Program-made: the position numbers and the translations under genes | Shown: piece after piece, positions 1 through 53,878 of the stretch | Numbering within the stretch: the first letter of the stretch is position 1 | How the letters are laid out: every line of letters starts with the position of its first letter | The notes under the pieces: model-generated | The model's database searches: none | The model's input: only the letters and a program-made list of their open reading frames with translations | What the model was told of the DNA's origin: nothing | DNA from: a virus | Lineage: Duplodnaviria > Caudoviricetes | Direction: 5' to 3' (one strand) | Length of the DNA: 53,878 nucleotides | IMG/VR virus record: IMGVR_UViG_3300049172_000115 | Location: 1 to 53,878 of that record

Positions 1-148
1 GGTGCGCCGGGTGACCTCCGAGCCCACGCTGGCCGACTACTACCGCCGTCAGGGCTTCCGCCTGGTACGTGAGCGGACCTTCCGAGGACGGCCCGTGTAC
101 GCCCTCCAGCGGCCCGCGCAGCTCCTGCCCGAGCCGCTCAGCGCATAA
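1..148 (+). CDS. C-terminal fragment of probable GNAT acetyltransferase (partial)
   Basis: Frame from nt 2 reads ...PTLADYYRRQGFRLVRE...PLSA* (TAA 146-148); YY-x-R-x-GF is a typical GNAT C-terminal motif. Confidence 0.55.
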   Translation, partial: VRRVTSEPTLADYYRRQGFRLVRERTFRGRPVYALQRPAQLLPEPLSA

Positions 149-152
149 CGCA

Positions 153-184
153 CCTGGGGGCCCGCTGACCGGCAGGCCCCCAGG
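153..184. terminator. GC hairpin between convergent genes
   Basis: cctgggggcc...ggcccccagg inverted repeat. Confidence 0.5.
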
Positions 185-206
185 TCTGGTCACCAGCGGC
201 GGTCAG

Positions 207-629
207 TCACTTCCAGTTCTCCGGGCACGGCACCGGGCCGACTCCGGGCTGCGCCTTCCCTTGCAAGCAGCGGATAACGGCCCGGGAGACGTACTGGCCG
301 GAGGTGCTGTAGTACCCCCACACGACGTCGGCGCCGGCGTCCTGGCGGAGCGTCTGCTCGGCGTATCCCACGCGAGCGTCGATGCTGAACGACTCGACAC
401 CGAGCGGCGGGTGCTTCTCCATCTCCCCGCGCAGCCACTTCGCCGCAAGGTCAGCCTCCGTGAACGACTCCGCGATCTGCTTCACCGGCCGTCGTAGCCA
501 GTCCTTGATCAGGAACGGGGCGTAATTCGAAGGCGCCTCTCCCCTGCGGACGGCGGAGTCGGGGTGCGCGCGGCCGGTGTACGAGTAGGCGTGCCAATGG
601 TCGTCCACGGTGATCTCCCAGAGGGGCAA
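207..629 (-). CDS. hypothetical protein
   Basis: 140-aa ORF with protein-like composition; true start may be the GTG of VDDHW. Confidence 0.65.
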   Translation of the reverse strand: MPLWEITVDDHWHAYSYTGRAHPDSAVRRGEAPSNYAPFLIKDWLRRPVKQIAESFTEADLAAKWLRGEMEKHPPLGVESFSIDARVGYAEQTLRQDAGADVVWGYYSTSGQYVSRAVIRCLQGKAQPGVGPVPCPENWK

Positions 630-659
630 GTAGGAGGAGGGGTGACAGTAGCGCGGGGG

Positions 660-1562
660 TCAGACAACGCGGAGGGCAGCGCGGCGGACCAGGTCGGCCA
701 TCGCGGCTGTCTCGGCCGACGTGAGCTGAAGCAGCGACCCGATGAGGTAGTCCCTTATCCGGGTCACCGCGTCGACCGGCCCGCCGGTCAGGTCCGCCGG
801 CGGGATAACGGCCCGCAGGGCGGGGTCCGTCAGCGCCGTGGCGAGGATCTCGGTCACCAGGCGTTCAGCCACCCAGTGGGGTGTGCGTTCCCGGATCGCG
901 ACGGTCAGGTGGACGCTGGTGTCCTCGCCCTCGGTGTACGGGGCGTGGATAAATCCGCGCGGGAGCCAGAACGCCGTGCCGGGCTCCAGCGTGAACGACA
1001 GCGGCGGCGGCGTGACCGCGAGGTACTTTCGCTCCTCCTCGGTGAACCCCCTTTGGAGGAAGTTCCCGTGTTCCGTCGTCGGGTTCTCCACGATCGGCGG
1101 GTGGACCAGCCACCTCTTACGCCCGTGGACTTGAAGGATCAGGGTCACGTACGGGTCGTAGTGGTACCGGAACCCCTGGCAGCCGCCGGGGGTGATGTAG
1201 GCGTTGATGTGGACGGCGCATCCGCTCTGCTCCTGGACTGCGGCCCGCAGCCGGGACACCGACGGCTTGACGGTCTCCAGGTGCCGGAGCGACACAGTCC
1301 CCCCGGCGTCCAGGTGCGCCCGGACACGGCCGGGCGCCGGCATATCTCGCGGGCCCTGGTACCGGTGGCGTTCCACGACACGCCCGTCCTCGATCAGCTC
1401 AAGGTTCCGCAGTGCGACGCATTCCGTGTCCACCCACGTGTTCACCTCCTTCATGGTGAGGAGTTCCGCGAACCGGTCAGGGGCGTGCTGCCACCGGATG
1501 GGCTCCGTAGGCCAGGCGGCGAGGAGCGGAGCGGGGTCCCCGACGATGTCGGACAGCTGCAT
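660..1562 (-). CDS. JmjC/cupin 2OG-Fe(II) oxygenase (RoxA/YcfD/NO66-like)
   Basis: NAYITP, HYD...LQVHGRKRW and LPRGFIH motifs giving the HxD...H facial triad. Confidence 0.9.
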   Translation of the reverse strand: MQLSDIVGDPAPLLAAWPTEPIRWQHAPDRFAELLTMKEVNTWVDTECVALRNLELIEDGRVVERHRYQGPRDMPAPGRVRAHLDAGGTVSLRHLETVKPSVSRLRAAVQEQSGCAVHINAYITPGGCQGFRYHYDPYVTLILQVHGRKRWLVHPPIVENPTTEHGNFLQRGFTEEERKYLAVTPPPLSFTLEPGTAFWLPRGFIHAPYTEGEDTSVHLTVAIRERTPHWVAERLVTEILATALTDPALRAVIPPADLTGGPVDAVTRIRDYLIGSLLQLTSAETAAMADLVRRAALRVV

Positions 1563-1584
1563 GGTGATGCTCCTGGAGTGAAGG

Positions 1585-1616
1585 CGGCGCCCCGGCCGAG
1601 GGGGACCGGGGCGCCG
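1585..1616 (-). terminator. hairpin between DUF397 and JmjC genes
   Basis: cggcgccccgg...ccggggcgccg inverted repeat. Confidence 0.45.
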
Positions 1617-1634
1617 TAGGGTTCGACCGCTCGG

Positions 1635-1859
1635 TCAGAGGGACAGGCCGCGCTCGTTCAGGAAGCCGCGGGCGAACGTGACGATCTCTTCCTCCGTCAT
1701 GCACAGCTGGTTGCCCGCGCCCTCGGGCTTGCTGTCGGTCAGGGAGTAGCCGCCACCGACCAGGTCGGCGATCTGCATGCACGACTCGACGTCGTTGCCG
1801 CTGTTCCCGCCGCAGAACTTCGAGTATTCGCCGGCTACCTCACGCTCGTACAGGCTCAT
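1635..1859 (-). CDS. DUF397 family protein
   Basis: C-GGNSG...SCMQIA...LTDSKP...EIVTF pattern matches DUF397; GGAG RBS upstream. Confidence 0.75.
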   Translation of the reverse strand: MSLYEREVAGEYSKFCGGNSGNDVESCMQIADLVGGGYSLTDSKPEGAGNQLCMTEEEIVTFARGFLNERGLSL

Positions 1860-1970
1860 CGTGGTCTCCTTCGCTCTCTTCGCCGGACGACCCGGCGGAG
1901 TCGTACATCGGCCGGTCCCGGTTCGGGTACCGGCCTCCCGCCCGAAGCCCGGGCGGAAGCCTTCGTGCTC

Positions 1971-2261
1971 TCAGCGCTGCGCGTTGTACGTCTGGATCAG
2001 GTCCTCGAGCCGTTGCATGCACGGCTCGCAGGCGTGGAAGGGGGCGTGCCCGTGGTCCTGGCTCTGTACCGGGCCGAGCCACATCACCGGCAGGCCGGTG
2101 CCGTCACAGCGCCAGCAGTTGCCGGTGACCCACTCACGTCCCGGCGCGGAACGCCCCGCCTCTTCCCCTGACGGGCCCACCCCGGCCGGCCCGGGCGCCA
2201 CGGGGGAGGGCGCACCGGGGCCGTCGAGCACGGCTGGTACCGGCCGGGGTGGGAGCTTCAT
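1971..2261 (-). CDS. small Zn-ribbon-like hypothetical protein
   Basis: CWRC...CEPC pairs; ATGA-coupled to upstream ORF. Confidence 0.65.
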   Translation of the reverse strand: MKLPPRPVPAVLDGPGAPSPVAPGPAGVGPSGEEAGRSAPGREWVTGNCWRCDGTGLPVMWLGPVQSQDHGHAPFHACEPCMQRLEDLIQTYNAQR

Positions 2262-2341
2262 CGGGTGATGCCGTAGGTGAGGACGCCCAGTAGCGCGCCC
2301 AGCACGACGACGTACAGCACCTGTCCGCGACGGCTACTCAT
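2258..2341 (-). CDS. 27-aa single-TM peptide (not in ORF track)
   Basis: MSSRRGQVLYVVVLGALLGVLTYGITR; ATGA overlaps with both neighbours. Confidence 0.6.
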   Translation of the reverse strand: MSSRRGQVLYVVVLGALLGVLTYGITR

Positions 2342-2739
2342 GGCGCCGGGGTCCGGGTCAGATTCTCGTGGTGGTCGCACAGCGAGATCACGGCCATGGC
2401 CAGCTTCCGGGCGTATCGGCTGTGCGCATCCGGCTGGGAGCCAGGGCGGGCGGTCAGGCGCCGCTCGGCCTCGTCCGCGCCGATGCTCGCGATCGCGGAC
2501 AGGACATCCCCACTCGTCCGTCCTCGAGCCAGCGCCCGGACCTCAGGCACCAGGCGGCAGATGTAGCCGCGCATCTCCGCGACCAGGGCGCCCGTGTTGC
2601 CCCCCAGCTCGCCTACCGCTTCGGCCCGGCACGCCCAACCTGCTGCGGCCCGCATGGGAGCCACATCGAGCGCCTGGCCCTCGTTACCGGCCGAGGGGAC
2701 AGCAGCGTCGGCCCCGTCGTCGACCCGCGTGCCGCTCAT
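2338..2739 (-). CDS. DUF6415-like protein
   Basis: Start ATG 2739 overlaps upstream stop; LDVAPMRAAA...MRGYICRLVPEV...ARKLAMAVISLCDHHE resembles Streptomyces DUF6415. Confidence 0.65.
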   Translation of the reverse strand: MSGTRVDDGADAAVPSAGNEGQALDVAPMRAAAGWACRAEAVGELGGNTGALVAEMRGYICRLVPEVRALARGRTSGDVLSAIASIGADEAERRLTARPGSQPDAHSRYARKLAMAVISLCDHHENLTRTPAP

Positions 2740-3326
2740 GCGTAGGGCCCGTTGGCGGCGCGGGTGACGGCCCGGTGCCGGCCGAACATGACGAGCTGGG
2801 AGACGGCGTGGGGCGAGCACAGCATCCCCGCGGAGTCCATCGGGACCGACCAGTACACCCGCGCCCTGTCCTCGCGGCGCATGCCCGGACGGGGCACGCC
2901 CAGGGTGGAGCCCACCCCCAGACACGTGGTGTCGGGCACGTCCCACCGGCGCGCGGTGCTCGCCGGGACGAGGGCGTAGTACCAGCATGCGTGTTGGTCG
3001 CAGATGACCGGGCCGTCGAGCAGGGCATCCGCGAGGTACCGGTCGAGGGCGTCGAGGTCGGTGCTCTGCCCTGCGGCCTGGACGATGGCGGCGGGGATGC
3101 GTACCGCCGCGAACAGCCCGCCGCAGGCCAACATGGCGATGGGGTGCTCTCTCCACTGCTCGCGCACCTGATGGGCGTCCGGACCGGCCGCCAGCAGCCA
3201 GTGCCCCGCAGCGAGTTGCCGCTCGCCCTCTGTGGTCACACGAGGCGCAGCGCATTGGTTGAGCTCACCGGTCTCGGCCAGGGCGCGGCTCTGGATGCTC
3301 TGCTCGGGCGCGGGCGTGCGGCTCAT
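2736..3326 (-). CDS. conserved actinobacterial hypothetical protein
   Basis: GGLFAAVRIP, GPVICD, YYALVP, LGVP, WSVP motifs typical of Streptomyces accessory clusters. Confidence 0.75.
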   Translation of the reverse strand: MSRTPAPEQSIQSRALAETGELNQCAAPRVTTEGERQLAAGHWLLAAGPDAHQVREQWREHPIAMLACGGLFAAVRIPAAIVQAAGQSTDLDALDRYLADALLDGPVICDQHACWYYALVPASTARRWDVPDTTCLGVGSTLGVPRPGMRREDRARVYWSVPMDSAGMLCSPHAVSQLVMFGRHRAVTRAANGPYA

Positions 3327-3520
3327 GCGAAGTGCTCCGTCCGCGTCTTGACGATCGCGTACAGGACGGGCACGTTGCGGGCCTCAGCACAGGCCCTGTG
3401 GGCGTAGACCGACCTCGGACTGCCCGACACGCTCTCTTGCACTCGGACGCACACGTCGGCACCGCCGGCCGGACAGTACGCGCAGTCCGGCGGCGCGTGG
3501 TCTGTACGGTTGTCCTCCAT
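3323..3520 (-). CDS. small Cys/His protein
   Basis: CAYC...HRAC; coupled to downstream gene. Confidence 0.6.
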   Translation of the reverse strand: MEDNRTDHAPPDCAYCPAGGADVCVRVQESVSGSPRSVYAHRACAEARNVPVLYAIVKTRTEHFA

Positions 3521-3616
3521 GGCACTCCCCGACTCGTCGGCTCCGGTTCGTGCCCAGAGTTCCGGTCGGGGAGGTGCCCATCGCTCACAGTTTTGTGAGC
3601 GCTGTGAGTGTTACGG

Positions 3617-4798
3617 CTACAGGCCGATCCAGGCGGCCATGTGCGCGAGGCTGTCGGGTGTGCGGCGAGCAGTGTGCAGCAGCCCGGTGATGGCCTCGCG
3701 GGTGCCCGGGTGGTAACGGGTCTGCTCAGGGGCGGCCTTGCGGGCCTGCACGAGGTGCTTCAAGGCGCTGTCGGTGTACCCCGTCTCCATCTCCGCCATG
3801 GCGCGGTCGACCAGGTACCGGGCGCGCCGGGAGGTCAGCGTCGACTCCGGCAGCTTCAGCTTCCGGGCCTGGAGCAGCGCATCGTCCCACGCCCGGAGGT
3901 TGATCGAGGCACCCAGCTCGTGGAGCGCGATGTTCACGTTCCCGAAGGACAGCCAATGGATCTCGGGCGCCTCTCCGCCGACCCGGACCGCCAGCTCCCG
4001 CGCCTGCTGGATGTGCACGGCGACGGCATCCCGATCGTCCGCGCGGGCGGCGACCGCCGAAGCGCCGAGGTGCAGCTGGCCGGCGATCGCGAGCGCTTCG
4101 CGGGACGTCTCGCCCTCGAGCATCGCGTGCCCGGCCTGGATGAGCCGCCGCCCAAGGTCGTGATCCGACCGCTTGTGCCCAAGAGCCCGCTTGTAGTGGC
4201 GGATCGCGGCGAGGCAGGGATCCGAGGCGCGTTCCGCCGCCCAGCCCATCCGGTCGAGGGCGATCGTCGCCAGGTCTCGGTATCCGACCTTGAGCGCGAT
4301 GTCGTGCGCGGTGCGGTAGCTGGAGGCGAGGGCCTGCCACGTTCTCGTCGTCGGCGCGGTCTGCGCCGTGTACGTGAGATCGGCGATGAGGGCCGGCAGG
4401 TCTGCTGCAGCTTTCCGCAGGTGGGTGGCCCGTACCTGCTGGCACAGACGGTCGGCGTCCTGGACGAGCCGATCGAGCGGTGGGGGTGTCCGTGGCCCGG
4501 TCGAGGGGAGATCGTAGAGGTCCAGGGCCTCACGGATCGGGCGGACGAGGGTGGCGAGGCGGCCTCGCTGTATGTCGGTCACGGTAGCTGTTCCTGTGAG
4601 CACGGACGCGTCCACGCCCAGCGCGGAGGCGACTGCTACAACGAAGTCGTCCTGGGGCACGCGGGCCCCGCATTCGACCTGGTTGAGCAGGCTGTACGAG
4701 TAGGGGATGCGTTCCGCGAGCTGCCGCTGCGTCAGGCGGGCTAAGCGGCGCTGCTCTCTGATTCGGGCACCCGTGTGTTCGCCGTCCAGTTTGGGCAT
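3617..4798 (-). CDS. XRE-family HTH transcriptional regulator with helical C-terminal domain
   Basis: GARIREQRRLARLTQRQLAERIPYSYSLLNQVECG HTH_3; start ATG 4798 with GGAG RBS; TTA at codon 19. Confidence 0.9.
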   Translation of the reverse strand: MPKLDGEHTGARIREQRRLARLTQRQLAERIPYSYSLLNQVECGARVPQDDFVVAVASALGVDASVLTGTATVTDIQRGRLATLVRPIREALDLYDLPSTGPRTPPPLDRLVQDADRLCQQVRATHLRKAAADLPALIADLTYTAQTAPTTRTWQALASSYRTAHDIALKVGYRDLATIALDRMGWAAERASDPCLAAIRHYKRALGHKRSDHDLGRRLIQAGHAMLEGETSREALAIAGQLHLGASAVAARADDRDAVAVHIQQARELAVRVGGEAPEIHWLSFGNVNIALHELGASINLRAWDDALLQARKLKLPESTLTSRRARYLVDRAMAEMETGYTDSALKHLVQARKAAPEQTRYHPGTREAITGLLHTARRTPDSLAHMAAWIGL

Positions 4799-4916
4799 AC
4801 TGGTCTCCGTTCCAGACTCGTCATCCGGAACGGTACCCAGCGCGGTCGCGTCTGGACACCAAACCGCCCCCAATCCCCCTCGGAATGGGGGCGGTTCAAT
4901 GTGATCGGATGAGCGC

Positions 4917-5459
4917 ATGACGAGGACCCTGTATCTGTTCTGCTCCGCTGCCCCGCCGGTGTTCGACGTCGCCAAGGTGATCGAGGACGCTCAGGCCCGG
5001 GGATGGGACGTGTGCTTGGGGCTGACGCCCACTGCCGCCCGGTGGCTCGCCCCGCACCTCGACGGGCTGGCTACCCTCACCGGCCACCCCGTCCGATCCG
5101 AGTACAAGACGCCCGGTGACCCAGACGTCTGGCCCAAGGCCGACGTCGTCCTGGTCGCTCCGGCCACGTTCAACACGATCAACGCCTGGGCCCTCGGGCT
5201 GACGGACAGGTTCGTCGTCGGGGTGGTCGCCGAGGGCATCGGGAAGGGCATCCCGATCGTCGCCATGCCGTGCGTGAACGCGGCCTACGTCCAGCACCCG
5301 CAGTTCGCACGGTCGGTCGAGACCCTGCGGGCGGCCGGTGTGCATCTGCTGTACGGCGAGGGCGGGTTCGTCCCCAACCAGCCAGGTCAGGGCCGCCCCT
5401 CCGCCTACCCGTGGACGCTCGCTCTCGACGCCGCCGAGGCGGCGCACCCGGCCGTCTGA
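4917..5459 (+). CDS. flavoprotein (HFCD/PPC-decarboxylase-like family)
   Basis: TPTAARW, VAPATFNTINAWALG and PCVN motifs; divergent from the XRE gene. Confidence 0.9.
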   Translation: MTRTLYLFCSAAPPVFDVAKVIEDAQARGWDVCLGLTPTAARWLAPHLDGLATLTGHPVRSEYKTPGDPDVWPKADVVLVAPATFNTINAWALGLTDRFVVGVVAEGIGKGIPIVAMPCVNAAYVQHPQFARSVETLRAAGVHLLYGEGGFVPNQPGQGRPSAYPWTLALDAAEAAHPAV

Positions 5460-5500
5460 ACCGCTGGAGTGTCGACGGGGCCGCCCGTACTCTGGCAGGC

Positions 5501-5902
5501 ATGACCTCCCCCTCCTGGCCTGACGGCCCGGCGCGCCCTGCGCCGGCCGCCGTGAACGACGCGATCAGGCGCCTGATGGAGCAGCCCGCCACCGAACAGC
5601 GGACTGAGGAGTACACACGGCTGCTCGTCCTCTGGGCTGAGGCCACAGCCGGGCACGACGATCTACCGCTCCCCCGCTTCGGGCCAGCACGACGGTGCCG
5701 CGCCCGCGTTCCACACCAGCGGGATGCCATAGGCCCCGGCGGACCGGCTCGACGAGCGGGCCCGCGCTCGGCAGCTCGCCCGTGCCCGAAGGGGCGGGGA
5801 ACGGCAAAGGCGCCAGGCTCGGTTCGTGAGCCTGGCGCCTTCGTCGACAACAGCGCAGCCATGCGTTTGTGTGGACAGCTCCACGATACGGACCAGCACT
5901 GA
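5501..5902 (+). CDS. small hypothetical protein, probably leaderless; 3' end uncertain
   Basis: AAVNDAIRRLM...EYTRLLVLWAEA; TACTCT 7 nt before ATG; the frame runs on through a terminator hairpin. Confidence 0.45.
   Translation: MTSPSWPDGPARPAPAAVNDAIRRLMEQPATEQRTEEYTRLLVLWAEATAGHDDLPLPRFGPARRCRARVPHQRDAIGPGGPARRAGPRSAARPCPKGRGTAKAPGSVREPGAFVDNSAAMRLCGQLHDTDQH
5807..5841. terminator. bidirectional terminator-like hairpin
   Basis: aaggcgccaggctc-N7-gagcctggcgcctt between the convergent accessory and lysis units. Confidence 0.7.
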
Positions 5903-6084
5903 CAACGAGCGAGCCCGACCGCACTCAGGCCGTTGAGTGTGGCCGGGCTCGTCTGCGACGCCGCAGGGGGGATGCGGCACGCCGCGCCGTGGGCGAGCGG
6001 GGGAGCCCGGCGCGGCAGCGGACCCAGTGTTCACCACCAACGGCCTTGCATGCATGCAAACCGCTGAAAAGGGCGGGCGCCTTG

Positions 6085-6489
6085 TCAAGCGGGCGCGGAC
6101 GCCGGCGGTGGTTCATCCGGGTCGTCGGGCGGTTCCAGCGCGTCGCCGCAGGCGTGCTCGTCGGGGCACAGGCGGCGCAGCCGCTCGTTCCCCCAGTCGA
6201 CCGCATCCCGCAGCGACTCACCGGAGTTGGGGTACAGCTCGTGCTCGAAGCTGTCGAGGCGATCCTCGATCCCGCTGACGCGCTCCATCACCCCGGGCCG
6301 TGCCGGTACCCCGGGTCGCGCCGGTTCCCCCGCCCAGTCGTCCATGAACTGGTGGACGCGGCGGGAGAGGCGCAGCGTCCCGCGTACGCCTCGCCACGCG
6401 AGGGTGCCGACACCGGCCAGGACGGACACCGCGCCGCCCCAGGCCAGTGCCGTGTCGAGGGCGGGGATGCCGGTTGCTGCCACCGTCAC
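6085..6489 (-). CDS. phage membrane protein of the lysis cassette
   Basis: GTG 6489; N-terminal TM; GVMERV...PNSGESLRDAV motif common in actinophage lysis-region proteins. Confidence 0.8.
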   Translation of the reverse strand: MTVAATGIPALDTALAWGGAVSVLAGVGTLAWRGVRGTLRLSRRVHQFMDDWAGEPARPGVPARPGVMERVSGIEDRLDSFEHELYPNSGESLRDAVDWGNERLRRLCPDEHACGDALEPPDDPDEPPPASAPA

Positions 6490-6716
6490 TCCTCGGTCGT
6501 TTCGCGCGGCGTGTGCTTCGCCTTCCACCCGGCCGCGAACGTGGCGAGGGTCGGGATGATCGCGAGGAGGAACGGGCTGAGGCCGTCGGGCACAGGCTCC
6601 AGGAGCCGCTCGTTGTCCTGCACCGCGGCGAGGATGCCGAGGAGCCCGGTGAAGCCGAGGTAGGCCGCGGAGGTCGCGAACGTGACTTTCCGCTCCACGG
6701 GGTCGTGCTTTGCCAT
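6486..6716 (-). CDS. holin
   Basis: 76 aa, two TM segments, VERKV start and HTPR end, directly after endolysin. Confidence 0.8.
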   Translation of the reverse strand: MAKHDPVERKVTFATSAAYLGFTGLLGILAAVQDNERLLEPVPDGLSPFLLAIIPTLATFAAGWKAKHTPRETTEE

Positions 6717-6733
6717 GGCCGTACTCCTTCCAT

Positions 6734-7660
6734 TCAGGCGACGATGTCGAAGCCGTGCTTGTCGGCGAGTTTGGTGAGGGAGGTCCTGCCGGGGATGCCG
6801 TCTGCGGCCTGGCCCGGCTTGCGGCCACGGAAGCCGCATCGCTCCTGCCAGCGGCTCATCGCGGTCAGGGTCGTCGTGCCGTAATGCCCGTCCCCGTACC
6901 GCTTGGCCAGCAGCCCTTCGTTGATGAGCGCCGTCTCGACAATGGCCACGCCCGGGTACGACACCGGCGTCCCGCGCTTCGCCGGGTCCGTCTTCGCGGC
7001 CGTGATGAGCCGTGACAGGTCGACCACGAGACGGGCCGGCGGAGGCGGAGGCTCGACGGGGCCGGTGACGCCGAGACGTTCGGAGATCCGGCCGCGCATG
7101 TCGTTCATGCCGAAGCCGCGCGGGTCGATCTTCCCGGGCTGCCACTCGGCATGGCCGATGACGCTGCGCGCGGTCCAGCTGTGCGCCCTGCAGACCGCCG
7201 CGGAGGCCTTCTCGATCGCCTCCAACTGGGCCGCAGGCCAGGGATCCTTACCGTCGCCGAGGTTCTCGCACTCGAAGCCGTAGAAGTGCCTGTTCCCGTC
7301 GACAGTGGCTTCGTTGTCGACCGGCAGCACGGACCGCTCGGCGATGACCGCGCGCAGCACGTCCGGATCGCCCAACCCTGCATGGTTGGCGCGGCCGTGC
7401 CCGACCAGGTAGACCGAGCCGTCCTTGGCGATGACGCCGTGACACAACGGCCCCGGCAGGGCGCTGTGCCCCCTCCTGCAGAGCTCGACGGTGGACTGTG
7501 TCCCGCGTGTGACGGTGTGATGGATCATCACCCCGTTCACGGGCCCCCACAGGCCCTTGTGGCTGCGGTTGTGGGTGCGCCAGTTCCCTACCTCAACGAC
7601 GTGGAGACCTTCGGCGCGAAGTGCGCGCAGCAGCCGGTCGGCGGCGAGCGGGGTGGCCAT
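6734..7660 (-). CDS. endolysin, N-acetylmuramoyl-L-alanine amidase with C-terminal peptidoglycan-binding domain
   Basis: VMIHHT, ANHAG, GFECEN, IGHAEW..KIDP; DGHYG and ADGIPG PG-binding motifs. Confidence 0.95.
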   Translation of the reverse strand: MATPLAADRLLRALRAEGLHVVEVGNWRTHNRSHKGLWGPVNGVMIHHTVTRGTQSTVELCRRGHSALPGPLCHGVIAKDGSVYLVGHGRANHAGLGDPDVLRAVIAERSVLPVDNEATVDGNRHFYGFECENLGDGKDPWPAAQLEAIEKASAAVCRAHSWTARSVIGHAEWQPGKIDPRGFGMNDMRGRISERLGVTGPVEPPPPPARLVVDLSRLITAAKTDPAKRGTPVSYPGVAIVETALINEGLLAKRYGDGHYGTTTLTAMSRWQERCGFRGRKPGQAADGIPGRTSLTKLADKHGFDIVA

Positions 7661-7932
7661 CACACACGCTCCGGCCAGTGCCAGGAGCCGGCGACCTGCC
7701 CGGCCCCGTCGGCGAGGACGGAGCCGCCGGCCGACAGCGGGTGGAAGAACTGGCCCGTGGGGTTCAGGACGGCGAGCCCGACGCGGCCCGGGTCGTCGGC
7801 GTCGACCTCGGTGATGACCGCGGCGCGGCACGCCGGCGGGAACTGCTGCGAGCCGTCGCTACGGATCGGGGTGCCGTGCGACACGTAGTGGACTATGCGG
7901 CCGACGGCCGCAGTGTGTTGAGACATGGGCAC
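7660..7932 (-). CDS. conserved phage hypothetical protein
   Basis: VGRIVHYVSHG...CRAAVITEV...WHWPERV. Confidence 0.8.
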   Translation of the reverse strand: MPMSQHTAAVGRIVHYVSHGTPIRSDGSQQFPPACRAAVITEVDADDPGRVGLAVLNPTGQFFHPLSAGGSVLADGAGQVAGSWHWPERV

Positions 7933-7940
7933 ATCCCTCG

Positions 7941-8231
7941 TCAGTCCTGGGTGGGGTCGGGCGGTGTGTAGCGGGAGAGGTGCCGGGCGGTGGCCTCTGG
8001 GATACCGGCCGCGATCAGCGCGTTGTACGCGTCCTGCGCGGCCGCGAGTTCGGCGGCCTGGGTGGCTTCGAGGTCCTGCTGCCGCTGCTGCTCGATCGCG
8101 GCGATCCCGGCCTCGTATTCGGCCTGCGTGATCTCGACTGCGCCCTCCGGCGGCTGCGGCACGGTGTTGGTCGCGTCGATCCTGACCAGCGACCCGTCCG
8201 CGTACCGGTAGAAATACGCCTGTTCCTCCAC
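7941..8231 (-). CDS. phage protein, possible fibre-assembly factor
   Basis: GTG 8231; GAVEITQAEYE followed by coiled coil. Confidence 0.65.
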   Translation of the reverse strand: MEEQAYFYRYADGSLVRIDATNTVPQPPEGAVEITQAEYEAGIAAIEQQRQQDLEATQAAELAAAQDAYNALIAAGIPEATARHLSRYTPPDPTQD

Positions 8232-8232
8232 G

Positions 8233-9072
8233 TCATGCTCCCGGGTTGCTGATGATCCACACATGGATGTCGGCCTGCACGCGCTCGTACACAGCGCCGC
8301 CGATGCCTCGGCCTGCCATGACGTTCACGGTGTACGTGGTCGTCGCCCCCGGTCCGATCGAGCCCGCGCCCATCTTCACGAACTGGTGGTGAATGAGGCT
8401 GGCCGTGGTCGAGCCGGTGTTGACGTCGTACGTCATCTGGTCGCCCTCGATGCCGGTCATGGCACCAGCACCGGGCGGCAGGGTGATGTCGACGTCGCCC
8501 TGCCTGGCGATGACGACGAACGCCTCGCGACACGGGTCGGGGTTCGTCACCTCCACCGAGAATGTGGTGATCGTCGTCGCAGCGACCGGCACCGCCACAG
8601 CGGGCGAGAAGGACTGGTTGAAGACCTGCCCGAAGAAGTCCATCCGCGGCAGCGGCTCGCCCCGCAGGGAGCCGTCCGGGGCGCAGAACACGCCACCGCC
8701 CTCGGCGGCGACGTCGCAGGCGTACGGCCAGGTGCCGCCCGCCACCGAGATGGGATCAGCCGCGGAGCCGTCGCCCGCCAGTCCACACCCGGTAGCCACG
8801 ACGGCCGCGCCGGGCGCCACGAACAGGCCACCCGAATCGAGGGTCAGCGTGTTCCCTGGGGTATCTGAAACGTCCGCACCGATCACGCCCGTTGCCGGGT
8901 CGTATGCCACGCCCGGCCCGGCAGACAGGCAGGCCCGTACGACTGAACAGTCAGCCGCCTCGGCGCTGATGACGATGGGGTTGGTTGTCGAGCCGGTTCC
9001 CACCAGGCTGATGCCTGGGCCGGCTGTGATGGTGCATGTGCACCGGGACCCGCTGCAGCCGCATCGGGACAT
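8233..9072 (-). CDS. minor tail/fibre protein
   Basis: ATG 9072 (MSRCGC) with GGAGG; GTGSTTNP and GLAGDGSAADPI fibre-like repeats. Confidence 0.75.
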   Translation of the reverse strand: MSRCGCSGSRCTCTITAGPGISLVGTGSTTNPIVISAEAADCSVVRACLSAGPGVAYDPATGVIGADVSDTPGNTLTLDSGGLFVAPGAAVVATGCGLAGDGSAADPISVAGGTWPYACDVAAEGGGVFCAPDGSLRGEPLPRMDFFGQVFNQSFSPAVAVPVAATTITTFSVEVTNPDPCREAFVVIARQGDVDITLPPGAGAMTGIEGDQMTYDVNTGSTTASLIHHQFVKMGAGSIGPGATTTYTVNVMAGRGIGGAVYERVQADIHVWIISNPGA

Positions 9073-9098
9073 GTAGGCCTCCTCGAATCGAGGATGAG

Positions 9099-9131
9099 GC
9101 CCGGCCCAGAACCAGCGGCATGGCGAGTCTA
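9099..9131 (-). promoter_or_regulatory. late leader motif copy 1 with -10 box TAGACT
   Basis: GCCGCTGGTTCTGGGCCGGGC (9119-9099), -10 at 9131-9126. Confidence 0.75.
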
Positions 9132-9140
9132 GAACACCTG

Positions 9141-9251
9141 TGTCCGGACACGGCGAGGCCAGTGTCCGCGCCCGTGTCCGGACACTCAGGACACCCGACC
9201 GCCGACGTGCCCGGACAGCCCCGATCGACCTGGCCGGACACTGTCCGGACA
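9141..9251. repeat. cluster of TGTCCGGACA palindromes
   Basis: Perfect copies at 9141, 9175, 9242; one-mismatch copies at 9208, 9231. Confidence 0.8.
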
Positions 9252-9253
9252 GG

Positions 9254-9976
9254 TCATCCGTACAGCTCGATGATGACCGCGCCGTGTCCGCCGGCGCTGC
9301 CGCTGAAACTGGTGTTGTTCGCGGCGGCTGATCCTCCCGCGCCGCCGCCGTAGCCACGCGACACGGTTCCCGGCCCCTGGGTGGCCCGCTGGTTGCCGCC
9401 GTGCCCCAGGTGGGATTCCCCGCCGGGTCCTGCCATGCCTGTACCGGAGCCCAGGCGGATCGCGCCGCCGCTGGAGCCACCGCCCAACGCGATCTGTCCA
9501 GTGCCGGGTGGGGGTCCGGCTACACCGGAGACGGTCAGAATGTCGGTGCCGCCGGTCATGGACGCCGATCCGCCGCCGCCGCCGTTCGCGACCACCATGC
9601 CGCCGAAGGACGAGTTGCCGCCGGCGACGCCGGCCGAGTTGGCAGTCCCGCCGTCGCCGCCCTCGCCGACGATGACCGTCTCCACCGCGCCAAGCAGGGA
9701 GACGTCGAGGAGCGATTCCGAGTAGCCGCCACCGGCACCGCCGGAGCGCCACACCGACTCGCCCGCATTAGAGTCGGCGCCCGCCGATCCGCCGCCGGCG
9801 CCCTGCACGCGGACACGGACCCGGGCCAGCCACGGGTAGTCCGCTTTCTCGAACTGGTACGTCCCCGGGGACGTGAACCGGACGGTCTCCCGCAGTCCCA
9901 TCATCCCGGGATTCAGGCAAAGTTCGCCCTCGCTGTTTACGTTGAAATACTCGCCGCAGGCGCAGACCTGAGCCAC
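9254..9976 (-). CDS. glycine-rich minor tail protein
   Basis: RFTSPGTY...VQGAGGG...GGAGGGY...GGHGAVIIE glycine-rich domain. Confidence 0.85.
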   Translation of the reverse strand: MAQVCACGEYFNVNSEGELCLNPGMMGLRETVRFTSPGTYQFEKADYPWLARVRVRVQGAGGGSAGADSNAGESVWRSGGAGGGYSESLLDVSLLGAVETVIVGEGGDGGTANSAGVAGGNSSFGGMVVANGGGGGSASMTGGTDILTVSGVAGPPPGTGQIALGGGSSGGAIRLGSGTGMAGPGGESHLGHGGNQRATQGPGTVSRGYGGGAGGSAAANNTSFSGSAGGHGAVIIELYG

Positions 9977-10002
9977 GACTCACCTCTTCCACTCGGAAGC
10001 GA

Positions 10003-10041
10003 GCCCGGCCCAAAACCAGCGGCAGCTACCGCGAGAGGTTA
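10003..10041 (-). promoter_or_regulatory. late leader motif copy 2 with -10 box TAACCT
   Basis: GCCGCTGGTTTTGGGCCGGGC (10023-10003), -10 at 10041-10036. Confidence 0.75.
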
Positions 10042-10530
10042 GCTCAGGGCCGTGGCTGTCACATGAACGGCGATCCCTTCCCCGGCCGGGACCGCCGGCA
10101 GCAGCCCGAGGCCGAGCAGCGGCCGCGTGCGCCACACCCGTACGGTCACACGGTCGACGCCTGCCTCCTCGAGCACGACCGTCAGCGTCGTGGACCCGTC
10201 CGGTGCGGCGTCCAGCGGCAGCGCTCCAACCACGGGAGCAGCGGACAGCGGCTCGGGGAAGGTCCAGGTGGCGCGGCCCGTGGCGTCGGTCGCCACGACG
10301 GCCGCCAGCGGCGACACTCCAGGCGGACCAGGAGGCCCCTGCTCGCCGGTCTCACCGCGCGGGCCCTGCACCCCGGGCCGTCCACGCTGGCCTTCCGGCC
10401 CAGGCCGGCCTTCCGGACCGGGCCGCGACTTCTGGGCCTGGGCCGCCTTCGTGCGCCGGTCCAAGTCCCGCAGCACGCTGGTCAGCGGATCGTTCGTCGA
10501 CCGCCGGCCGATGGATCCTCGAAGCGCCAT
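10039..10530 (-). CDS. collagen-like minor tail protein
   Basis: About 11 G-X-Y triplets followed by a beta domain. Confidence 0.8.
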   Translation of the reverse strand: MALRGSIGRRSTNDPLTSVLRDLDRRTKAAQAQKSRPGPEGRPGPEGQRGRPGVQGPRGETGEQGPPGPPGVSPLAAVVATDATGRATWTFPEPLSAAPVVGALPLDAAPDGSTTLTVVLEEAGVDRVTVRVWRTRPLLGLGLLPAVPAGEGIAVHVTATALS

Positions 10531-11537
10531 CACACACCCGCCGGGGTCAGCTGTACCGATACCCGCTCACCGTCGCCGGTGTCCGACACCTTCACGCCGA
10601 CGATCTTCAGGGACTGCGAGATGTTGCGGCAGGTCGCCGTCGTGGTGACGTCCACGCACCAGCCCGGCACCAGGTTCTTGACGTCGACCGCGGCGTCCGG
10701 CGAGAGCGTCGTCTGCCGGGAGTCGATGAACAGCGGCGCAGGGTTCGAGGCGCGGTGCCGGGAACGGGCGGCAGCGTCGGCCGACAGGTTGTCGAGGATG
10801 GACGTCTCCTCGACGGACCGCTCCAACAGCCCGTAGTAGGGGTCGATTCCGCCGGCCTCGCCGCGTACGTCGTCCTTACCGTGCACGACCCACCGCGTGG
10901 CCAGGGCCAGCCCGTCGTCCACGACGACCAGGCCGTCGGGGAAGTCCGCATCGGTCAGGGCGCCCACTCGCCCGCAGTGGTCTTCGGGCATCAGGAGGAT
11001 GCGGGAGCCGATCGCCGTGTAGTCGAGGCCGGTCTCCGCGAGGTCCCGCAGATGGTCGCCAGTCTGGCCGACATCCTGCTCGTACTCCCGGTCGCCCTTG
11101 ATGCGGGTGCGGGCGACGATCTCCACGGTGTGGCCGGGGTCGTCCGGGGCGAAGCCGTCTGCGATGAGCCAGGCGCCGATGTCTGCCAGGTCCCGGCCGG
11201 TGTGCCGGATCGTCTCGTGCGGCACCCGCCGGTCCAGCCACGCCAGGATGTCGAACGCGCGCACCTCGACCGTGCCGTCCGCGTTCCACTCCGGCACCAC
11301 GCACGGGCCTTCCCAGCAGGGCCGACCGTCGCGGTACAGGACAAGCTTGTGCCGCCACGGCCGCACGCGGCCCATCGCGGCACAGCAGTCCCCGTCAGGT
11401 TGTACGAGCACGCGCGCCTCGGAGATGTCGTCCAGGACGCGACTCCACTCGACCTCCAGCAGGACGTCGGCCGCGGCGACGACAGCGCCGTCCCGGTCGA
11501 TGAAGCGGGCCACATGGGTTCCGCATCCGATGGGCAT
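10530..11537 (-). CDS. minor tail protein (baseplate hub, Gp37-like)
   Basis: EWSRVLDDISEA, LYRDGRPCWEGP; second gene after tape measure. Confidence 0.8.
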   Translation of the reverse strand: MPIGCGTHVARFIDRDGAVVAAADVLLEVEWSRVLDDISEARVLVQPDGDCCAAMGRVRPWRHKLVLYRDGRPCWEGPCVVPEWNADGTVEVRAFDILAWLDRRVPHETIRHTGRDLADIGAWLIADGFAPDDPGHTVEIVARTRIKGDREYEQDVGQTGDHLRDLAETGLDYTAIGSRILLMPEDHCGRVGALTDADFPDGLVVVDDGLALATRWVVHGKDDVRGEAGGIDPYYGLLERSVEETSILDNLSADAAARSRHRASNPAPLFIDSRQTTLSPDAAVDVKNLVPGWCVDVTTTATCRNISQSLKIVGVKVSDTGDGERVSVQLTPAGV

Positions 11538-11545
11538 GACGCTCC

Positions 11546-12979
11546 TCAGTATTCGCGGCCGGACAGGGCGATCGTCACCGTGGCGTCGTCGGCCGGGGTG
11601 TAGAGCGCATCAGCGGACACCTCGACGCAGTAGCGGTCGCAGTCGAGCAGCGGGAAGGCGAGCGGCCCGCCGTCGCGTCCGTACGCGTCCGGGGAGCTCT
11701 CACACACGCCGCCGCACTCCACGCTCGCCCGGCCGACCTGCCCGTCGAGGGTGAGCGCGCCCCCGGCTGGCACGTAGGCGACGTTGAACACCGCGAGCGG
11801 CGAGCAGCGTTCCATCTCCGCCACCTCCTCGCACGTCATACCCTCGTGCTCCGAAAGCCGCTCGTACACCGTGACGGTCACCCGGCGCAGGTCCTTGCTG
11901 CCGGCGCGCACGGTGATGACCGGGGCGGCGCCGAACCAGCGGGGCCACGAGGTGAGGTCGAGCTCGTACCACTCGGAGTTGACGGCCAGCGCGGTGCAGA
12001 AGCAGGTCTGCGGAGGCGGCGGTGCCGGCGGGCTGGGGGTGTTGCAGCCCGGGTCGTTGCACATCGAGTCCAGGTCCGGGCATGCGGCAAGCCGACACGC
12101 CTTGTCGCACGGCAGATCCAGCTCGTCGCGGTCCGGCCAGACCACATCCCCGCACGCCGCGTCGGTCAGCTCCACCGACACCGCCCCCGGCGGGCAGCTG
12201 TCGCCGAGGACCATGCACACCGGGTCGTACGGATCGAGCGGGTTGCGGTGCACGCACCAGACGATGCACTCGCTGCCGTCGTCCGTCGGCACCGCCGCCT
12301 CGAGCACGGGAACCGGGTCGGTCCACATCCACGGGGTGGCCGCAGTGAGCACGAACTCCACGGTGAGGATGTCGGCCCCGGTGGAACAGCCGCCCCTGCC
12401 TGTGCAGCCGGTCCCGGTCCGGCCGATGACCCGCGGCCCCTCAGCCAGGGCGACACGGCGCAGCGTGCGCCGGTGGTCTGCGGCGAAAACCTCCGGTTCC
12501 TCGAACTCTGCGGGGCAGCAGTTGTAGAGCGTGAGACAGTCGCCGCCGCAGCCGTCCCCGCAGTCGAGGGCCTGCGCGAGCCACCGCAGCCCGTAGTTGA
12601 CGGCGCAGCAGGTGACGCCGAGGAGGACGGCGGTGACGGTGATGGTCCGCGGCTGGACCCGGGCCGGGCCGAGCGCAGCACTGCCGGCGGCCGAGCGGGT
12701 CACCGTCCGGGTCACCGGGTGGTCGTCCAGGCCGTCGACGGAGAGCACCATCAGGCCGGCGAAATCACCGGACTCCGGCACGTCCGGGTCGTACCACGGG
12801 GCGTCGTCCTCCGCCGGGTTGGTGTACGGCTCGTCGCCCACGAGGATCGCGTCGAACGTCTCGCAGCCGCAGGCGGTGACGGAGTCCAGCGGACTGCCGA
12901 CCGACTCCAGGTAGGCCGCCAGCCGGGCGGAGTTCGCGATCTCGGTGTCCCCCATGCGGAGGTACCACTCCAGCGCCAT
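11546..12979 (-). CDS. distal tail protein-like minor tail protein, Cys-rich
   Basis: Directly follows tape measure; VEFVLTAATPW motif. Confidence 0.8.
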   Translation of the reverse strand: MALEWYLRMGDTEIANSARLAAYLESVGSPLDSVTACGCETFDAILVGDEPYTNPAEDDAPWYDPDVPESGDFAGLMVLSVDGLDDHPVTRTVTRSAAGSAALGPARVQPRTITVTAVLLGVTCCAVNYGLRWLAQALDCGDGCGGDCLTLYNCCPAEFEEPEVFAADHRRTLRRVALAEGPRVIGRTGTGCTGRGGCSTGADILTVEFVLTAATPWMWTDPVPVLEAAVPTDDGSECIVWCVHRNPLDPYDPVCMVLGDSCPPGAVSVELTDAACGDVVWPDRDELDLPCDKACRLAACPDLDSMCNDPGCNTPSPPAPPPPQTCFCTALAVNSEWYELDLTSWPRWFGAAPVITVRAGSKDLRRVTVTVYERLSEHEGMTCEEVAEMERCSPLAVFNVAYVPAGGALTLDGQVGRASVECGGVCESSPDAYGRDGGPLAFPLLDCDRYCVEVSADALYTPADDATVTIALSGREY

Positions 12980-15900
12980 CAGATCACCGCCGCCAGCGCG
13001 AGGCGGTTGACCACCCTGTGAGCTGTCATCTGTCCGTCCCCGGCCTCGTTGATGGTGAAGTGGTTCGTGATGGACGCCCCGCCCCGGCCGCCGGTGGCTC
13101 CGAGGATGTCCAACAGCCCGGACTGCTCCGCGAGCTGGCGGGCCCTGGCCGGGCGCGTGAGCGGGATGATGACCTCCGGGCCGGCCTCGCCGACGAGGGC
13201 AGGCGTCGGGCCGTAGACGATGCCGCCGTCCGCGAACGGCAGCAGGTTCGCGACCGACGACGGCAACCCGCTTTTGATCTTGTTTACGATTTGGCTGCCA
13301 ATGTTGCCCAGCGCTCCGGTGATCCGGCCGGGCAGGCTGGAGAACAGCCCGGCGATGGAGTCGATGAGGCCGCCGATCGCCCGCTGTGCGGCGCCCCAGG
13401 CGCCGCTGAAGACGTCGGCGATCCGGCTGCCGAGTCCGGAGAGGGCCGACCCGATCCGTCCCGGCAGCCCGGTGAAGAAGTTCACGACCCGCGACCCAAG
13501 GCTGGTTGCCGTGGACATGGCCTGACTGGCCATGTTCTGGAAGATGCCGAGGATCCGGCCGGGCAGGGTGGACACCGCCTGACTGGCACGGCCCGGGAGC
13601 TGGGCGAAGAAGGTCGTCGCGCTGGTCAGGAAGTTCTGGATCGCCGTCTGCACCGTCGTGAACGCCGTGTTGAACAACCCGAGCAGGGTGGTGCCCAGGC
13701 CGGCCAACGCGTTCCAGATCCTGCCCGGCAGCTCCGTGAAGACGAACACGATGCCAGCGATCGCCGTGCCGATCGCGATCACCAGGTTGGCGATCGCGCT
13801 GGTGAACAGCTCGATCAACAACCCTGGCAGGGAGGACAGGAAACCCATGATCATGCCTGGCAGGTTGGTGAAAAAGTCGAGCACGCCCTGAAAACCGGTC
13901 GTGATCGCAGTGCCCACCGTGGTGAACGCAGTGCTGAAAAAGGTGCTGATCGTCGAGCCGAACGTCGACAGGCCGGAGATGATCATTCCCGGCAGGCCGA
14001 CCACGAAATCGACCGCCGACGTCAGCCCGCCGATCAGGCCGGTGAGGACGGAGACGACGCCCTGGATCACCGGCACCACCACGTTGATCGCCACCCAGCC
14101 GAGGAACGCGGCAGCAATCTGCAACACCGGCCCGACGATCTGGATCAGCATCGACACGAGCGGCGTCAGTGACACGACCAGGTCGGCAATCGCCGGCACC
14201 AGTGGCAGGACCGCGTTCACGATCTCCAGGAAGGCGTCGATCAGCGGCGGAAGGATCGGCAGCAGCGCGGCCGCCAGCTCGGCGACGAGCGGGGCGAATG
14301 CCGCCGCCAGCTGAACAACAGCCCCGACGAGGGTCGTCATGACCGGCGCAAGTCCGGTGATGAGCTGGGCGAGTGCTTGACCCACGCCGGCCACGAGCGG
14401 GGAGATCGCGGCCACCAGCGTGGTGAAGGCAGAGGCCAGCGGCGGCAAGATCGGCATCAGCGCGTCGACCAGCGCGGTGATGATCGGGGCAAACGCGGCG
14501 GCCAGCGTCTCAAGAACCGGAGCCAGGGCTGTCGCCAGCACGGCCACGAGCTGGCCGGCCAGGGGCAGGAGCGGCGCCAGCGCGGTGAGGACGGCACCGA
14601 TCGACGCGCCGAGCGGACCCAGCGACGGGCCGATCGCGGCGAACGCATCGGAGAGGGCCTGGGCGACGACCTGGAGGCTCGGCACGATGGCGGCGATCGC
14701 CGGACCGATCGCGTTGATCACCCCGACGATCGCGGGTCCAAGCGTGGTGAAAATCGGAGCCAAGGCTGGCGCGATGGCACCGAGTTGGGTGATGAGGGCC
14801 GTCAGAATGGGGCCGATCTGCGCCGCGACGGTGGCCAGCGTTCGGAACACGTTGGCGATCGCCTCTTGGCCGGCCGCCGAGTTGACGAACTCGGCCATCG
14901 AGCTGGTGATCGCCTGGAGACTGCCGAGAAAGCCTCCGCCGGCCGTCTGGGCTGCCCGGAAGACCCCCGACAGGGCCGAGCCGACGTTGCCGATGATGTC
15001 GCCGAGCTGCGCGAACACGGTCAGCGCCTGGTCGACCCAGCGGACAGCATCGCCGCCGCGCGCGGCCTCCTGCAGAAAAGTCCCGAACCGCTGCCCGAGG
15101 GCGGAGATCCCGGAGGCGAGCTCGCCGCCGAACCGGTCGGAGATGGCGGCCGCCATCTGGAGGATGCCCGCGGTGAGTTTGTTCGTCGTCTGGCCAAGGG
15201 CGTCGACCGAGAGCTCCGTGGCGTCGAGGATCGACGTGATGTTGCTGACGCCCTGGGCACCCTGGACGTAGCCGAGGACACCCCGCGCCGCGTTGCCCCA
15301 GCCGGTGGCGATCGCGGTCAGACCCGACTGCAGCGGCCCGCTCAGCGCCTGCGCGGTGGCAGTGATCTGCCCTGCGATCTGGCCGAAGAACGCGTCCTGC
15401 ACTGATTCCCGCAAACCTTCGAACGCAGGCTTGAGGGCACGCACTTCACGGGCTGCGGCCTGAGCTGCCGGCGACAGGCCCTCGAGGGAGGCCTCGAACT
15501 CCTCGGCCGACCCCGTCAGTCCGGCGCTGAACGCTTCCGAGACGCCCATCAGCACCAGCCGTAGAGCGCCGAGCGCGGCCTGCCAGCCGAGGATGAGGGC
15601 AGGGAACGCGGCGACGATGCCCGCTGCTGGGGCGAGGGCGGCGACGAACCCGCCGATCGCCGTCGCTGCGCCGGCCGCAGCAATACCGACCGCGCCGATG
15701 ACGAGGAGCTGCTGCAGCGCGCCCGCAACCCGGCTCGCGATGCCGCCTAGACCGGACAGGGCACGCCCGAGGCGGTCGCTGTCGGTGTTGACGTTGACCG
15801 TGACATCCGGCGCGTTGTGCGCCCGGATGCGGGCGTCGAAGTCGTCCAGGTCGGGGACGACGCGGATGCTGACTTCCTGGCCTGCCAGCGCGGCACGCAG

Positions 15901-16125
15901 CCGGTCCATGAACCCGGTCAGGTCCGGCTCAACCAGCGCCTGGATCGTGACGGTCCGGCTCAGGCCGCGGTCGATGTTCCGCTGGATCGTCGCGCCCAGA
16001 TTGCGGGTGCTGCGGTTCAAGGCCCGCTGGATCCGGATGCCGAGGTCTCGCGCATCAGCAACGACGTCGCTGTCGTCGAGGACGATCCTGATCCGGCCGG
16101 ACCCGTAATCCTCGTCATCGGCCAT
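12979..16125 (-). CDS. tape measure protein
   Basis: 1048 aa Ala/Leu/Gly-rich helical repeats; C-terminal FADGGIV...GEAGPEVIIPL. Confidence 0.95.
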   Translation of the reverse strand: MADDEDYGSGRIRIVLDDSDVVADARDLGIRIQRALNRSTRNLGATIQRNIDRGLSRTVTIQALVEPDLTGFMDRLRAALAGQEVSIRVVPDLDDFDARIRAHNAPDVTVNVNTDSDRLGRALSGLGGIASRVAGALQQLLVIGAVGIAAAGAATAIGGFVAALAPAAGIVAAFPALILGWQAALGALRLVLMGVSEAFSAGLTGSAEEFEASLEGLSPAAQAAAREVRALKPAFEGLRESVQDAFFGQIAGQITATAQALSGPLQSGLTAIATGWGNAARGVLGYVQGAQGVSNITSILDATELSVDALGQTTNKLTAGILQMAAAISDRFGGELASGISALGQRFGTFLQEAARGGDAVRWVDQALTVFAQLGDIIGNVGSALSGVFRAAQTAGGGFLGSLQAITSSMAEFVNSAAGQEAIANVFRTLATVAAQIGPILTALITQLGAIAPALAPIFTTLGPAIVGVINAIGPAIAAIVPSLQVVAQALSDAFAAIGPSLGPLGASIGAVLTALAPLLPLAGQLVAVLATALAPVLETLAAAFAPIITALVDALMPILPPLASAFTTLVAAISPLVAGVGQALAQLITGLAPVMTTLVGAVVQLAAAFAPLVAELAAALLPILPPLIDAFLEIVNAVLPLVPAIADLVVSLTPLVSMLIQIVGPVLQIAAAFLGWVAINVVVPVIQGVVSVLTGLIGGLTSAVDFVVGLPGMIISGLSTFGSTISTFFSTAFTTVGTAITTGFQGVLDFFTNLPGMIMGFLSSLPGLLIELFTSAIANLVIAIGTAIAGIVFVFTELPGRIWNALAGLGTTLLGLFNTAFTTVQTAIQNFLTSATTFFAQLPGRASQAVSTLPGRILGIFQNMASQAMSTATSLGSRVVNFFTGLPGRIGSALSGLGSRIADVFSGAWGAAQRAIGGLIDSIAGLFSSLPGRITGALGNIGSQIVNKIKSGLPSSVANLLPFADGGIVYGPTPALVGEAGPEVIIPLTRPARARQLAEQSGLLDILGATGGRGGASITNHFTINEAGDGQMTAHRVVNRLALAAVI

Positions 16126-16153
16126 CGGGCAACCTCACGAGTGGTGTGTGGTT

Positions 16154-16193
16154 GCCCGGCCCAAAACCAGCGGCGTAGTGCGTAGCCAGGTTA
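16154..16193 (-). promoter_or_regulatory. late leader motif copy 3 with -10 box TAACCT
   Basis: GCCGCTGGTTTTGGGCCGGGC (16174-16154), -10 at 16193-16188. Confidence 0.75.
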
Positions 16194-16520
16194 TCCGGTG
16201 GCGCCACCGGTGAGCTTGGCGTCCTCTGCGGTGAGCTGCGACGTCAACGCCTGCGCCTGGGCGCGGGACATGCCCATAGCGGCGCGCGCCTGCCGGCGTA
16301 CCTCCGGTGCCGCGCCCTTCGGCGGCGCGTACAGCCGGGCCCGGTTCCGCTGCCGCTCCCCGTCGTCGGCCGCGGCCTGGTCCATCGCGGCCTCAGCCGC
16401 GTTGAGCATCGTCCTCAGCGTCCACGAGTGGATGTCGACGCCTTGGAGCGCGAGACTGCCCTCCCACGACTCCCAGGAGGCGGCGATGCTGGCACAGAGC
16501 CGGTGGACGACGTAGGAGGG
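16191..16520 (-). CDS. tail assembly chaperone, frameshifted C-terminal extension (gpT-like)
   Basis: Open -1 frame ...PSYVVHRLCASIAASW...TG* overlapping the chaperone 3' end, just before tape measure. Confidence 0.7.
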   Translation of the reverse strand, partial: PSYVVHRLCASIAASWESWEGSLALQGVDIHSWTLRTMLNAAEAAMDQAAADDGERQRNRARLYAPPKGAAPEVRRQARAAMGMSRAQAQALTSQLTAEDAKLTGGATG

Positions 16521-16858
16521 CGCTGGCCGCCACCGCCGTACAGCTCGACAGCCCACTCCATCAGCTGGATGAGGACACGGTCCGGCAGCCGTGCCGCCTC
16601 GAAGTCTGGCACCGACTCGGGCAGCATCAGGCCGGCGAGGAACTCCCGCAGGATGCGGACGGCGCCGCGCAGCGTGTCGACGTCCAGGCCGGTCATGTTG
16701 TTCAGGTCGACGCCGAGGTCCTTGTAGGCGTCCTGCATGGCGCCGTACTTTTCGAGGAATTCGTCCCCCATGACCTCGGGGAGGAACTGGAGCTCGAGGT
16801 CGTCGCCGATGACAGCGACGTGCGGCTCCTTGTTGATGGTGAATTGCTTCCGCGCCAC
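16415..16858 (-). CDS. tail assembly chaperone (gpG-like)
   Basis: GTG 16858; ends WAVELYGGGGQRPPT followed by a low-complexity tail. Confidence 0.8.
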   Translation of the reverse strand: MARKQFTINKEPHVAVIGDDLELQFLPEVMGDEFLEKYGAMQDAYKDLGVDLNNMTGLDVDTLRGAVRILREFLAGLMLPESVPDFEAARLPDRVLIQLMEWAVELYGGGGQRPPTSSTGSVPASPPPGSRGRAVSRSKASTSTRGR

Positions 16859-16885
16859 GGGGGGCTCCCGTCCGTACTGCGTTGC

Positions 16886-16921
16886 GCCCGGCCCACAACC
16901 AGCGGCGTACGGGGAAGGGTA
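16886..16921 (-). promoter_or_regulatory. late leader motif copy 4 with -10 box TACCCT
   Basis: GCCGCTGGTTGTGGGCCGGGC (16906-16886), -10 at 16921-16916. Confidence 0.7.
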
Positions 16922-16992
16922 GAGCACCAGCGGAACTGCTGATCTACCTCAAGTCGGCGTCAGTCACCCCGTGGAGGGGGAACACTGGGCGC

Positions 16993-17190
16993 ATGAGCAA
17001 CATCGACAGGCGAAACCGCCGCCCCGCCCCCACCAGCGGCTCCCCCGCCTCTCAGCCGCCCGCCAGTCCGCGCCCGAGCATCAATCCGTTCGCGTACGGC
17101 GACCCAACGTGGGGCGGCACGTCCCAAGCGCCGTCCTCGTCGAGCTGCGACTCCGCCTCGGGAGGGTCATCTTCTTCCGGTTGTGAGTGA
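16993..17190 (+). CDS. 65-aa Ser/Gly/Pro-rich protein, opposite strand to the tail operon
   Basis: MSNIDRR...SSSSCDSASGGSSSSGCE; AACACT 6 nt before ATG (leaderless-type); fills an intergenic gap and has hairpins downstream. Confidence 0.55.
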   Translation: MSNIDRRNRRPAPTSGSPASQPPASPRPSINPFAYGDPTWGGTSQAPSSSSCDSASGGSSSSGCE

Positions 17191-17249
17191 ACGCCGGCCC
17201 GGAACCGCTACGGTCGGTTCCGGGTGCGCCAGCTCCACCAGCTGGTTCA

Positions 17250-17282
17250 ACCGAGCCCCCGCCGAATCGGCGGGGGCTCGGT
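17250..17282. terminator. bidirectional terminator hairpin
   Basis: accgagcccccgccga-a-tcggcgggggctcggt inverted repeat. Confidence 0.75.
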
Positions 17283-17286
17283 CAAT

Positions 17287-17664
17287 TCAGCGGCCCTGCC
17301 GCAGCGCGCGAGCGAGGAAGTTGTTCGGCTTGGTGCCCGGGTGCCGGACGTACGCCGCGAACACCTCACGACCGCGGATCTCGAACCGCAGCACCTTCTT
17401 GCGGCGTGGCCGGATGATGTGCGGCCGGGTGCCGTCCAACACGAATCTGGTTGCCGGGTGGTCGCAGACGATGACGCCTTGGAGGCCCTGCGGCCCGCTC
17501 TCCACCTTCCAGGTGATGTACCGGCCCATGCTGCCGGGGGCCTCGCGCTCGGCGATCCTGGCCGTGCGCTGAGTCCGGTCGGCGAGCCGGCGCGCGACCA
17601 CGCCGTTACGCAGCCGCAGCGTCCGCGCGATCCGGCCCGGGTCGATCCGTACTTCGACGCTCAC
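17287..17664 (-). CDS. HK97 gp10-like neck/tail completion protein
   Basis: GTRPHIIRP...VRHPGTKPNNFLARAL. Confidence 0.8.
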   Translation of the reverse strand: MSVEVRIDPGRIARTLRLRNGVVARRLADRTQRTARIAEREAPGSMGRYITWKVESGPQGLQGVIVCDHPATRFVLDGTRPHIIRPRRKKVLRFEIRGREVFAAYVRHPGTKPNNFLARALRQGR

Positions 17665-18260
17665 GGCGACTCCTCCTCGTCGGGGCACACTCCGCAGCCC
17701 GACAACGCCACGGTGGCGCGCTGCTCCAGGCCGACGCAGCCGCCCTCCGGCCCGATGGTCCGCTGAACGCCCATTACGAAGCGGCGCCCACGCCTGCGCT
17801 GTTCGGTACCGGGCAGGCAGCACAGCAGCGCGTTGTAGACCGTCACCATGTCGACGTGCAGGGTCTGCGCCGCCTTCGACAGTTCCTCGCACGTCGGAGG
17901 GCAGCCCCCCTCGGTGAACGTCGGCGCGCAGCGCAGCAGCGTGACCACGATCTCCAGCGCGGTGATCGGGGGCGGCACACAGCCGCGTACGCCCTGCACG
18001 ACGCGGGCCTCTGCCGGGAAGTCGGCGTCGGTCGACGGGTAGATGCGCGCCACCGACACGGTGAGCTGCCCGCCGGCCATCTCATCGCTGCACGGGTCGT
18101 CACAGGTGTCCCACGCGGGCTGTCCCGGCACGACGCAGGCCCGGCACGACGGGCAGCCGGGCTGACCGTCGACCTTGGCCGCGGTGTGGTCCAGGGCGAC
18201 GCACACGCAGCCGAGAACCGCCTCGGTGAGCTCGTGGATCGCCAGAGGGGTCAGGGCCAT
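17661..18260 (-). CDS. probable tail terminator protein, Cys-rich
   Basis: ATG 18260; position between adaptor and gp10-like gene; GPEGGCVG motif. Confidence 0.65.
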   Translation of the reverse strand: MALTPLAIHELTEAVLGCVCVALDHTAAKVDGQPGCPSCRACVVPGQPAWDTCDDPCSDEMAGGQLTVSVARIYPSTDADFPAEARVVQGVRGCVPPPITALEIVVTLLRCAPTFTEGGCPPTCEELSKAAQTLHVDMVTVYNALLCCLPGTEQRRRGRRFVMGVQRTIGPEGGCVGLEQRATVALSGCGVCPDEEESP

Positions 18261-19057
18261 TGCTGCACCCTCGGCTGCTTGAAGTCGGGCGAGTACACCC
18301 GGCTCGGGCTGGTCATCCGGTACGGGTTTACCACCGCCAACCACATGTCTGTGAGAGGGAGACCGGTCCGGCCTTCGCTGTAGATCAGCGTCGGGTCGGG
18401 CATCTCCATCTCGACGCCCTGCCGCGAGATCCGGGTCAGGTTCCGGTTCGTCCGGCAGCCGCACGAGCCCCCCGGCGAGCAGCCCTTGAGGAAGTGGCAC
18501 GTCAGCTCGGACACGGCGGCGATCGCCGCCTCGTCGAGCGGCAGACCCCACCGGTACGTCACCGTGAACGTCCCCGGCTCGCCGGGCGGGGCGGCCATGT
18601 CCTGGCAGTCCGGCCAGCACTCGCCATCGGTACGTACCAGCTTGCCGGGCGCGTCGACCCGGTACGCCTCCGGGACCAGGACCTCGCCGTCGACGTTCAC
18701 CTCCACGACGTCGTACACCGGACCGGGCAGATACACCTCGCACAGCTCGCTGCACGAGCAGTCCGACTTGCAGCCGCACGCTGAAGCGTTCCGCCACGCG
18801 CCGTCGACACCGATGTACGGGATCCACGGGCCGGTGCCGGTGCCCGTCTGGAAGCTGAAGAAGTCCGACTCGGCGCACGAGCGGCGGCAGGGCCGCACAG
18901 TGACCGGGCACGGCCCCCAGCGACGCCCGGACAGCCCCCACAGGATGATCGACGCCACCCGGGTCCAGCGGTCGACCTCTTCCTGCTCCATCCCCTCGGG
19001 GATCTCGCAGCACAGGGACGTGGGCCACGCCTCACACGGGCCGACTTGAAGCGGCAC
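18251..19057 (-). CDS. head-to-tail adaptor
   Basis: ILWGLSGRRWG.C...VRPC, ISRQGV, TGLPLTDMWL..VNP motifs of actinophage adaptors. Confidence 0.8.
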   Translation of the reverse strand: MPLQVGPCEAWPTSLCCEIPEGMEQEEVDRWTRVASIILWGLSGRRWGPCPVTVRPCRRSCAESDFFSFQTGTGTGPWIPYIGVDGAWRNASACGCKSDCSCSELCEVYLPGPVYDVVEVNVDGEVLVPEAYRVDAPGKLVRTDGECWPDCQDMAAPPGEPGTFTVTYRWGLPLDEAAIAAVSELTCHFLKGCSPGGSCGCRTNRNLTRISRQGVEMEMPDPTLIYSEGRTGLPLTDMWLAVVNPYRMTSPSRVYSPDFKQPRVQQWP

Positions 19058-19767
19058 TACCGCCTCCTGCTGGTCTCATACCGGCACGGCGCCGGGAACG
19101 CGCGGCGGATGTGCTGGCCGACCAGCCCACGCGAGAAGGAGTCGGGCATGGTCGACAGGAACGGCGAGCCGGCCGGGAACCGGGGACCACGGTGCAGGAC
19201 CTTCACGTCCTCGATCCGCTCGCCGCCCAGGCCAGCCATGACGCCGTACAACGTCCGCTTGTGCACCACATCCAGGCCCTTCCCGGCGTCCAGCGCCTGC
19301 AACATGCCCTCCTTGTCGACCGGAAGGGGCACGTGCAGCTCGTACGACAGCGGGTCGGGATGCCCGAGGCGCTCGAGGAGCTCGCGCGTCTCCCTCATCC
19401 CTCGCAGGTAGGCCCCCGACGATCGGGAGGCGTAGTACGCCTCCACCTGGCGCACTGGGCCGCGGTGGAGCACCGGCATGGACTCCTGACGCTGCATGAC
19501 GAACATGTCGTCGTTGCAGAGCAGGAACCGCTCGCTCACCTCGGCATGCTCGCAGGCGAGGCGAACGGCCGCTGTCGTGTTGGCGTACTTCGTCTTTCCG
19601 GTCTGCCTGGTGGGGATGTGCCGGACGCCGTGGAGCCACGGCAGCCGGTGACCGACGACCCACACTCGGCCGTGCGGCAGGTGGGCCGCCCACGAGCGCA
19701 GCGCGTAGCGCAGCTGCTCGTTGACGGCCCCCTCCCGCACCGGCACGACGATGTCCGGCGCGCCCAC
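19057..19767 (-). CDS. Stealth-family-like sugar-phosphotransferase
   Basis: EQLRYALRS...PWL...HIP...FLLCNDDMF resembles Stealth conserved region 2. Confidence 0.7.
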   Translation of the reverse strand: MGAPDIVVPVREGAVNEQLRYALRSWAAHLPHGRVWVVGHRLPWLHGVRHIPTRQTGKTKYANTTAAVRLACEHAEVSERFLLCNDDMFVMQRQESMPVLHRGPVRQVEAYYASRSSGAYLRGMRETRELLERLGHPDPLSYELHVPLPVDKEGMLQALDAGKGLDVVHKRTLYGVMAGLGGERIEDVKVLHRGPRFPAGSPFLSTMPDSFSRGLVGQHIRRAFPAPCRYETSRRR

Positions 19768-19769
19768 GG

Positions 19770-20474
19770 TCAGGACGCCAGGCAGAGGTCGCCGGCGACC
19801 GGGGTGTAGGTGCAGGTCGCCTCGGGCGGCGGCACGTTGGTGATGAACGTGCGCCGGTGGCAGGTCGGGCCGAGCGGGGTGAGCAGCGGCCCGGGGGTGC
19901 CGGCCGCGTCGAGGGGCATGACGTCGTACGGGCCGACTCCCCACCCGCCGCCGGCACGGGTCGCGCCGGTCATGGTGAGCGATGCCTGCTCGCTACCGAC
20001 CTCCAGGTCGCCGAGCATGCCGTTCGTGACCCACGGCATCAGGAAGTAGATCCAGCTTCCTTCACCCGCGCCGGTGGCCTCACAGACGTCCTCGCCCAGG
20101 ACCTCGGCCCACAGCTCCAGCGCGAAGCCGCTGTTGCACTGGATCGAGCAGTCGTCGTAGCCGATCGGCTGGCCGTCCCAGCCGTAGACGACCGGGTTAC
20201 CGGTGGTGATCTCGATGAACTCGGGGCTGACGGAGAAGAAGTTGAGCTCGGTGTCGAAACCACGGAATGAGGGGCAACCGCGCTTGAAGCCGCAAATCCT
20301 GCCGTTCGCGGCCTTGTACTCGACGTCCGTGCCCTCCTCGATGTTCGGGTTCATGCCGAGGGTGGCGAAGCAGTCGAAGACAAAGCCGTTGTCCTCACCG
20401 CAGACGGGCCGGCCACAGCCGTCGACCCGGGTCACTCGGATTACGTCGGCGTTGGCGATCAGTGGACAGGGCAC
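19770..20474 (-). CDS. major tail protein
   Basis: IRVTRVDGCG, KAANGRIC, FALELW, YFLMPW motifs. Confidence 0.85.
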   Translation of the reverse strand: MPCPLIANADVIRVTRVDGCGRPVCGEDNGFVFDCFATLGMNPNIEEGTDVEYKAANGRICGFKRGCPSFRGFDTELNFFSVSPEFIEITTGNPVVYGWDGQPIGYDDCSIQCNSGFALELWAEVLGEDVCEATGAGEGSWIYFLMPWVTNGMLGDLEVGSEQASLTMTGATRAGGGWGVGPYDVMPLDAAGTPGPLLTPLGPTCHRRTFITNVPPPEATCTYTPVAGDLCLAS

Positions 20475-20505
20475 GAGGGGCCTCCAACGAAAACTGTGTT
20501 GGTCG

Positions 20506-20539
20506 GCCCGGCCCAGAACCAGCGGCTTCCATGAGTCTA
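20506..20539 (-). promoter_or_regulatory. late leader motif copy 5 with -10 box TAGACT
   Basis: GCCGCTGGTTCTGGGCCGGGC (20526-20506), -10 at 20539-20534. Confidence 0.75.
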
Positions 20540-20594
20540 GCCGCGACCGTGCTTGCGCATCCGGTCGCTCGAGGGGGCGTTGCTCAAGGGTGGG

Positions 20595-20900
20595 TCAGAG
20601 GGTGACGGCGTGCGCGTGCACCGTGACGCCTGGAGCGTTCGCGCCGACCGCCAGGACGCCAATGCCGAGGAGCGTGACCCCGGAGGCGGCCAGGACGTGG
20701 ATGGTGGTCTGCGCTGCTGTGTTGGAGGCGATCCGGGCGGAACGGAATCCGGCCCCGGCCTCCACGGCGATCGTGACGACCGGGGGCGTGGCGAACGCCC
20801 CGGCTGGCCAATTGAACGTTGCGACGCCGTTCCCGTCGGTGACGGCGGTCGCCCGCTCCTGGCGCCGCTGCGGCGCCTCGTAGTCCCCGGCCGTTGCCAT
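20595..20900 (-). CDS. small virion-associated beta protein
   Basis: ATG 20900; similar to the C-terminal domain of 10039-10530. Confidence 0.75.
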   Translation of the reverse strand: MATAGDYEAPQRRQERATAVTDGNGVATFNWPAGAFATPPVVTIAVEAGAGFRSARIASNTAAQTTIHVLAASGVTLLGIGVLAVGANAPGVTVHAHAVTL

Positions 20901-21367
20901 CAAACCTCGCGGGTGGCCGAGACGAGGAGGTCGGACCCGGCGACCCCGGTGAAACCGTAGGCGTCCTGGAGCGATTCGCCCGTGTCGCCGCCGCGGTCCA
21001 CGCCCCACGTAAGCGACGTGCCGGCCGGGACGGTGACGGCCGCGCCGCCGCCGATCGCGACGGCCGCCGTCCCGGCGAGGACGATGAGGGTCACGGAGCG
21101 GGCACCGGCCGGGATCGTGACCGTGCCGGCACCGGCCTGACGCTGGAGCGTGCCGTCGAGGACCGGGTTGACGGTGGCGGTGTCCTCGCAGCGGCGGACG
21201 GTGCCGGTCGGCACGTACCCTGTGACGCCGTCCAGCTCCGTATCGGTAGTGACCGGGACACCGTCCTCCGTGGTGTACCGGCGGAGGAACTGGCCGACGT
21301 CGTCACACAGGACGTCGTACTCGTTGTCAGGGCGGGCGATCGCCACGCTGCCGTTCGTACCGGACAT
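20900..21367 (-). CDS. single-repeat paralog of the giant repeat proteins
   Basis: LCDDVGQFLRRY...TDTELDG..Y.P.G.V..C unit plus shared C-terminal domain; GAGG RBS. Confidence 0.8.
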   Translation of the reverse strand: MSGTNGSVAIARPDNEYDVLCDDVGQFLRRYTTEDGVPVTTDTELDGVTGYVPTGTVRRCEDTATVNPVLDGTLQRQAGAGTVTIPAGARSVTLIVLAGTAAVAIGGGAAVTVPAGTSLTWGVDRGGDTGESLQDAYGFTGVAGSDLLVSATREV

Positions 21368-21439
21368 GAGGTGCCTCCTCGGGCGGGTGAGGACGCGGGC
21401 ACGGGGCCCGCCTGGTGACGGCGGGCCCCGGCGCACTAG

Positions 21440-22529
21440 GGCCTGTATTGGGTCGTGATCAATGAGCGGTTCGTGTGAGGTCCTTGATCCAGATCATGGT
21501 GGCGCGGAGGTGGAGTCCGGCGAGGTAGCTCTCGGGGGTCTTGTCGTAGCGGGTGGCGATGCCGCGCCACGCCTTGAGCCTGTTGATCAGGCGCTCGACG
21601 GTGTTGCGTTCCTTGTACAGATCGGTGTCGTGGGTGACGGGCCGGCCTCCCCGGCAGCCCTTCTTCTTCCGGTTGGCCGCCTGGTCCTTCTTCTCCGGGA
21701 TGACCGCCTTGATGTGTCGTTTGCGCAGGTAGGCGCGGTTACCGCGGGAGGAGTACGCCTTGTCTCCGGCGACCGCGTCCGGCCTGGTGCGGGGCCGGCC
21801 AGCCGGCCCCCGGACGCGCAGTTTGCCGAGCACGGGGATGAACTGCGGGCTGTCGGCGGCCTGTCCGGCGGTCAGCGTGAGCACGAGCGGCCGGCACCTG
21901 CGGTCGGCCGCGACGTGGACCTTGCTGGTCTGCCCGCCCCGCGAGCGTCCGAGCAGGGCGGCCTTCAGGCGGAGCTTGCGGCGTCGCCGGACGCGTCTGC
22001 GTTCGGCCCGCCCGGCCTTGCCTTCGGCGTCTTGTCCGACTTGTTCCTCGCTGTCGCCCCCCTTGAGCGGGACTTCTCCTCAGCGGCCTCCTCCAGAGCC
22101 GCGAGCACCTCCGGGGCGAGGCGCATGCCGGCCGCATCATGGTGGGCCCGGGCCGTGGTGGAGTCCACGCTGACCAGCGACAGGTCCACCTGGCCCCGCT
22201 CCGCCGCCTCGGCGATCATCCCCTCGAGCAGGGCTTCGAAGACCCCGGCGTCCCGCCACTGCCTGAAGCGGTTGTGCACGGTGGACCAGGCGCCGAACTC
22301 GAACGGCATCTCCCGCCACTGCGCTCCCGCGCGAAACCGCCAGATCACGCCCTCGAACTGCTGCCGCAGCCTGGTGGGATACGGGCCGTATTCGCCAACT
22401 GGCAAGTACGGCTCGATGAACTCCCACTCGTCATCCGTCAGTTGCGCCCGCGTCATGCACTCCGGACTACCGGATCCGCTCTCGACGCGGGGGCAGAATC
22501 GGCAGATTGATCACGACCCGATACAGGCC
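21440..22529 (-). mobile_element. IS5-family insertion sequence, 1090 bp
   Basis: 24-bp terminal IRs GGCCTGTAT(T/C)GGGTCGTGATCAAT with one mismatch; CTAG on both sides (21436-21439, 22530-22533). Confidence 0.95.
21459..22456 (-). CDS. IS5-family transposase in two frames joined by a frameshift near 22060
   Basis: OrfA LTDDEWEFIEPYLP...VDSTTARAH; OrfB GRSRGGQTSKVH...GDKAY...RNTVER...ATRYDK; AAGGGGGG run at 22064-22057. Confidence 0.9.
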
Positions 22530-23201
22530 CTAGTCGCTGATCTTCTTGAAGGCGAGCCGGGTATTACCGGTCTGGACGGCGGTGACGTTGACCGCCGTCC
22601 CGTTGATCGTGTTGCGGCTCGCCTCCAGACGGATCACCACCGCCCCGGTCACCGTCACGAACTTGTGGAAGGTGCCCAGGGCCACCCGCGCGGCCTGCCC
22701 GCTCGGGCTCTGCTCGTTGATCTGCTGGACGGTGTAGTCGGTGCCCGGGATCGCGTTGCCGCCGGTCACGTTGAACAGGCGCGCGGAGAGGTTCACGGCG
22801 AAGGGCACCCCGGCCGCGCCCATCGTGATCATGGACCGCACGGTCGCCGTGATCTCGTAGACGCCTGCCTCGGGCAGGTTGACGGAGAGCCCCGTGTCCA
22901 CCCATGCATCGTTCGCGGGGGCGAGCATGTCCACCGGGGCGGCGAGCAGTTCCTCCCCGAAAGCCGGCGTGAGCCGAGCCCCTACCTGCCACTCCTGCGG
23001 GCAGTCCGTCCCGGCCGGGGCAATGACGTCGATGTCCACGGAGCGGGCCCCGCCCACGGCGGTACCCGGGGCGATGCCCTCCAGCGCGGTGGACGGGACC
23101 AGGAGGCCGCTGCCGGTCTCGGTGAGGGCGTTGCAGGGGTTGGGGTCCACGGTGGCCGCCGCTGCGCCCACGGTGCCGATTCCGGCGTTGGTTCCACTCA
23201 T
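22530..23201 (-). CDS. virion-associated beta-sandwich protein (possible fibre head)
   Basis: ATG 23201 coupled to upstream stop; LPEAGVYEITATV beta-rich C-terminal domain. Confidence 0.75.
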   Translation of the reverse strand: MSGTNAGIGTVGAAAATVDPNPCNALTETGSGLLVPSTALEGIAPGTAVGGARSVDIDVIAPAGTDCPQEWQVGARLTPAFGEELLAAPVDMLAPANDAWVDTGLSVNLPEAGVYEITATVRSMITMGAAGVPFAVNLSARLFNVTGGNAIPGTDYTVQQINEQSPSGQAARVALGTFHKFVTVTGAVVIRLEASRNTINGTAVNVTAVQTGNTRLAFKKISD

Positions 23202-26200
23202 GACAGGTACGTCCAGTTCAGGAGAAATGCGCTGGCAGGATCGGCTCCGGCGAAGGAGGCCGCGGTGAGGGCGCTGTCGGTGTCCTTCGATACGGACCAC
23301 GTGAGGGTCACGCCCGCCGGGATCGCCACGGCGGTGCCGTCGCTCATGTTTGCGTTGACCACGCCTTCGAGTACGGCGAGGCTGACGGACTGGAGAGTGG
23401 CGAACTCTGCGGCGAGGTCCTGGACCGTGGTGCCGGTGACGCTGCGGACCCCGGTGGAGACGGCGTCCGGCGTCGGCCCCTCGGTGTCCGTCGTGGAGCC
23501 GCCGCAGGGGGCCACGTGCCAGCCGTCGGGGACGCTGTCCTGCCGCTGCCCGTCCTCGTCGATGTAGTAGACCGAGCCGTCACAGCACACCATCCGCGTC
23601 CACGAACGCGTCTCCGGGATCACCTCGTAGAACACCTTCAGGTGCACCATCAGCCCGGCGCCGCCGCCGACGGTCTCCTCCACGTCCAGGTAGAGGTAGT
23701 TCCGGCCGGCCGTGGCGCCGGGGATGGTGTCAGGGCCGAAGGTGTACGTCGTCCCGTTGTGCGTGGCGGTGGCCGGGAGGGTCTGCCACGCGCCGTCATT
23801 GAGGCGGAACGCGCGCCCGATCTGGTCCGCGTTGAACACCGTTGCCTGGACCTTGATGGTTGCCGGGTCGGCGTTGTCCGGCAGGTCGAAGTACGCGCGC
23901 GGGAACCAGTGGGCGTTGAGCAGTGACGGGCCCTCGTTCGACCAGGCCGGGCTCGACTGCGCCGACGCGCCAAAGGGATGCGGGCTCACCCACCACGCCG
24001 GGCGCTCCGTGTCGGAGTCCGTCACGCTCCAGGCGCCGGAGTACTGGTACTGATACATGTCGTACCAGGGCGGGTTCACCGCGTTGAGGTCCGTGGTCCA
24101 CTTCCACACCGGGTCAACCGTGTTGTCGTTGCGGTGGTCCTCGTTAGAGATGAACTCCGCCGACTGAATCGGATCCTGTTGGATGCAGACCTGGACGGGC
24201 TTGCAGCAGTCGTCATTGCACTGGCCGACCGTGCCGGCGCCCCCGTTGAAGAGAGTCATGCCGTTGAGGAGGGTGTCCGTCACGCGGGATACGGCGCCGG
24301 TGGACGCGTTGTAGACGATGTGCCGCAGGAACGGCGTCACGGTGCCGTCCGGCGCTGTGTGGCACAGGAGCAGCGGCTCCGCGTCGGCGCCCTCGGGCTG
24401 GTCCTGCGTCGGCTGGCACACCTTGACCGTGGCCGGCGGCGCGTAGGCCGTGGTGCCGTCAAGGAGCGTGTCCGTGGTGCTCGTGACCATGCCCTCGCAG
24501 TCGCGGCAGATGCGGCGGAGGAACTGGACGGTCGGGGTGACCTGGAGGGCACCGACCCACGAGGTGCGGAACGCCCCGTTGACGGCCCTGCGGGGGCCGA
24601 GGAAGAGCGTCGTCAGGGTGGACACCGGGCCGGGGGTGCGGAACCGCGCGGACACGGCACGGGTGGGGTTGGCCAGGTTGGCGCCGGTCGGGTCGGCGGG
24701 CTGCACGCCGGTCACGCACGCCAGGCCGGTAGCCGCGTTGTAGACCCACCCGGTGGGGAGGCTGACGACCTCCAGCCCGGCCGGGAGCTGCATGCAGTTG
24801 TCGTCCGGCTCCGCCGCGGCGCTGATGTAGCCCATGTACACGGAGAACTCGACGACCGACGGCTCACTGAAGGTGAACGTGTACGGCGGGACCTGGACGT
24901 TCGGGAAAGACGCGGGATTGCCCCACCAGGCGCCGTCAGCGTTGCTGACGCTACTTGAGACGGTGGTGGAGTTGCCCTTCGCCTGCCACGTCACGCCGTT
25001 GGCGAGCGTCCCAGAGGACACGCCCTGACCGGTGATGGTGGCGGGGTCCTCCGCGCACAGAACCAGCGTTTCGCAGTCGAGGCACTCGGCTTCGGCCTCG
25101 CGGTCGGTGCAGACCCCAACCTCGCCGACGGGCGTGTACGGGGTGCCGTCCAGGCTCGTGTCCGTCGTGGACACCGTCTCTCCTGTGGCGCAGTCCGTGA
25201 CGACCGCGCGGAGGAACTGGGTCGTCTCCCCGGTGCTGGTGTCGCAGGGCTCCACCTCGGTCGGGGTGACCGTGACCGCGAAGGTGTCGGCCGTCCACGA
25301 CTTGGAGCCGAAGTGGGCGGTCTCCAGGTCCATGGCGATGTGGACGTTCCCGGCGAGGAGGTCCGCCCAAGGGACGGATCCCGTGATGGACATGTTCCGG
25401 AAGCCGCCGACGGAGACCGACAGGGCCGCCTGGTTGGCGACGATCGTCGCGCCGTTGTGGAGGTGCCACCGGCCGCATGTCGCCTGCCCGGCCACGGGGC
25501 CCTCGTTGACGATGTGGCAGGTCAGCGTGAGCGTGACGTTCGCGGGCGGGTTACAGATCTGCGCCGCGCCCTCCACGCCGATCCGAGCGGCCATGATGCG
25601 GTGGGTCGGCTCGACCGCCTCCCCACCCGCCGGCGGGGCGACAACGACCGTGCCGCCGTCCCAGAACGGCTGCCCGGACACCAGAGTCGGCAGGTTGGTG
25701 ACACCGTCCGGGATGATGAACGGCGTCGGGTCCACGTCGGTGTACGAGAGCCGGGAAGCGAGCTGGATCGGCCCGGAAGGCGTGGTGTCGCAGAGGGTCA
25801 GGAGGCTCGTGGTGCGGCACGGCTCCGAGCAGACGCCGACGGTGCCGGCCGGGACGTACGCGGTGCCGTCCAAGGTGTAGTCGGAGTGCCCGACGATGGC
25901 GCCGTTCTCGTCGCGGGCGTAGTCCCGCACGAACTGGACGACGGTGCCGTCCGTGGCGGTGTCGCAGAGTTGGACGAGGTCCCGCTCGGGCTGCTCGACG
26001 CCGGCCGGGCAGACGGTGACGGTGCCGGTCGGGGTGTAGGTGCCGCCGGTGACGGCGTCGACCAGGCGCACGGAGGCGATGGCCCCGGTGTCGTCGTAGG
26101 TGTACTCCACGAGGACCAGGCCGAGGACGTCGCCGGTCGCGTCGTCCACGTCGCAGAAGGTCCCGGAGACCTGGATGCTGCGGGACTCCCCACAGGCCAC

Positions 26201-27289
26201 GGTCCCGACCGGGACGACCCCGGCGGACCACGCGCCCGTAGAGAGGTTGATCCATCCCTCGCTGGCGACGGCGCCGGTGCAGTCCCTCACGACGGTCACC
26301 GCGATGGGCGTTCCGTCCGCCAGGCACAGGCCGACCGAGGTGACCGGAGTGGTGGGTGACTCACAGGCGGACTCTTCGGTGACGGGGCAGGTGCCCACGG
26401 TGCCCTGCACGGCGTAGACGGTCGTGCCATCCAGCTCCGTGTCCGTGATCGTGACCGCGCCCTGGCAGTCGCGGCACAGGTGCCGCATGAACTGGTGCGC
26501 CTCTGTCGTAGAGGTCCCCGGCACACCCGGCCCGAGCAGGGAGACGTCGTCCAGGAGGGCGTCAATGAAGTCGCCGCCGACCTGATCGGTGAACCTGACC
26601 GTCAGGGTGGTGTCGGTGGCGACGATCGGCACGGGGCCGACCACGCCGTCCGCCGGCCACAGCGGGCCGCCGCTGACGTCGGCGGGCGCGATGGTCTCGG
26701 AGTGCAGGACCGCACCGGAGCCGTCCAGGACCTCCACCAGCACGCTTTGCGGCGTGGTGCCGCCCGTGCTCCAGATTCCGATGCGGGCCGACAGGTTGTA
26801 CGTCAGGCCGGGGGTGACGGACGTGGTCTGCTCGGCGCTCCCCGCGGCCTGGTTGTCCGGGGACAGGTCGAGGAACCCCACCGACCCGTCAGGGCTGCTG
26901 GAGGGGACGTAGCGTGCGCTACCGCCCAGCGTCCACCCCGAGTCGTCCGCCGCGAACTGACCGTTGATGATGCGCTCCGGGGTCTCGCCCGGGACGGTGA
27001 CCGTGGTGAGGTCGCACAGGATGTGCGTCTGGCAGTCCGGGCATGTGCTGGTAGCCGCGCACTGCTGAAGCTCGCCCTGCACCGTGTAGGCCGCGCCCGT
27101 CGCGGGGTCAACGGTCCGGGTGCCGACGCGGTCACCGGTGTTGGTGTCGTAGATGGGCTCCACGAGGGCGACACCGGCCACCGTGCCGTCCGGGAGGACA
27201 TCGCACAGCAGGACGGTCTCCACGTCCACCCGGGGGGTTGCAGCAGCCCCAGAGACGATGACGGGCCCCTGCCCGCAGCATCCACTCAC
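23198..27289 (-). CDS. giant Cys-rich modular repeat protein 1 (1363 aa), putative head fibre/decoration
   Basis: GTG 27289 coupled to upstream stop; repeated LCD...FLR...DT.LDGT.Y..G.VG.C units with inserted jelly-roll-like domains. Confidence 0.85.
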   Translation of the reverse strand: MSGCCGQGPVIVSGAAATPRVDVETVLLCDVLPDGTVAGVALVEPIYDTNTGDRVGTRTVDPATGAAYTVQGELQQCAATSTCPDCQTHILCDLTTVTVPGETPERIINGQFAADDSGWTLGGSARYVPSSSPDGSVGFLDLSPDNQAAGSAEQTTSVTPGLTYNLSARIGIWSTGGTTPQSVLVEVLDGSGAVLHSETIAPADVSGGPLWPADGVVGPVPIVATDTTLTVRFTDQVGGDFIDALLDDVSLLGPGVPGTSTTEAHQFMRHLCRDCQGAVTITDTELDGTTVYAVQGTVGTCPVTEESACESPTTPVTSVGLCLADGTPIAVTVVRDCTGAVASEGWINLSTGAWSAGVVPVGTVACGESRSIQVSGTFCDVDDATGDVLGLVLVEYTYDDTGAIASVRLVDAVTGGTYTPTGTVTVCPAGVEQPERDLVQLCDTATDGTVVQFVRDYARDENGAIVGHSDYTLDGTAYVPAGTVGVCSEPCRTTSLLTLCDTTPSGPIQLASRLSYTDVDPTPFIIPDGVTNLPTLVSGQPFWDGGTVVVAPPAGGEAVEPTHRIMAARIGVEGAAQICNPPANVTLTLTCHIVNEGPVAGQATCGRWHLHNGATIVANQAALSVSVGGFRNMSITGSVPWADLLAGNVHIAMDLETAHFGSKSWTADTFAVTVTPTEVEPCDTSTGETTQFLRAVVTDCATGETVSTTDTSLDGTPYTPVGEVGVCTDREAEAECLDCETLVLCAEDPATITGQGVSSGTLANGVTWQAKGNSTTVSSSVSNADGAWWGNPASFPNVQVPPYTFTFSEPSVVEFSVYMGYISAAAEPDDNCMQLPAGLEVVSLPTGWVYNAATGLACVTGVQPADPTGANLANPTRAVSARFRTPGPVSTLTTLFLGPRRAVNGAFRTSWVGALQVTPTVQFLRRICRDCEGMVTSTTDTLLDGTTAYAPPATVKVCQPTQDQPEGADAEPLLLCHTAPDGTVTPFLRHIVYNASTGAVSRVTDTLLNGMTLFNGGAGTVGQCNDDCCKPVQVCIQQDPIQSAEFISNEDHRNDNTVDPVWKWTTDLNAVNPPWYDMYQYQYSGAWSVTDSDTERPAWWVSPHPFGASAQSSPAWSNEGPSLLNAHWFPRAYFDLPDNADPATIKVQATVFNADQIGRAFRLNDGAWQTLPATATHNGTTYTFGPDTIPGATAGRNYLYLDVEETVGGGAGLMVHLKVFYEVIPETRSWTRMVCCDGSVYYIDEDGQRQDSVPDGWHVAPCGGSTTDTEGPTPDAVSTGVRSVTGTTVQDLAAEFATLQSVSLAVLEGVVNANMSDGTAVAIPAGVTLTWSVSKDTDSALTAASFAGADPASAFLLNWTYLS

Positions 27290-30200
27290 AGCGTTACTCC
27301 GATCGTGTACGAGAGGGTGACGGTGCCCGTGTCCGCCGTGATGGTGAGAGGGCCGGTCAGCAGGGCGTCGGTGTCCCGGGCAACGGACCAGGTGGCCGCC
27401 TCGCCGGTGTGGAGGGTGCTCGGGCCGTCCAGGGTCGTGACCGTGCCGGTGCCTCCGTGCGCGATTGCCGTGACGGACTGGAGCGTTGGCCAGCCCTCCG
27501 CGTCCCACGTCTCGCCGGCCGCGAGCTCCACGCGACGGGCCTGGACCCCGATGGCGGGCTCGGCGCCCTCGCCCGTTTCCGCGCAGTCGATCGGGGCGAC
27601 CGGCACATAGGGGGCGGACAGGTCGGCCATGTAGGTGCCGAGGCTCGTGAGGGCGCCCTCGCAGTCCACGCCGAGCAGCTCGACGTAATCGGTGTCCGCG
27701 ATGCCGTCGCCGTCAGCGTCGTCGCACCGGCACGCCTCCATCACGGTGTTCGCGCCGCACGGCGGGACCGTCACGGACGACCCGTCACCATCCCCCGCGC
27801 ACTGGCCGACCTCGCCGGCCACCGTGTACGGCGTCGCGCCGTCCAGGGCGAGGTCCTGGGAGGAGGTGAGGCCGCCGTCGCAGTCGAAGGTGAAGCGCCG
27901 CAGGAACGGTGTGCGGGTGACGGTCAGGACCGCCGTCCGCACCTCGAACGGCATGAGGAACAGGTCACGGTCGTTGACCGGCCCTCCGGTCGTCAGGTCG
28001 GTGAACCGGATCGTGACCGCGCCCGTCGCGGGAGCGATGAACGCCAGGGGCGGCAGGTCCTCGGACAGCACGCCGCCCGGGAACACGTTCGACCCGTTGG
28101 AGACGTTCCGCGTCCTCGTGGCGAGCACCGTCGCGCCGTCGAGGATGTCCAACCGGTAGATCGCGGCGTTGTTGACCGGGTCGGCCCCTCCCGCACCGAT
28201 CCACGCGGACGCGAACCGGAACTCGTACAGCACGGCCGGGAGCAGCCCGCCGACGGTGAGCTCCGCTACGCCGTTGGCCTCCTGGTTGGCCTGGGCGAAC
28301 CACAGGGTGGTGCCCCCGTTGGCGGCCACCACGTTCCCGGTCAGCGTGAAGTCGCCGGCCGGGGTAGGGATCGGGGCTTGCGGGTCGTACGTCAGGTCAC
28401 AGAGCTGGACGACCTCGGTGTCCCCGCAGGGCTGGACGGTCGTGCCGCCGCCGCTCGCCGGGATGCACTGGCCAGCCTCGCCGGTGACCGTGTAGGGGTC
28501 GCCGTCCAGGGTGGTATCCGTGACCGCCGTGACCTCGCCCGTCTCACAGTCCACCGTGACGTTCCGGAGGAACTGCGTCTCGCATCCGGTCTGGTCGTAG
28601 GCCACCGTGGCGGCGAACTCGGTGAGTCGCCATCCGGTGCGGCGCGGCGGCGGGCAGGTGGTGCCGCTGTCGTCGTAGGCGTCGAATGCGACCAGGACGG
28701 CGATGTTCCCGGCGGCGAGGTCGTCGGCCGGGACGTCGGCCTCGGCAGTGAGCGTGCCCGACCATCCGGCAGGGGTGTCGGGCGGGGCGAGCGCGAGGGC
28801 GATCCGGTTCGCTTCGCCGGTGCCGTTGTAGAGGCCGAGGAATCCGGTGGCCCGGCAGCCGTTGTCCGGGCCGAGCTGGGTGACGTCGACCTGCACCGTC
28901 ACGTGGGCGGTGCCGGTGTCGCAGACGGGCCGCGGGGTCTGGATGATCGCTGCGGCGGTGCGTACGGTGCCGGTCGTGCCCGGCTGCGGCCCTGCTGCGT
29001 CCGGGAGGGTGAGCGTGCCGCCGTCCCACAGGGTTTGCGCCCCTGGGATGGCCACGCCTGTGGTGTACGGGTAGTAGGGCGCGCCGGGGGTGTCGGTGAC
29101 GGTCGGGGCCGGTGTCCCGTCGGTGGGCAGGTCGCACAGCAGGAGGCTGCTGGTGTTGCGGCACGGCTCCTCGGGGCAGCAGGCTCCGCCGCTCGCGGTG
29201 CATTGGCCGACCTCGCCGGCCGGGGTGTACGGCGCGCCGTCGAGGGTGGTGTCCGTGACGGCGGTGACCTCGCCCGTCTCGCAGTCCACCGTGACGTTCC
29301 GGAGGAACTGGGTCTCGCATCCGGTCTGGTCGTAGATGACGCTGGTGGCGGCCTGGTCCACGATCCAGCCGCCGACGTGGGCGGCGGTGTGCCAGGTCTC
29401 CAGCATGGCGGCGAGGCGGACGTTCCCGGCGGCGAGGTCGGCGGCCGGGACCTGCCCGGACACGGTGAGGGTGCCGGTGTAGCCGACCGGCGTGTTGTTG
29501 GGGGTGGTCACGATGGCGACGCGGGTGCTGCCCGCCCACAGGGCCCACAGGCCGTTGCCGCCGAGCGCCGAGGAGGGGCCGGTGCGCTGGACGCGGATGC
29601 TGGCTGTGACGGTGGCGGTGCCGGTGTCGCAGCCGGGCCGCGGTGCCTGGACGTTCGCCGCGATCGAGCGCAGGTGCTGGTTGATGTGGCCGGGGCCGGC
29701 CGCGCTGTCCGCCGGGATGCTGATGGCGCCGCCCGCCCACAGGTTCGCGGCGCCGCCCGGGAGCGGCTCCGCTCCGAGTCCGGTCCCCTGGTAGGGGGTG
29801 GGGTCGGTGTCGCTGACCGTGGGCGTGGGCTCGCCGGCGGTCGGCAGGTCGCACACAAGGAGCGCGCTCGAGGTGCGGCACGGCTCCGGGGCGAGACGTC
29901 CGCACTGGCCGACCTCACCGGTGGGTGCGTACGCGGAGCCGTCCAGGGCGTAGTCCGTGTGGCCGTTGATCTGCCCGCTCGCCGGGTCTCGCCGGTAGTC
30001 GCGGAGGAACGCCGTGGTGGTTCCGTCCGCCGCGGTGTCGCACAGGACGGTCAGGTCCTGCTCTGGCTGTGTCTCGGTTCCGCCGGGGCAGCGCCGTAGC
30101 TCGCCCTGGAGGGTGTAGGTGGCGCCGGTGGCCGGGTCGACCAGGCGCACGGAGGCCAGGGAGCCGTCCGGGTTGTAGGCGTACTCCACGAGGACCAGGC

Positions 30201-31395
30201 CGTGCACGTCCCCGCTGGCCGGGTCGATGTCGCAGAGCAGGCCGGCCAGCTCGAAGGCCCGGGAGTCGCCGCACGCTGCGGCGCCGGCCGGGGGCGCGCC
30301 CGTGCTGTACGTGCCGGTGATGAGGTTGATCCACCCGTCCTGGGTGACGACGCCCGCGCAGTCCCGGGTGACCACCACGGCGATCGGGGTGCCGTCCGCC
30401 AGGCACAGGCCGAGCGTCGCGGCCGGGGTGGTCGGGGCCTCGCAGTCCGGGGCGGCCGGGCACACACCCACGGTGCCGGTGACGACGTACGGGGTGGCGC
30501 CGTCCAGGGCGACGTCCTCGAACGAGGCGGCGTCCCCGAGCCAGGAGTAGCGGCGCAGGAACGGGCCGACCTCGTCGCACAGGGTCAGGACCTCGGAGGC
30601 CGGCGAGGCGTACTCGCAGTCCACCGGCGCCACGGGGGTGTACGGGGCGGACGGGTCGTCCTGGTAGGTCAGGACCAGCTCGGCCGTACCGTCGCCCTGG
30701 ACGCACCACAGCTCCGAGTACGTGGCGTCTGCCTGGCCGTCGCCGTCGGTGTCGTCGCACCTCGTCCGGCAGACGGTGTCCACGCACGTCGCGGAGGCCG
30801 CGGCCTGGTCACAGGTGCCGACGGTGCCGGTGACGACGTGCGGGGTGATGCCGTCGAGGGCGAAGTCTTCGTAGGTGGCGGTGCCCTGGAGCCAGGTATA
30901 CCGGCGGAGGAACGGCCCTTCCTCGTCGCATAGCGTCACCGTCTCCGACTCGGGGCAGCCGTACGTGCAGTCCACCGGCGCGACCGGGGTGTACGGGACG
31001 GACGGGTCGTCCTGGTAGGTCAGGACCAGGTCCGCGGTGCCGTCCGCACGGATGCACCACAGCTCGCTGTATGTGGTGTCCGCTGCGCCGTCGCCGTCTG
31101 TGTCATCGCAGAGCTGCCGACAGACCGTGTCCAGACACCCCGCGTCGCAGGGGCCAGCGTCGGCCGGGAGCACTCCAGGGGTGAACACCCCGGTCGCGGC
31201 GTCGATCCAGCCGACCGCGACAGGGTCCGCGGCCGCCTCGCCGCACTCCACGCAGCCGGACCGGACGACGAGGAGGACGGTTGTGCCGTCGTCGCGGCAC
31301 AGCGGCGTAGAGGCGATCGACGGGGAGCAGCACGTCACCACCTCGACCGGGGTAGTTCCTCCGCCCGGTCCGCAGGGAACTGGCTCGACCGGCAT
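27286..31395 (-). CDS. giant Cys-rich modular repeat protein 2 (1369 aa), putative head fibre/decoration
   Basis: Same repeat unit, three CDDxDGDGxAD motifs, three inserted domains. Confidence 0.85.
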   Translation of the reverse strand: MPVEPVPCGPGGGTTPVEVVTCCSPSIASTPLCRDDGTTVLLVVRSGCVECGEAAADPVAVGWIDAATGVFTPGVLPADAGPCDAGCLDTVCRQLCDDTDGDGAADTTYSELWCIRADGTADLVLTYQDDPSVPYTPVAPVDCTYGCPESETVTLCDEEGPFLRRYTWLQGTATYEDFALDGITPHVVTGTVGTCDQAAASATCVDTVCRTRCDDTDGDGQADATYSELWCVQGDGTAELVLTYQDDPSAPYTPVAPVDCEYASPASEVLTLCDEVGPFLRRYSWLGDAASFEDVALDGATPYVVTGTVGVCPAAPDCEAPTTPAATLGLCLADGTPIAVVVTRDCAGVVTQDGWINLITGTYSTGAPPAGAAACGDSRAFELAGLLCDIDPASGDVHGLVLVEYAYNPDGSLASVRLVDPATGATYTLQGELRRCPGGTETQPEQDLTVLCDTAADGTTTAFLRDYRRDPASGQINGHTDYALDGSAYAPTGEVGQCGRLAPEPCRTSSALLVCDLPTAGEPTPTVSDTDPTPYQGTGLGAEPLPGGAANLWAGGAISIPADSAAGPGHINQHLRSIAANVQAPRPGCDTGTATVTASIRVQRTGPSSALGGNGLWALWAGSTRVAIVTTPNNTPVGYTGTLTVSGQVPAADLAAGNVRLAAMLETWHTAAHVGGWIVDQAATSVIYDQTGCETQFLRNVTVDCETGEVTAVTDTTLDGAPYTPAGEVGQCTASGGACCPEEPCRNTSSLLLCDLPTDGTPAPTVTDTPGAPYYPYTTGVAIPGAQTLWDGGTLTLPDAAGPQPGTTGTVRTAAAIIQTPRPVCDTGTAHVTVQVDVTQLGPDNGCRATGFLGLYNGTGEANRIALALAPPDTPAGWSGTLTAEADVPADDLAAGNIAVLVAFDAYDDSGTTCPPPRRTGWRLTEFAATVAYDQTGCETQFLRNVTVDCETGEVTAVTDTTLDGDPYTVTGEAGQCIPASGGGTTVQPCGDTEVVQLCDLTYDPQAPIPTPAGDFTLTGNVVAANGGTTLWFAQANQEANGVAELTVGGLLPAVLYEFRFASAWIGAGGADPVNNAAIYRLDILDGATVLATRTRNVSNGSNVFPGGVLSEDLPPLAFIAPATGAVTIRFTDLTTGGPVNDRDLFLMPFEVRTAVLTVTRTPFLRRFTFDCDGGLTSSQDLALDGATPYTVAGEVGQCAGDGDGSSVTVPPCGANTVMEACRCDDADGDGIADTDYVELLGVDCEGALTSLGTYMADLSAPYVPVAPIDCAETGEGAEPAIGVQARRVELAAGETWDAEGWPTLQSVTAIAHGGTGTVTTLDGPSTLHTGEAATWSVARDTDALLTGPLTITADTGTVTLSYTIGVTL

Positions 31396-31398
31396 CCG

Positions 31399-31872
31399 TC
31401 AGTCCTCCGGGTGCTTCTGGCGACGGTGGGTGTCCCGGCCGCGCTCGGTGGTGAACTCCTTGCCGCAGCCGGGGCACTGGAAGACGCCGTCCGGCTGTCC
31501 GGCGAGCGGCACGTACGTCTCGGGCCCTTCTGCAGCAAGGGCGACGCTGTCGGGCTCGTACGCCTCTTCAGGGACGTCGGGCAGCGGCTCGCCGGGGACG
31601 GCTTCCCGCTCCTCGGAGAAGCCGGCCGCGGTGGCGACGCCCAGGAGATCGTCGCCCTGCTCCTGCGCCTGGTCCTCGTCCGGGGAGACGTACCGGTGGC
31701 CATCCACGATGGCGCCGATCAGGAGCTCCTCGGGCATGTCGGCGAACAGGCCGGCCGGGACGGCGAACGTCGAGGTGCCGGCGGTGCGCACCTTCGGTGT
31801 CTGGGCGACCGCCCAGCGGGCGAACGGCACGCGCTGTTCAGCGGTCGGCCGGATCTGGATGAAGTCGGTCAC
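31399..31872 (-). CDS. acidic phage protein with C-terminal C2H2 zinc finger
   Basis: GTG 31872; FQCPGCGKEFTTERGRDTHRRQKH. Confidence 0.75.
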   Translation of the reverse strand: MTDFIQIRPTAEQRVPFARWAVAQTPKVRTAGTSTFAVPAGLFADMPEELLIGAIVDGHRYVSPDEDQAQEQGDDLLGVATAAGFSEEREAVPGEPLPDVPEEAYEPDSVALAAEGPETYVPLAGQPDGVFQCPGCGKEFTTERGRDTHRRQKHPED

Positions 31873-32708
31873 GGGCAAGTCACCACCTGGATCGCGCACA
31901 CGGTGCAGGTCGTGGCGACGACGTACGTGCGCTCGACCAGCACGCGCCGGTCGTTGGTGCGCGTGTTGACGGAGGCCCCGGGGCGATCCGGGATGGTCAT
32001 GGTCGGGCCGCGGCGGATGATGACCGGGCCGGTGATGTAGAGCCACGCCGTGCCGGGGTCGGCGGGCAGGTTCCCGGGGCCGGTGTTCATGGCGGAGTAG
32101 CCGGCGCCGATGATCGCGCAGTTCCCGGCGAGGGTCGTCAGGTTGCCGCTGGCAGGGTCTTCGCGGACGAGGTTGCAGCAGCCGAGGAGGGCGGCGACAC
32201 CGGCCGGGATGTGCAGGACGCCGCGGCCGCCGTACTGCTCGGCCAGGCAGCCTTCCAGCGCGGCGACCCCTTGGGCGATGTTCACCGGGCCGCCTGCGGG
32301 GGTGAGGTCTTCCGCCGTCATCGCCAGGTGGTCGGACCAGAACCCGGCTTCGACAGCTTCTTGCTCGCCGAGAGCGAGTGAGGCTTCGGCGTGTTCGCGG
32401 GCCTCGGCGTACGACCAGCCCATCGTGGAGCACTCGGCTCCGGCGTACACCGTGATCGGGTCGGCGTGCTCGATTGTGGGCCGGTTGAACTCCTTCTCCA
32501 GCGGCCCGGGTGACTCGTCGCCCGGGGACTCGTCACTCAGGCACGGGTCTCGCCAGACGTTGACCGGCTGGCAGCCCAGCGACAGCCACTCGACACCCAG
32601 GAGTTCGTGGGTGTCGTCCACGTCTCGGATGTCGGTGCAGGCGCCGAGGATTCCGTGGGGCAGCGGTTCGCCTGGGATCGGCTCGACGGCTTTCCTCATG
32701 CCCGCCAT
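31869..32708 (-). CDS. second capsid protein (major capsid pentamer-like)
   Basis: TVYAGAECS...GEQEAVE, WLYITGPVIIRRG, TNDRRVLVERTYVV; directly after the major capsid gene. Confidence 0.7.
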   Translation of the reverse strand: MAGMRKAVEPIPGEPLPHGILGACTDIRDVDDTHELLGVEWLSLGCQPVNVWRDPCLSDESPGDESPGPLEKEFNRPTIEHADPITVYAGAECSTMGWSYAEAREHAEASLALGEQEAVEAGFWSDHLAMTAEDLTPAGGPVNIAQGVAALEGCLAEQYGGRGVLHIPAGVAALLGCCNLVREDPASGNLTTLAGNCAIIGAGYSAMNTGPGNLPADPGTAWLYITGPVIIRRGPTMTIPDRPGASVNTRTNDRRVLVERTYVVATTCTVCAIQVVTCP

Positions 32709-32735
32709 CGCTCGCCTCCGTTCTCAAACTGGGGT

Positions 32736-32770
32736 GTGCCGGGCCTGTGTTCAGGTCACAGGCCCGGCAC
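32736..32770 (-). terminator. hairpin after major capsid gene
   Basis: gtgccgggcctgtg-N7-cacaggcccggcac. Confidence 0.7.
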
Positions 32771-32787
32771 ACGGCTGGGGGCGAGGG

Positions 32788-34425
32788 TCAGGCGATCGGG
32801 CAGGTGAGCGCGGTCTGGCCGCCGGTGGTACCCGAGGGGCAGACCGGGATCGTGATGGCGCGGGTGTCGACGGACCGGTCGACCAGGGCGACGCATTCCT
32901 CGGAGAACAACGCCGTGTAATCGTTGGTGGAGAACTTCGTGCTGTCGTGGATGACGCCGAGGTTGACCTCTTCGCCACGGCCGATCTGGAGCGAGCCGGC
33001 CGGGTACATCAGCACCTGCATCGCGGTGGGCCAGTCGAGCGCCGGCGTCGGACCGCCGATGTCGGTCGGGACGGCGGGGGCGAGGCCCCGGGCCCACTGG
33101 ACACGGACCCCCAGGCGGCTGAACGCGTCCTGAATGCAGCCCGGGTCGATCTCGCAGACGTCCTTGCCGTTCTGGCGGGCGATGTCGGCGAGGAACATGT
33201 TCCTCGTCCACCAGGGGAAGACCACTTCGAGCGCCGTCGTCTCACACAGGGAGTGGCGCTCGATCATGTCGGCGGCCTGCAGGGCGATCGCCGCGTAGAC
33301 GGCGGACACCGCACCGAACGTCGCCGGCAGAACGACCGGCGTCGCCGTGGCGAGCGCCTGCTCGTACAGGACGGAGCGGATCCGGATCTCGTGCGCCACC
33401 ATGGCGTTGCGCAGGTACCAGGCGACCAGCTCGGGGAAGTGGCGCTGCGTCAGGATGCCCGCTTCCAGACAGACTCCGACCGCGTCACAGCGGACCTCGA
33501 CGGGGTCGGGGCACGGGATGCGGAAGCAGGGCTTGGTAGCACCCGAGATGTCGTCGGCCTCGGTGTGCACCCACGTCATGGCGGACACGTCGAGCGACAG
33601 CGGCTTGTAGTAGCGCAGGCCGCCTCGAGCGAGCTGGATCTCCGGGGCGTCCCACAGCATGTCGGGGCACGCCGTGTCGGTCAGCTCGTAGATCGTCTCC
33701 GACGGTGCGCACCAGCCGCCGGACGCCACGAGGTCCTGCTGCGGCAGGCGCCGCTGGCTGGAGGCGTGGAGCGACACCGTGGTGCCCTCCGGCGCCGACG
33801 AGGAGTCGGTGACGATCAGGTCGTCCGCGTACGGGTGCCGGTAGGAGATGACCTGGCCCACGCCGCCGCCCGCGGTCTTCAGGGCGTTGGCGCGGGAGAT
33901 GATGCCGGCGGTGATGCCGTCGAAGGCCAGCGGCTGGCCCGGCGTGTAGCCGGGGACGTCGACCGCCGCGGTGATGCTCGTGCCCGGGGCGGGCGGCTCG
34001 GGCAGGACGCGCGGCTGCTTGCGGCGGACGCCGGCCAGGTTGAGCGCGGGGCGCTGGACGACGGCCGCGGTGACCTGCGGGGCGGGCTCCGGCTCGGGCT
34101 CCTCGACTGCTGCGGCGACGGTCTCGTCGCCTTCGCCGCTGTCCTCGCCCTCGGCGGCTTCGGCTGCGGCGTCCGGGCCGCGCACCTGGGCGGCGAGGGA
34201 GTCGATCTCGGCGGCGGCCTGCTGGGCGGCCTCGTGGCGCGCTGCCTGCTCGGTGCGGATCGAGTCGACGCACGTGGCGAGCGAACGCAGGGACTCGAGG
34301 TCCTTCGTCGTGACGGTGGTGGACTGCGACCTGGTGTCGAATGCCTCAACGGCGCCTGCGAGCGCCTCGTTCAGCTCGTCGTCGCTGAGGGCGGAGACGT
34401 CCTCGGGGATCTCAAAATCGGCCAT
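32788..34425 (-). CDS. major capsid protein (hexamer-type) with N-terminal scaffold-like region
   Basis: LVASGGWCAPSETIYEL, RGGLRY, KPCFRIPCP, HDST...NDYTALFSEE. Confidence 0.9.
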   Translation of the reverse strand: MADFEIPEDVSALSDDELNEALAGAVEAFDTRSQSTTVTTKDLESLRSLATCVDSIRTEQAARHEAAQQAAAEIDSLAAQVRGPDAAAEAAEGEDSGEGDETVAAAVEEPEPEPAPQVTAAVVQRPALNLAGVRRKQPRVLPEPPAPGTSITAAVDVPGYTPGQPLAFDGITAGIISRANALKTAGGGVGQVISYRHPYADDLIVTDSSSAPEGTTVSLHASSQRRLPQQDLVASGGWCAPSETIYELTDTACPDMLWDAPEIQLARGGLRYYKPLSLDVSAMTWVHTEADDISGATKPCFRIPCPDPVEVRCDAVGVCLEAGILTQRHFPELVAWYLRNAMVAHEIRIRSVLYEQALATATPVVLPATFGAVSAVYAAIALQAADMIERHSLCETTALEVVFPWWTRNMFLADIARQNGKDVCEIDPGCIQDAFSRLGVRVQWARGLAPAVPTDIGGPTPALDWPTAMQVLMYPAGSLQIGRGEEVNLGVIHDSTKFSTNDYTALFSEECVALVDRSVDTRAITIPVCPSGTTGGQTALTCPIA

Positions 34426-34457
34426 GGCCGGGCACTCTCCGTAGAGCGGTAGCGAGT

Positions 34458-34526
34458 GCCCGGCCCAAAACCAGCAGCGTCAGCGTGAGCGGTCGGGTCG
34501 TGTCACGACCGCTCGGAGCCAGCATA
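34458..34526 (-). promoter_or_regulatory. late leader motif copy 6 with -10 box TATGCT
   Basis: GCTGCTGGTTTTGGGCCGGGC (34478-34458); -10 at 34526-34521 separated by an extra hairpin. Confidence 0.7.
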
Positions 34527-34568
34527 GCCCGAGGCGGTTCCCCGGAGCGGGCTCGTGTCAAGCAGGGA

Positions 34569-34742
34569 TCACCCCTGCTTGGCCGTGGCGGTGGCCTCCT
34601 TCGGCCGGACGATGCTGTTCTCGTACCGCTTGGCCACAGCCTTGGCGGTCGGCTCCAATCCGGAGGTGAACAGCACCTTCCCCGTGCCGCCGTTCGCGAC
34701 GACTTCGAACTGCTGACGCTTTCCCTTGCAGGCGCAAGCCAT
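34569..34742 (-). CDS. 57-aa basic phage protein (not in ORF track)
   Basis: MACACKGKRQQFEVVANGGTGKVLFTSGLEPTAKAVAKRYENSIVRPKEATATAKQG; start overlaps upstream stop. Confidence 0.7.
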   Translation of the reverse strand: MACACKGKRQQFEVVANGGTGKVLFTSGLEPTAKAVAKRYENSIVRPKEATATAKQG

Positions 34743-37700
34743 CAGGCTTCCCCTTCCGTTGCGGTGGTGTTGCCGGCCGCGATCTCCTCGCGGGCCGGAG
34801 CGATGATCGACGCGGCGAGACGCGCGGCTTCTTCCTTGGCTGCCTCCCGCTGTTCCTGGTGGCGGTTCATGGCCGTCACGAGGATGTCCAGGAACGGCAC
34901 GCTGCTCAGGAGCGCCGACGCGACAGCGTCAACGTCCTGCGTCTCCACGGCCGTTGTCCGGACACTGTCCGCCGGGTTGTCCGGAGCAATGTCCGGATCC
35001 TGTCCGTGCTGCTCAGGGCGCGTATCCGCGTCCGTCACTGTGGGCCGTCCGGACATGTCCGCCGGGGTGTCCGCGAGTTGTCCGGACGCGTCCGGATGGT
35101 CGAGGACTCCGGCGGCCGATGCCGCCAGAGCGAGGTTCGAGCGTTCGGCCACCGCGGTGGCGAGCAGTGGCGAGGAGTGACCCGGCACCGGCACCGAAAG
35201 GACCGCCCGGAGCTGCCACCGGCCGTTCGAACCTTGCTTCATGTGGTAGCTGGGCTGACACCCCTGGAAGACGGCACGGTCCCAGTCGGACAACCAGGGT
35301 CCTGCCGCGCCGGAGAACCAGAGGCCGCCCGAGTTCTGGCCGACCGTGACGATGCCCGCCACGGTCCTGGTGTCGTCGAATTGGCAGGCGGCCGACTCGC
35401 ATTCGGCGCCGTCGCGGTGGTGCGGGGCGTTCATGGTGAAGGCGCCCGCCTTCACCGTCGAACCGTCGTCCAGGCTGAACCGGGCCCGCAGGAAGTGCGA
35501 GAGGTCGAGCTTGCCCAAGGACTCGATCGTGAGCTTCCGGCCCGGGTATCCGGCGTGGGGTTCGCCGGCCTGTGCGACCCAGCCGTAGATCCGGCCGTCG
35601 GCGTAGTGCACGCCGCCGGAGCCGGGCGGCAGCTCTGCCGCGGTGGGCTCCTTGAACCATGCGGCGGGCATCGGCGGGAGTTCCTTCATCGCGGTCCAGG
35701 CCGACGCCACCAGGTCCCGCATGGACTCGTCCTCGTCGCCGAGGGGCGCGGCGGACGGTTCGACGTCGGCGGAGGCGACCACGGCCATGTCGGTGGACGG
35801 GCCGACGTACAGGCCGCGGGACAGGCGGACGATCAGGCCGGCCTTCGCCGCCTTCGCGAGGTGGCCGCGCGCCGTCTCCATCTTGATCCCCAGCCCCCGG
35901 GCGACGTCGCGTGCGCCGACCGGGGCCGGGGCGGACTTCACGAAGTTCACGACCTTGAGCTGCGCCGGAGACGGGCCGGCCGCCGACCACCATTCGTCAT
36001 CGTCCTCGACCGGGCCGGGCTCGGGCTGGTCGTCCAGCACGATGCGGGCCTGGTCGTACGCGGGCATCGCCACGAGCGTCGCGCCGCGCAGCCGGGCCCG
36101 GGTGATGCGCATCAGGAGGTCGCCGGACGACTCGCGGTGCACGACCGTGCCCCGGTTCTGGTCGTCGGCGTCGCCAGCGGCCGCGGTGAGCGTGCCCGTG
36201 CCGCCGAGGGCGGCCTGGACGGTGGCGGCGGTCACGCGGCCGTCCTGGCCGGTGATGAGCTGCACCGTGGACGCCTTGCGGGAGAGAGCGTCTCCGGAGG
36301 CGGTCCACTCGGTCACCGTGGTGGCGGTCAGCGACCAGGAGCCGTCATCCATGCGGAGCATCGACACGGACGGCAGCGACGCCAGCAGCATCACCGCGCC
36401 CTCGTCTTCGTCGCGGGTGCTGCGGTCCACGAACTCCACGCTCACGTCGTCCAGGTCGACGGAGATGCCCAGCGGGGCGCGCTCCTCCAGCAGCATGAGG
36501 GCGTCGGAGCCGGCCGCCAGACCGGGGTAGAGCACTCCGGTGCCGGTGATGCGATCGGCCGCCCGCCCGAGGGTCTGGATCGATCCGGCCAGCTCTGCGC
36601 CCTGGTGGCCCATCAGCATCTCGTCGGCATACTGCAGCGGCCACGGCCCAGCACCGGACCAGTACAGCGACCCGGGCCGGAACACACGGCCGTCGCCGGT
36701 CTCGGTGTTCTCGAACGCCAGGGCCGTATCCCCTGGGGTGGACCAGGCGCGGGCCGCGAGCGGGCCGGTCGTCAGCTGTTCGTCTTCGTCCATCCTGGTT
36801 GCCTCCTCTTCCCGGCCGAGCGGGATGTCGGTGTGCTCGCCGGCGAACGCGACCCGCAGCCTGTCGAAGCGGATCGGCCCGAGGCGCTGGTTCATCGCGG
36901 TCAGCAGGGACGGGCTGCGGGTGTACGCGGCGCACACGTGGGGCTGCCACGGGCTGTGCTGCGTGGGAAGGTCGGGCTGCCGGTGCATGTCCTCCAGCGC
37001 GTAGGTGGCCGCCCAGCGGGCCGTCTCGAGCGTCGGGGCGTCCTGGGGCCGGTCGCGGTCGTCGCTGACGGACCACACCCAGCACGGGTCTTCACCGTCG
37101 GCGTTCCACTGGTTCGCACCGAACGCCCGCCCGGTGACGGGCTGGCCGATGTCGGGGGCGCGGGAGCGTAGGGCGGCGATCAGGTCGGCGCGCTGCTCCT
37201 CGTCCCAGTCGGCGCCTTCACCGAGGTAGAACAGCGTCAGGTGCAGCTCGTCGGCCGGTTCCGAGCCGGTGGCGTCGAGGACCAGGCGGGCCGCGTCCTC
37301 CTCGCTGGGCATCAGGGCGATCATCGCGCCCGTGTGACCACCGGCGGCGGTCACGGTTGAGGCGACTTCCACACTGCTCTCCTCAGATTCCAAGACGTCG
37401 GTGCGCAGTGCATCCTGCGCTTCGTAGGTCGCGGCCTGAAGTTCGGGCGCGACCGCAAGGCGGCAGCGGCAGTTGACGACGAGCGCGGCCGGGGCCGAAG
37501 GGTCGCCAGGGGCCTGCATCTCGACGCCGGCGACGGTAAACGGCTCCGCGAGCAGCTGGATCTGACCGTCCACCTCGTCGTGAGCCGACCGCACCCGGGC
37601 GTCGTGCCGCGTCACCCACTGCTTCACCAAGGGCCGGTCCGGGCCGGTCGCCGCCCGCGCCGCCGCCAGGGTGGCCGTGTTCCAGGCCCGGGTCGCTTCG

Positions 37701-38206
37701 GTCCGGGCGATGCGCTGCTCCCGCCCAGGGCCAAGGTGGCTGCCCTCGCGGGTGAAGGCGGCACGCAGCCGGGCACGCAGCTGGTCGACGTCCTCGCCGG
37801 CGTCGACACCGGCCGCGAGCTCGGCGCGGGCGGCTTCCGCCAAGCGGTCGCCGACCGCCCGCAACAGATGCTCGGTCGTCTCGACGTACTGGCCCATGCC
37901 CTCGGGCAGCGTGCCGTCGTCGTACCTGGCGGGAAGGTCGTCCCAGCCGTCGGGGAGTTCACCGCCGACGTCCTCGGCGGCGGCCACCGCGGCGGTCTCA
38001 GCAGTCCCGAGGAGGCGCCGGACGAGGCTTCGGGTGCGGTTGCCCCACATGCGGGCGATCCGGCCGACTGAGAACCGGGCGGCGACCAGCTCGGTCGCGG
38101 CCTGGACGGCGTCGGCGAACTCGTCGGCGGTGGCGGTGAGCGCCTGGCCGACCGCTTCGGCGAAGTCGGCCTCGGCCTGGTCGAGCTGGCGGTCGCGGTC
38201 AGCCAT
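34742..38206 (-). CDS. MuF-like head morphogenesis / 2H phosphoesterase / capsid maturation protease fusion
   Basis: RIARTE, KQWVT..DARVRSAH, NCRC (MuF); HLT and HVC (2H); TGDGR, GISVDLDD, LRGATLVAMPAY (protease); internal wHTH. Confidence 0.85.
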   Translation of the reverse strand: MADRDRQLDQAEADFAEAVGQALTATADEFADAVQAATELVAARFSVGRIARMWGNRTRSLVRRLLGTAETAAVAAAEDVGGELPDGWDDLPARYDDGTLPEGMGQYVETTEHLLRAVGDRLAEAARAELAAGVDAGEDVDQLRARLRAAFTREGSHLGPGREQRIARTEATRAWNTATLAAARAATGPDRPLVKQWVTRHDARVRSAHDEVDGQIQLLAEPFTVAGVEMQAPGDPSAPAALVVNCRCRLAVAPELQAATYEAQDALRTDVLESEESSVEVASTVTAAGGHTGAMIALMPSEEDAARLVLDATGSEPADELHLTLFYLGEGADWDEEQRADLIAALRSRAPDIGQPVTGRAFGANQWNADGEDPCWVWSVSDDRDRPQDAPTLETARWAATYALEDMHRQPDLPTQHSPWQPHVCAAYTRSPSLLTAMNQRLGPIRFDRLRVAFAGEHTDIPLGREEEATRMDEDEQLTTGPLAARAWSTPGDTALAFENTETGDGRVFRPGSLYWSGAGPWPLQYADEMLMGHQGAELAGSIQTLGRAADRITGTGVLYPGLAAGSDALMLLEERAPLGISVDLDDVSVEFVDRSTRDEDEGAVMLLASLPSVSMLRMDDGSWSLTATTVTEWTASGDALSRKASTVQLITGQDGRVTAATVQAALGGTGTLTAAAGDADDQNRGTVVHRESSGDLLMRITRARLRGATLVAMPAYDQARIVLDDQPEPGPVEDDDEWWSAAGPSPAQLKVVNFVKSAPAPVGARDVARGLGIKMETARGHLAKAAKAGLIVRLSRGLYVGPSTDMAVVASADVEPSAAPLGDEDESMRDLVASAWTAMKELPPMPAAWFKEPTAAELPPGSGGVHYADGRIYGWVAQAGEPHAGYPGRKLTIESLGKLDLSHFLRARFSLDDGSTVKAGAFTMNAPHHRDGAECESAACQFDDTRTVAGIVTVGQNSGGLWFSGAAGPWLSDWDRAVFQGCQPSYHMKQGSNGRWQLRAVLSVPVPGHSSPLLATAVAERSNLALAASAAGVLDHPDASGQLADTPADMSGRPTVTDADTRPEQHGQDPDIAPDNPADSVRTTAVETQDVDAVASALLSSVPFLDILVTAMNRHQEQREAAKEEAARLAASIIAPAREEIAAGNTTATEGEA
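34955..35098. repeat. second cluster of TGTCCG(GACA) motifs inside protease gene 3' end
   Basis: Full or partial copies at 34955, 34966, 34978, 34990, 35001, 35046, 35056, 35068, 35079, 35089. Confidence 0.7.
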
Positions 38207-38420
38207 GGTCGATCCTCCTTGCCGGGAGCGGGCTGTCGGGGTCGTCGTGGACTTCGCACCACGACCAGGTGCCGACCGTGGTCAGGCCGTCCGGGGTGAG
38301 GAGCAGCAGGTCCGCGGTGATGTGCGTCCACGCCTTGCAGTCCGCGCACCAGTCGGTCCGCAGCGATCCGGGATGGATCGCCACGCCGGACGGTGCTGGA
38401 CGTACGGGCCGGGCGTTCAT
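38199..38420 (-). CDS. small Zn-binding hypothetical protein
   Basis: WCADCKA...WCEVH; coupled to portal stop. Confidence 0.65.
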   Translation of the reverse strand: MNARPVRPAPSGVAIHPGSLRTDWCADCKAWTHITADLLLLTPDGLTTVGTWSWCEVHDDPDSPLPARRIDHG

Positions 38421-40174
38421 GCCGCTGTCCCGAGGCACGAGGTGAGGACGCTCGGCACGAGCCGGTATTCGTGCTCGACGCCGGCGGCGATCAGCTCGCG
38501 GGCGTAGCCGTCGAGAGATGCGGTCAGGCACTCGGGGTCGAGGCCGTAGCGTCCGGCGATCTCGGGGGCCCGGTTCCATGCGCCATCGAGGAGGCGCCAC
38601 TGCTCGACCTGGGCGGCGTCGACCGGAAGGAGCGTGTGGAGGCGGGCCGACGCGATGTCGCGGGAGCGGGCGCGCTCGCTGCGGGGGCAGGCCGGAGTCT
38701 TGCGCAGCTTCTCCCCGGCGGCAGTGAGCGCACCCCAGATCAGGCCGTCAGCGGCGGCGAGGAGGCCCTCGTTGGGGCCGGCGGAGGCATCCAGCGTGTC
38801 GGGGGGCGCTTCGGACTCGTCCACGGGCAGGTCCGGCGGGGTCGGCGGCGTCTCCTCCTCGTCCGGGGTGTCCTCGTCGCCGCTGTCGGTGTTCTCGTCG
38901 GGGGCGGGGTTGCGGCGGGCGACCTCTTTGTCGTCGGGGGCGTCGGCCTCGTCGAATCCGGTCTCGCGGCGCAGTGCCGCATCGGAGATGACGCCTCGGT
39001 CGTGGGCCTGGAGGGCTGTCTCGGAGCGGTTGGTGCGCACGCGCAGCGGGCTGGTGTCGTACCAGACGAGCCAGCGGTGCCAGTCCTCGACGTTCTCCGA
39101 CTCGAGGATGGGGCGCAGCCACTGCTGTGTGAGCGCGTAGGAGACGGTGGCCAGCTTGGGTTCGATGCCGAGGCGGATCGCCTCGCTGGTGAGCGCCCAG
39201 GCGCCCCAGTGGTTGACATCGCCGAGGCCGAGGAGGATCTCGGCGGGGATCTCCAGGCCGGTCGCGAAGCGGCGGATGGCTTCTTCCCGCAGCTTGATGG
39301 CGAGTTCGTCAAACTCCGACTCGAACTTCACGAGCTTGAAGTCGGCGATGGTGTCCGCGGGGACTTCCAGGATGATCGGGACCGTCGCGGCGGCTGACTC
39401 GGGGTCACGGATCGCCGTCTCGGCGATCGTCATGAAGACCTCGATCAGGTCGTCTTCCGCGCCGCCCTGCGTGTTGGACGTCGGGAAGCGTGTGCCCTTG
39501 GGGATGAGCAGCAGGCCACGGCCGGTGATCCTGCTGCGGGCGATGGCCTTCACGGCCGCGTTCAGCAGCAGGAGTTCTTCCAGCAGCTCCAGCGACGAGC
39601 GGACGGGGCTGTCGGCCTCGATGGCGCGCTCGGGGTCCGGTTCCCACACGCGGATAGCTACGGGCCCGTCCGGGTCCATGGACTCGGGGTCGCCTTCGGG
39701 GATCGGGACGTCTTCGCCGTCGATCTCGGCCATGAGCTTGCCGGACTGCTGCTTCACTTCCTTCACCGACAGGACACGCCAGTCGTGCCCGTCCTCCGGG
39801 CTGTACGGCGAGAGGACTTCGTCGTTGGGGCGTACGACGATCCAGCCCTCGCCGGGGACGGTCAGGTGCCGGCCGAACGCGCCGAGCAGCTTCGACTGGC
39901 CGTCGGGGCCGCCCGCGATCTGGGAGACGATTTCGTGCGCGCGGTGCCCGGGCGGCGCGGGTTCGATCGTGCCGTCGTCGGCACGCCGGCCCGCGTACAG
40001 GCGGGCGCCGGACATGGCGTTGCCGATCCACGAGGCGGCGAACCTCACTTCGGGAACCGCGTGGTACATGTCGTAGGCGCGGCCCTGCCACGACTGGTCG
40101 CCCGCGCCTCGGCCTCGGATCTTGCGGGACGTGTACCGGGACGCCGACGCGGTGATCGTGCGAGGCGACGCCAT
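38417..40174 (-). CDS. portal protein
   Basis: WQGRAYDMYHAVPEVRFA, ADSPVRS, SAAATVPII, LLGLGDVNHWGAW actinophage portal motifs. Confidence 0.9.
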   Translation of the reverse strand: MASPRTITASASRYTSRKIRGRGAGDQSWQGRAYDMYHAVPEVRFAASWIGNAMSGARLYAGRRADDGTIEPAPPGHRAHEIVSQIAGGPDGQSKLLGAFGRHLTVPGEGWIVVRPNDEVLSPYSPEDGHDWRVLSVKEVKQQSGKLMAEIDGEDVPIPEGDPESMDPDGPVAIRVWEPDPERAIEADSPVRSSLELLEELLLLNAAVKAIARSRITGRGLLLIPKGTRFPTSNTQGGAEDDLIEVFMTIAETAIRDPESAAATVPIILEVPADTIADFKLVKFESEFDELAIKLREEAIRRFATGLEIPAEILLGLGDVNHWGAWALTSEAIRLGIEPKLATVSYALTQQWLRPILESENVEDWHRWLVWYDTSPLRVRTNRSETALQAHDRGVISDAALRRETGFDEADAPDDKEVARRNPAPDENTDSGDEDTPDEEETPPTPPDLPVDESEAPPDTLDASAGPNEGLLAAADGLIWGALTAAGEKLRKTPACPRSERARSRDIASARLHTLLPVDAAQVEQWRLLDGAWNRAPEIAGRYGLDPECLTASLDGYARELIAAGVEHEYRLVPSVLTSCLGTAA

Positions 40175-40512
40175 CAGGCGCCTTCCTTGCGGGAGTCGTC
40201 CCAGCGGTTGAGGAGGACGGCGGCGCCGGCGACGGCCAGCCACTCGATGCCGTGGACGAGGACCGGAGTGCCGTGCCACGAGTCGGTGACGAGGAGCCAC
40301 GTCGCGAGCAGCGCGCCGGACACCCACCAGCCGGTGCAGTACACGCAGGAGATCAGCGTCACGACGGCTTCGCGGAGGGCCGACTCGGGGCGCTTCTCGT
40401 GCCAGGCGAAGACCCGGTCACGGATCGGGTCGAGGAGCGTGTCATGGACGAGGAGCTGGGTGCCGCGGTACGCGGCGAGCGCCAGGACGGCGAGAACTAC
40501 GAGACTGATCAT
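40174..40512 (-). CDS. DUF1360 membrane protein
   Basis: LAAYRGTQLLVHDTLLDPIR...LISCVYCTGWW. Confidence 0.85.
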   Translation of the reverse strand: MISLVVLAVLALAAYRGTQLLVHDTLLDPIRDRVFAWHEKRPESALREAVVTLISCVYCTGWWVSGALLATWLLVTDSWHGTPVLVHGIEWLAVAGAAVLLNRWDDSRKEGA

Positions 40513-40636
40513 TTCCGTACCCCGATGGCAGATCATCCGGCCGAGTCAGGCGGGGATGATAAGCCATCCGGGACGGTGGGGTCCGGCGAGATCTGTGCAG
40601 GTCAGACCCCGCTTTCAGATCAAAAACATGCCGGGT

Positions 40637-40885
40637 TCAGAACAGGGCCATCGTGTCGAGCGGCTCGGGCTCGGGCGTCTCGACGTCGAACGTGAGCTGC
40701 TGGCCCGGGATGGGCAGGTCCACGACTTCCAACGACCCGCCGCACGACAGGAGCCGCCCGTCGGTGTCGCGGCGCAGTGTGGGGGCGTCGTGCCGCCAGA
40801 CGGTGCCCTTCGTCAGTTGCCCGGGAACCGGGCGGGCGGCTACAGGACGTTCGCAGCTCGGGCAGTGCACGCGCGGCAGCTTCAT
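40637..40885 (-). CDS. small Zn-ribbon-like protein
   Basis: CPSC...RH...SCGGS. Confidence 0.65.
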   Translation of the reverse strand: MKLPRVHCPSCERPVAARPVPGQLTKGTVWRHDAPTLRRDTDGRLLSCGGSLEVVDLPIPGQQLTFDVETPEPEPLDTMALF

Positions 40886-40932
40886 CACGTGCTCAGTGTG
40901 ACCGGGCCGGCGGTCGTCCGCACACCCCGATG

Positions 40933-41265
40933 TCAGCGGGCTGGGGGACGGTGGTGCGACACGCTGTCGGGCCACTTCACGGGGCGCTCCACCGCCTCAC
41001 GGGCCAGGGCCTCCCCGGCGGCAGTGAGCTTGTACAGGACCCGCGCGTTCGGCTTGCCGGTCTCACGGCGAGTGGTGAGCCAGCCGGCCTGGGCCAGGCG
41101 CTTGAGGATCGGGGCGCTGTCGCTCCGAGGCTTCGTCCGCTGGTCGACCCAGTATGGCCACACCTCCTGACTCGGAGCCTCCAGCAACACGTAGAGGACG
41201 GACTGCGTACGCCACCCGAGGCGGGGCAGCGGCGTGGCGATCGGTTCCTCGGCCATTGCGTTCAC
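40933..41265 (-). CDS. PadR-like winged-helix protein
   Basis: PILKRLAQAGWL...RVLYKLTAAG. Confidence 0.7.
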   Translation of the reverse strand: MNAMAEEPIATPLPRLGWRTQSVLYVLLEAPSQEVWPYWVDQRTKPRSDSAPILKRLAQAGWLTTRRETGKPNARVLYKLTAAGEALAREAVERPVKWPDSVSHHRPPAR

Positions 41266-41564
41266 AGGGAGCTGACGCGCACCACGCCCTGCGCCATGAG
41301 CTTCTTCACGGCCTCGGTCCGCTCCCGGACCCGGGCGTTGGCCTCGTCGGTGCCCAGGCAGTCAGCGACGAGGCGCGCCCCGACCCGCTGCCGGACTTCA
41401 ACGGGCAGGCCCTCGTCGGCCAGAGCTGTGTCGAGGTGACCGAGGATCGTACGCAGCCGATGGACCTCGGCCGCGTACTCCGGGTCGTGCAGGACCGCAT
41501 GCTGTGCTTCCGGGTTGCGCGCCAGGTGCTCGCGGAGGACCTGGTCGCCGTCGGGGGTGTCCAT
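41262..41564 (-). CDS. hypothetical protein
   Basis: 100-aa helical ORF; GACACT 6 nt before ATG. Confidence 0.7.
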   Translation of the reverse strand: MDTPDGDQVLREHLARNPEAQHAVLHDPEYAAEVHRLRTILGHLDTALADEGLPVEVRQRVGARLVADCLGTDEANARVRERTEAVKKLMAQGVVRVSSL

Positions 41565-41599
41565 TTCGGCAGTGTCCCACGGGCGGTGAGCACGACGGG

Positions 41600-41791
41600 G
41601 CGCGCTCCGACCCGCTGCCGGACGTCATCGGGCAGGCCCTCGTCGGCGAGAGCAGCGTCGAGCCGACCGAGGACCGTGCGCAGCCGGTGAACCTCGGCCG
41701 CGTACTCGGCGTCGCACAGGGCCGCGTGCTGCGCATCCGGGTTGCGTTGCAGGAACTCGTGGAGGGCGACGTCGCCGGCGGTGTGGTTCAT
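41600..41791 (-). pseudogene. truncated tandem paralog of 41262-41564
   Basis: Shares RNP.AQHA...EYAAEVHRLRT.LG.LD.ALADEGLP..VRQRVGAR and the same leader, then loses similarity. Confidence 0.65.
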
Positions 41792-41943
41792 TCCGGCAGT
41801 GTCCCACCGCGTCGATGGTCGTCACGGTCATGGCCCCGGTAGGCCGGAGCGCCGTTGTTCACCGACGTCGTCGTGAACTCCGGTGCGTGCGCCCGCCGAT
41901 GCTGGGATTCTGATCACCAAACTTCGTCTCGCGGGAGCTGCGC

Positions 41944-43191
41944 GTGATCATCCTCGATACCTGCACCCTTCGGAGCGCCGGCCTGCGCTCCAGTAGCGCG
42001 GATCTTCTGCGCACCATCAGCCACTCCGGCGCAGACGACATCGCCGTCCCGTGGATCGCGATGGAGGAGCTTGCCGGGCAGAAGGCCGTCGAGTACCTGG
42101 AGACGTGGGAGGCGGCCGTCACGGCGCTGGAGGCTCTGTCCAAGGTCAGCCCGTGGGACGTGCCCGCCGTCGGTGCCGCTGACCCGGAAGCCGTGCGAGA
42201 GCACTGGCGGCAGCAGTGGGGAGACCTCGTGACGGTCATCCCCGCCAGCATGGCCGTCATGCAGGAGGCGATGAAGCGGGAGGCCAACGCTCTCCCCCCG
42301 TGCAGGCGGAAGACCGACGGCTCGAAGAACGCGAAGGGTGTGAAGATCGGCGGGCGGGACGCGGCGATCTGGCTCACCGCAGTCGAGTACGCCCGCGAGC
42401 ACCCGGGCGAGACGGTGTACTTCGTCAGCGAGAACCACAAAGACTTCACCGACGGCGTCTCGGGCTACCCATACCCGATGGACCAAGACCTCGACGGCAT
42501 CGAGGAGGGCCGGTTCGTTCACCTGACAAGCCTCAGTGACCTCGTCTCCCGTTTCGCGACCCCCACAAAGGTCGACATCGAGCGCGTGGAGGCGGCGTGT
42601 GATCTGCCTGGCGTGGCGGACGATATCGCCGACGATGCGATCACACGCTGGTCCATGCAGGCCGGCGCCGGGTTCGAATGCAGCTGGGCCAGCAAGGAAA
42701 GCAACCACATCGGTTGGGCAGCGGGTTGGCTGGACCCTGCCGACATCGAAGTCCGGCGTGTGTCCCTCGACAACGTGACCGCCTATCGCATCGGTGATCA
42801 TGTCTGGGCCACGGCTGACGCCAGCTGGGAGCTGGTCGGCTTCGCTGTCGTCGATAGCGGGCAACTCGCCCAGGTCTACACCTGCTACGACACGCGCATC
42901 CTCGCGTCTCTCCAAGCCGACGCCTCAGTCCTGACGGTTCTCCGCGGTGACCGGCCTCGTCCTGTCGACTATGACGTCCGCGAGCGGGAAGTCAGGGAGC
43001 CAGTCGACGACGCGAAGATGTGGAGGGCGTACGCAAGGCACGTGCACGCGCCCGTCCTCGACAGGCAGGAAGTTTCCAGTCCGTGGTTCGCCACGCCCGT
43101 AAGCAACACGTGGCTCGACCTCCGCTTCAGCAGGTTCTTGGATCGTGATGCTGGTCACACCGTCAACTACGCGCCGAAGCCTGGTCACTAG
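41944..43191 (+). CDS. PIN-domain protein (moron)
   Basis: IILDTC, VPWIAMEEL, RDAAIWLT, FVSENHKDF PIN acidic motifs; opposite strand. Confidence 0.85.
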   Translation: MIILDTCTLRSAGLRSSSADLLRTISHSGADDIAVPWIAMEELAGQKAVEYLETWEAAVTALEALSKVSPWDVPAVGAADPEAVREHWRQQWGDLVTVIPASMAVMQEAMKREANALPPCRRKTDGSKNAKGVKIGGRDAAIWLTAVEYAREHPGETVYFVSENHKDFTDGVSGYPYPMDQDLDGIEEGRFVHLTSLSDLVSRFATPTKVDIERVEAACDLPGVADDIADDAITRWSMQAGAGFECSWASKESNHIGWAAGWLDPADIEVRRVSLDNVTAYRIGDHVWATADASWELVGFAVVDSGQLAQVYTCYDTRILASLQADASVLTVLRGDRPRPVDYDVREREVREPVDDAKMWRAYARHVHAPVLDRQEVSSPWFATPVSNTWLDLRFSRFLDRDAGHTVNYAPKPGH

Positions 43192-43193
43192 CG

Positions 43194-44777
43194 TCACTTC
43201 CCGATGCGGCGGCTGTACGCCCCCACCGCGGCGGGGGCCTGCCGGCCGCCGCCCGGCTGCGGGGCCTGCGGGAGCGGGGCGTGGACGATGGCGCCCTTGT
43301 TCGCCTCGGGGATCAGGCCGTAGACGAGGACACACGAGGCGTCGATCCGGCCCGGGCTGTCCGGGTCGGTCGGCATCCACGTAGCCCACTCCCGCTCAAG
43401 GTCGGTGAACACGCCGCGCAGCCGTACGCGGTCCTGGACCATCTGCTGTGCCACCGGTTCGGCGCGGAGCAGCTTGCCTTGCTTGGCGCGCACCGGGTCG
43501 ATCAAGGGCATCAGGACCTTCGGGGGGATCTCCCCGTCCCGCTGCAACTTCTCCCACGACGTCCGGATGGCCAGCTCACACATGTCCCGGCCGAAGTTCC
43601 ACTCGACGTAGATGACCGAGGCGTTCGTCTCGTGAGCGAGGCGGCAGGCTGCGGTGGACCAGTCGGCCGACGACATCGCCGCCGACACGTCGTGCGTGAT
43701 CCATACGCGGTCGTCGTCGCCGAGGAAGCCGCCGATGACGCCGGCGACGTCGCGGCCTCCGCCGGACGGGTCGACGGACACGGCGATCTTCTGGGGCTCC
43801 ACGCTCGTTCCCGGGTCCCGGAGCAGCCGCAGCAGTTCCTCGGACACCAACGCGCCCTCGGCGGGCTGCGGGTCGCCCTGGGCGAGGCTGTGCCAGTCCC
43901 GGACGATCGATGTGCGTTTCATGTCCGCCCACCACGCCAGCAGCGCCTTACGGTCCCTGGTCGGGATCTTCGGGTGCGGTAGCGGGTCGCCGAACTCGCG
44001 GCCGAGCGGGTCCGGGCCGAACTTCACCGGGTCGGCGATCGCAGGGAGGTGCACGACCTTCCACCGGCCGCCGTCCTCGATCCGCCCCTCCTCGACGATG
44101 CGTCGGCCGGCGAAGTCGTCGGGATGCCAACGGGTCTGGATCGCCACCACGGCGTTCCGGTCCGGCTGCAACCGCTTCAGCGCCGTGGACGAGTACCAGT
44201 CGTGCAGGTGCCTGCGGGACGCTTCCGACTCGGCGTCGGCCCGGTCCTTGTGCGGGTCGTCCACGATCAGCAGGTTCACGCTGTGGCCGGTCAGGCCCTT
44301 GCCGACGGACACCGAGCGGACACCGCCGCCCCTCGTTACCTCCCAGTCCTGCATGGCGCCCGACCCCGGCTTCACCGCCAGGTCGTACTCGTCGCCGTAC
44401 TCCTCGACGTACCCCCGGATCGCCTTACCGCGCTTGAGCGCCAGGTCGTCGGAGTACGACGTCACCGCGACCCGGTCCTCCGGGTGGACGCACAGCCACC
44501 AGAACGGGAACCACTCGGCCACCGTGGTGCTCTTGCCGACCTGCGGCGGCGTGATGATCAGCAGCCGGTCGTAGTCGCCGCGCTCCACGCCAAGCAGGGC
44601 CTCGCCGATGACGGCCAGGTGCGGGCGCATCCGGTACGTCGGATCGAGACCACGGGCCAGGACGACCGCGTTGCGCAGCAGGTCCCGGCTCATGGACTTC
44701 TTCGCGGCCTCCAACTGCTCGTACACCGCCGAATCGTCCAGGGTGCCCAGCTCATCACCGGACTGGTACGCGCTCAC
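43194..44777 (-). CDS. terminase large subunit
   Basis: PPQVGKST Walker A, LLIVDDPHKD Walker B, QTRWH, SVDPS, SPGRIDA nuclease. Confidence 0.95.
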   Translation of the reverse strand: MSAYQSGDELGTLDDSAVYEQLEAAKKSMSRDLLRNAVVLARGLDPTYRMRPHLAVIGEALLGVERGDYDRLLIITPPQVGKSTTVAEWFPFWWLCVHPEDRVAVTSYSDDLALKRGKAIRGYVEEYGDEYDLAVKPGSGAMQDWEVTRGGGVRSVSVGKGLTGHSVNLLIVDDPHKDRADAESEASRRHLHDWYSSTALKRLQPDRNAVVAIQTRWHPDDFAGRRIVEEGRIEDGGRWKVVHLPAIADPVKFGPDPLGREFGDPLPHPKIPTRDRKALLAWWADMKRTSIVRDWHSLAQGDPQPAEGALVSEELLRLLRDPGTSVEPQKIAVSVDPSGGGRDVAGVIGGFLGDDDRVWITHDVSAAMSSADWSTAACRLAHETNASVIYVEWNFGRDMCELAIRTSWEKLQRDGEIPPKVLMPLIDPVRAKQGKLLRAEPVAQQMVQDRVRLRGVFTDLEREWATWMPTDPDSPGRIDASCVLVYGLIPEANKGAIVHAPLPQAPQPGGGRQAPAAVGAYSRRIGK

Positions 44778-45400
44778 TCCTCGCTGCTGTCCTCTTCGCC
44801 GGCGGGCGCCGGATCGGGTCCTTCCTCATCATCGACGCCGTCGACCGCGCGGAGCCGCCGGTTCACGGCCGCCGCCAGGTCCGCGAGGCGTACGCGCCGC
44901 TGGTCGGCCGGGAGCTGCGCGAACTCGGCGATCTGCACTGCGAGCGCGTTCCCGCCCTGGCCGGTGACCGCGATCGTCTCGGTCGGGTCGCCGAACAGGA
45001 CGCGCCGGTGACGCATGGCCACGTCCATCAGCCGGATGAAGTCGCCCGGTGACAGGTCCTCGGCGCGCAGGGTGCCCAGGCGCTGCGCCAGCTTGCCGAT
45101 CGCTGCGCCCAGGATCTTCGCGTCCGACTCGGCGGCCTTGCGGCGTTCCTCCAGCCACGTGGCCTCGTACAGCCGGTCCAGGTGCCTGTCCCACGCCTCG
45201 ACGCGCTCTCGCCACCGGTACTCGGCTGCGGTGTTCCTCACGTGCCCGTGCGCGAGTGTCAGGGTCTCCGCAGCCTTTGCCAGTGTGCGGGCCCTCCCGA
45301 GGTCCCGGTACGTGACGAACTGTCCGTGTTTGCGGGCTGACTCCTTGGGTTGGCGCTCCCAGGGGTCCAGTGCGGGGTCGAGGACGAGCGTCGTGGTCAC
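44774..45400 (-). CDS. terminase small subunit
   Basis: PWERQPKES...YRDLG..RTL...WRERVEAWD; coupled to TerL. Confidence 0.8.
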   Translation of the reverse strand: MTTTLVLDPALDPWERQPKESARKHGQFVTYRDLGRARTLAKAAETLTLAHGHVRNTAAEYRWRERVEAWDRHLDRLYEATWLEERRKAAESDAKILGAAIGKLAQRLGTLRAEDLSPGDFIRLMDVAMRHRRVLFGDPTETIAVTGQGGNALAVQIAEFAQLPADQRRVRLADLAAAVNRRLRAVDGVDDEEGPDPAPAGEEDSSEE

Positions 45401-46341
45401 GGCTGGCCGTCCCCGTTGGTGCTGTTCCAGTTGGGTCCGGACAGGTACTCACCTGCCAGGCGCTCGAGGAGTCTCCAGCCCTGCCCCTGCTCGATCTCGC
45501 CGCGTCCTTCTGCTGCTGCGATGGCCTTGTTGATGGTGACGGCTGCTGGTGCTGGGAGTGTGCGGGTGCCGAGGACGGTCTCAAGCCCGACGGTGCCCGA
45601 GTGCAGGGGCTCGCCTTCTGGGGACTGGTAGCCGGCCTGGAGGTCGGTGAGGTGGGTCTCGGTGATGGCGAGGATGGCGTGGAGGGCGGTCGCCACGTTG
45701 CCGACCTTGTGGGCGGCGTGGGTGGAGGCGAGGGTGTCTAGGGTCTGCTCGTAGTCCGCGCGGGCGGCGAGCCAGCTTTCGTTCTGGCCGAGGCGGGCCT
45801 CCTCGAACGCGGTGCGGGCGGCTTCCAGCTCGGCGGGCAGGAAGATCAGGCTGACGGTGGCGAAGTCGAGGTTCGCCTCGCTGAGCCCTTCGGGGCTGAC
45901 TTCGGCGAGGAGCTTGAGCTGGTCGTCGTCCAGGCCGGAGTAGGCGCGCCAGTCGACGTCGTCCAGCTCCTCGTAGAGCTGCTTGAGCGTGGCCGGGTCG
46001 TCCTCGCCCGCGATGGCGTTGTGGGACAGCTGGATCGCGACGAGCTGCTGGCGGGTCAGCTGCTCCTCGATGAGCATGCAGTCGATCTCGTCCAGGCCGG
46101 CGTCGATCGACGCCATGGTGCGGTGGTTCCCGGAGAGGACCAGTTCGCGGCCCTCGTCGTACTCGCCGCCGGAGTAGATCAGCGGGGTGGAGGTGAGGCA
46201 GCCGTCCCGCTTCACGTTCTCCACCAGCCGGTCGTACTCCTCCTTCCGCATGTAGCGGGCGTTCACCTCCAGACGGGTGAGGAGCCGCGGGTCACGCCGG
46301 ACGAGCCGGGGCCGGAACAGGGGGGTGATCGTGTCGGTCAT
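45397..46341 (-). CDS. ParB/Srx N-terminal-domain protein
   Basis: NARYM...LVENVKRDG...VLSGNHR...HNAIAGEDD. Confidence 0.85.
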   Translation of the reverse strand: MTDTITPLFRPRLVRRDPRLLTRLEVNARYMRKEEYDRLVENVKRDGCLTSTPLIYSGGEYDEGRELVLSGNHRTMASIDAGLDEIDCMLIEEQLTRQQLVAIQLSHNAIAGEDDPATLKQLYEELDDVDWRAYSGLDDDQLKLLAEVSPEGLSEANLDFATVSLIFLPAELEAARTAFEEARLGQNESWLAARADYEQTLDTLASTHAAHKVGNVATALHAILAITETHLTDLQAGYQSPEGEPLHSGTVGLETVLGTRTLPAPAAVTINKAIAAAEGRGEIEQGQGWRLLERLAGEYLSGPNWNSTNGDGQP

Positions 46342-47690
46342 CGCTCGTCCTTACCGTGCTTCGTCTTCCACAGCTCCAGGGCGCCGGCGAGGTCGTACTC
46401 GCCGAGGGGGCCGCCGTACTGGAGCTGGTAGCGGTGGATCCCGTCGCCCGGGTCCTTGGGGGTAGCCTCGGTGCGCTTCTGCAGCTTCACGCCTGGGATG
46501 CCCCGGCCGTACTTCGCCGAGTTGGGCCGGTCGGTGAACGCCGTGGTGGCCCAGCCGGTGATCCGCTTCGACAGCGACCGCTGGATGAGGAGCTGCGCCT
46601 CCTTCGTGGAGGCGGCCATCACGATCAGCTTGGCCAGGCGCCGGTAGCGGGTCCACGACACCGGGAAGTCGGACATCAGGTAGGCCGTGTTCGGGTCGAA
46701 CTTCGGCGGCAGGTAGGCGAACGCGCCGATCAGCTTCCCGTCGACCGCGACACCGCAGGCGATGAGCGGGCTGCCGGGCTTGATCGTCTTGGACATGAAC
46801 TGAGATCTGACGGCCGCGAATTGGCCGCCCGTCAGGATGTGGAGGCTCATCCGGTCGCCGAGGACGTCGTCCTTGCCGATCTTCGGCATCGGGATCGGCT
46901 CGACGGGCTGGCGGGGACGGACGATACGGCGGGGGCCGGAGGCGGCGTACACGTAGATCGGCAGGCCGCGGTTCGCGGTCTGGACGACGCCGGCGAGCCG
47001 GTGGCGCAGCTCCGGGCGTTCGATGTGCAGGCCGAGGACCCAGTTGGGCCGGTCCTGGACCTGCTCGATGATGCGTTCCTTGCCGTCCTCGGTCAGCTCG
47101 TCGAAGCTGGGCGGGGGCCAGTCGAACGCGGCGTCGATGCTGGCGAACTGCGCTTGGTAGTCGGCCGCGTAGAACGGCGGGAACATGACGACGGGCGCTT
47201 CGGGCGGGACCTGGTCGAGGTAGTCGCGGACGTCGCCGGCGAAGAACGAGCCGAGGCGGGTCTCCAGGGTCTTCAGCTTCGTGGCCGTCTTCTCGTGCAT
47301 GCGCGGCCACTGGTCGCGGGTGGCGGCCATCATCCGCCGGTAGTAGACGCCTTCCTTGCCGACGTACTGGAGGAAGCGTGTGCCGAGCATGAGGGTGGCG
47401 AGCAGGTCGGTGCGGTCTTCGAGGTAGGGGCGTAGCCAGCCCAGTTCCTCTTCGTGGTCCTCGCGGAGCGTGAACGGCAGCGGGTCGCCGGCCAGGTACC
47501 AGCCCAGGGCGCACGAGTACGCCTGGATGTCGTTGCCGTGGACCGGCCGGGAGTTCCCGAACCGCGAGTGCAGCACCCGCTCGATGGTGAAGTTGCCGGA
47601 GCAGCCGACGTAGATGTCGCTCTCCGGCCAGGCGCCCGCGTGCTCGTAGATGATCGAGCGGAGGGGCGCGGGAATCGATCCGTGGAACAT
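46338..47690 (-). CDS. adenine-methylase-fold / GNAT(Mom)-like fusion, putative DNA modification enzyme
   Basis: YVGCSGNF, NDI, GDVRDY, FPPFY (Dam-like motifs, motif IV altered); C-terminal VAVDGKLIGAFAY...RRLAKLIV...TTAFT GNAT-like topology. Confidence 0.65.
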   Translation of the reverse strand: MFHGSIPAPLRSIIYEHAGAWPESDIYVGCSGNFTIERVLHSRFGNSRPVHGNDIQAYSCALGWYLAGDPLPFTLREDHEEELGWLRPYLEDRTDLLATLMLGTRFLQYVGKEGVYYRRMMAATRDQWPRMHEKTATKLKTLETRLGSFFAGDVRDYLDQVPPEAPVVMFPPFYAADYQAQFASIDAAFDWPPPSFDELTEDGKERIIEQVQDRPNWVLGLHIERPELRHRLAGVVQTANRGLPIYVYAASGPRRIVRPRQPVEPIPMPKIGKDDVLGDRMSLHILTGGQFAAVRSQFMSKTIKPGSPLIACGVAVDGKLIGAFAYLPPKFDPNTAYLMSDFPVSWTRYRRLAKLIVMAASTKEAQLLIQRSLSKRITGWATTAFTDRPNSAKYGRGIPGVKLQKRTEATPKDPGDGIHRYQLQYGGPLGEYDLAGALELWKTKHGKDER

Positions 47691-47802
47691 CGACGTGACT
47701 CCCTGGTGTCAGCGGGAGGGGCTCTTGAACGGAGCGGGGATGGTAGCCGACCTGACGGGCCGTCCCCCGGTCGTCGGTGCAGGCCAGAGGCCCGGGAATG
47801 AC

Positions 47803-47835
47803 CGAAGCCCCCGGGGGTGACACCCGGGGGCTTCG
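47803..47835 (-). terminator. 13-bp hairpin just downstream of the tRNA
   Basis: cgaagcccccggg-N7-cccgggggcttcg. Confidence 0.7.
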
Positions 47836-47840
47836 AGGAG

Positions 47841-47914
47841 TGGAGCGCCAGCCTGGATTTGAACCAGGACCTCCCACCGGGAAGGTGGGTGTGCTGCTGT
47901 TGCACTACTGACGC
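47841..47914 (-). tRNA. tRNA-Gly(TCC), atypical, CCA encoded
   Basis: GCGTCAG TA GTGC AACAGCA GCAC A CCCAC CT-TCC-CG GTGGG AGGT CCTGG TTCAAAT CCAGG CTGGCGC T CCA; all four stems pair. Confidence 0.92.
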
Positions 47915-47960
47915 GCGGGTCGGCTGCGCCGCTGCTCAGGACAACCGGCCACGGATACGG

Positions 47961-47970
47961 ATGATACACA
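47961..47970 (-). promoter_or_regulatory. extended -10 promoter for the tRNA
   Basis: TGTG-TATCAT about 46 nt upstream of the tRNA 5' end. Confidence 0.5.
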
Positions 47971-47982
47971 CACGCTGAGTGG

Positions 47983-48127
47983 TCACCCCTGCCAGCAGGT
48001 GACCGCTGTGACCTCGGGCGATGTCTCCGCCTCGGCGATGATGTCCGCCATCGACAGGTCGTTCTTGAGCGGGTACCTCGGGCTCGAAGCCCGGCAGGGC
48101 GAGTTCGAGTTGTCCACTGCTGACCAT
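47983..48127 (-). pseudogene. small, possibly frameshifted ORF
   Basis: GAGAGG RBS, MVSSGQLELALPGFEPEV; high-GC3 coding then appears to continue in another frame (LKNDLSMADIIAEAE...CWQG*). Confidence 0.3.
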
Positions 48128-48314
48128 GCGAGCAGCCTCTCTTGGGGGGTGGGAAGGGTAGGGAATCCGGCGGCTGTCGGGGCGCGAGCGAGGCTATGGC
48201 CGCCTTGTTGCCGCCACTTGGGGGGTGGTGAGCTGGGCCCGATGAAGGGCTTAGATCCGCGTGTGGGGCCGTGGCCGGCGGTCCGGTCACGGCCCCACTG
48301 GGCGCCGATAGTGG

Positions 48315-48833
48315 CTACGGGCTGGGCGACTTCGGGCACGTCGTCCACGCCTGTGGTGCGGCCTCGCGGGCGTGGTCCACGGCGTCGGGCTCGTTCTCGT
48401 GGTAGCCCGCAGCGTCGGGCTTGCAGCCGCACCGGGCGTGGATCACGGCCGCGACCTGGTCGCCGTCGTCCTTGAGCTCCACCACGTACGGGGGCACGGG
48501 CTCCAGCCGCAGGTTCGCGCGCTGCTCTGCGTTGTTGGCCGCAGCGGCTCGGCGAGTACGGCCGATGTAGTCGAACGTCCAGCCGATCGCGTCCCGGCGG
48601 CGGGAGCCGGTTCCCCACACCTTTCGCGGGCCGTTGACGTCCCGGGCCTCCCAGCCCTCGTGGACGCGGTAGACGGCCACTTCCCAGTCGGTGACGTCGA
48701 GGTGGGCCGGGGTGTCCTCGGGGAACGAGCCGGGGACGGTGAACAGGTAGCCGATGGGGCCGAACATGGACGGCCGGGGGAAGCGGTCGGGGCCGTATGG
48801 GGTCAACTGGATCTGATCAGCGCTGACGCTCAT
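48315..48833 (-). CDS. hypothetical phage protein
   Basis: 172-aa ORF, GAGAGG RBS, high GC3. Confidence 0.75.
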   Translation of the reverse strand: MSVSADQIQLTPYGPDRFPRPSMFGPIGYLFTVPGSFPEDTPAHLDVTDWEVAVYRVHEGWEARDVNGPRKVWGTGSRRRDAIGWTFDYIGRTRRAAAANNAEQRANLRLEPVPPYVVELKDDGDQVAAVIHARCGCKPDAAGYHENEPDAVDHAREAAPQAWTTCPKSPSP

Positions 48834-48917
48834 TGTGGGGTTGCCTCTCCGTGTCGGGTGGTGGTCGGAGGGGAGCGCCGGGCGGGCCAGTGCGGGGCCC
48901 GCCCGGCGCCGACCGGG

Positions 48918-49862
48918 TCAGAACGGGGCGGGGCAGTCCGTGCAGTTGGCCGTGGGGTAGCAGGGCCGGTGCGGGGCCGCTGTGTCTCCGCAGTGGACGC
49001 AGTCGGTCGTGTGGTGCCAGTGGCCGGTGAGCACGGCCAGGGCCTCGTTGAGGGAAGCGGCGCCGATCATGCGGATGCCGTTGACGGCGTCGACTCCGCT
49101 TCCTCCGGCCTTGGAGGGCACCAGGACGGTCGTGGTGCCGGTCTCAGCGAGCGCTTCCATGACGAACGTGAGGCCGGGCGGGACGCGGAGCGCTCCGTCG
49201 AGGCCGAGTTCGCCGACCAGCGTGACGCCGGCCAGGCATTCGGCGGGGATCTCGCCGGCGGCGGCCAGGGCGGTGCAGGCGATCGCGAGGTCGAGGCCGC
49301 TGCTGCGGCCCTTGGCGCCCTCGCTGACCGGCGTGACCTGGACGAGCATGTTCACCTTCGGCCAGGCCAGGCCGCTGTTGGAGATTCCGGCGCGCACACG
49401 GTCGCGGGTCTCGACGTGCCCCCAGTCGGGCAGCCCGTCCACCTGGAAGCACGGCAGGCCGGGGACGCTGCTCGCCTTCACCCGGTAGCCGCTGGAGAGG
49501 GCCGCGCCCAGGGCTTCGGCCGTGCCGAACGGCTCGTCCTCGGCGGCCGGCTCGGGCTGGGGGTCGCCCCCCTCGTAGTTCTCCAACTGGCTGTCCGGGC
49601 TGAGCCCGTACGAGCCGATGCCCGACTGTTTCCGCAGCTCGTTCACGAGCTGGTCGACGGCCGCGCGGGCGCTGGTGGCGTGCTCGAGGTGGACTGACCC
49701 CAGGGCGTCCATGGCGTCGACGCCGATCTCCTCGAGGACGGTGGCGCGCTGGGTGGGGTCGGTCGGGGCCGCGGCGACGTCCCACAGGGTGAAGCCGGTG
49801 CCGGCGTCCTGGCCGACGATGATGAACTCGCGGGTCGCGGTGACGCTCTCGGTGGTGCTCAT
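48918..49862 (-). CDS. protein with ComM/YifB N-terminal (ChlI/Lon-like) domain, no AAA+ domain
   Basis: GLPCFQVDGLPD...ETRDRVRAGISNSG..WP...SGLDLAIA...GELGLDGALR. Confidence 0.8.
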   Translation of the reverse strand: MSTTESVTATREFIIVGQDAGTGFTLWDVAAAPTDPTQRATVLEEIGVDAMDALGSVHLEHATSARAAVDQLVNELRKQSGIGSYGLSPDSQLENYEGGDPQPEPAAEDEPFGTAEALGAALSSGYRVKASSVPGLPCFQVDGLPDWGHVETRDRVRAGISNSGLAWPKVNMLVQVTPVSEGAKGRSSGLDLAIACTALAAAGEIPAECLAGVTLVGELGLDGALRVPPGLTFVMEALAETGTTTVLVPSKAGGSGVDAVNGIRMIGAASLNEALAVLTGHWHHTTDCVHCGDTAAPHRPCYPTANCTDCPAPF

Positions 49863-49897
49863 GCTGGACGTGTCCTTCCGTGTCGGGTGGAGCCGGT

Positions 49898-50383
49898 TCA
49901 CTGGTTGCCGAAGTGCTCAGCGAGGGTGGAGAGCTGTTCGACCTGGGCGGCGCTGAGGACGTCGTTGTCGTCGCCGTACTCGCCGTACAGCTCGACTCCG
50001 GCGCGCAGCGCGCCGAGCAGGTCGAGCGGGGCGAGGACGCTCAGCGGGCCGGTCAGCGGGTTCTCGGCCGGGATCTCGCGCTGGACGGTGACCAGTTCGC
50101 GGCAGCGGAAGAAGTGCAGCCGGCTGTCGATCTCGACCGCGGTCGACGTCTCCTCGTGGACGTAGCGGACGGCGGTCCAGCTCGGGGAACACCAGGAGAC
50201 CTTGGCGTCGATCAGGATCGTCATCCAGTGGTCGTCACCGAACTGTGCGGCCGGGTCGTCATCGTCGTTCCAGACGTCGAGGACCTCTCGCCAAACGCCG
50301 TCGATCAGGACGGTGTCGTTGTCGGCGAGGTCGACCGCGCGGATGCTGTCGGTCGTCCAAGTGGATCGGATGGGTGTGCTCAC
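49898..50383 (-). CDS. hypothetical phage protein
   Basis: 161-aa ORF, GGAGG RBS. Confidence 0.75.
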   Translation of the reverse strand: MSTPIRSTWTTDSIRAVDLADNDTVLIDGVWREVLDVWNDDDDPAAQFGDDHWMTILIDAKVSWCSPSWTAVRYVHEETSTAVEIDSRLHFFRCRELVTVQREIPAENPLTGPLSVLAPLDLLGALRAGVELYGEYGDDNDVLSAAQVEQLSTLAEHFGNQ

Positions 50384-50514
50384 GCGTTCCTCCAGTGATC
50401 TGAGGGGGGTACGGTGGGCCTCACGCGCCTGGTCGGGTTGTGAGGCCCTTCGGTGCTGGGCGTTGGCGGCCGGTGGGATTCCCAGTGCTTTCGCGCCCCA
50501 CCGGCCGCGCCGAG

Positions 50515-50760
50515 CTAGCAGACCTTCGAGTAGGTGCAGCTCTGGGTGGTCCGGCCGTTCTGGTTCCAGCGGACGGTGACCTCGGCCGGGTCGGTCTGCT
50601 CGACCTCTCCCTTGCCGGCCGTCAGCTCGCGTTGGATCGCCTCGCGGAGCGCGAAGCCGGACGTGATGCCTTCGGTGATCTCCTGTGGCTTGCCGGGCTG
50701 CTCGGTCACCTGCAGCTGGTAGTAGGTGGCGTGGTCGTCGATTCGGATCGAGTCGCGCAT
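50515..50760 (-). CDS. hypothetical phage protein
   Basis: ATG 50760 with GGAGG RBS. Confidence 0.7.
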   Translation of the reverse strand: MRDSIRIDDHATYYQLQVTEQPGKPQEITEGITSGFALREAIQRELTAGKGEVEQTDPAEVTVRWNQNGRTTQSCTYSKVC

Positions 50761-50794
50761 GGTGGCCTCCGGGGTGGTCGGTGGGTGGTGAGTG

Positions 50795-50850
50795 GATCTA
50801 CTTCCATCATTTCCCAAGTCGCTTTTCCTAAACTGATTTGGGTAATGAAT
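50795..50850 (-). promoter_or_regulatory. AT-rich promoter/operator with inverted repeat
   Basis: CATTTCCCAA-N20-TTGGGTAATG within the most AT-rich stretch I noticed. Confidence 0.5.
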
Positions 50851-50883
50851 CGCTGGAGATCTTCGCAGGTCACACGGCCAGGC

Positions 50884-52776
50884 TCATGCGCTCCGGTCGG
50901 CGTAGCGGTCGATCTCCTCGCCGGTGATGCACTCGACCAGCGCACACAGCAGCACCTCCGCCGCCGGGGGCGTGACTGCGTTCCCGTACTGGCGGACCTG
51001 GTCCCGCTTCGACCCGAGCACCCGGTAGTTGTCGGCGAAGGCCATCGCCCGGCCGATCTCGTGAGGCTGGAGCATCCTGAACAGAACCTTCGAGAGGTCG
51101 TACTCGCCTTCCGCGTTCAGCAGCGCGTACCGGTCCCGGGTGGGCAGGGTGCCGATAGGCTCGGACGTCGGCCGCGCCTGCCCGTTGCCGTAGTACGGGA
51201 CCAGGAGCCCGTCCCCGGGGGTGATCAGCGACTGGTGGCCGGTCGTCGTCATGGTGCGGAGCGGCTCGTCGACGCCTGTGCACATCTGCGCGGGGTTGCC
51301 CCTGGGGGTGTTGTTCCGCATGACCAGCGGGGTGGGCGACGTGATCAGGCCGTGGTGGTTGCCTCCGGCTGAGACGGTGTGGAGCGGCTGACTGATGTCC
51401 CGGGCCTTCTCCTTGTCGCCGCCGCCTCGCATGGGCACCACGAACGGGGCGTAGGCGATCGCCGTTTCCGCTCGAGCGGTCTGCGTGCGCAGTGGGTCTT
51501 CCAGCCGCATTGCCTTCTTCCCGTCGCGGCCCTCGCACGGGATCAGCAGGGGCGGGACCACGAGCGCGTCGCTCTCGACCGTCGTCCGGGTCGGCATCGG
51601 GGTGTCGACACTGGTCCCGCCCCTGCGCCACGTGCCTCCGGTGGGGACGAGGAGCGGAGCCATCCGGCCCGCTTCCTCCGCGTCGCCGAACAGCGACCCC
51701 TGGCCGTCGACGTCGAGGAGGCCGCCGGGCTGCGGCCAGTAGCGGGCGACGCCCGCGCGGATGCGCGCCATCGTCGCCGGGGCCAGGCCCTCGGGGCAGT
51801 CCTTGCTCTTGGGCCGGCTGCCGATCGGTGTCCCCTTGATCGACCAGTCGATCGCCGCGGCGGCCGGGAGCGTCTCGGGCTCGACGAGCGCGCGGCACGT
51901 CGCTCGGGGGCACCTGTAGTCGTAGCTGCTGCGGTAGCGGCCCATGTCCTTGCCGGGCTGGCGGAAGACCTGCAGTGCGGCCACGACTTCGCCGCAGTCC
52001 GAGCACCAGGCCCTCGGCCGCAGCCACTTGTCCCAGTCCGGGGTGCGGCCGAGGCTCTTGTGCCAGTAGGCGACGTACAGCCGGTCACGGGACTGCGGCG
52101 CCCGGTGTACCGACCTCGGGTCGGCATGCATGCTGTTCAGGGCGATGACCCGCGTGCGGTAGCCCATCTTGTGGAACTCGCCCAGCCAGCTGTCCCATTC
52201 GCCCCACGCGCGGACGTCGATCACGTTCTCGACCACGCCGGCCTTGACCAGGCCACCGCGCTCGATGACACCTCGGAGGTAGAGCGGGATCTCCTCCATG
52301 AGGGCGCGCGACGCCTCTTCTTCCTCGGTCGGGCCGTTGTCCTCTTCGTCGCCCGTCTTGAACTTCGACTCCTCCATGTCCGCGTACAGGTCGAGGAGGT
52401 CGCCCTGCACGGCCTTGGCGAAGCTGCGCTTCTTCCCCTTGGCGATGGACCAGTTCGTGCACTCTGGCGAGCCCCAGTGGATGTCTGCGATCGGCCAGGC
52501 CCAGACGGGAGCCTTGCGGATGTCGCCCATGTAGTGCGCGACGCCCGGGAAGTTCATGGCGTGGGACTTGAGTGCCTGCTTCCAGTGGTTCGCCGCGAGG
52601 TACACGCGCAGGCCCGGCACCGCTTCTGCGGCCTGGGAGCTGCCGCCCGCGCCGCAGAACCAGTCCATGACGCTGAGGTCGCCGCTGTCGTGTTTGAAGA
52701 AGCGCACGCGGCTGGGGGCCTTGGCCGCTTCGGAGGCTGCCGCCCAGGAGCGGGAAGTGGAGTCGATGTAAGGCAC
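50884..52776 (-). CDS. DNA (cytosine-5) methyltransferase
   Basis: DWFCGAGG (I), SPECT (IV), ENV (VI), PQSRDR (VIII), QYGNAV (X). Confidence 0.95.
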   Translation of the reverse strand: MPYIDSTSRSWAAASEAAKAPSRVRFFKHDSGDLSVMDWFCGAGGSSQAAEAVPGLRVYLAANHWKQALKSHAMNFPGVAHYMGDIRKAPVWAWPIADIHWGSPECTNWSIAKGKKRSFAKAVQGDLLDLYADMEESKFKTGDEEDNGPTEEEEASRALMEEIPLYLRGVIERGGLVKAGVVENVIDVRAWGEWDSWLGEFHKMGYRTRVIALNSMHADPRSVHRAPQSRDRLYVAYWHKSLGRTPDWDKWLRPRAWCSDCGEVVAALQVFRQPGKDMGRYRSSYDYRCPRATCRALVEPETLPAAAAIDWSIKGTPIGSRPKSKDCPEGLAPATMARIRAGVARYWPQPGGLLDVDGQGSLFGDAEEAGRMAPLLVPTGGTWRRGGTSVDTPMPTRTTVESDALVVPPLLIPCEGRDGKKAMRLEDPLRTQTARAETAIAYAPFVVPMRGGGDKEKARDISQPLHTVSAGGNHHGLITSPTPLVMRNNTPRGNPAQMCTGVDEPLRTMTTTGHQSLITPGDGLLVPYYGNGQARPTSEPIGTLPTRDRYALLNAEGEYDLSKVLFRMLQPHEIGRAMAFADNYRVLGSKRDQVRQYGNAVTPPAAEVLLCALVECITGEEIDRYADRSA

Positions 52777-52917
52777 TGCGGTCTCCTCGTGAGGCTGGTC
52801 GGTTGCTGGTGGAGCGAGCGGGGATTCCCGCCCCCGCTCGCTCCACCGAAAGGGGCGTCGTGGGTAGTCACTAGGGCCGGTGCCTGGCCGTCCGGCCGCT
52901 ACCGGGCTCGAGCGGTG

Positions 52918-53346
52918 TCAGGCGGTGCGCTGCCCGGGGAAGGGGGGCGCCGGCTGCCGCTTCACCTGGAACGGGATCACCGGGTTCAGGTGGTCGTCGA
53001 GCGCGTACCAGCACCAGTCGAATCCGCCGACGGCGTACCGGCCGTCGCTGTTGGGCTGGAGGACTTCCGTCCCCTGCTCGATCCGGTCGGCGTTGAGCGC
53101 GAGGTACATCCAGCAGATGACGAGGACGACCGCGCGGGGCCTTCCGTCGACGTCGCCGGCGTAGACGTGGACGGTGTCCACGGAGCCGTGCCCGTGCCGG
53201 GCGGCCTCGGCCTGGGTGTCGGCCGCAATCCGCTGGACGGTCTCCAGGTCGAACCAGGGCTTCACGAAACCGTCGTGCTGGTCGTCGGGGTCGATCCAAG
53301 CCGGGTAGCGGTGCCGGTCGTTGCAGCTGACGAGAACTTCGATCAT
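52918..53346 (-). CDS. hypothetical phage protein
   Basis: ATG 53346 with AGGAG RBS; PWFDLETV...YAVGGFDWCW. Confidence 0.75.
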   Translation of the reverse strand: MIEVLVSCNDRHRYPAWIDPDDQHDGFVKPWFDLETVQRIAADTQAEAARHGHGSVDTVHVYAGDVDGRPRAVVLVICWMYLALNADRIEQGTEVLQPNSDGRYAVGGFDWCWYALDDHLNPVIPFQVKRQPAPPFPGQRTA

Positions 53347-53447
53347 GGGTCTCTCCTGTGAGGTTGTTCCGGCTTCCGTGCTTGGGTCGGCCCCGGGGCG
53401 GGCGGGGATTCCCGCCCTCGCCCGTCCCGGGGCCAGGTGAGGCGTGG

Positions 53448-53878
53448 TCAGTCGAGCGGCAGGGCGGCGGCCTTGATGAGGTCCAGCCGGTACGCGGGCC
53501 GGCCGTGGCGGTCGTCCAGTTCGGTGCACAGCGGGTGCCAGACGTCCCGCGTGCGGTCGTTCAGGTAGGGCGCCCACTCGTTCATGTCGTAGACGCCCAT
53601 CGCGGCGTCCTCGACGCCGGGGGTGGACGAGAACAGGCGCTCCTCGCCGGAAGTCGTCCAGTACCGGCCGGTGGCGTACAGGGAGCTGTCGGCGCTCTCA
53701 ACGAGCTCGAGGTGCGCGGCGTCGAACGGTGCGCTGTGGTCGTTGTTCGCCAGGATGTCGCGGACGGCCGCGGCGGTGACGACGGCCAGCACGCGGCCGA
53801 GCCGGTCGGCGGCCTTCTGTTCGGCGTCGAGCGCGTCGGTCACCGCGGCGGCGATCGCCCTGCCTTCGGGGAGGGGGT
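53448..53878 (-). CDS. hypothetical phage protein (5' end probably outside window)
   Basis: Frame open to the window edge, high GC3. Confidence 0.65.
   Translation of the reverse strand, partial: PLPEGRAIAAAVTDALDAEQKAADRLGRVLAVVTAAAVRDILANNDHSAPFDAAHLELVESADSSLYATGRYWTTSGEERLFSSTPGVEDAAMGVYDMNEWAPYLNDRTRDVWHPLCTELDDRHGRPAYRLDLIKAAALPLD

Follow-up and report, generated by a model that had tools for sequence, protein, structure and literature searches.

Why should one short sequence recur before the virion genes of a phage, and what could it do there? In the stretch of 53,878 nt analysed here (IMGVR_UViG_3300049172_000115, hereafter the window), the 21-nt consensus GCYGCTGGTTBTGGGCCGGGC has exactly six matches, all on the minus strand (Table 1), compared to 0.04 expected from shuffles, and none of 100 shuffles reached six. 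The six-copy repeat described in a first-pass annotation of this DNA is therefore well founded. A covariance model built on the motif (R1) scored these copies at 32.3–34 bits, with the next best match in the window at 21.6 bits. From copy 1 to copy 6 the motif ends 26, 26, 28, 27, 31 and 32 nt before a start codon, which is the range that had been claimed.

The suggestion that the motif marks a set of virion genes was likewise borne out, with the tape measure, chaperone, major tail and capsid identities upheld and one of the two supposed minor tail genes coding for a fibre-like protein. The homologue of the chaperone in phage TurkishDelight, gp26, carries the annotation tail assembly chaperone. 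For the remaining gene, ORF 8233–9072, family searches were without any match, and the earlier assignment to the minor tail genes stands by position only. N-termini resembling that of its product follow the motif at other loci.

Table 1. Coordinates of the leader elements and of the genes behind them in the window. P1, stem-loop formed by the 21-nt motif; P2, hairpin of the Shine-Dalgarno (SD) region; energies in kcal/mol.
Feature	Position	Strand	Remarks
P1 copy 1, leader of ORF 8233–9072	9099..9119	-	32.9 bits
P1 copy 2, leader of ORF 9254–9976	10003..10023	-	34 bits
P1 copy 3, tape measure leader	16154..16174	-	34 bits
P1 copy 4, tail assembly chaperone leader	16886..16906	-	33.3 bits
P1 copy 5, major tail leader	20506..20526	-	32.9 bits
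P1 copy 6, major capsid leader	34458..34478	-	32.3 bits
-10 hexamer TAGACT, 6 nt before P1 copy 1	9126..9131	-	
-10 hexamer TAACCT, 12 nt before P1 copy 2	10036..10041	-	
-10 hexamer TAACCT, 13 nt before P1 copy 3	16188..16193	-	
-10 hexamer TACCCT, 9 nt before P1 copy 4	16916..16921	-	
-10 hexamer TAGACT, 7 nt before P1 copy 5	20534..20539	-	
-10 hexamer TATGCT, 42 nt before P1 copy 6	34521..34526	-	
Extra 5'-proximal hairpin, capsid leader, between -10 hexamer and P1	34487..34514	-	-17.2; z -3.3
P2 copy 1, SD GGAGG in 3' arm, base on P1 18–21	9075..9102	-	-15.9 with 5' strand blocked
P2 copy 2, SD in 3' arm	9977..10005	-	-13.7
P2 copy 3, on P1 positions 17–21	16126..16158	-	-21.3; whole leader z -2.81
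P2 copy 4 region, weak or atypical, two small hairpins	16857..16891	-	leader z +0.47
P2 copy 5, SD GGAGG in 3' arm, base on P1 18–21	20478..20509	-	-16.8
P2 copy 6, 12-bp base on P1 14–21	34426..34465	-	-29.9; z -3.47
279-aa protein, Cys-rich N-terminus, minor tail candidate by position	8233..9072	-	controlled gene
Glycine-rich tail fibre-like protein	9254..9976	-	phrog_863 'tail fiber assembly' 5e-41; Gly_rich_2
Tape measure protein	12979..16125	-	phrog_305, 3e-102
Tail assembly chaperone homologue	16415..16858	-	phrog_12617; homologue TurkishDelight gp26
Major tail protein	19770..20474	-	phrog_792, 1e-90
Major capsid (major head) protein	32788..34425	-	phrog_777, 4e-172

The first reading had recognised the repeat and its role as a leader; what it missed is that these 21 nt form a conserved stem-loop of their own (P1). 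Pairs form at 1:21, 2:20, 3:19, 5:18, 7:17, 8:16 and 9:15, G4 and U6 are bulged, and the loop of 5 nt is variable, being U-rich in the main variant. Covariation across relatives, which that reading had named as a check, was examined in 58 distinct 21-mers; these represent 143 instances, taken from upstream of homologues of the major tail and capsid proteins that had been collected by protein similarity alone. In this set 99.0% of the P1 cells pair, compared to 89.9% in shuffles, and 39 two-sided compensatory changes are found, compared to 9.2, neither value being matched by any of 500 shuffles; the sequences are related, hence these tests overstate independence. Controls in slid registers gave 17–52% pairing, and in a continuous register free of bulges the covariation was absent. 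Pair 1:21 occurs as GC (36), AU (11) and GU (9), pair 2:20 as CG (44), UA (9), AU (2) and UG (2), pair 3:19 as CG (38), UA (9), UG (9) and AU (1), and pair 5:18 as CG (51), AU (4), UA (2) and GC (1), while pair 9:15 is U·G in 35 of the 58 variants. The many G·U pairs fit the sense RNA strand only, so it can be deduced that P1 acts as sense-strand RNA; with a -10 hexamer just upstream, this backs the earlier claim that the motif is transcribed. The invariant features are the bulged G4 and U6, G7G8:C16C17 and G14G15, and the loop and lower pairs vary. P1 therefore shows what is expected of a structured cis-regulatory leader RNA in general, namely a conserved structure, compensatory changes and a fixed position at the gene start. 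By itself it is weak, with a mean energy of -4.5 kcal/mol and a mean probability of 0.11 in the predicted ensemble of 282 leaders.

P1 is found upstream of 72 of 72 unique major-tail and 55 of 56 unique capsid homologues, down to ~50% protein identity, and 20 of the 72 tail leaders carry tandem copies. For example, R1 finds 10 copies in seven virion-gene leaders of TurkishDelight, the remaining 43.6 kb scoring at most 17.5 bits. In five host genomes, every match of at least 30 bits falls within a single prophage-sized cluster per genome. P1 also occurs in TP1604 and in phages of cluster BG, one of them predicted to be virulent. The element is confined to virion-gene leaders, and its carriers are a large group of phages and prophages of Streptomyces and Streptosporangiales. 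The phage of the window is of Streptomyces type. Searching the whole window against Rfam 15 at E up to 1 returned only a tRNA and a weak His-leader match, both elsewhere, and with E relaxed to 10 no match in three leader loci overlapped a motif; nor did we find a paper on the 21-nt element in the literature.

A TANNNT hexamer had been reported 6–13 nt upstream of five copies and, with an extra hairpin, 42 nt upstream of the capsid copy, and these positions were confirmed (Table 1). Across the relatives, 217 of 281 leaders have a TANNNT ending 5–12 nt ahead of G1, compared to 10 of 281 in a control window, and the gap from P1 to the hexamer is 6–10 nt in 198 of 226. Base frequencies are 68% for G-14, 59% for C-13 and 87% for C-8; conservation is limited to the -10 hexamer and G-14, and a -35-like hexamer is present in 7 of the 217 leaders. 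In positions 8000–21500 of the window there are no sigma-70-type promoters with both -35 and -10 hexamers. Because no RNA run contains the sequence, the 5' end of the mRNA was inferred from the position of the -10 hexamer, and a -10-only promoter at this distance would place P1 at the mRNA 5' end. In the 56 leaders where no -10 hexamer is near, the hexamer is adjoined by a second P1 in 18 cases and by another strong hairpin in 16.

The 3' end of the motif had also been said to pair with the SD/start-proximal region, and such a hairpin (P2) is indeed predicted in five of the six copies, copy 4 being different. When single sequences were folded against dinucleotide shuffles, the tape measure and capsid leaders did better than the shuffles, and the other four gave z-scores of -0.87, -0.07, +0.47 and -0.47. 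In 261 leaders, the continuation of the P2 3' arm is pairable with motif positions 20, 19 and 18 in 93%, 84% and 75% of cases, compared to a background of 40–47%, in keeping with the pairing of the motif's 3' end noted earlier. At position 21, a change of C to U is matched by G to A in the partner (104 C:G, 15 C:A, 3 U:G, 25 U:A; Fisher 8e-15). Variants with A19 are compensated in P1 and mostly not in P2 (3 of 15 pairable), and variants with A20 are pairable in P2 in 6 of 12. P2 thus extends into motif positions 18–21, so that the two helices compete. The structure of P1, its position and its overlap with P2 are established by this comparison of sequences.

A cruder test, of motif positions 14–21 against the 15 nt before the start, gave no excess complementarity (-8.29 vs -7.92 kcal/mol; better in 131 of 282 leaders), and shuffling the spacer shifted the mean MFE only from -22.1 to -20.2. 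Compared to 25 other leaders of TP1604 and TurkishDelight, motif leaders have a lower MFE (-20.3 vs -14.4) and a more highly paired SD (0.68 vs 0.54, p 0.0017). The mean energy is -18.1 kcal/mol for the long P2 and -13.7 with P1 enforced. In many leaders the P2 core still lies over the SD with P1 enforced, so the formation of P1 alone does not free the SD. The spacing from P1 to the start codon is 18–36 nt, mostly 22–32, in 282 leaders.

Since P1 shares bases with the hairpin that covers the RBS, the leader probably controls the amount of virion protein. The reading we prefer, and to which we would give an even chance, is a two-state 5' leader that sets the translation, and probably also the stability, of the capsid and tail mRNAs. 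From the features above we infer a transcription start and a switch with a putative direction and a possible factor, as follows. Each copy would be part of a modular late-gene expression cassette, in which a -10-only promoter (G-14, C-13, TAnnCT, no -35) would start the transcript at or within ~4 nt of motif position 1. The 21 nt would then fold as P1, with the gene-specific P2 directly 3' and the SD in its 3' arm; the base of P2 reaches back into P1 positions 18–21, and the start codon mostly lies 22–32 nt past P1. P1 and the base of P2 are mutually exclusive, and the leader would therefore have two states. In one, the long P2 would lock the SD and leave the 5' strand single-stranded; in the other, P1 would form, the 5' end would be sequestered and P2 would be shorter by about four G-C pairs. 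The balance between the states could set translation initiation, and probably 5'-end-dependent decay, jointly for the mRNAs of the capsid, major tail, chaperone, tape measure and fibre. A putative factor common to all these phages may read the invariant features of P1; the host could supply it, as a component conserved in lineages from Streptomyces to Streptosporangiales, or the virion module could encode it.

A tentative extension, which we rate as possible but probably not correct, is that P1 is the recognition hairpin of a novel regulator that flips the leader and thereby switches on capsid and tail synthesis as one RNA regulon. Such a regulator might be a small virion-module product or a host protein that Streptomycetales and Streptosporangiales have in common. 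If so, 6–10 mRNAs per phage would be under a single post-transcriptional regulator. Phage late genes would then be under a new class of control, exerted at translation and stability instead of by a late activator of transcription, and RNA control of late genes would be widespread in actinophages and their prophages.

The first-pass annotation had likened the leaders to Mu com-mom, in which a dedicated small zinc-finger protein acts on one target mRNA with a late-gene leader. The architecture agrees: in both, a late-gene leader has a recognition hairpin and, immediately 3' of it, an inhibitory hairpin with the SD and start region. However, 6–10 leaders per genome share one hairpin here, P1 shares a strand with the inhibitory stem, and a Com-like activator was not identified. 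The proteins common to the window, TP1604 and TurkishDelight all belong to the virion module, with no non-virion protein among them. The single small ORF of the window with a CxxC...CxxC pattern (1971–2261, 96 aa) has no tblastn match in TP1604 or TurkishDelight, both of which carry P1. The analogy to Com therefore covers architecture only.

Could P1 instead be a mere 5'-terminal stabiliser against 5'-end-dependent RNases, with P2 tuning the RBS and neither a switch nor a dedicated factor? Hairpins at the 5' end stabilise bacterial mRNAs, and those of the ompA-leader type, which likewise lie only a few nt from the 5' terminus, do not depend on a specific sequence. P1 begins 0–4 nt past the inferred start in most leaders, another hairpin or P1 takes the 5' position in 34 of the 56 leaders where the -10 is farther off, and no trans factor was found among three complete genomes. 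A generic hairpin, however, need not keep the bulged G4 and U6 and G7G8:C16C17 in 72/72 and 55/56 regions. Unlike the ompA hairpin, P1 keeps its invariant bulges and pairs even when not 5'-terminal, staying beside P2 where another hairpin caps the 5' end; it is also thermodynamically weak, and its overlap with P2 is conserved. We consider a plain stabiliser unlikely. An antitermination or anti-pausing signal, formed by P1 with or without P2 and acting on RNA polymerase in cis or via a bound protein, would explain a hairpin immediately past each promoter, the tandem copies in tail leaders, and the conservation of the sequence from host to host, since the polymerase as its target would itself be conserved. 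The lambda nut/boxB-N and HK022 put RNAs are also promoter-proximal hairpins, present in more than one copy per genome and governing downstream phage genes, but they affect transcription elongation and have no link to an RBS. The tightly kept distance to the start codon and the gene-specific, SD-bearing P2 point instead to the ribosome and translation, each gene group has its own promoter, terminator-like sites in 8000–21500 are at chance (3 vs 2.7 expected), and no Rfam family matches, which leaves this reading improbable.

An endonuclease site for RNase III, RNase E/J or a phage nuclease, yielding stable translatable units, is more doubtful still: adjacent helices could stack as a longer duplex, the main-variant loop is U-rich, and both the window and TurkishDelight have a PIN-domain ORF, but TP1604 carries P1 without a match to this ORF, and the -10 hexamer directly upstream in most leaders already yields a primary 5' end. 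Two readings of the motif as DNA can be regarded as very improbable. One is an operator at +1 to +21, for a roadblock or 'stoperator' repressor, or a late-activator site. In cluster A mycobacteriophages such as L5, the repressor recognises its stoperators as double-stranded DNA, and the motif resembles stoperators in being asymmetric, multi-copy, co-oriented with transcription and placed in short intergenic spaces of the virion operon; many carriers, moreover, are prophages that need silent late promoters. Identity with an L5-type stoperator was rejected, as Watson-Crick covariation at four pairs, sense-strand G·U pairs and two one-sided bulges indicate RNA and are unlike a double-stranded site. 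The element is also kept in cluster BG, with its one phage predicted to be virulent among others, and is nearly identical across very different phages, while immunity sites would usually diverge. The other, and the least probable of all, is a promoter of a phage-specific or modified polymerase with its start site downstream of the motif. Promoters of single-subunit polymerases are indeed conserved stretches of ~20 bp at a short fixed distance before genes, but the covariation of positions 1–5 with 18–21 requires both P1 strands in the RNA, TANNNT is strongly enriched upstream, the window revealed no gene for a polymerase or sigma factor, and no non-virion protein is shared with TP1604 or TurkishDelight.

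Two further elements resemble the two-state leader in part. The start-associated sequences (SAS) of cluster K phages have a 13-nt consensus that includes the SD, adjoins the start and lies mostly outside the structural module, the SAS/ESAS consensus being GGGATAGGAGCCC (PMC12699233). Like P1 they are actinophage-specific, conserved, multi-copy and placed before start codons, sometimes with inverted repeats; P1 differs as a 21-nt covarying hairpin, 22–32 nt upstream and before virion genes only. With up to 2 mismatches, GGGATAGGAGCCC has 0 matches in the window, and identity with SAS/ESAS was rejected. In hairpins of the BIV TAR type, two single-base bulges flank one pair and an arginine-rich peptide is bound. 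P1 has no sequence or evolutionary relation to BIV TAR, but its bulges G4 and U6 likewise flank the single pair 5:18, which offers a structural lead only.

All six copies of the 21-nt element in the window match the motif pattern exactly where the first-pass annotation had placed them, all on the minus strand, where shuffled sequence would be expected to give 0.04 matches. The distances of 26–32 nt from motif to start codon, the -10-like hexamers (6–13 nt upstream in five copies, 42 nt in the capsid copy) and the identities of the downstream genes are likewise as it had described them. In addition, a covariance model of P1, the stem-loop formed by the element, scores the six copies at 32.3–34 bits and everything else in the window at 21.6 bits or less, with no P1 at the terminase, portal or protease genes. 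The hairpins that the annotation had drawn between the 3' end of the motif and the Shine-Dalgarno (SD) region stood in part: they are present in the predicted folds of five copies, but single-sequence folding beats dinucleotide shuffles only for the tape measure (z -2.81) and capsid (z -3.47) leaders.

Positions of the P1 copies and of other features in the window
Feature	Position	Strand	Description
P1 copy 1	9099	-	minor tail gene
P1 copy 2	10003	-	minor tail gene
P1 copy 3	16154	-	tape measure gene
P1 copy 4	16886	-	chaperone gene
P1 copy 5	20506	-	major tail gene
P1 copy 6	34458	-	major capsid gene
CxxC...CxxC ORF	1971-2261	-	96 aa
HTH regulator	3617-4975		452 aa, after the lysis genes
Palindrome GTGTCCGGACAC	9140-9151, 9174-9185		12 bp, 34 bp apart, just upstream of the copy 1 -10 hexamer
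phrog_15153 frame	16191-16898	-	overlaps the end of the chaperone ORF
Palindrome CCGGTGGCGCCACCGG	16195-16210		perfect, 16 bp, at the end of the preceding ORF, abuts the tape measure -10 hexamer upstream
Chaperone ORF	16415-16858		
Region of repetitive ORFs and transposase-like fragments	20900-31395		between the capsid-associated and major tail genes
Transposase-like fragments	21459-21884, 21965-22456		
Very large repetitive ORFs	23198-27508, 27286-31395		both phrog_18824, no assigned function
MxCxC protein	34569-34742	-	57 aa, begins MACAC, just upstream of the capsid leader
Tandem direct repeat	41366-41807		~215 nt, 83% identity, intergenic beside the PIN ORF
PIN_12-domain ORF	41944-43191	+	415 aa, between the terminase and portal genes, opposite strand
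ParB-like (phrog_7405) and second protein	45397-47690	-	upstream of the small terminase
tRNA gene	47844-47914	-	Rfam tRNA, 54.8 bits, upstream of the terminase region

The first hint of a hairpin within the motif was a compensatory change at 3:19 in an RNAalifold analysis of 19 tail leaders. The P1 alignment comprises 58 distinct 21-mers (143 instances) from two protein-defined sets, collected with a search expression that left positions 1-3, 5, 9-13 and 18-21 free. Positions 4, 6-8 and 14-17 were fixed by that expression and are invariant by construction, so their support is instead the near-universal presence of the element upstream of tail and capsid relatives. P1 pairs 1:21, 2:20, 3:19, 5:18, 7:17, 8:16 and 9:15, with G4 and U6 bulged. 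Paired cells make up 99.0% in this register, as opposed to 89.9% in shuffles and 17–52% in slid controls, and both two-sided changes (39 vs 9.2) and further pair types (12 vs 8.3) exceed the shuffles; none of 500 shuffles reached any of the three values, and while these tests ignore relatedness, the variants are nonetheless found with various loops and in various genes. At four of the pairs the compensatory changes take several forms: 1:21, for instance, changes from G:C to A:U, 2:20 from C:G to U:A or A:U, and 5:18 from C:G to A:U, U:A or G:C. An earlier alignment, made from 38 versions of the tail set alone, agreed with this. Since G·U pairs are frequent (the opposite strand would have A·C) and the bulges are one-sided, the pattern means that the constraint on P1 acts at the sense RNA and not at double-stranded DNA. 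A continuous 5-bp register without bulges, proposed by RNAalifold for the capsid leaders, was rejected because it shows zero covariation.

To avoid selection by the motif, relatives were fetched by protein similarity alone, with the major tail protein (80 loci) and the capsid protein (64 loci) as queries. A P1-type hairpin lies upstream in all 72 unique regions of the tail set and in 55 of 56 of the capsid set, even where protein identity is as low as about 50%; the single miss carries a P1 copy with an inserted base. Tandem P1 pairs, spaced 4–47 nt apart, occur in 20 of the 72 tail regions. Pattern scans found at least 125 loci in viral contigs and at least 183 when one genome per prokaryote species was searched. 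Among the viral-contig matches listed, 106 were non-redundant, 72 with the leader layout and 34 inside ORFs and chance-like. The genome matches listed come from Streptomyces, Kitasatospora, Embleya, Nonomuraea, Planomonospora, Planotetraspora and Sphaerisporangium, usually with several on a contig within a few kb, and have TANNNT 4–14 nt upstream in 153 of the 182 unique ones; apart from a handful of chance-like matches, the ORFs that follow them encode capsid, tail, chaperone, tape measure and Cys-rich tail-fibre-like proteins. In each of five host genomes, all matches of at least 30 bits fall in one prophage cluster and on one strand (150 candidates scored per genome).

By DNA, distant relatives of the window (about 70% identity) are Streptomyces phage TurkishDelight and the Woodruffvirus phages TP1604, YDN12 and Geonosis, the latter three belonging to cluster BG (cluster BG announcement). 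In TP1604 the capsid and major tail genes are preceded by a P1 variant that differs in its loop and its last base, and the tape measure gene is preceded by a degenerate copy. The covariance model finds 10 copies in seven leaders of TurkishDelight (capsid, major tail (two), chaperone, tape measure (two), minor tail gene, gp32 and tailspike region) and no score above 17.5 bits in the remaining 43.6 kb. Tandem copies within one leader can differ in the loop and in compensatory variants (loci L029, L127 and many of L147-L226), and contig 2582581314_000001 mixes canonical and variant P1, L175 being unlike L053, L055 and L056. The identities of the lower-stem pairs therefore seem free to vary within one genome.

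P1 is followed by a second, gene-specific stem, P2, which carries the SD in its 3' arm and whose base reaches positions 18-21 of P1; in tape measure leaders, P1 positions 15-21 take part in its 11-bp helix. The arm that follows P1 pairs better with the SD arm of its own leader than with those of other leaders (-11.0 vs -8.7 kcal/mol; own better in 185/282), and the P2 region is more stable than spacer shuffles (mean z -1.83; z < -1 in 73/120). Compared with 25 other TP1604 and TurkishDelight leaders, the motif leaders are also more folded, although their G+C content is higher as well (0.68 vs 0.62). When the 3' arm of P2 is continued by stacking from the first base pair beyond P1, it can pair with P1 positions 20, 19 and 18 in 93%, 84% and 75% of 261 leaders, against a background of 40–47%. 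A change of position 21 from C to U goes with a change of its P2 partner from G to A (Fisher 8e-15, uncorrected for relatedness); inside P1, position 21 covaries with position 1 too. The same four bases are therefore claimed both by P1 and by the base of P2. Compensation in P2 is incomplete, with 3 of 15 A19 variants and 6 of 12 A20 variants pairable. A cruder test for duplexes between motif positions 14-21 and the sequence before the start gave no excess over permuted motifs, and the stacking-continuation test was used in its place. RNAalifold did not recover P2 from the 19 tail leaders because MAFFT misaligns its arms, so the support for P2 comes from the alignment-free tests and the tape measure family. 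By nearest-neighbour energies, the long P2 averages -18.1 kcal/mol against -13.7 with P1 formed, and is the lower of the two in 231 of 282 leaders; P1 alone contributes -4.5 kcal/mol. Among the window copies the gap between the two states runs from about 1 kcal/mol (copy 2) to 17 kcal/mol (capsid), with copy 4 the exception in favouring P1.

A TANNNT hexamer ends 5–12 nt before P1 position 1 in 217 of 281 leaders; a control window placed 30 nt farther upstream has one in 10 of 281. TAGACT, TACCCT and TATGCT are the commonest hexamers and 9 nt the commonest gap, and hexamer-aligned leaders favour G at -14 (68%), C at -13 (59%) and C at -8 (87%). The promoters lack a -35 element, with one present in just 7 of the 217, and the 8000-21500 interval of the window has no two-hexamer site. 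At actinobacterial promoters, transcription starts 6–8 nt past the -10 hexamer; on that basis, the RNA is predicted to start at most about 4 nt ahead of P1 position 1, or at that position itself. The base preceding position 1 is G in none of 73 instances. The 56 leaders with no near hexamer divide into 18 with another P1 copy beside the -10 hexamer, 16 with a different strong hairpin there (including the capsid leader of the window), 11 with a hexamer 14–24 nt away and 11 with none within 54 nt. A hairpin at the 5' end of the mRNA thus seems to be wanted, and P1 stays beside the RBS even where another structure caps that end. A search of sequencing runs found no RNA run with the sequence; the matches were two DNA-type soil metagenome runs. 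Two palindromes lie next to these promoters (see table). GTGTCCGGACAC, for which the window holds four matches at up to one mismatch (0.6 expected), could act as the operator through which a DNA-binding protein regulates the copy 1 promoter; for CCGGTGGCGCCACCGG (0.02 expected), either a terminator-like hairpin or an operator role is possible.

The evidence best supports a two-state leader, which would set the access of ribosomes to the SD. It would probably set mRNA decay as well, because one state exposes a 5' tail of 13–17 nt and the other buries the 5' end. Formation of P1 would weaken P2, which speaks for P1 as the "on" state. The opposite direction could equally apply, the single-stranded 5' tail beside a closed RBS hairpin acting as a ribosome standby site, which is an established model. 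Rival explanations that also place the function in the RNA are that P1 is a stabiliser only, that it is an antitermination RNA, or that P1 and P2 together form a processing site. The motif could instead be a DNA operator or a promoter element, but these two DNA readings are the weakest because P1 covaries.

Several proteins were considered as candidate partners of the leader. At tblastn E 1e-4, the proteins common to the window, TP1604 and TurkishDelight are virion-module proteins only. The HTH regulator was set aside because it is unrelated to the HTH protein that TurkishDelight has in the matching position. The PIN_12-domain ORF is 43% identical to TurkishDelight gp5, has no match in TP1604 and may be a moron or defence gene. 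The small MxCxC protein also lies just upstream of the capsid leader in TP1604 and TurkishDelight, is present at seven further loci, and occurs once, inside the prophage, in each of the four host genomes tested. It has no Pfam match, and the window copy has no PHROG match; that of TP1604 matches phrog_17988, which is without assigned function. Its Atlas leads are all <0.9 and its structure model (mean pLDDT 69.9) has no Foldseek match at E ≤0.001, so that Pfam, PHROG, Atlas, the model and Foldseek give no link to RNA. Several of the putatively P1-controlled tail proteins have Cys-rich N-termini (CxC or CGC). The CxxC...CxxC ORF has a zinc-ribbon-like pattern that no other small ORF in the window shows, and neither TP1604 nor TurkishDelight shares this ORF. 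The complementarity of the P1 5' strand to 16S rRNA is presumably limited to 8 nt. We conclude that any P1 factor comes either from the host, as a component that these actinomycetes share, or from the module, or else that there is no dedicated factor, in which case the leader may work through, for example, folding order during transcription.

The first-pass annotation had compared the leader with that of Mu com-mom; the likeness is one of layout. Identity with SAS/ESAS or with stoperators was ruled out, and no Rfam 15 family matches the element. It is not described in the literature that we covered, incompletely, on actinophage promoters, motifs, RNA elements and the named phages: the cluster BG announcement does not mention it, the words "promoter" and "motif" are absent from the Geonosis paper, the passages covered of the Samy prophage paper, the Minerva preprint and the S. 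coelicolor dRNA-seq paper hold nothing relevant, and searches with the motif strings returned only unrelated human or fungal papers. We would file the element as a structured translational leader, unusual in that identical 5' hairpins at -10-only promoters make up a multi-gene set. Little is known of how Streptomyces phages control their late genes, and a short covarying RNA before the capsid and tail genes of all relatives examined but one, and in many prophages of antibiotic-producing actinomycetes, offers a concrete, testable handle on it. If the two-state leader is true, it would explain how -10-only promoters can sit in a prophage without virion protein production, and how the amounts of capsid, tail tube, chaperone, tape measure and fibre are set jointly. 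The cassette of a short promoter and a 50-nt leader is compact and portable and could serve as an expression or regulation part in Streptomyces engineering, and the P1 hairpin is a sensitive annotation marker for this type of prophage virion module.

The window is an entire IMG/VR virus record of 53,878 b, linear, estimated to be 81% complete and about 70% G+C. Its virion module lies on the minus strand and extends from the terminase, at about 45.4 kb, down to the lysis genes, at about 6.7 kb. The two phrog_18824 ORFs and the transposase-like fragments between the capsid-associated and major tail genes are absent from TP1604; Xkcd426 carries more than 6 kb of inserted DNA at a similar place (cluster BG paper). 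Beyond the terminase, the second protein encoded beside the ParB-like one has DAM-like-phage1 and GNAT-phage-like Pfam domains, and TurkishDelight has ParB-like and methyltransferase genes at the corresponding genome end. The overlap of the phrog_15153 frame with the chaperone ORF fits the usual programmed frameshift of tail assembly chaperones.

Follow-up and report, generated by a model that had tools for sequence, protein, structure and literature searches.

Why would a phage keep one tRNA gene, and only one, when that tRNA looks fit to be charged with glycine but departs from the conventions of translation? Single tRNA genes in phages are usually explained by codon supply, by escape from tRNA-cleaving defences or by tRNA-dependent lysogeny. 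The question is raised here by a tRNA-Gly(UCC) gene in a 53,878-bp virus record of IMG/VR (~70% G+C, completeness estimate 81%), which is referred to below, over its whole length, as the window. The answer favoured in what follows, with a probability of roughly 0.6, is that this tRNA acts as a private donor of glycine to the enzyme encoded beside it, a fusion of a Dam-like and a GNAT-like domain.

The tRNA gene and its neighbourhood

Nearly all genes of the window lie on its minus strand, as judged by GC3 frame analysis, and the tRNA gene at positions 47841-47914, also on the minus strand, is the single tRNA that ARAGORN calls in the whole window, as tRNA-Gly(tcc). It is recognized by Rfam RF00005 with 54.8 bits (E 1.3e-10; gathering score 29) and reaches 90.5 bits with R1, a covariance model built from 32 tRNAs of close-relative loci. 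The acceptor stem has 7 bp, among them G1-C72, C2-G71, G3-C70, a U4-G69 wobble and A6-U67. The D stem of 4 bp carries the D loop AACAGCA, with one G in place of G18G19, and the anticodon stem of 5 bp closes on the loop CUUCCCG, that is C32, U33, the anticodon U34 C35 C36, C37 and G38. A variable loop of 4 nt is followed by the T stem CCUGG/CCAGG, which makes the 51-63 pair U-A, and by a normal T loop, UUCAAAU; the molecule ends in U73 and an encoded CCA.

How do these features relate to the known types of tRNA-Gly? The sequence-only reading of this DNA that was followed up here had held that the elements by which GlyRS recognizes the tRNA are intact, and indeed the GlyRS identity set G1-C72, C2-G71, G3-C70, U73, C35 and C36 is complete, the CCA is there and the stems all pair. 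Set against an elongator tRNA-Gly, the window tRNA has the expected cloverleaf stems of 7, 4, 5 and 5 bp, but in place of a purine at 37 and a non-Watson-Crick combination at 32-38 it has C37 and C32/G38, so that G38 is able to pair with C32, a feature absent from the sequence-only reading. From the elongator combination of G18G19 with T54-U55-C56, the GG is missing and the T-loop half (UUC) is kept. Set against the staphylococcal type, in which the T loop carries TGC or TGT, the window tRNA again deviates, having TTC.

The order of genes on the minus strand is tRNA-Gly, Dam-like/GNAT fusion gene and ParB-like gene, followed by those for the small and large terminase subunits. The fusion gene (46338-47690, minus strand) starts 150 nt downstream of the tRNA and encodes 450 aa, with the Dam-like domain at aa 2-271 (about 46878-47687) and the GNAT-like domain at aa 279-446 (about 46353-46856). 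The fusion gene and the ParB-like gene (45397-46341, minus strand) overlap, stop to start, by 4 nt, and the product of the latter, 314 aa with a ParB/Srx N-terminal domain, was assigned by phrog_7405 (E 8.8e-70) together with ParB-like PHROGs. When the 150-nt spacer between tRNA and fusion gene (47691-47840, minus strand) was folded as RNA, it gave an MFE of -71.6 kcal/mol and, for the entire 150 nt, a z of -2.27; it contains a G+C-rich hairpin with a perfect 14-bp stem at 47802-47836 (minus strand), which lies 5 nt past the CCA end of the tRNA and has no U-tract. Placed between the tRNA and the enzyme gene, the hairpin may serve to end transcription or to direct processing. A scan for consensus promoters and terminators around the tRNA returned no match, NCBIfam contains no model for the fusion enzyme, the ParB-like protein or the 172-aa protein encoded upstream, and a phage collection searched for DNA nearly identical to that of the window returned no match either.

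The module and its tRNAs across phages

Does this arrangement extend beyond one virus record? A profile scan of IMG/VR yielded 119 relatives, the best 80 of which were used (33-90% identity, locus GC 29-72%). Among these best 80 of 119, ARAGORN or R1 locates a tRNA at 59 loci, 51 times on the same strand and no more than 400 nt upstream, twice adjacent on the opposite strand and six times farther off. At the other 21 of the best 80, no tRNA was found by ARAGORN, R1 or Rfam, and because these loci lack a detectable tRNA nearby, the tRNA is not obligatory for the enzyme loci. All tRNAs at the 80 loci either are tRNA-Gly (with anticodon tcc, ccc or acc) or resemble tRNA-Gly but have an odd loop; no other isotype was found in the 541 kb of sequence that these loci comprise. 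A ParB-like homologue lies directly downstream of the fusion gene at 82 of 82 related loci.

Relatives closest to the enzyme of the window (71-92% identity) are found at 17 IMG/VR loci and 32 prophage loci, two sets that partly overlap, the prophage hosts being Streptomyces, Kitasatospora, Embleya, Nonomuraea and Streptosporangium. ARAGORN alone detects an upstream tRNA-Gly at 14/17 IMG/VR and 22/32 prophage loci, and with R1 added a tRNA is seen at 17/17 and at 29/32 of the actinobacterial prophage loci, respectively; at two loci of the IMG/VR set, L007 and L017, it lies 1.3-1.7 kb away. More generally, Rfam RF00005 and ARAGORN miss several members of the family (L002, L007, L015, L019 and others) that R1 finds. 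Cultivated phages have the arrangement as well. In Mycobacterium phage Jeon (cluster W; enzyme of 43.7% identity), an annotated tRNA-Gly(tcc) lies 36 nt upstream, and in Gordonia phage Jollymon a tRNA-like element absent from the annotation (L019:3821-3894) scores 48.4 bits with R1. For Taptic, a relative of Jeon, the genome announcement records one tRNA-Gly(TCC) and, in its own text, proposes no function for it (PMC5356062). The tRNA-Gly gene, the Dam-like/GNAT fusion gene and the ParB-like gene are a conserved three-part module.

What distinguishes the tRNAs of this module from those that serve translation in a host? The positions U33, N34, N37, U8, G18G19 and U55 serve the U-turn of the anticodon loop, codon stacking and wobble decoding, and the elbow formed by the D and T loops. 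For a comparison, 66 unique module tRNAs called by ARAGORN were set against 32 unique tRNAs of one Streptomyces lysogen genome, G001. The sequence G1C2G3/C70G71C72 together with U73 occurs in 66/66 module tRNAs, and C35 and C36 in 62/62, all of them positions that vary in the host. By contrast, U33 is retained in 55/62 (lost in 7/62) against 32/32 in the host, a purine at 37 in 50/62 (a pyrimidine in 12/62) against 32/32, U8 in 56/66 (lost in 10/66) against 32/32, and the D-loop GG in as few as 20/66 (absent from 46/66) against 32/32. The T loop carries TGC for TTC in 20/66 module tRNAs and in none of the 32 host tRNAs, the anticodon loop has a length other than 7 nt in 4/66 against 0/32, and the most consistent deviation of the whole family is G38, present in 54/62 module tRNAs and 0/32 host tRNAs. 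Position 34 is U in 48, C in 9 and A in 5 module tRNAs, and some family members have anticodon loops of 6 or 8 nt, A34 or G55. A34 in a glycine tRNA is not known as part of a normal decoding anticodon in bacteria.

The pattern of change within the family also bears on whether the gene is a degenerate one. In the 32 relatives, pairing is kept in 92.6% of cells, and changes on both sides are seen at 10 of 22 pairs; none of 500 shuffles reached the observed values, and slid controls paired in only 36-46%. The A6-U67 pair of the window is itself a compensated change, its relatives having G6-C67. This covariation of the cloverleaf argues, so far as sequence comparison can, for the earlier claim that the gene is not a decayed one. 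Its companion claims fare similarly. The GlyRS identity determinants listed in PMC7826273 are exactly the elements that are invariant in the module tRNAs, so the tRNA is probably chargeable. Since U33, N34, N37, U8, G18G19 and U55 vary in the family and are invariant in the 32 host tRNAs, the proposal that it is routed away from ribosomes gains support, and the translation-linked positions appear to be under relaxed constraint in the module family. Synteny with an enzyme that has a GNAT domain backs such a routing further.

Not all of the individual deviations on which the sequence-only reading had relied carry the same weight. The missing D-loop GG and the pyrimidine at 37 are real departures, given that all 32 host tRNAs have GG and a purine, respectively. 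Moreover, C37 is no private lesion of the window, because it is found in its nearest relatives, L023 and L047, too and recurs independently in L013, L133/L136, L142 and L154; among 62 module tRNAs, 8 have C and 4 have U at this position. The U-A pair at 51-63 is present as described but is uninformative as a deviation, as the same pair is found in 6/32 host tRNAs. As a separate observation at this position, G51-C63, the commonest pair of the host (15/32), occurs in 0/66 module tRNAs.

Could the module tRNAs nevertheless be ordinary decoding tRNAs, which add GGA/GGG decoding or replace a host tRNA-Gly lost to defences directed at tRNAs, such as anticodon nucleases or toxSAS enzymes like FaRel2, which acts on tRNAGly, with their loop changes being escape mutations? 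Mutated anticodon loops in phage tRNAs have been suggested as a means of escaping host tRNases (PMC10264068), and a toxSAS is reported to select tRNAGly via its acceptor stem (PMC11559606). The window copy, for its part, keeps C35 and C36 as well as U8, U33 and the UUC-starting T loop, and owing to the latter three some capacity for decoding might be left to it. Neither supply nor escape explains, however, why a Gly-only tRNA should stand directly upstream of one enzyme family across 80 loci of very different phages, and the loss of U33, A34, the 6- and 8-nt anticodon loops and G55 seen in the family are incompatible with efficient decoding. Codon supply in particular is argued against by the usage of GGA, which is not enriched (100 of 13309 codons, 8% of Gly codons), and by lysogen G001, which keeps a tRNA-Gly(UCC) of its own that is canonical throughout (A37, A38, G18G19, TTC). 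An explanation by ordinary decoding is thus unlikely.

The fusion enzyme

If the tRNA is a glycine donor, what would receive the glycine? Mom of phage Mu is a GNAT that takes glycine from Gly-tRNAGly and attaches it to N6-dA in dsDNA, where the adduct rearranges to 6-NcmdA, and it works with all three tRNAGly isoacceptors of its E. coli host (Silva et al., PMC13219725). The C-terminal domain of the fusion enzyme matches Pfam PF22559, 'Phage GNAT-like domain', at E 5.7e-56 (189.3 bits, cut-off 27); its AF2 model has a pLDDT of 93.8 (95.3 for the full-length protein), and Foldseek assigns the domain model to GNAT acetyltransferases with probability 1.0. In a search with VIA-align, which is independent of Foldseek, Mu Mom (8bv8_B) ranked second among 48161 PDB chains, with Z 11.1 and an rmsd of 3.3 Å over 143 residues. 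Given that many ordinary acetyltransferases fall within about 1-1.5 Z of Mom in the same search, this match is a lead and not a proof; the Mom authors themselves state that the co-substrate is not predictable from a GNAT structure (PMC13219725). Structures of Fem, L/F-transferase and TacT are absent among the best 50 of the 48161 structural matches. At the level of sequence no link to Mom was seen, as the family alignment A1, compared with Mu Mom by hhalign, gave a probability of 0.4, and Pfam at E values up to 10 returned only PF22555 and PF22559 and not the Mom family PF25680. Sequence and profile searches of the fusion enzyme against PDB chains likewise gave chance matches only (E 0.025 or worse).

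In CoA-dependent GNATs the acyl-CoA P-loop motif is Q/RxxGxG/A, located in beta4-alpha3. Among 96 relatives of the fusion enzyme, no such motif was found after beta-4; the beta4-alpha3 segment reads instead Y-x-R-L-S/A-K-L, without glycines. Basic residues that are nearly invariant in the GNAT domain of the same 96 relatives are R351, K354, K393 and R396.

These observations bear on a second explanation, namely that the enzyme acts on the tRNA, its GNAT domain N-acylating Gly-tRNA in the manner of TacT or AtaT or its Dam-like domain methylating the tRNA, with a product that is regulatory, toxic or anti-defence. The tight synteny fits this idea as well, in that it speaks for an interaction of enzyme and tRNA and is silent on which partner is the donor, and there are toxins of the GNAT type, among them TacT (cited in PMC13219725), by which Gly-tRNAGly is acetylated. 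Yet the GNAT domain is without the very P-loop motif that an acetylating toxin needs, the Dam-like fold and the obligate ParB-like partner point to DNA, for which ParB-like activators provide a precedent (PMC13229309), and the module adjoins terminase genes, all of which makes the tRNA a very unlikely target.

The N-terminal domain raises a different question: might the enzyme simply methylate adenine? It matches Pfam PF22555, 'Phage DNA Adenine Methylase-like domain 1', at E 5.7e-107 (357.5 bits, cut-off 27), both Pfam domains passing the gathering score in the order PF22555, PF22559, and Foldseek matches it to E. coli Dam structures (2ore, 4rtm, 4rtq and 4rtn) with probability 1.0. A comparison of the family profile with solved Dam structures gave no sequence similarity. 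Residues resembling motifs I and II (VGCSG and NDV) are kept, with G32 in 96/96 and D54 in 95/96 relatives. The place of the catalytic motif IV, (D/N/S)PP(Y/F), which was located by pattern and strand order rather than by structural superposition, is occupied in the window by F170-P-P-F173, following a strand at 167-169; position 170 is F in 58 and Y in 30 of the 96 relatives (88/96 in sum). Clustered at 50% identity, the family amounts to 814 clusters that reach an E of 1e-3 or better, and its members are named in NCBI and UniRef either 'putative antirestriction adenine methyltransferase' or 'hypothetical protein'; the former name does not occur in the open-access papers and bioRxiv preprints searched. 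Some homologues of ~700 aa carry a Hint/LAGLIDADG insertion right after the motif IV-like site.

According to a third explanation, then, the enzyme is a plain SAM-dependent anti-restriction adenine methyltransferase, as its database name has it, and the tRNA-like element acts in cis, as an RNase P signal, a stabiliser or a regulator of the downstream mRNA, or else serves tRNA-dependent lysogeny, standing in for a host tRNA broken up by integration. Because motifs I and II are conserved in a form that resembles SAM binding, the enzyme could be, or also be, a methyltransferase, and tRNA-dependent lysogeny does occur in actinobacteriophages (PMC10865867). What speaks against this explanation is that 88/96 relatives have F or Y where motif IV would carry its catalytic polar residue, that methylation alone leaves the always-fused GNAT domain unaccounted for, and that a cis element has no need for an identity set for GlyRS that is invariant in 66/66 tRNAs. 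The lysogeny variant is in turn unlikely because a canonical tRNA-Gly(UCC) is still intact in lysogen G001. The third explanation as a whole is therefore quite improbable. The idea that the element is the remnant of an attP site was rejected, as the tRNA has its full length, lies within the record and beside terminase genes, and is also found in genome records of Mycobacterium and Gordonia phages.

A proposed dedicated glycine donor

The reading as a private glycine donor would best account for the tRNA, the enzyme and their neighbour together, and its proposed steps are as follows. Host RNase P and 3' processing would free the tRNA, whose CCA is encoded in the window copy, and host GlyRS would glycylate it, as suggested by the invariant identity set (G1-C72, C2-G71, G3-C70, U73, C35 and C36). 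The resulting pool of Gly-tRNA would be largely insulated from EF-Tu and the ribosome, the anticodon loop, with its C32-G38 closure and C37, and the D/T-loop core, which lacks G18, no longer being maintained for decoding; this step draws on the relaxed constraint seen across the family. The GNAT-like domain, without an acyl-CoA P-loop, would then take the glycyl group from the 3' end of the tRNA and pass it to a base of the phage DNA, most likely to N6 of adenine. The Dam-like domain, its motif changed from D/N/S-PP-Y/F to (F/Y)-P-P-F, would hold or flip that base, and the former SAM pocket may have been repurposed, for instance to accommodate the glycyl-adenosine terminus of the tRNA. Finally, the ParB-like partner would load or activate the enzyme on DNA. 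Glycyl transfer and loading by the ParB-like protein are proposed on the grounds of synteny, of the folds and of the published precedents of Mom and of ParB-like activators. The likely outcome, by analogy, would be a Mom-like anti-restriction hypermodification of the phage DNA. While the role as a donor is the favoured reading, the specific chemistry, glycyl transfer onto DNA adenine, is put forward at somewhat less than even odds.

How does this proposal compare with systems already described? The likeness to Mu Mom (PF25680; 8bv8) lies in a phage-encoded GNAT fold (Z 11.1) that is tied to tRNA-Gly and DNA adenine, and in an anti-restriction role, which for the fusion family is suggested by database naming. 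Mom, however, is a stand-alone protein of 241 aa that contains an HTH-like insertion and draws on host tRNAs; in a limited control, 43 loci around close Mu Mom relatives (199 kb) contained 0 tRNAs. The module GNAT, unlike Mom, is fused to a Dam-like domain, always has a ParB-like gene next to it and usually has its own non-canonical tRNA-Gly, and it shares no detectable sequence homology with Mom. With E. coli Dam (2ore/4rtm), the N-terminal domain has the fold and the motif I/II-like residues in common; it differs from Dam in having (F/Y)PPF at motif IV in 88/96 relatives, in lacking profile similarity to solved Dam structures and in being always fused to a GNAT.

A close parallel on the side of the tRNA is found in staphylococci, in which non-proteogenic tRNAGly(UCC) species with TGC or TGT T loops bind EF-Tu poorly and act as donors for GNAT-fold Fem transferases (PMC7826273). 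Like these species, NP1-3, which supply the pentaglycine bridges made by FmhB, FemA and FemB, the module tRNAs are of the tRNA-Gly(UCC) type, keep the GlyRS elements and have lost features of the D and T loops; the TGC T loop of NP1-3, as described there, recurs in the 20/66 module tRNAs counted above, and the D-loop GG is missing from most of the 66. Both are presumed donors for an aminoacyl transferase of GNAT fold. The module tRNAs are, by contrast, phage-encoded and linked to a fusion that resembles a DNA enzyme instead of to genes for Fem transferases or the cell wall. TTC is retained in the window copy, and the family varies at positions 33, 34 and 37 too; the staphylococcal lineage is reported to occur in staphylococci only. 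As to the destination of the tRNA, the genes around it suggest the adjacent Dam-like/GNAT enzyme rather than cell-wall synthesis of the staphylococcal kind. The ParB-like neighbour also has a counterpart, in that ParB-like proteins activate phage thymine dioxygenases (5mYOX) (PMC13229309). As in the 5mYOX systems described there, a phage enzyme of the (here putative) DNA-base-modifying type stands beside an obligate ParB-like partner; the enzyme is a Dam-like/GNAT fusion instead of an Fe/2OG dioxygenase, and 5mYOX systems involve no tRNA.

The module may be classified with two known kinds of component, tRNA-dependent GNAT transferases and non-proteogenic tRNAGly. A search of open-access papers and bioRxiv gave no description of the module and no case of a phage-encoded, non-translational tRNA that acts as a co-substrate of DNA modification; likewise, the main text of PMC13219725 makes no mention of a phage-encoded tRNA or of a fusion. 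Taken as a whole, the module may be viewed, tentatively, as a self-contained cassette for DNA aminoacylation that occurs in widespread phages (29-72% GC) and consists of an orthogonal tRNA-Gly, a glycyl-transferase made of a Dam-derived flipping domain and a GNAT, and a ParB-like loader.

What would follow if this were true? The virus would be the first to encode a dedicated non-translational tRNA as a co-substrate of genome hypermodification, and the 2026 discovery that Mom uses Gly-tRNA would be extended to another enzyme family, one of distinct structure and far greater size. The module probably provides a new anti-restriction DNA modification, and as it is present in phages of laboratory hosts (M. 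smegmatis cluster W, Gordonia cluster CP and Streptomyces prophages), it is within reach of familiar systems. It would also offer a natural case of a chargeable tRNA released from translation, useful for the engineering of orthogonal tRNAs. Above all, beside codon supply, escape from defences and lysogeny, the module suggests a fourth role for a phage tRNA, that of a dedicated amino-acid donor for DNA chemistry.

Module tRNA genes overlooked by general searches

In Gordonia phage Jollymon (PV467702.1), an unannotated tRNA-Gly-like element lies immediately upstream of gene 29 (annotated as 'methyltransferase'), at positions 3821-3894 of the extracted locus L019, i.e. at approximately 13125-13198 of the phage sequence. 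This element scored 48.4 bits in L019 with R1, the covariance model built from 32 module tRNAs, and was detected there by neither ARAGORN nor Rfam RF00005. The prophage L025, residing within the lysogen genome G001, carries its own module tRNA, with the anticodon loop UCUCCGG and a T loop beginning with UGC. This tRNA is not among the 66 RF00005 matches reported for G001, and general tRNA searches can therefore overlook module tRNA genes.

Module tRNAs with an ACC anticodon occur upstream of the enzyme gene in L109, L133, L136 and L162, and downstream of it in L108. In L116 and L133 the module tRNA is present as two tandem copies. One distant viral locus without a module tRNA, L138, bears a tmRNA-like match (Rfam RF00023, 63.9 bits; L138:6092-6217).

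Other genes of the window

Two genes upstream of the window tRNA, a 327-aa protein (48918-49901, minus strand) has as its sole match a ChlI/YifB-type Mg-chelatase-like AAA region (PF13541; TIGR00368 falls far under its cut-off). A 630-aa C5-cytosine DNA methyltransferase (50884-52776, minus strand) matches PF00145 and PHROG in two parts, N-terminal (aa 35-124) and C-terminal (aa 524-612), leaving about 400 aa between them unexplained. The minus-strand gene at 34742-38206 encodes 1154 aa, including a head-morphogenesis domain of the Mu F-like type (PF04233) and a weak AbiEi_4-like stretch; two ORFs in its neighbourhood (1436 and 1369 aa) match nothing in Pfam.

Long forms of the fusion enzyme

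Five homologues of the Dam-like/GNAT fusion enzyme (window 46338-47690, minus strand), namely P0003, P0010, P0167, P0175 and P0178, reach approximately 680-710 aa and contain an insertion immediately C-terminal to (F/Y)PPF, at about query residue 174-177. Some homologues of this length are named 'Hint domain-containing protein' at NCBI, and one contains PF14528 (LAGLIDADG). The insertion looks like an intein placed at a probable active-site motif.
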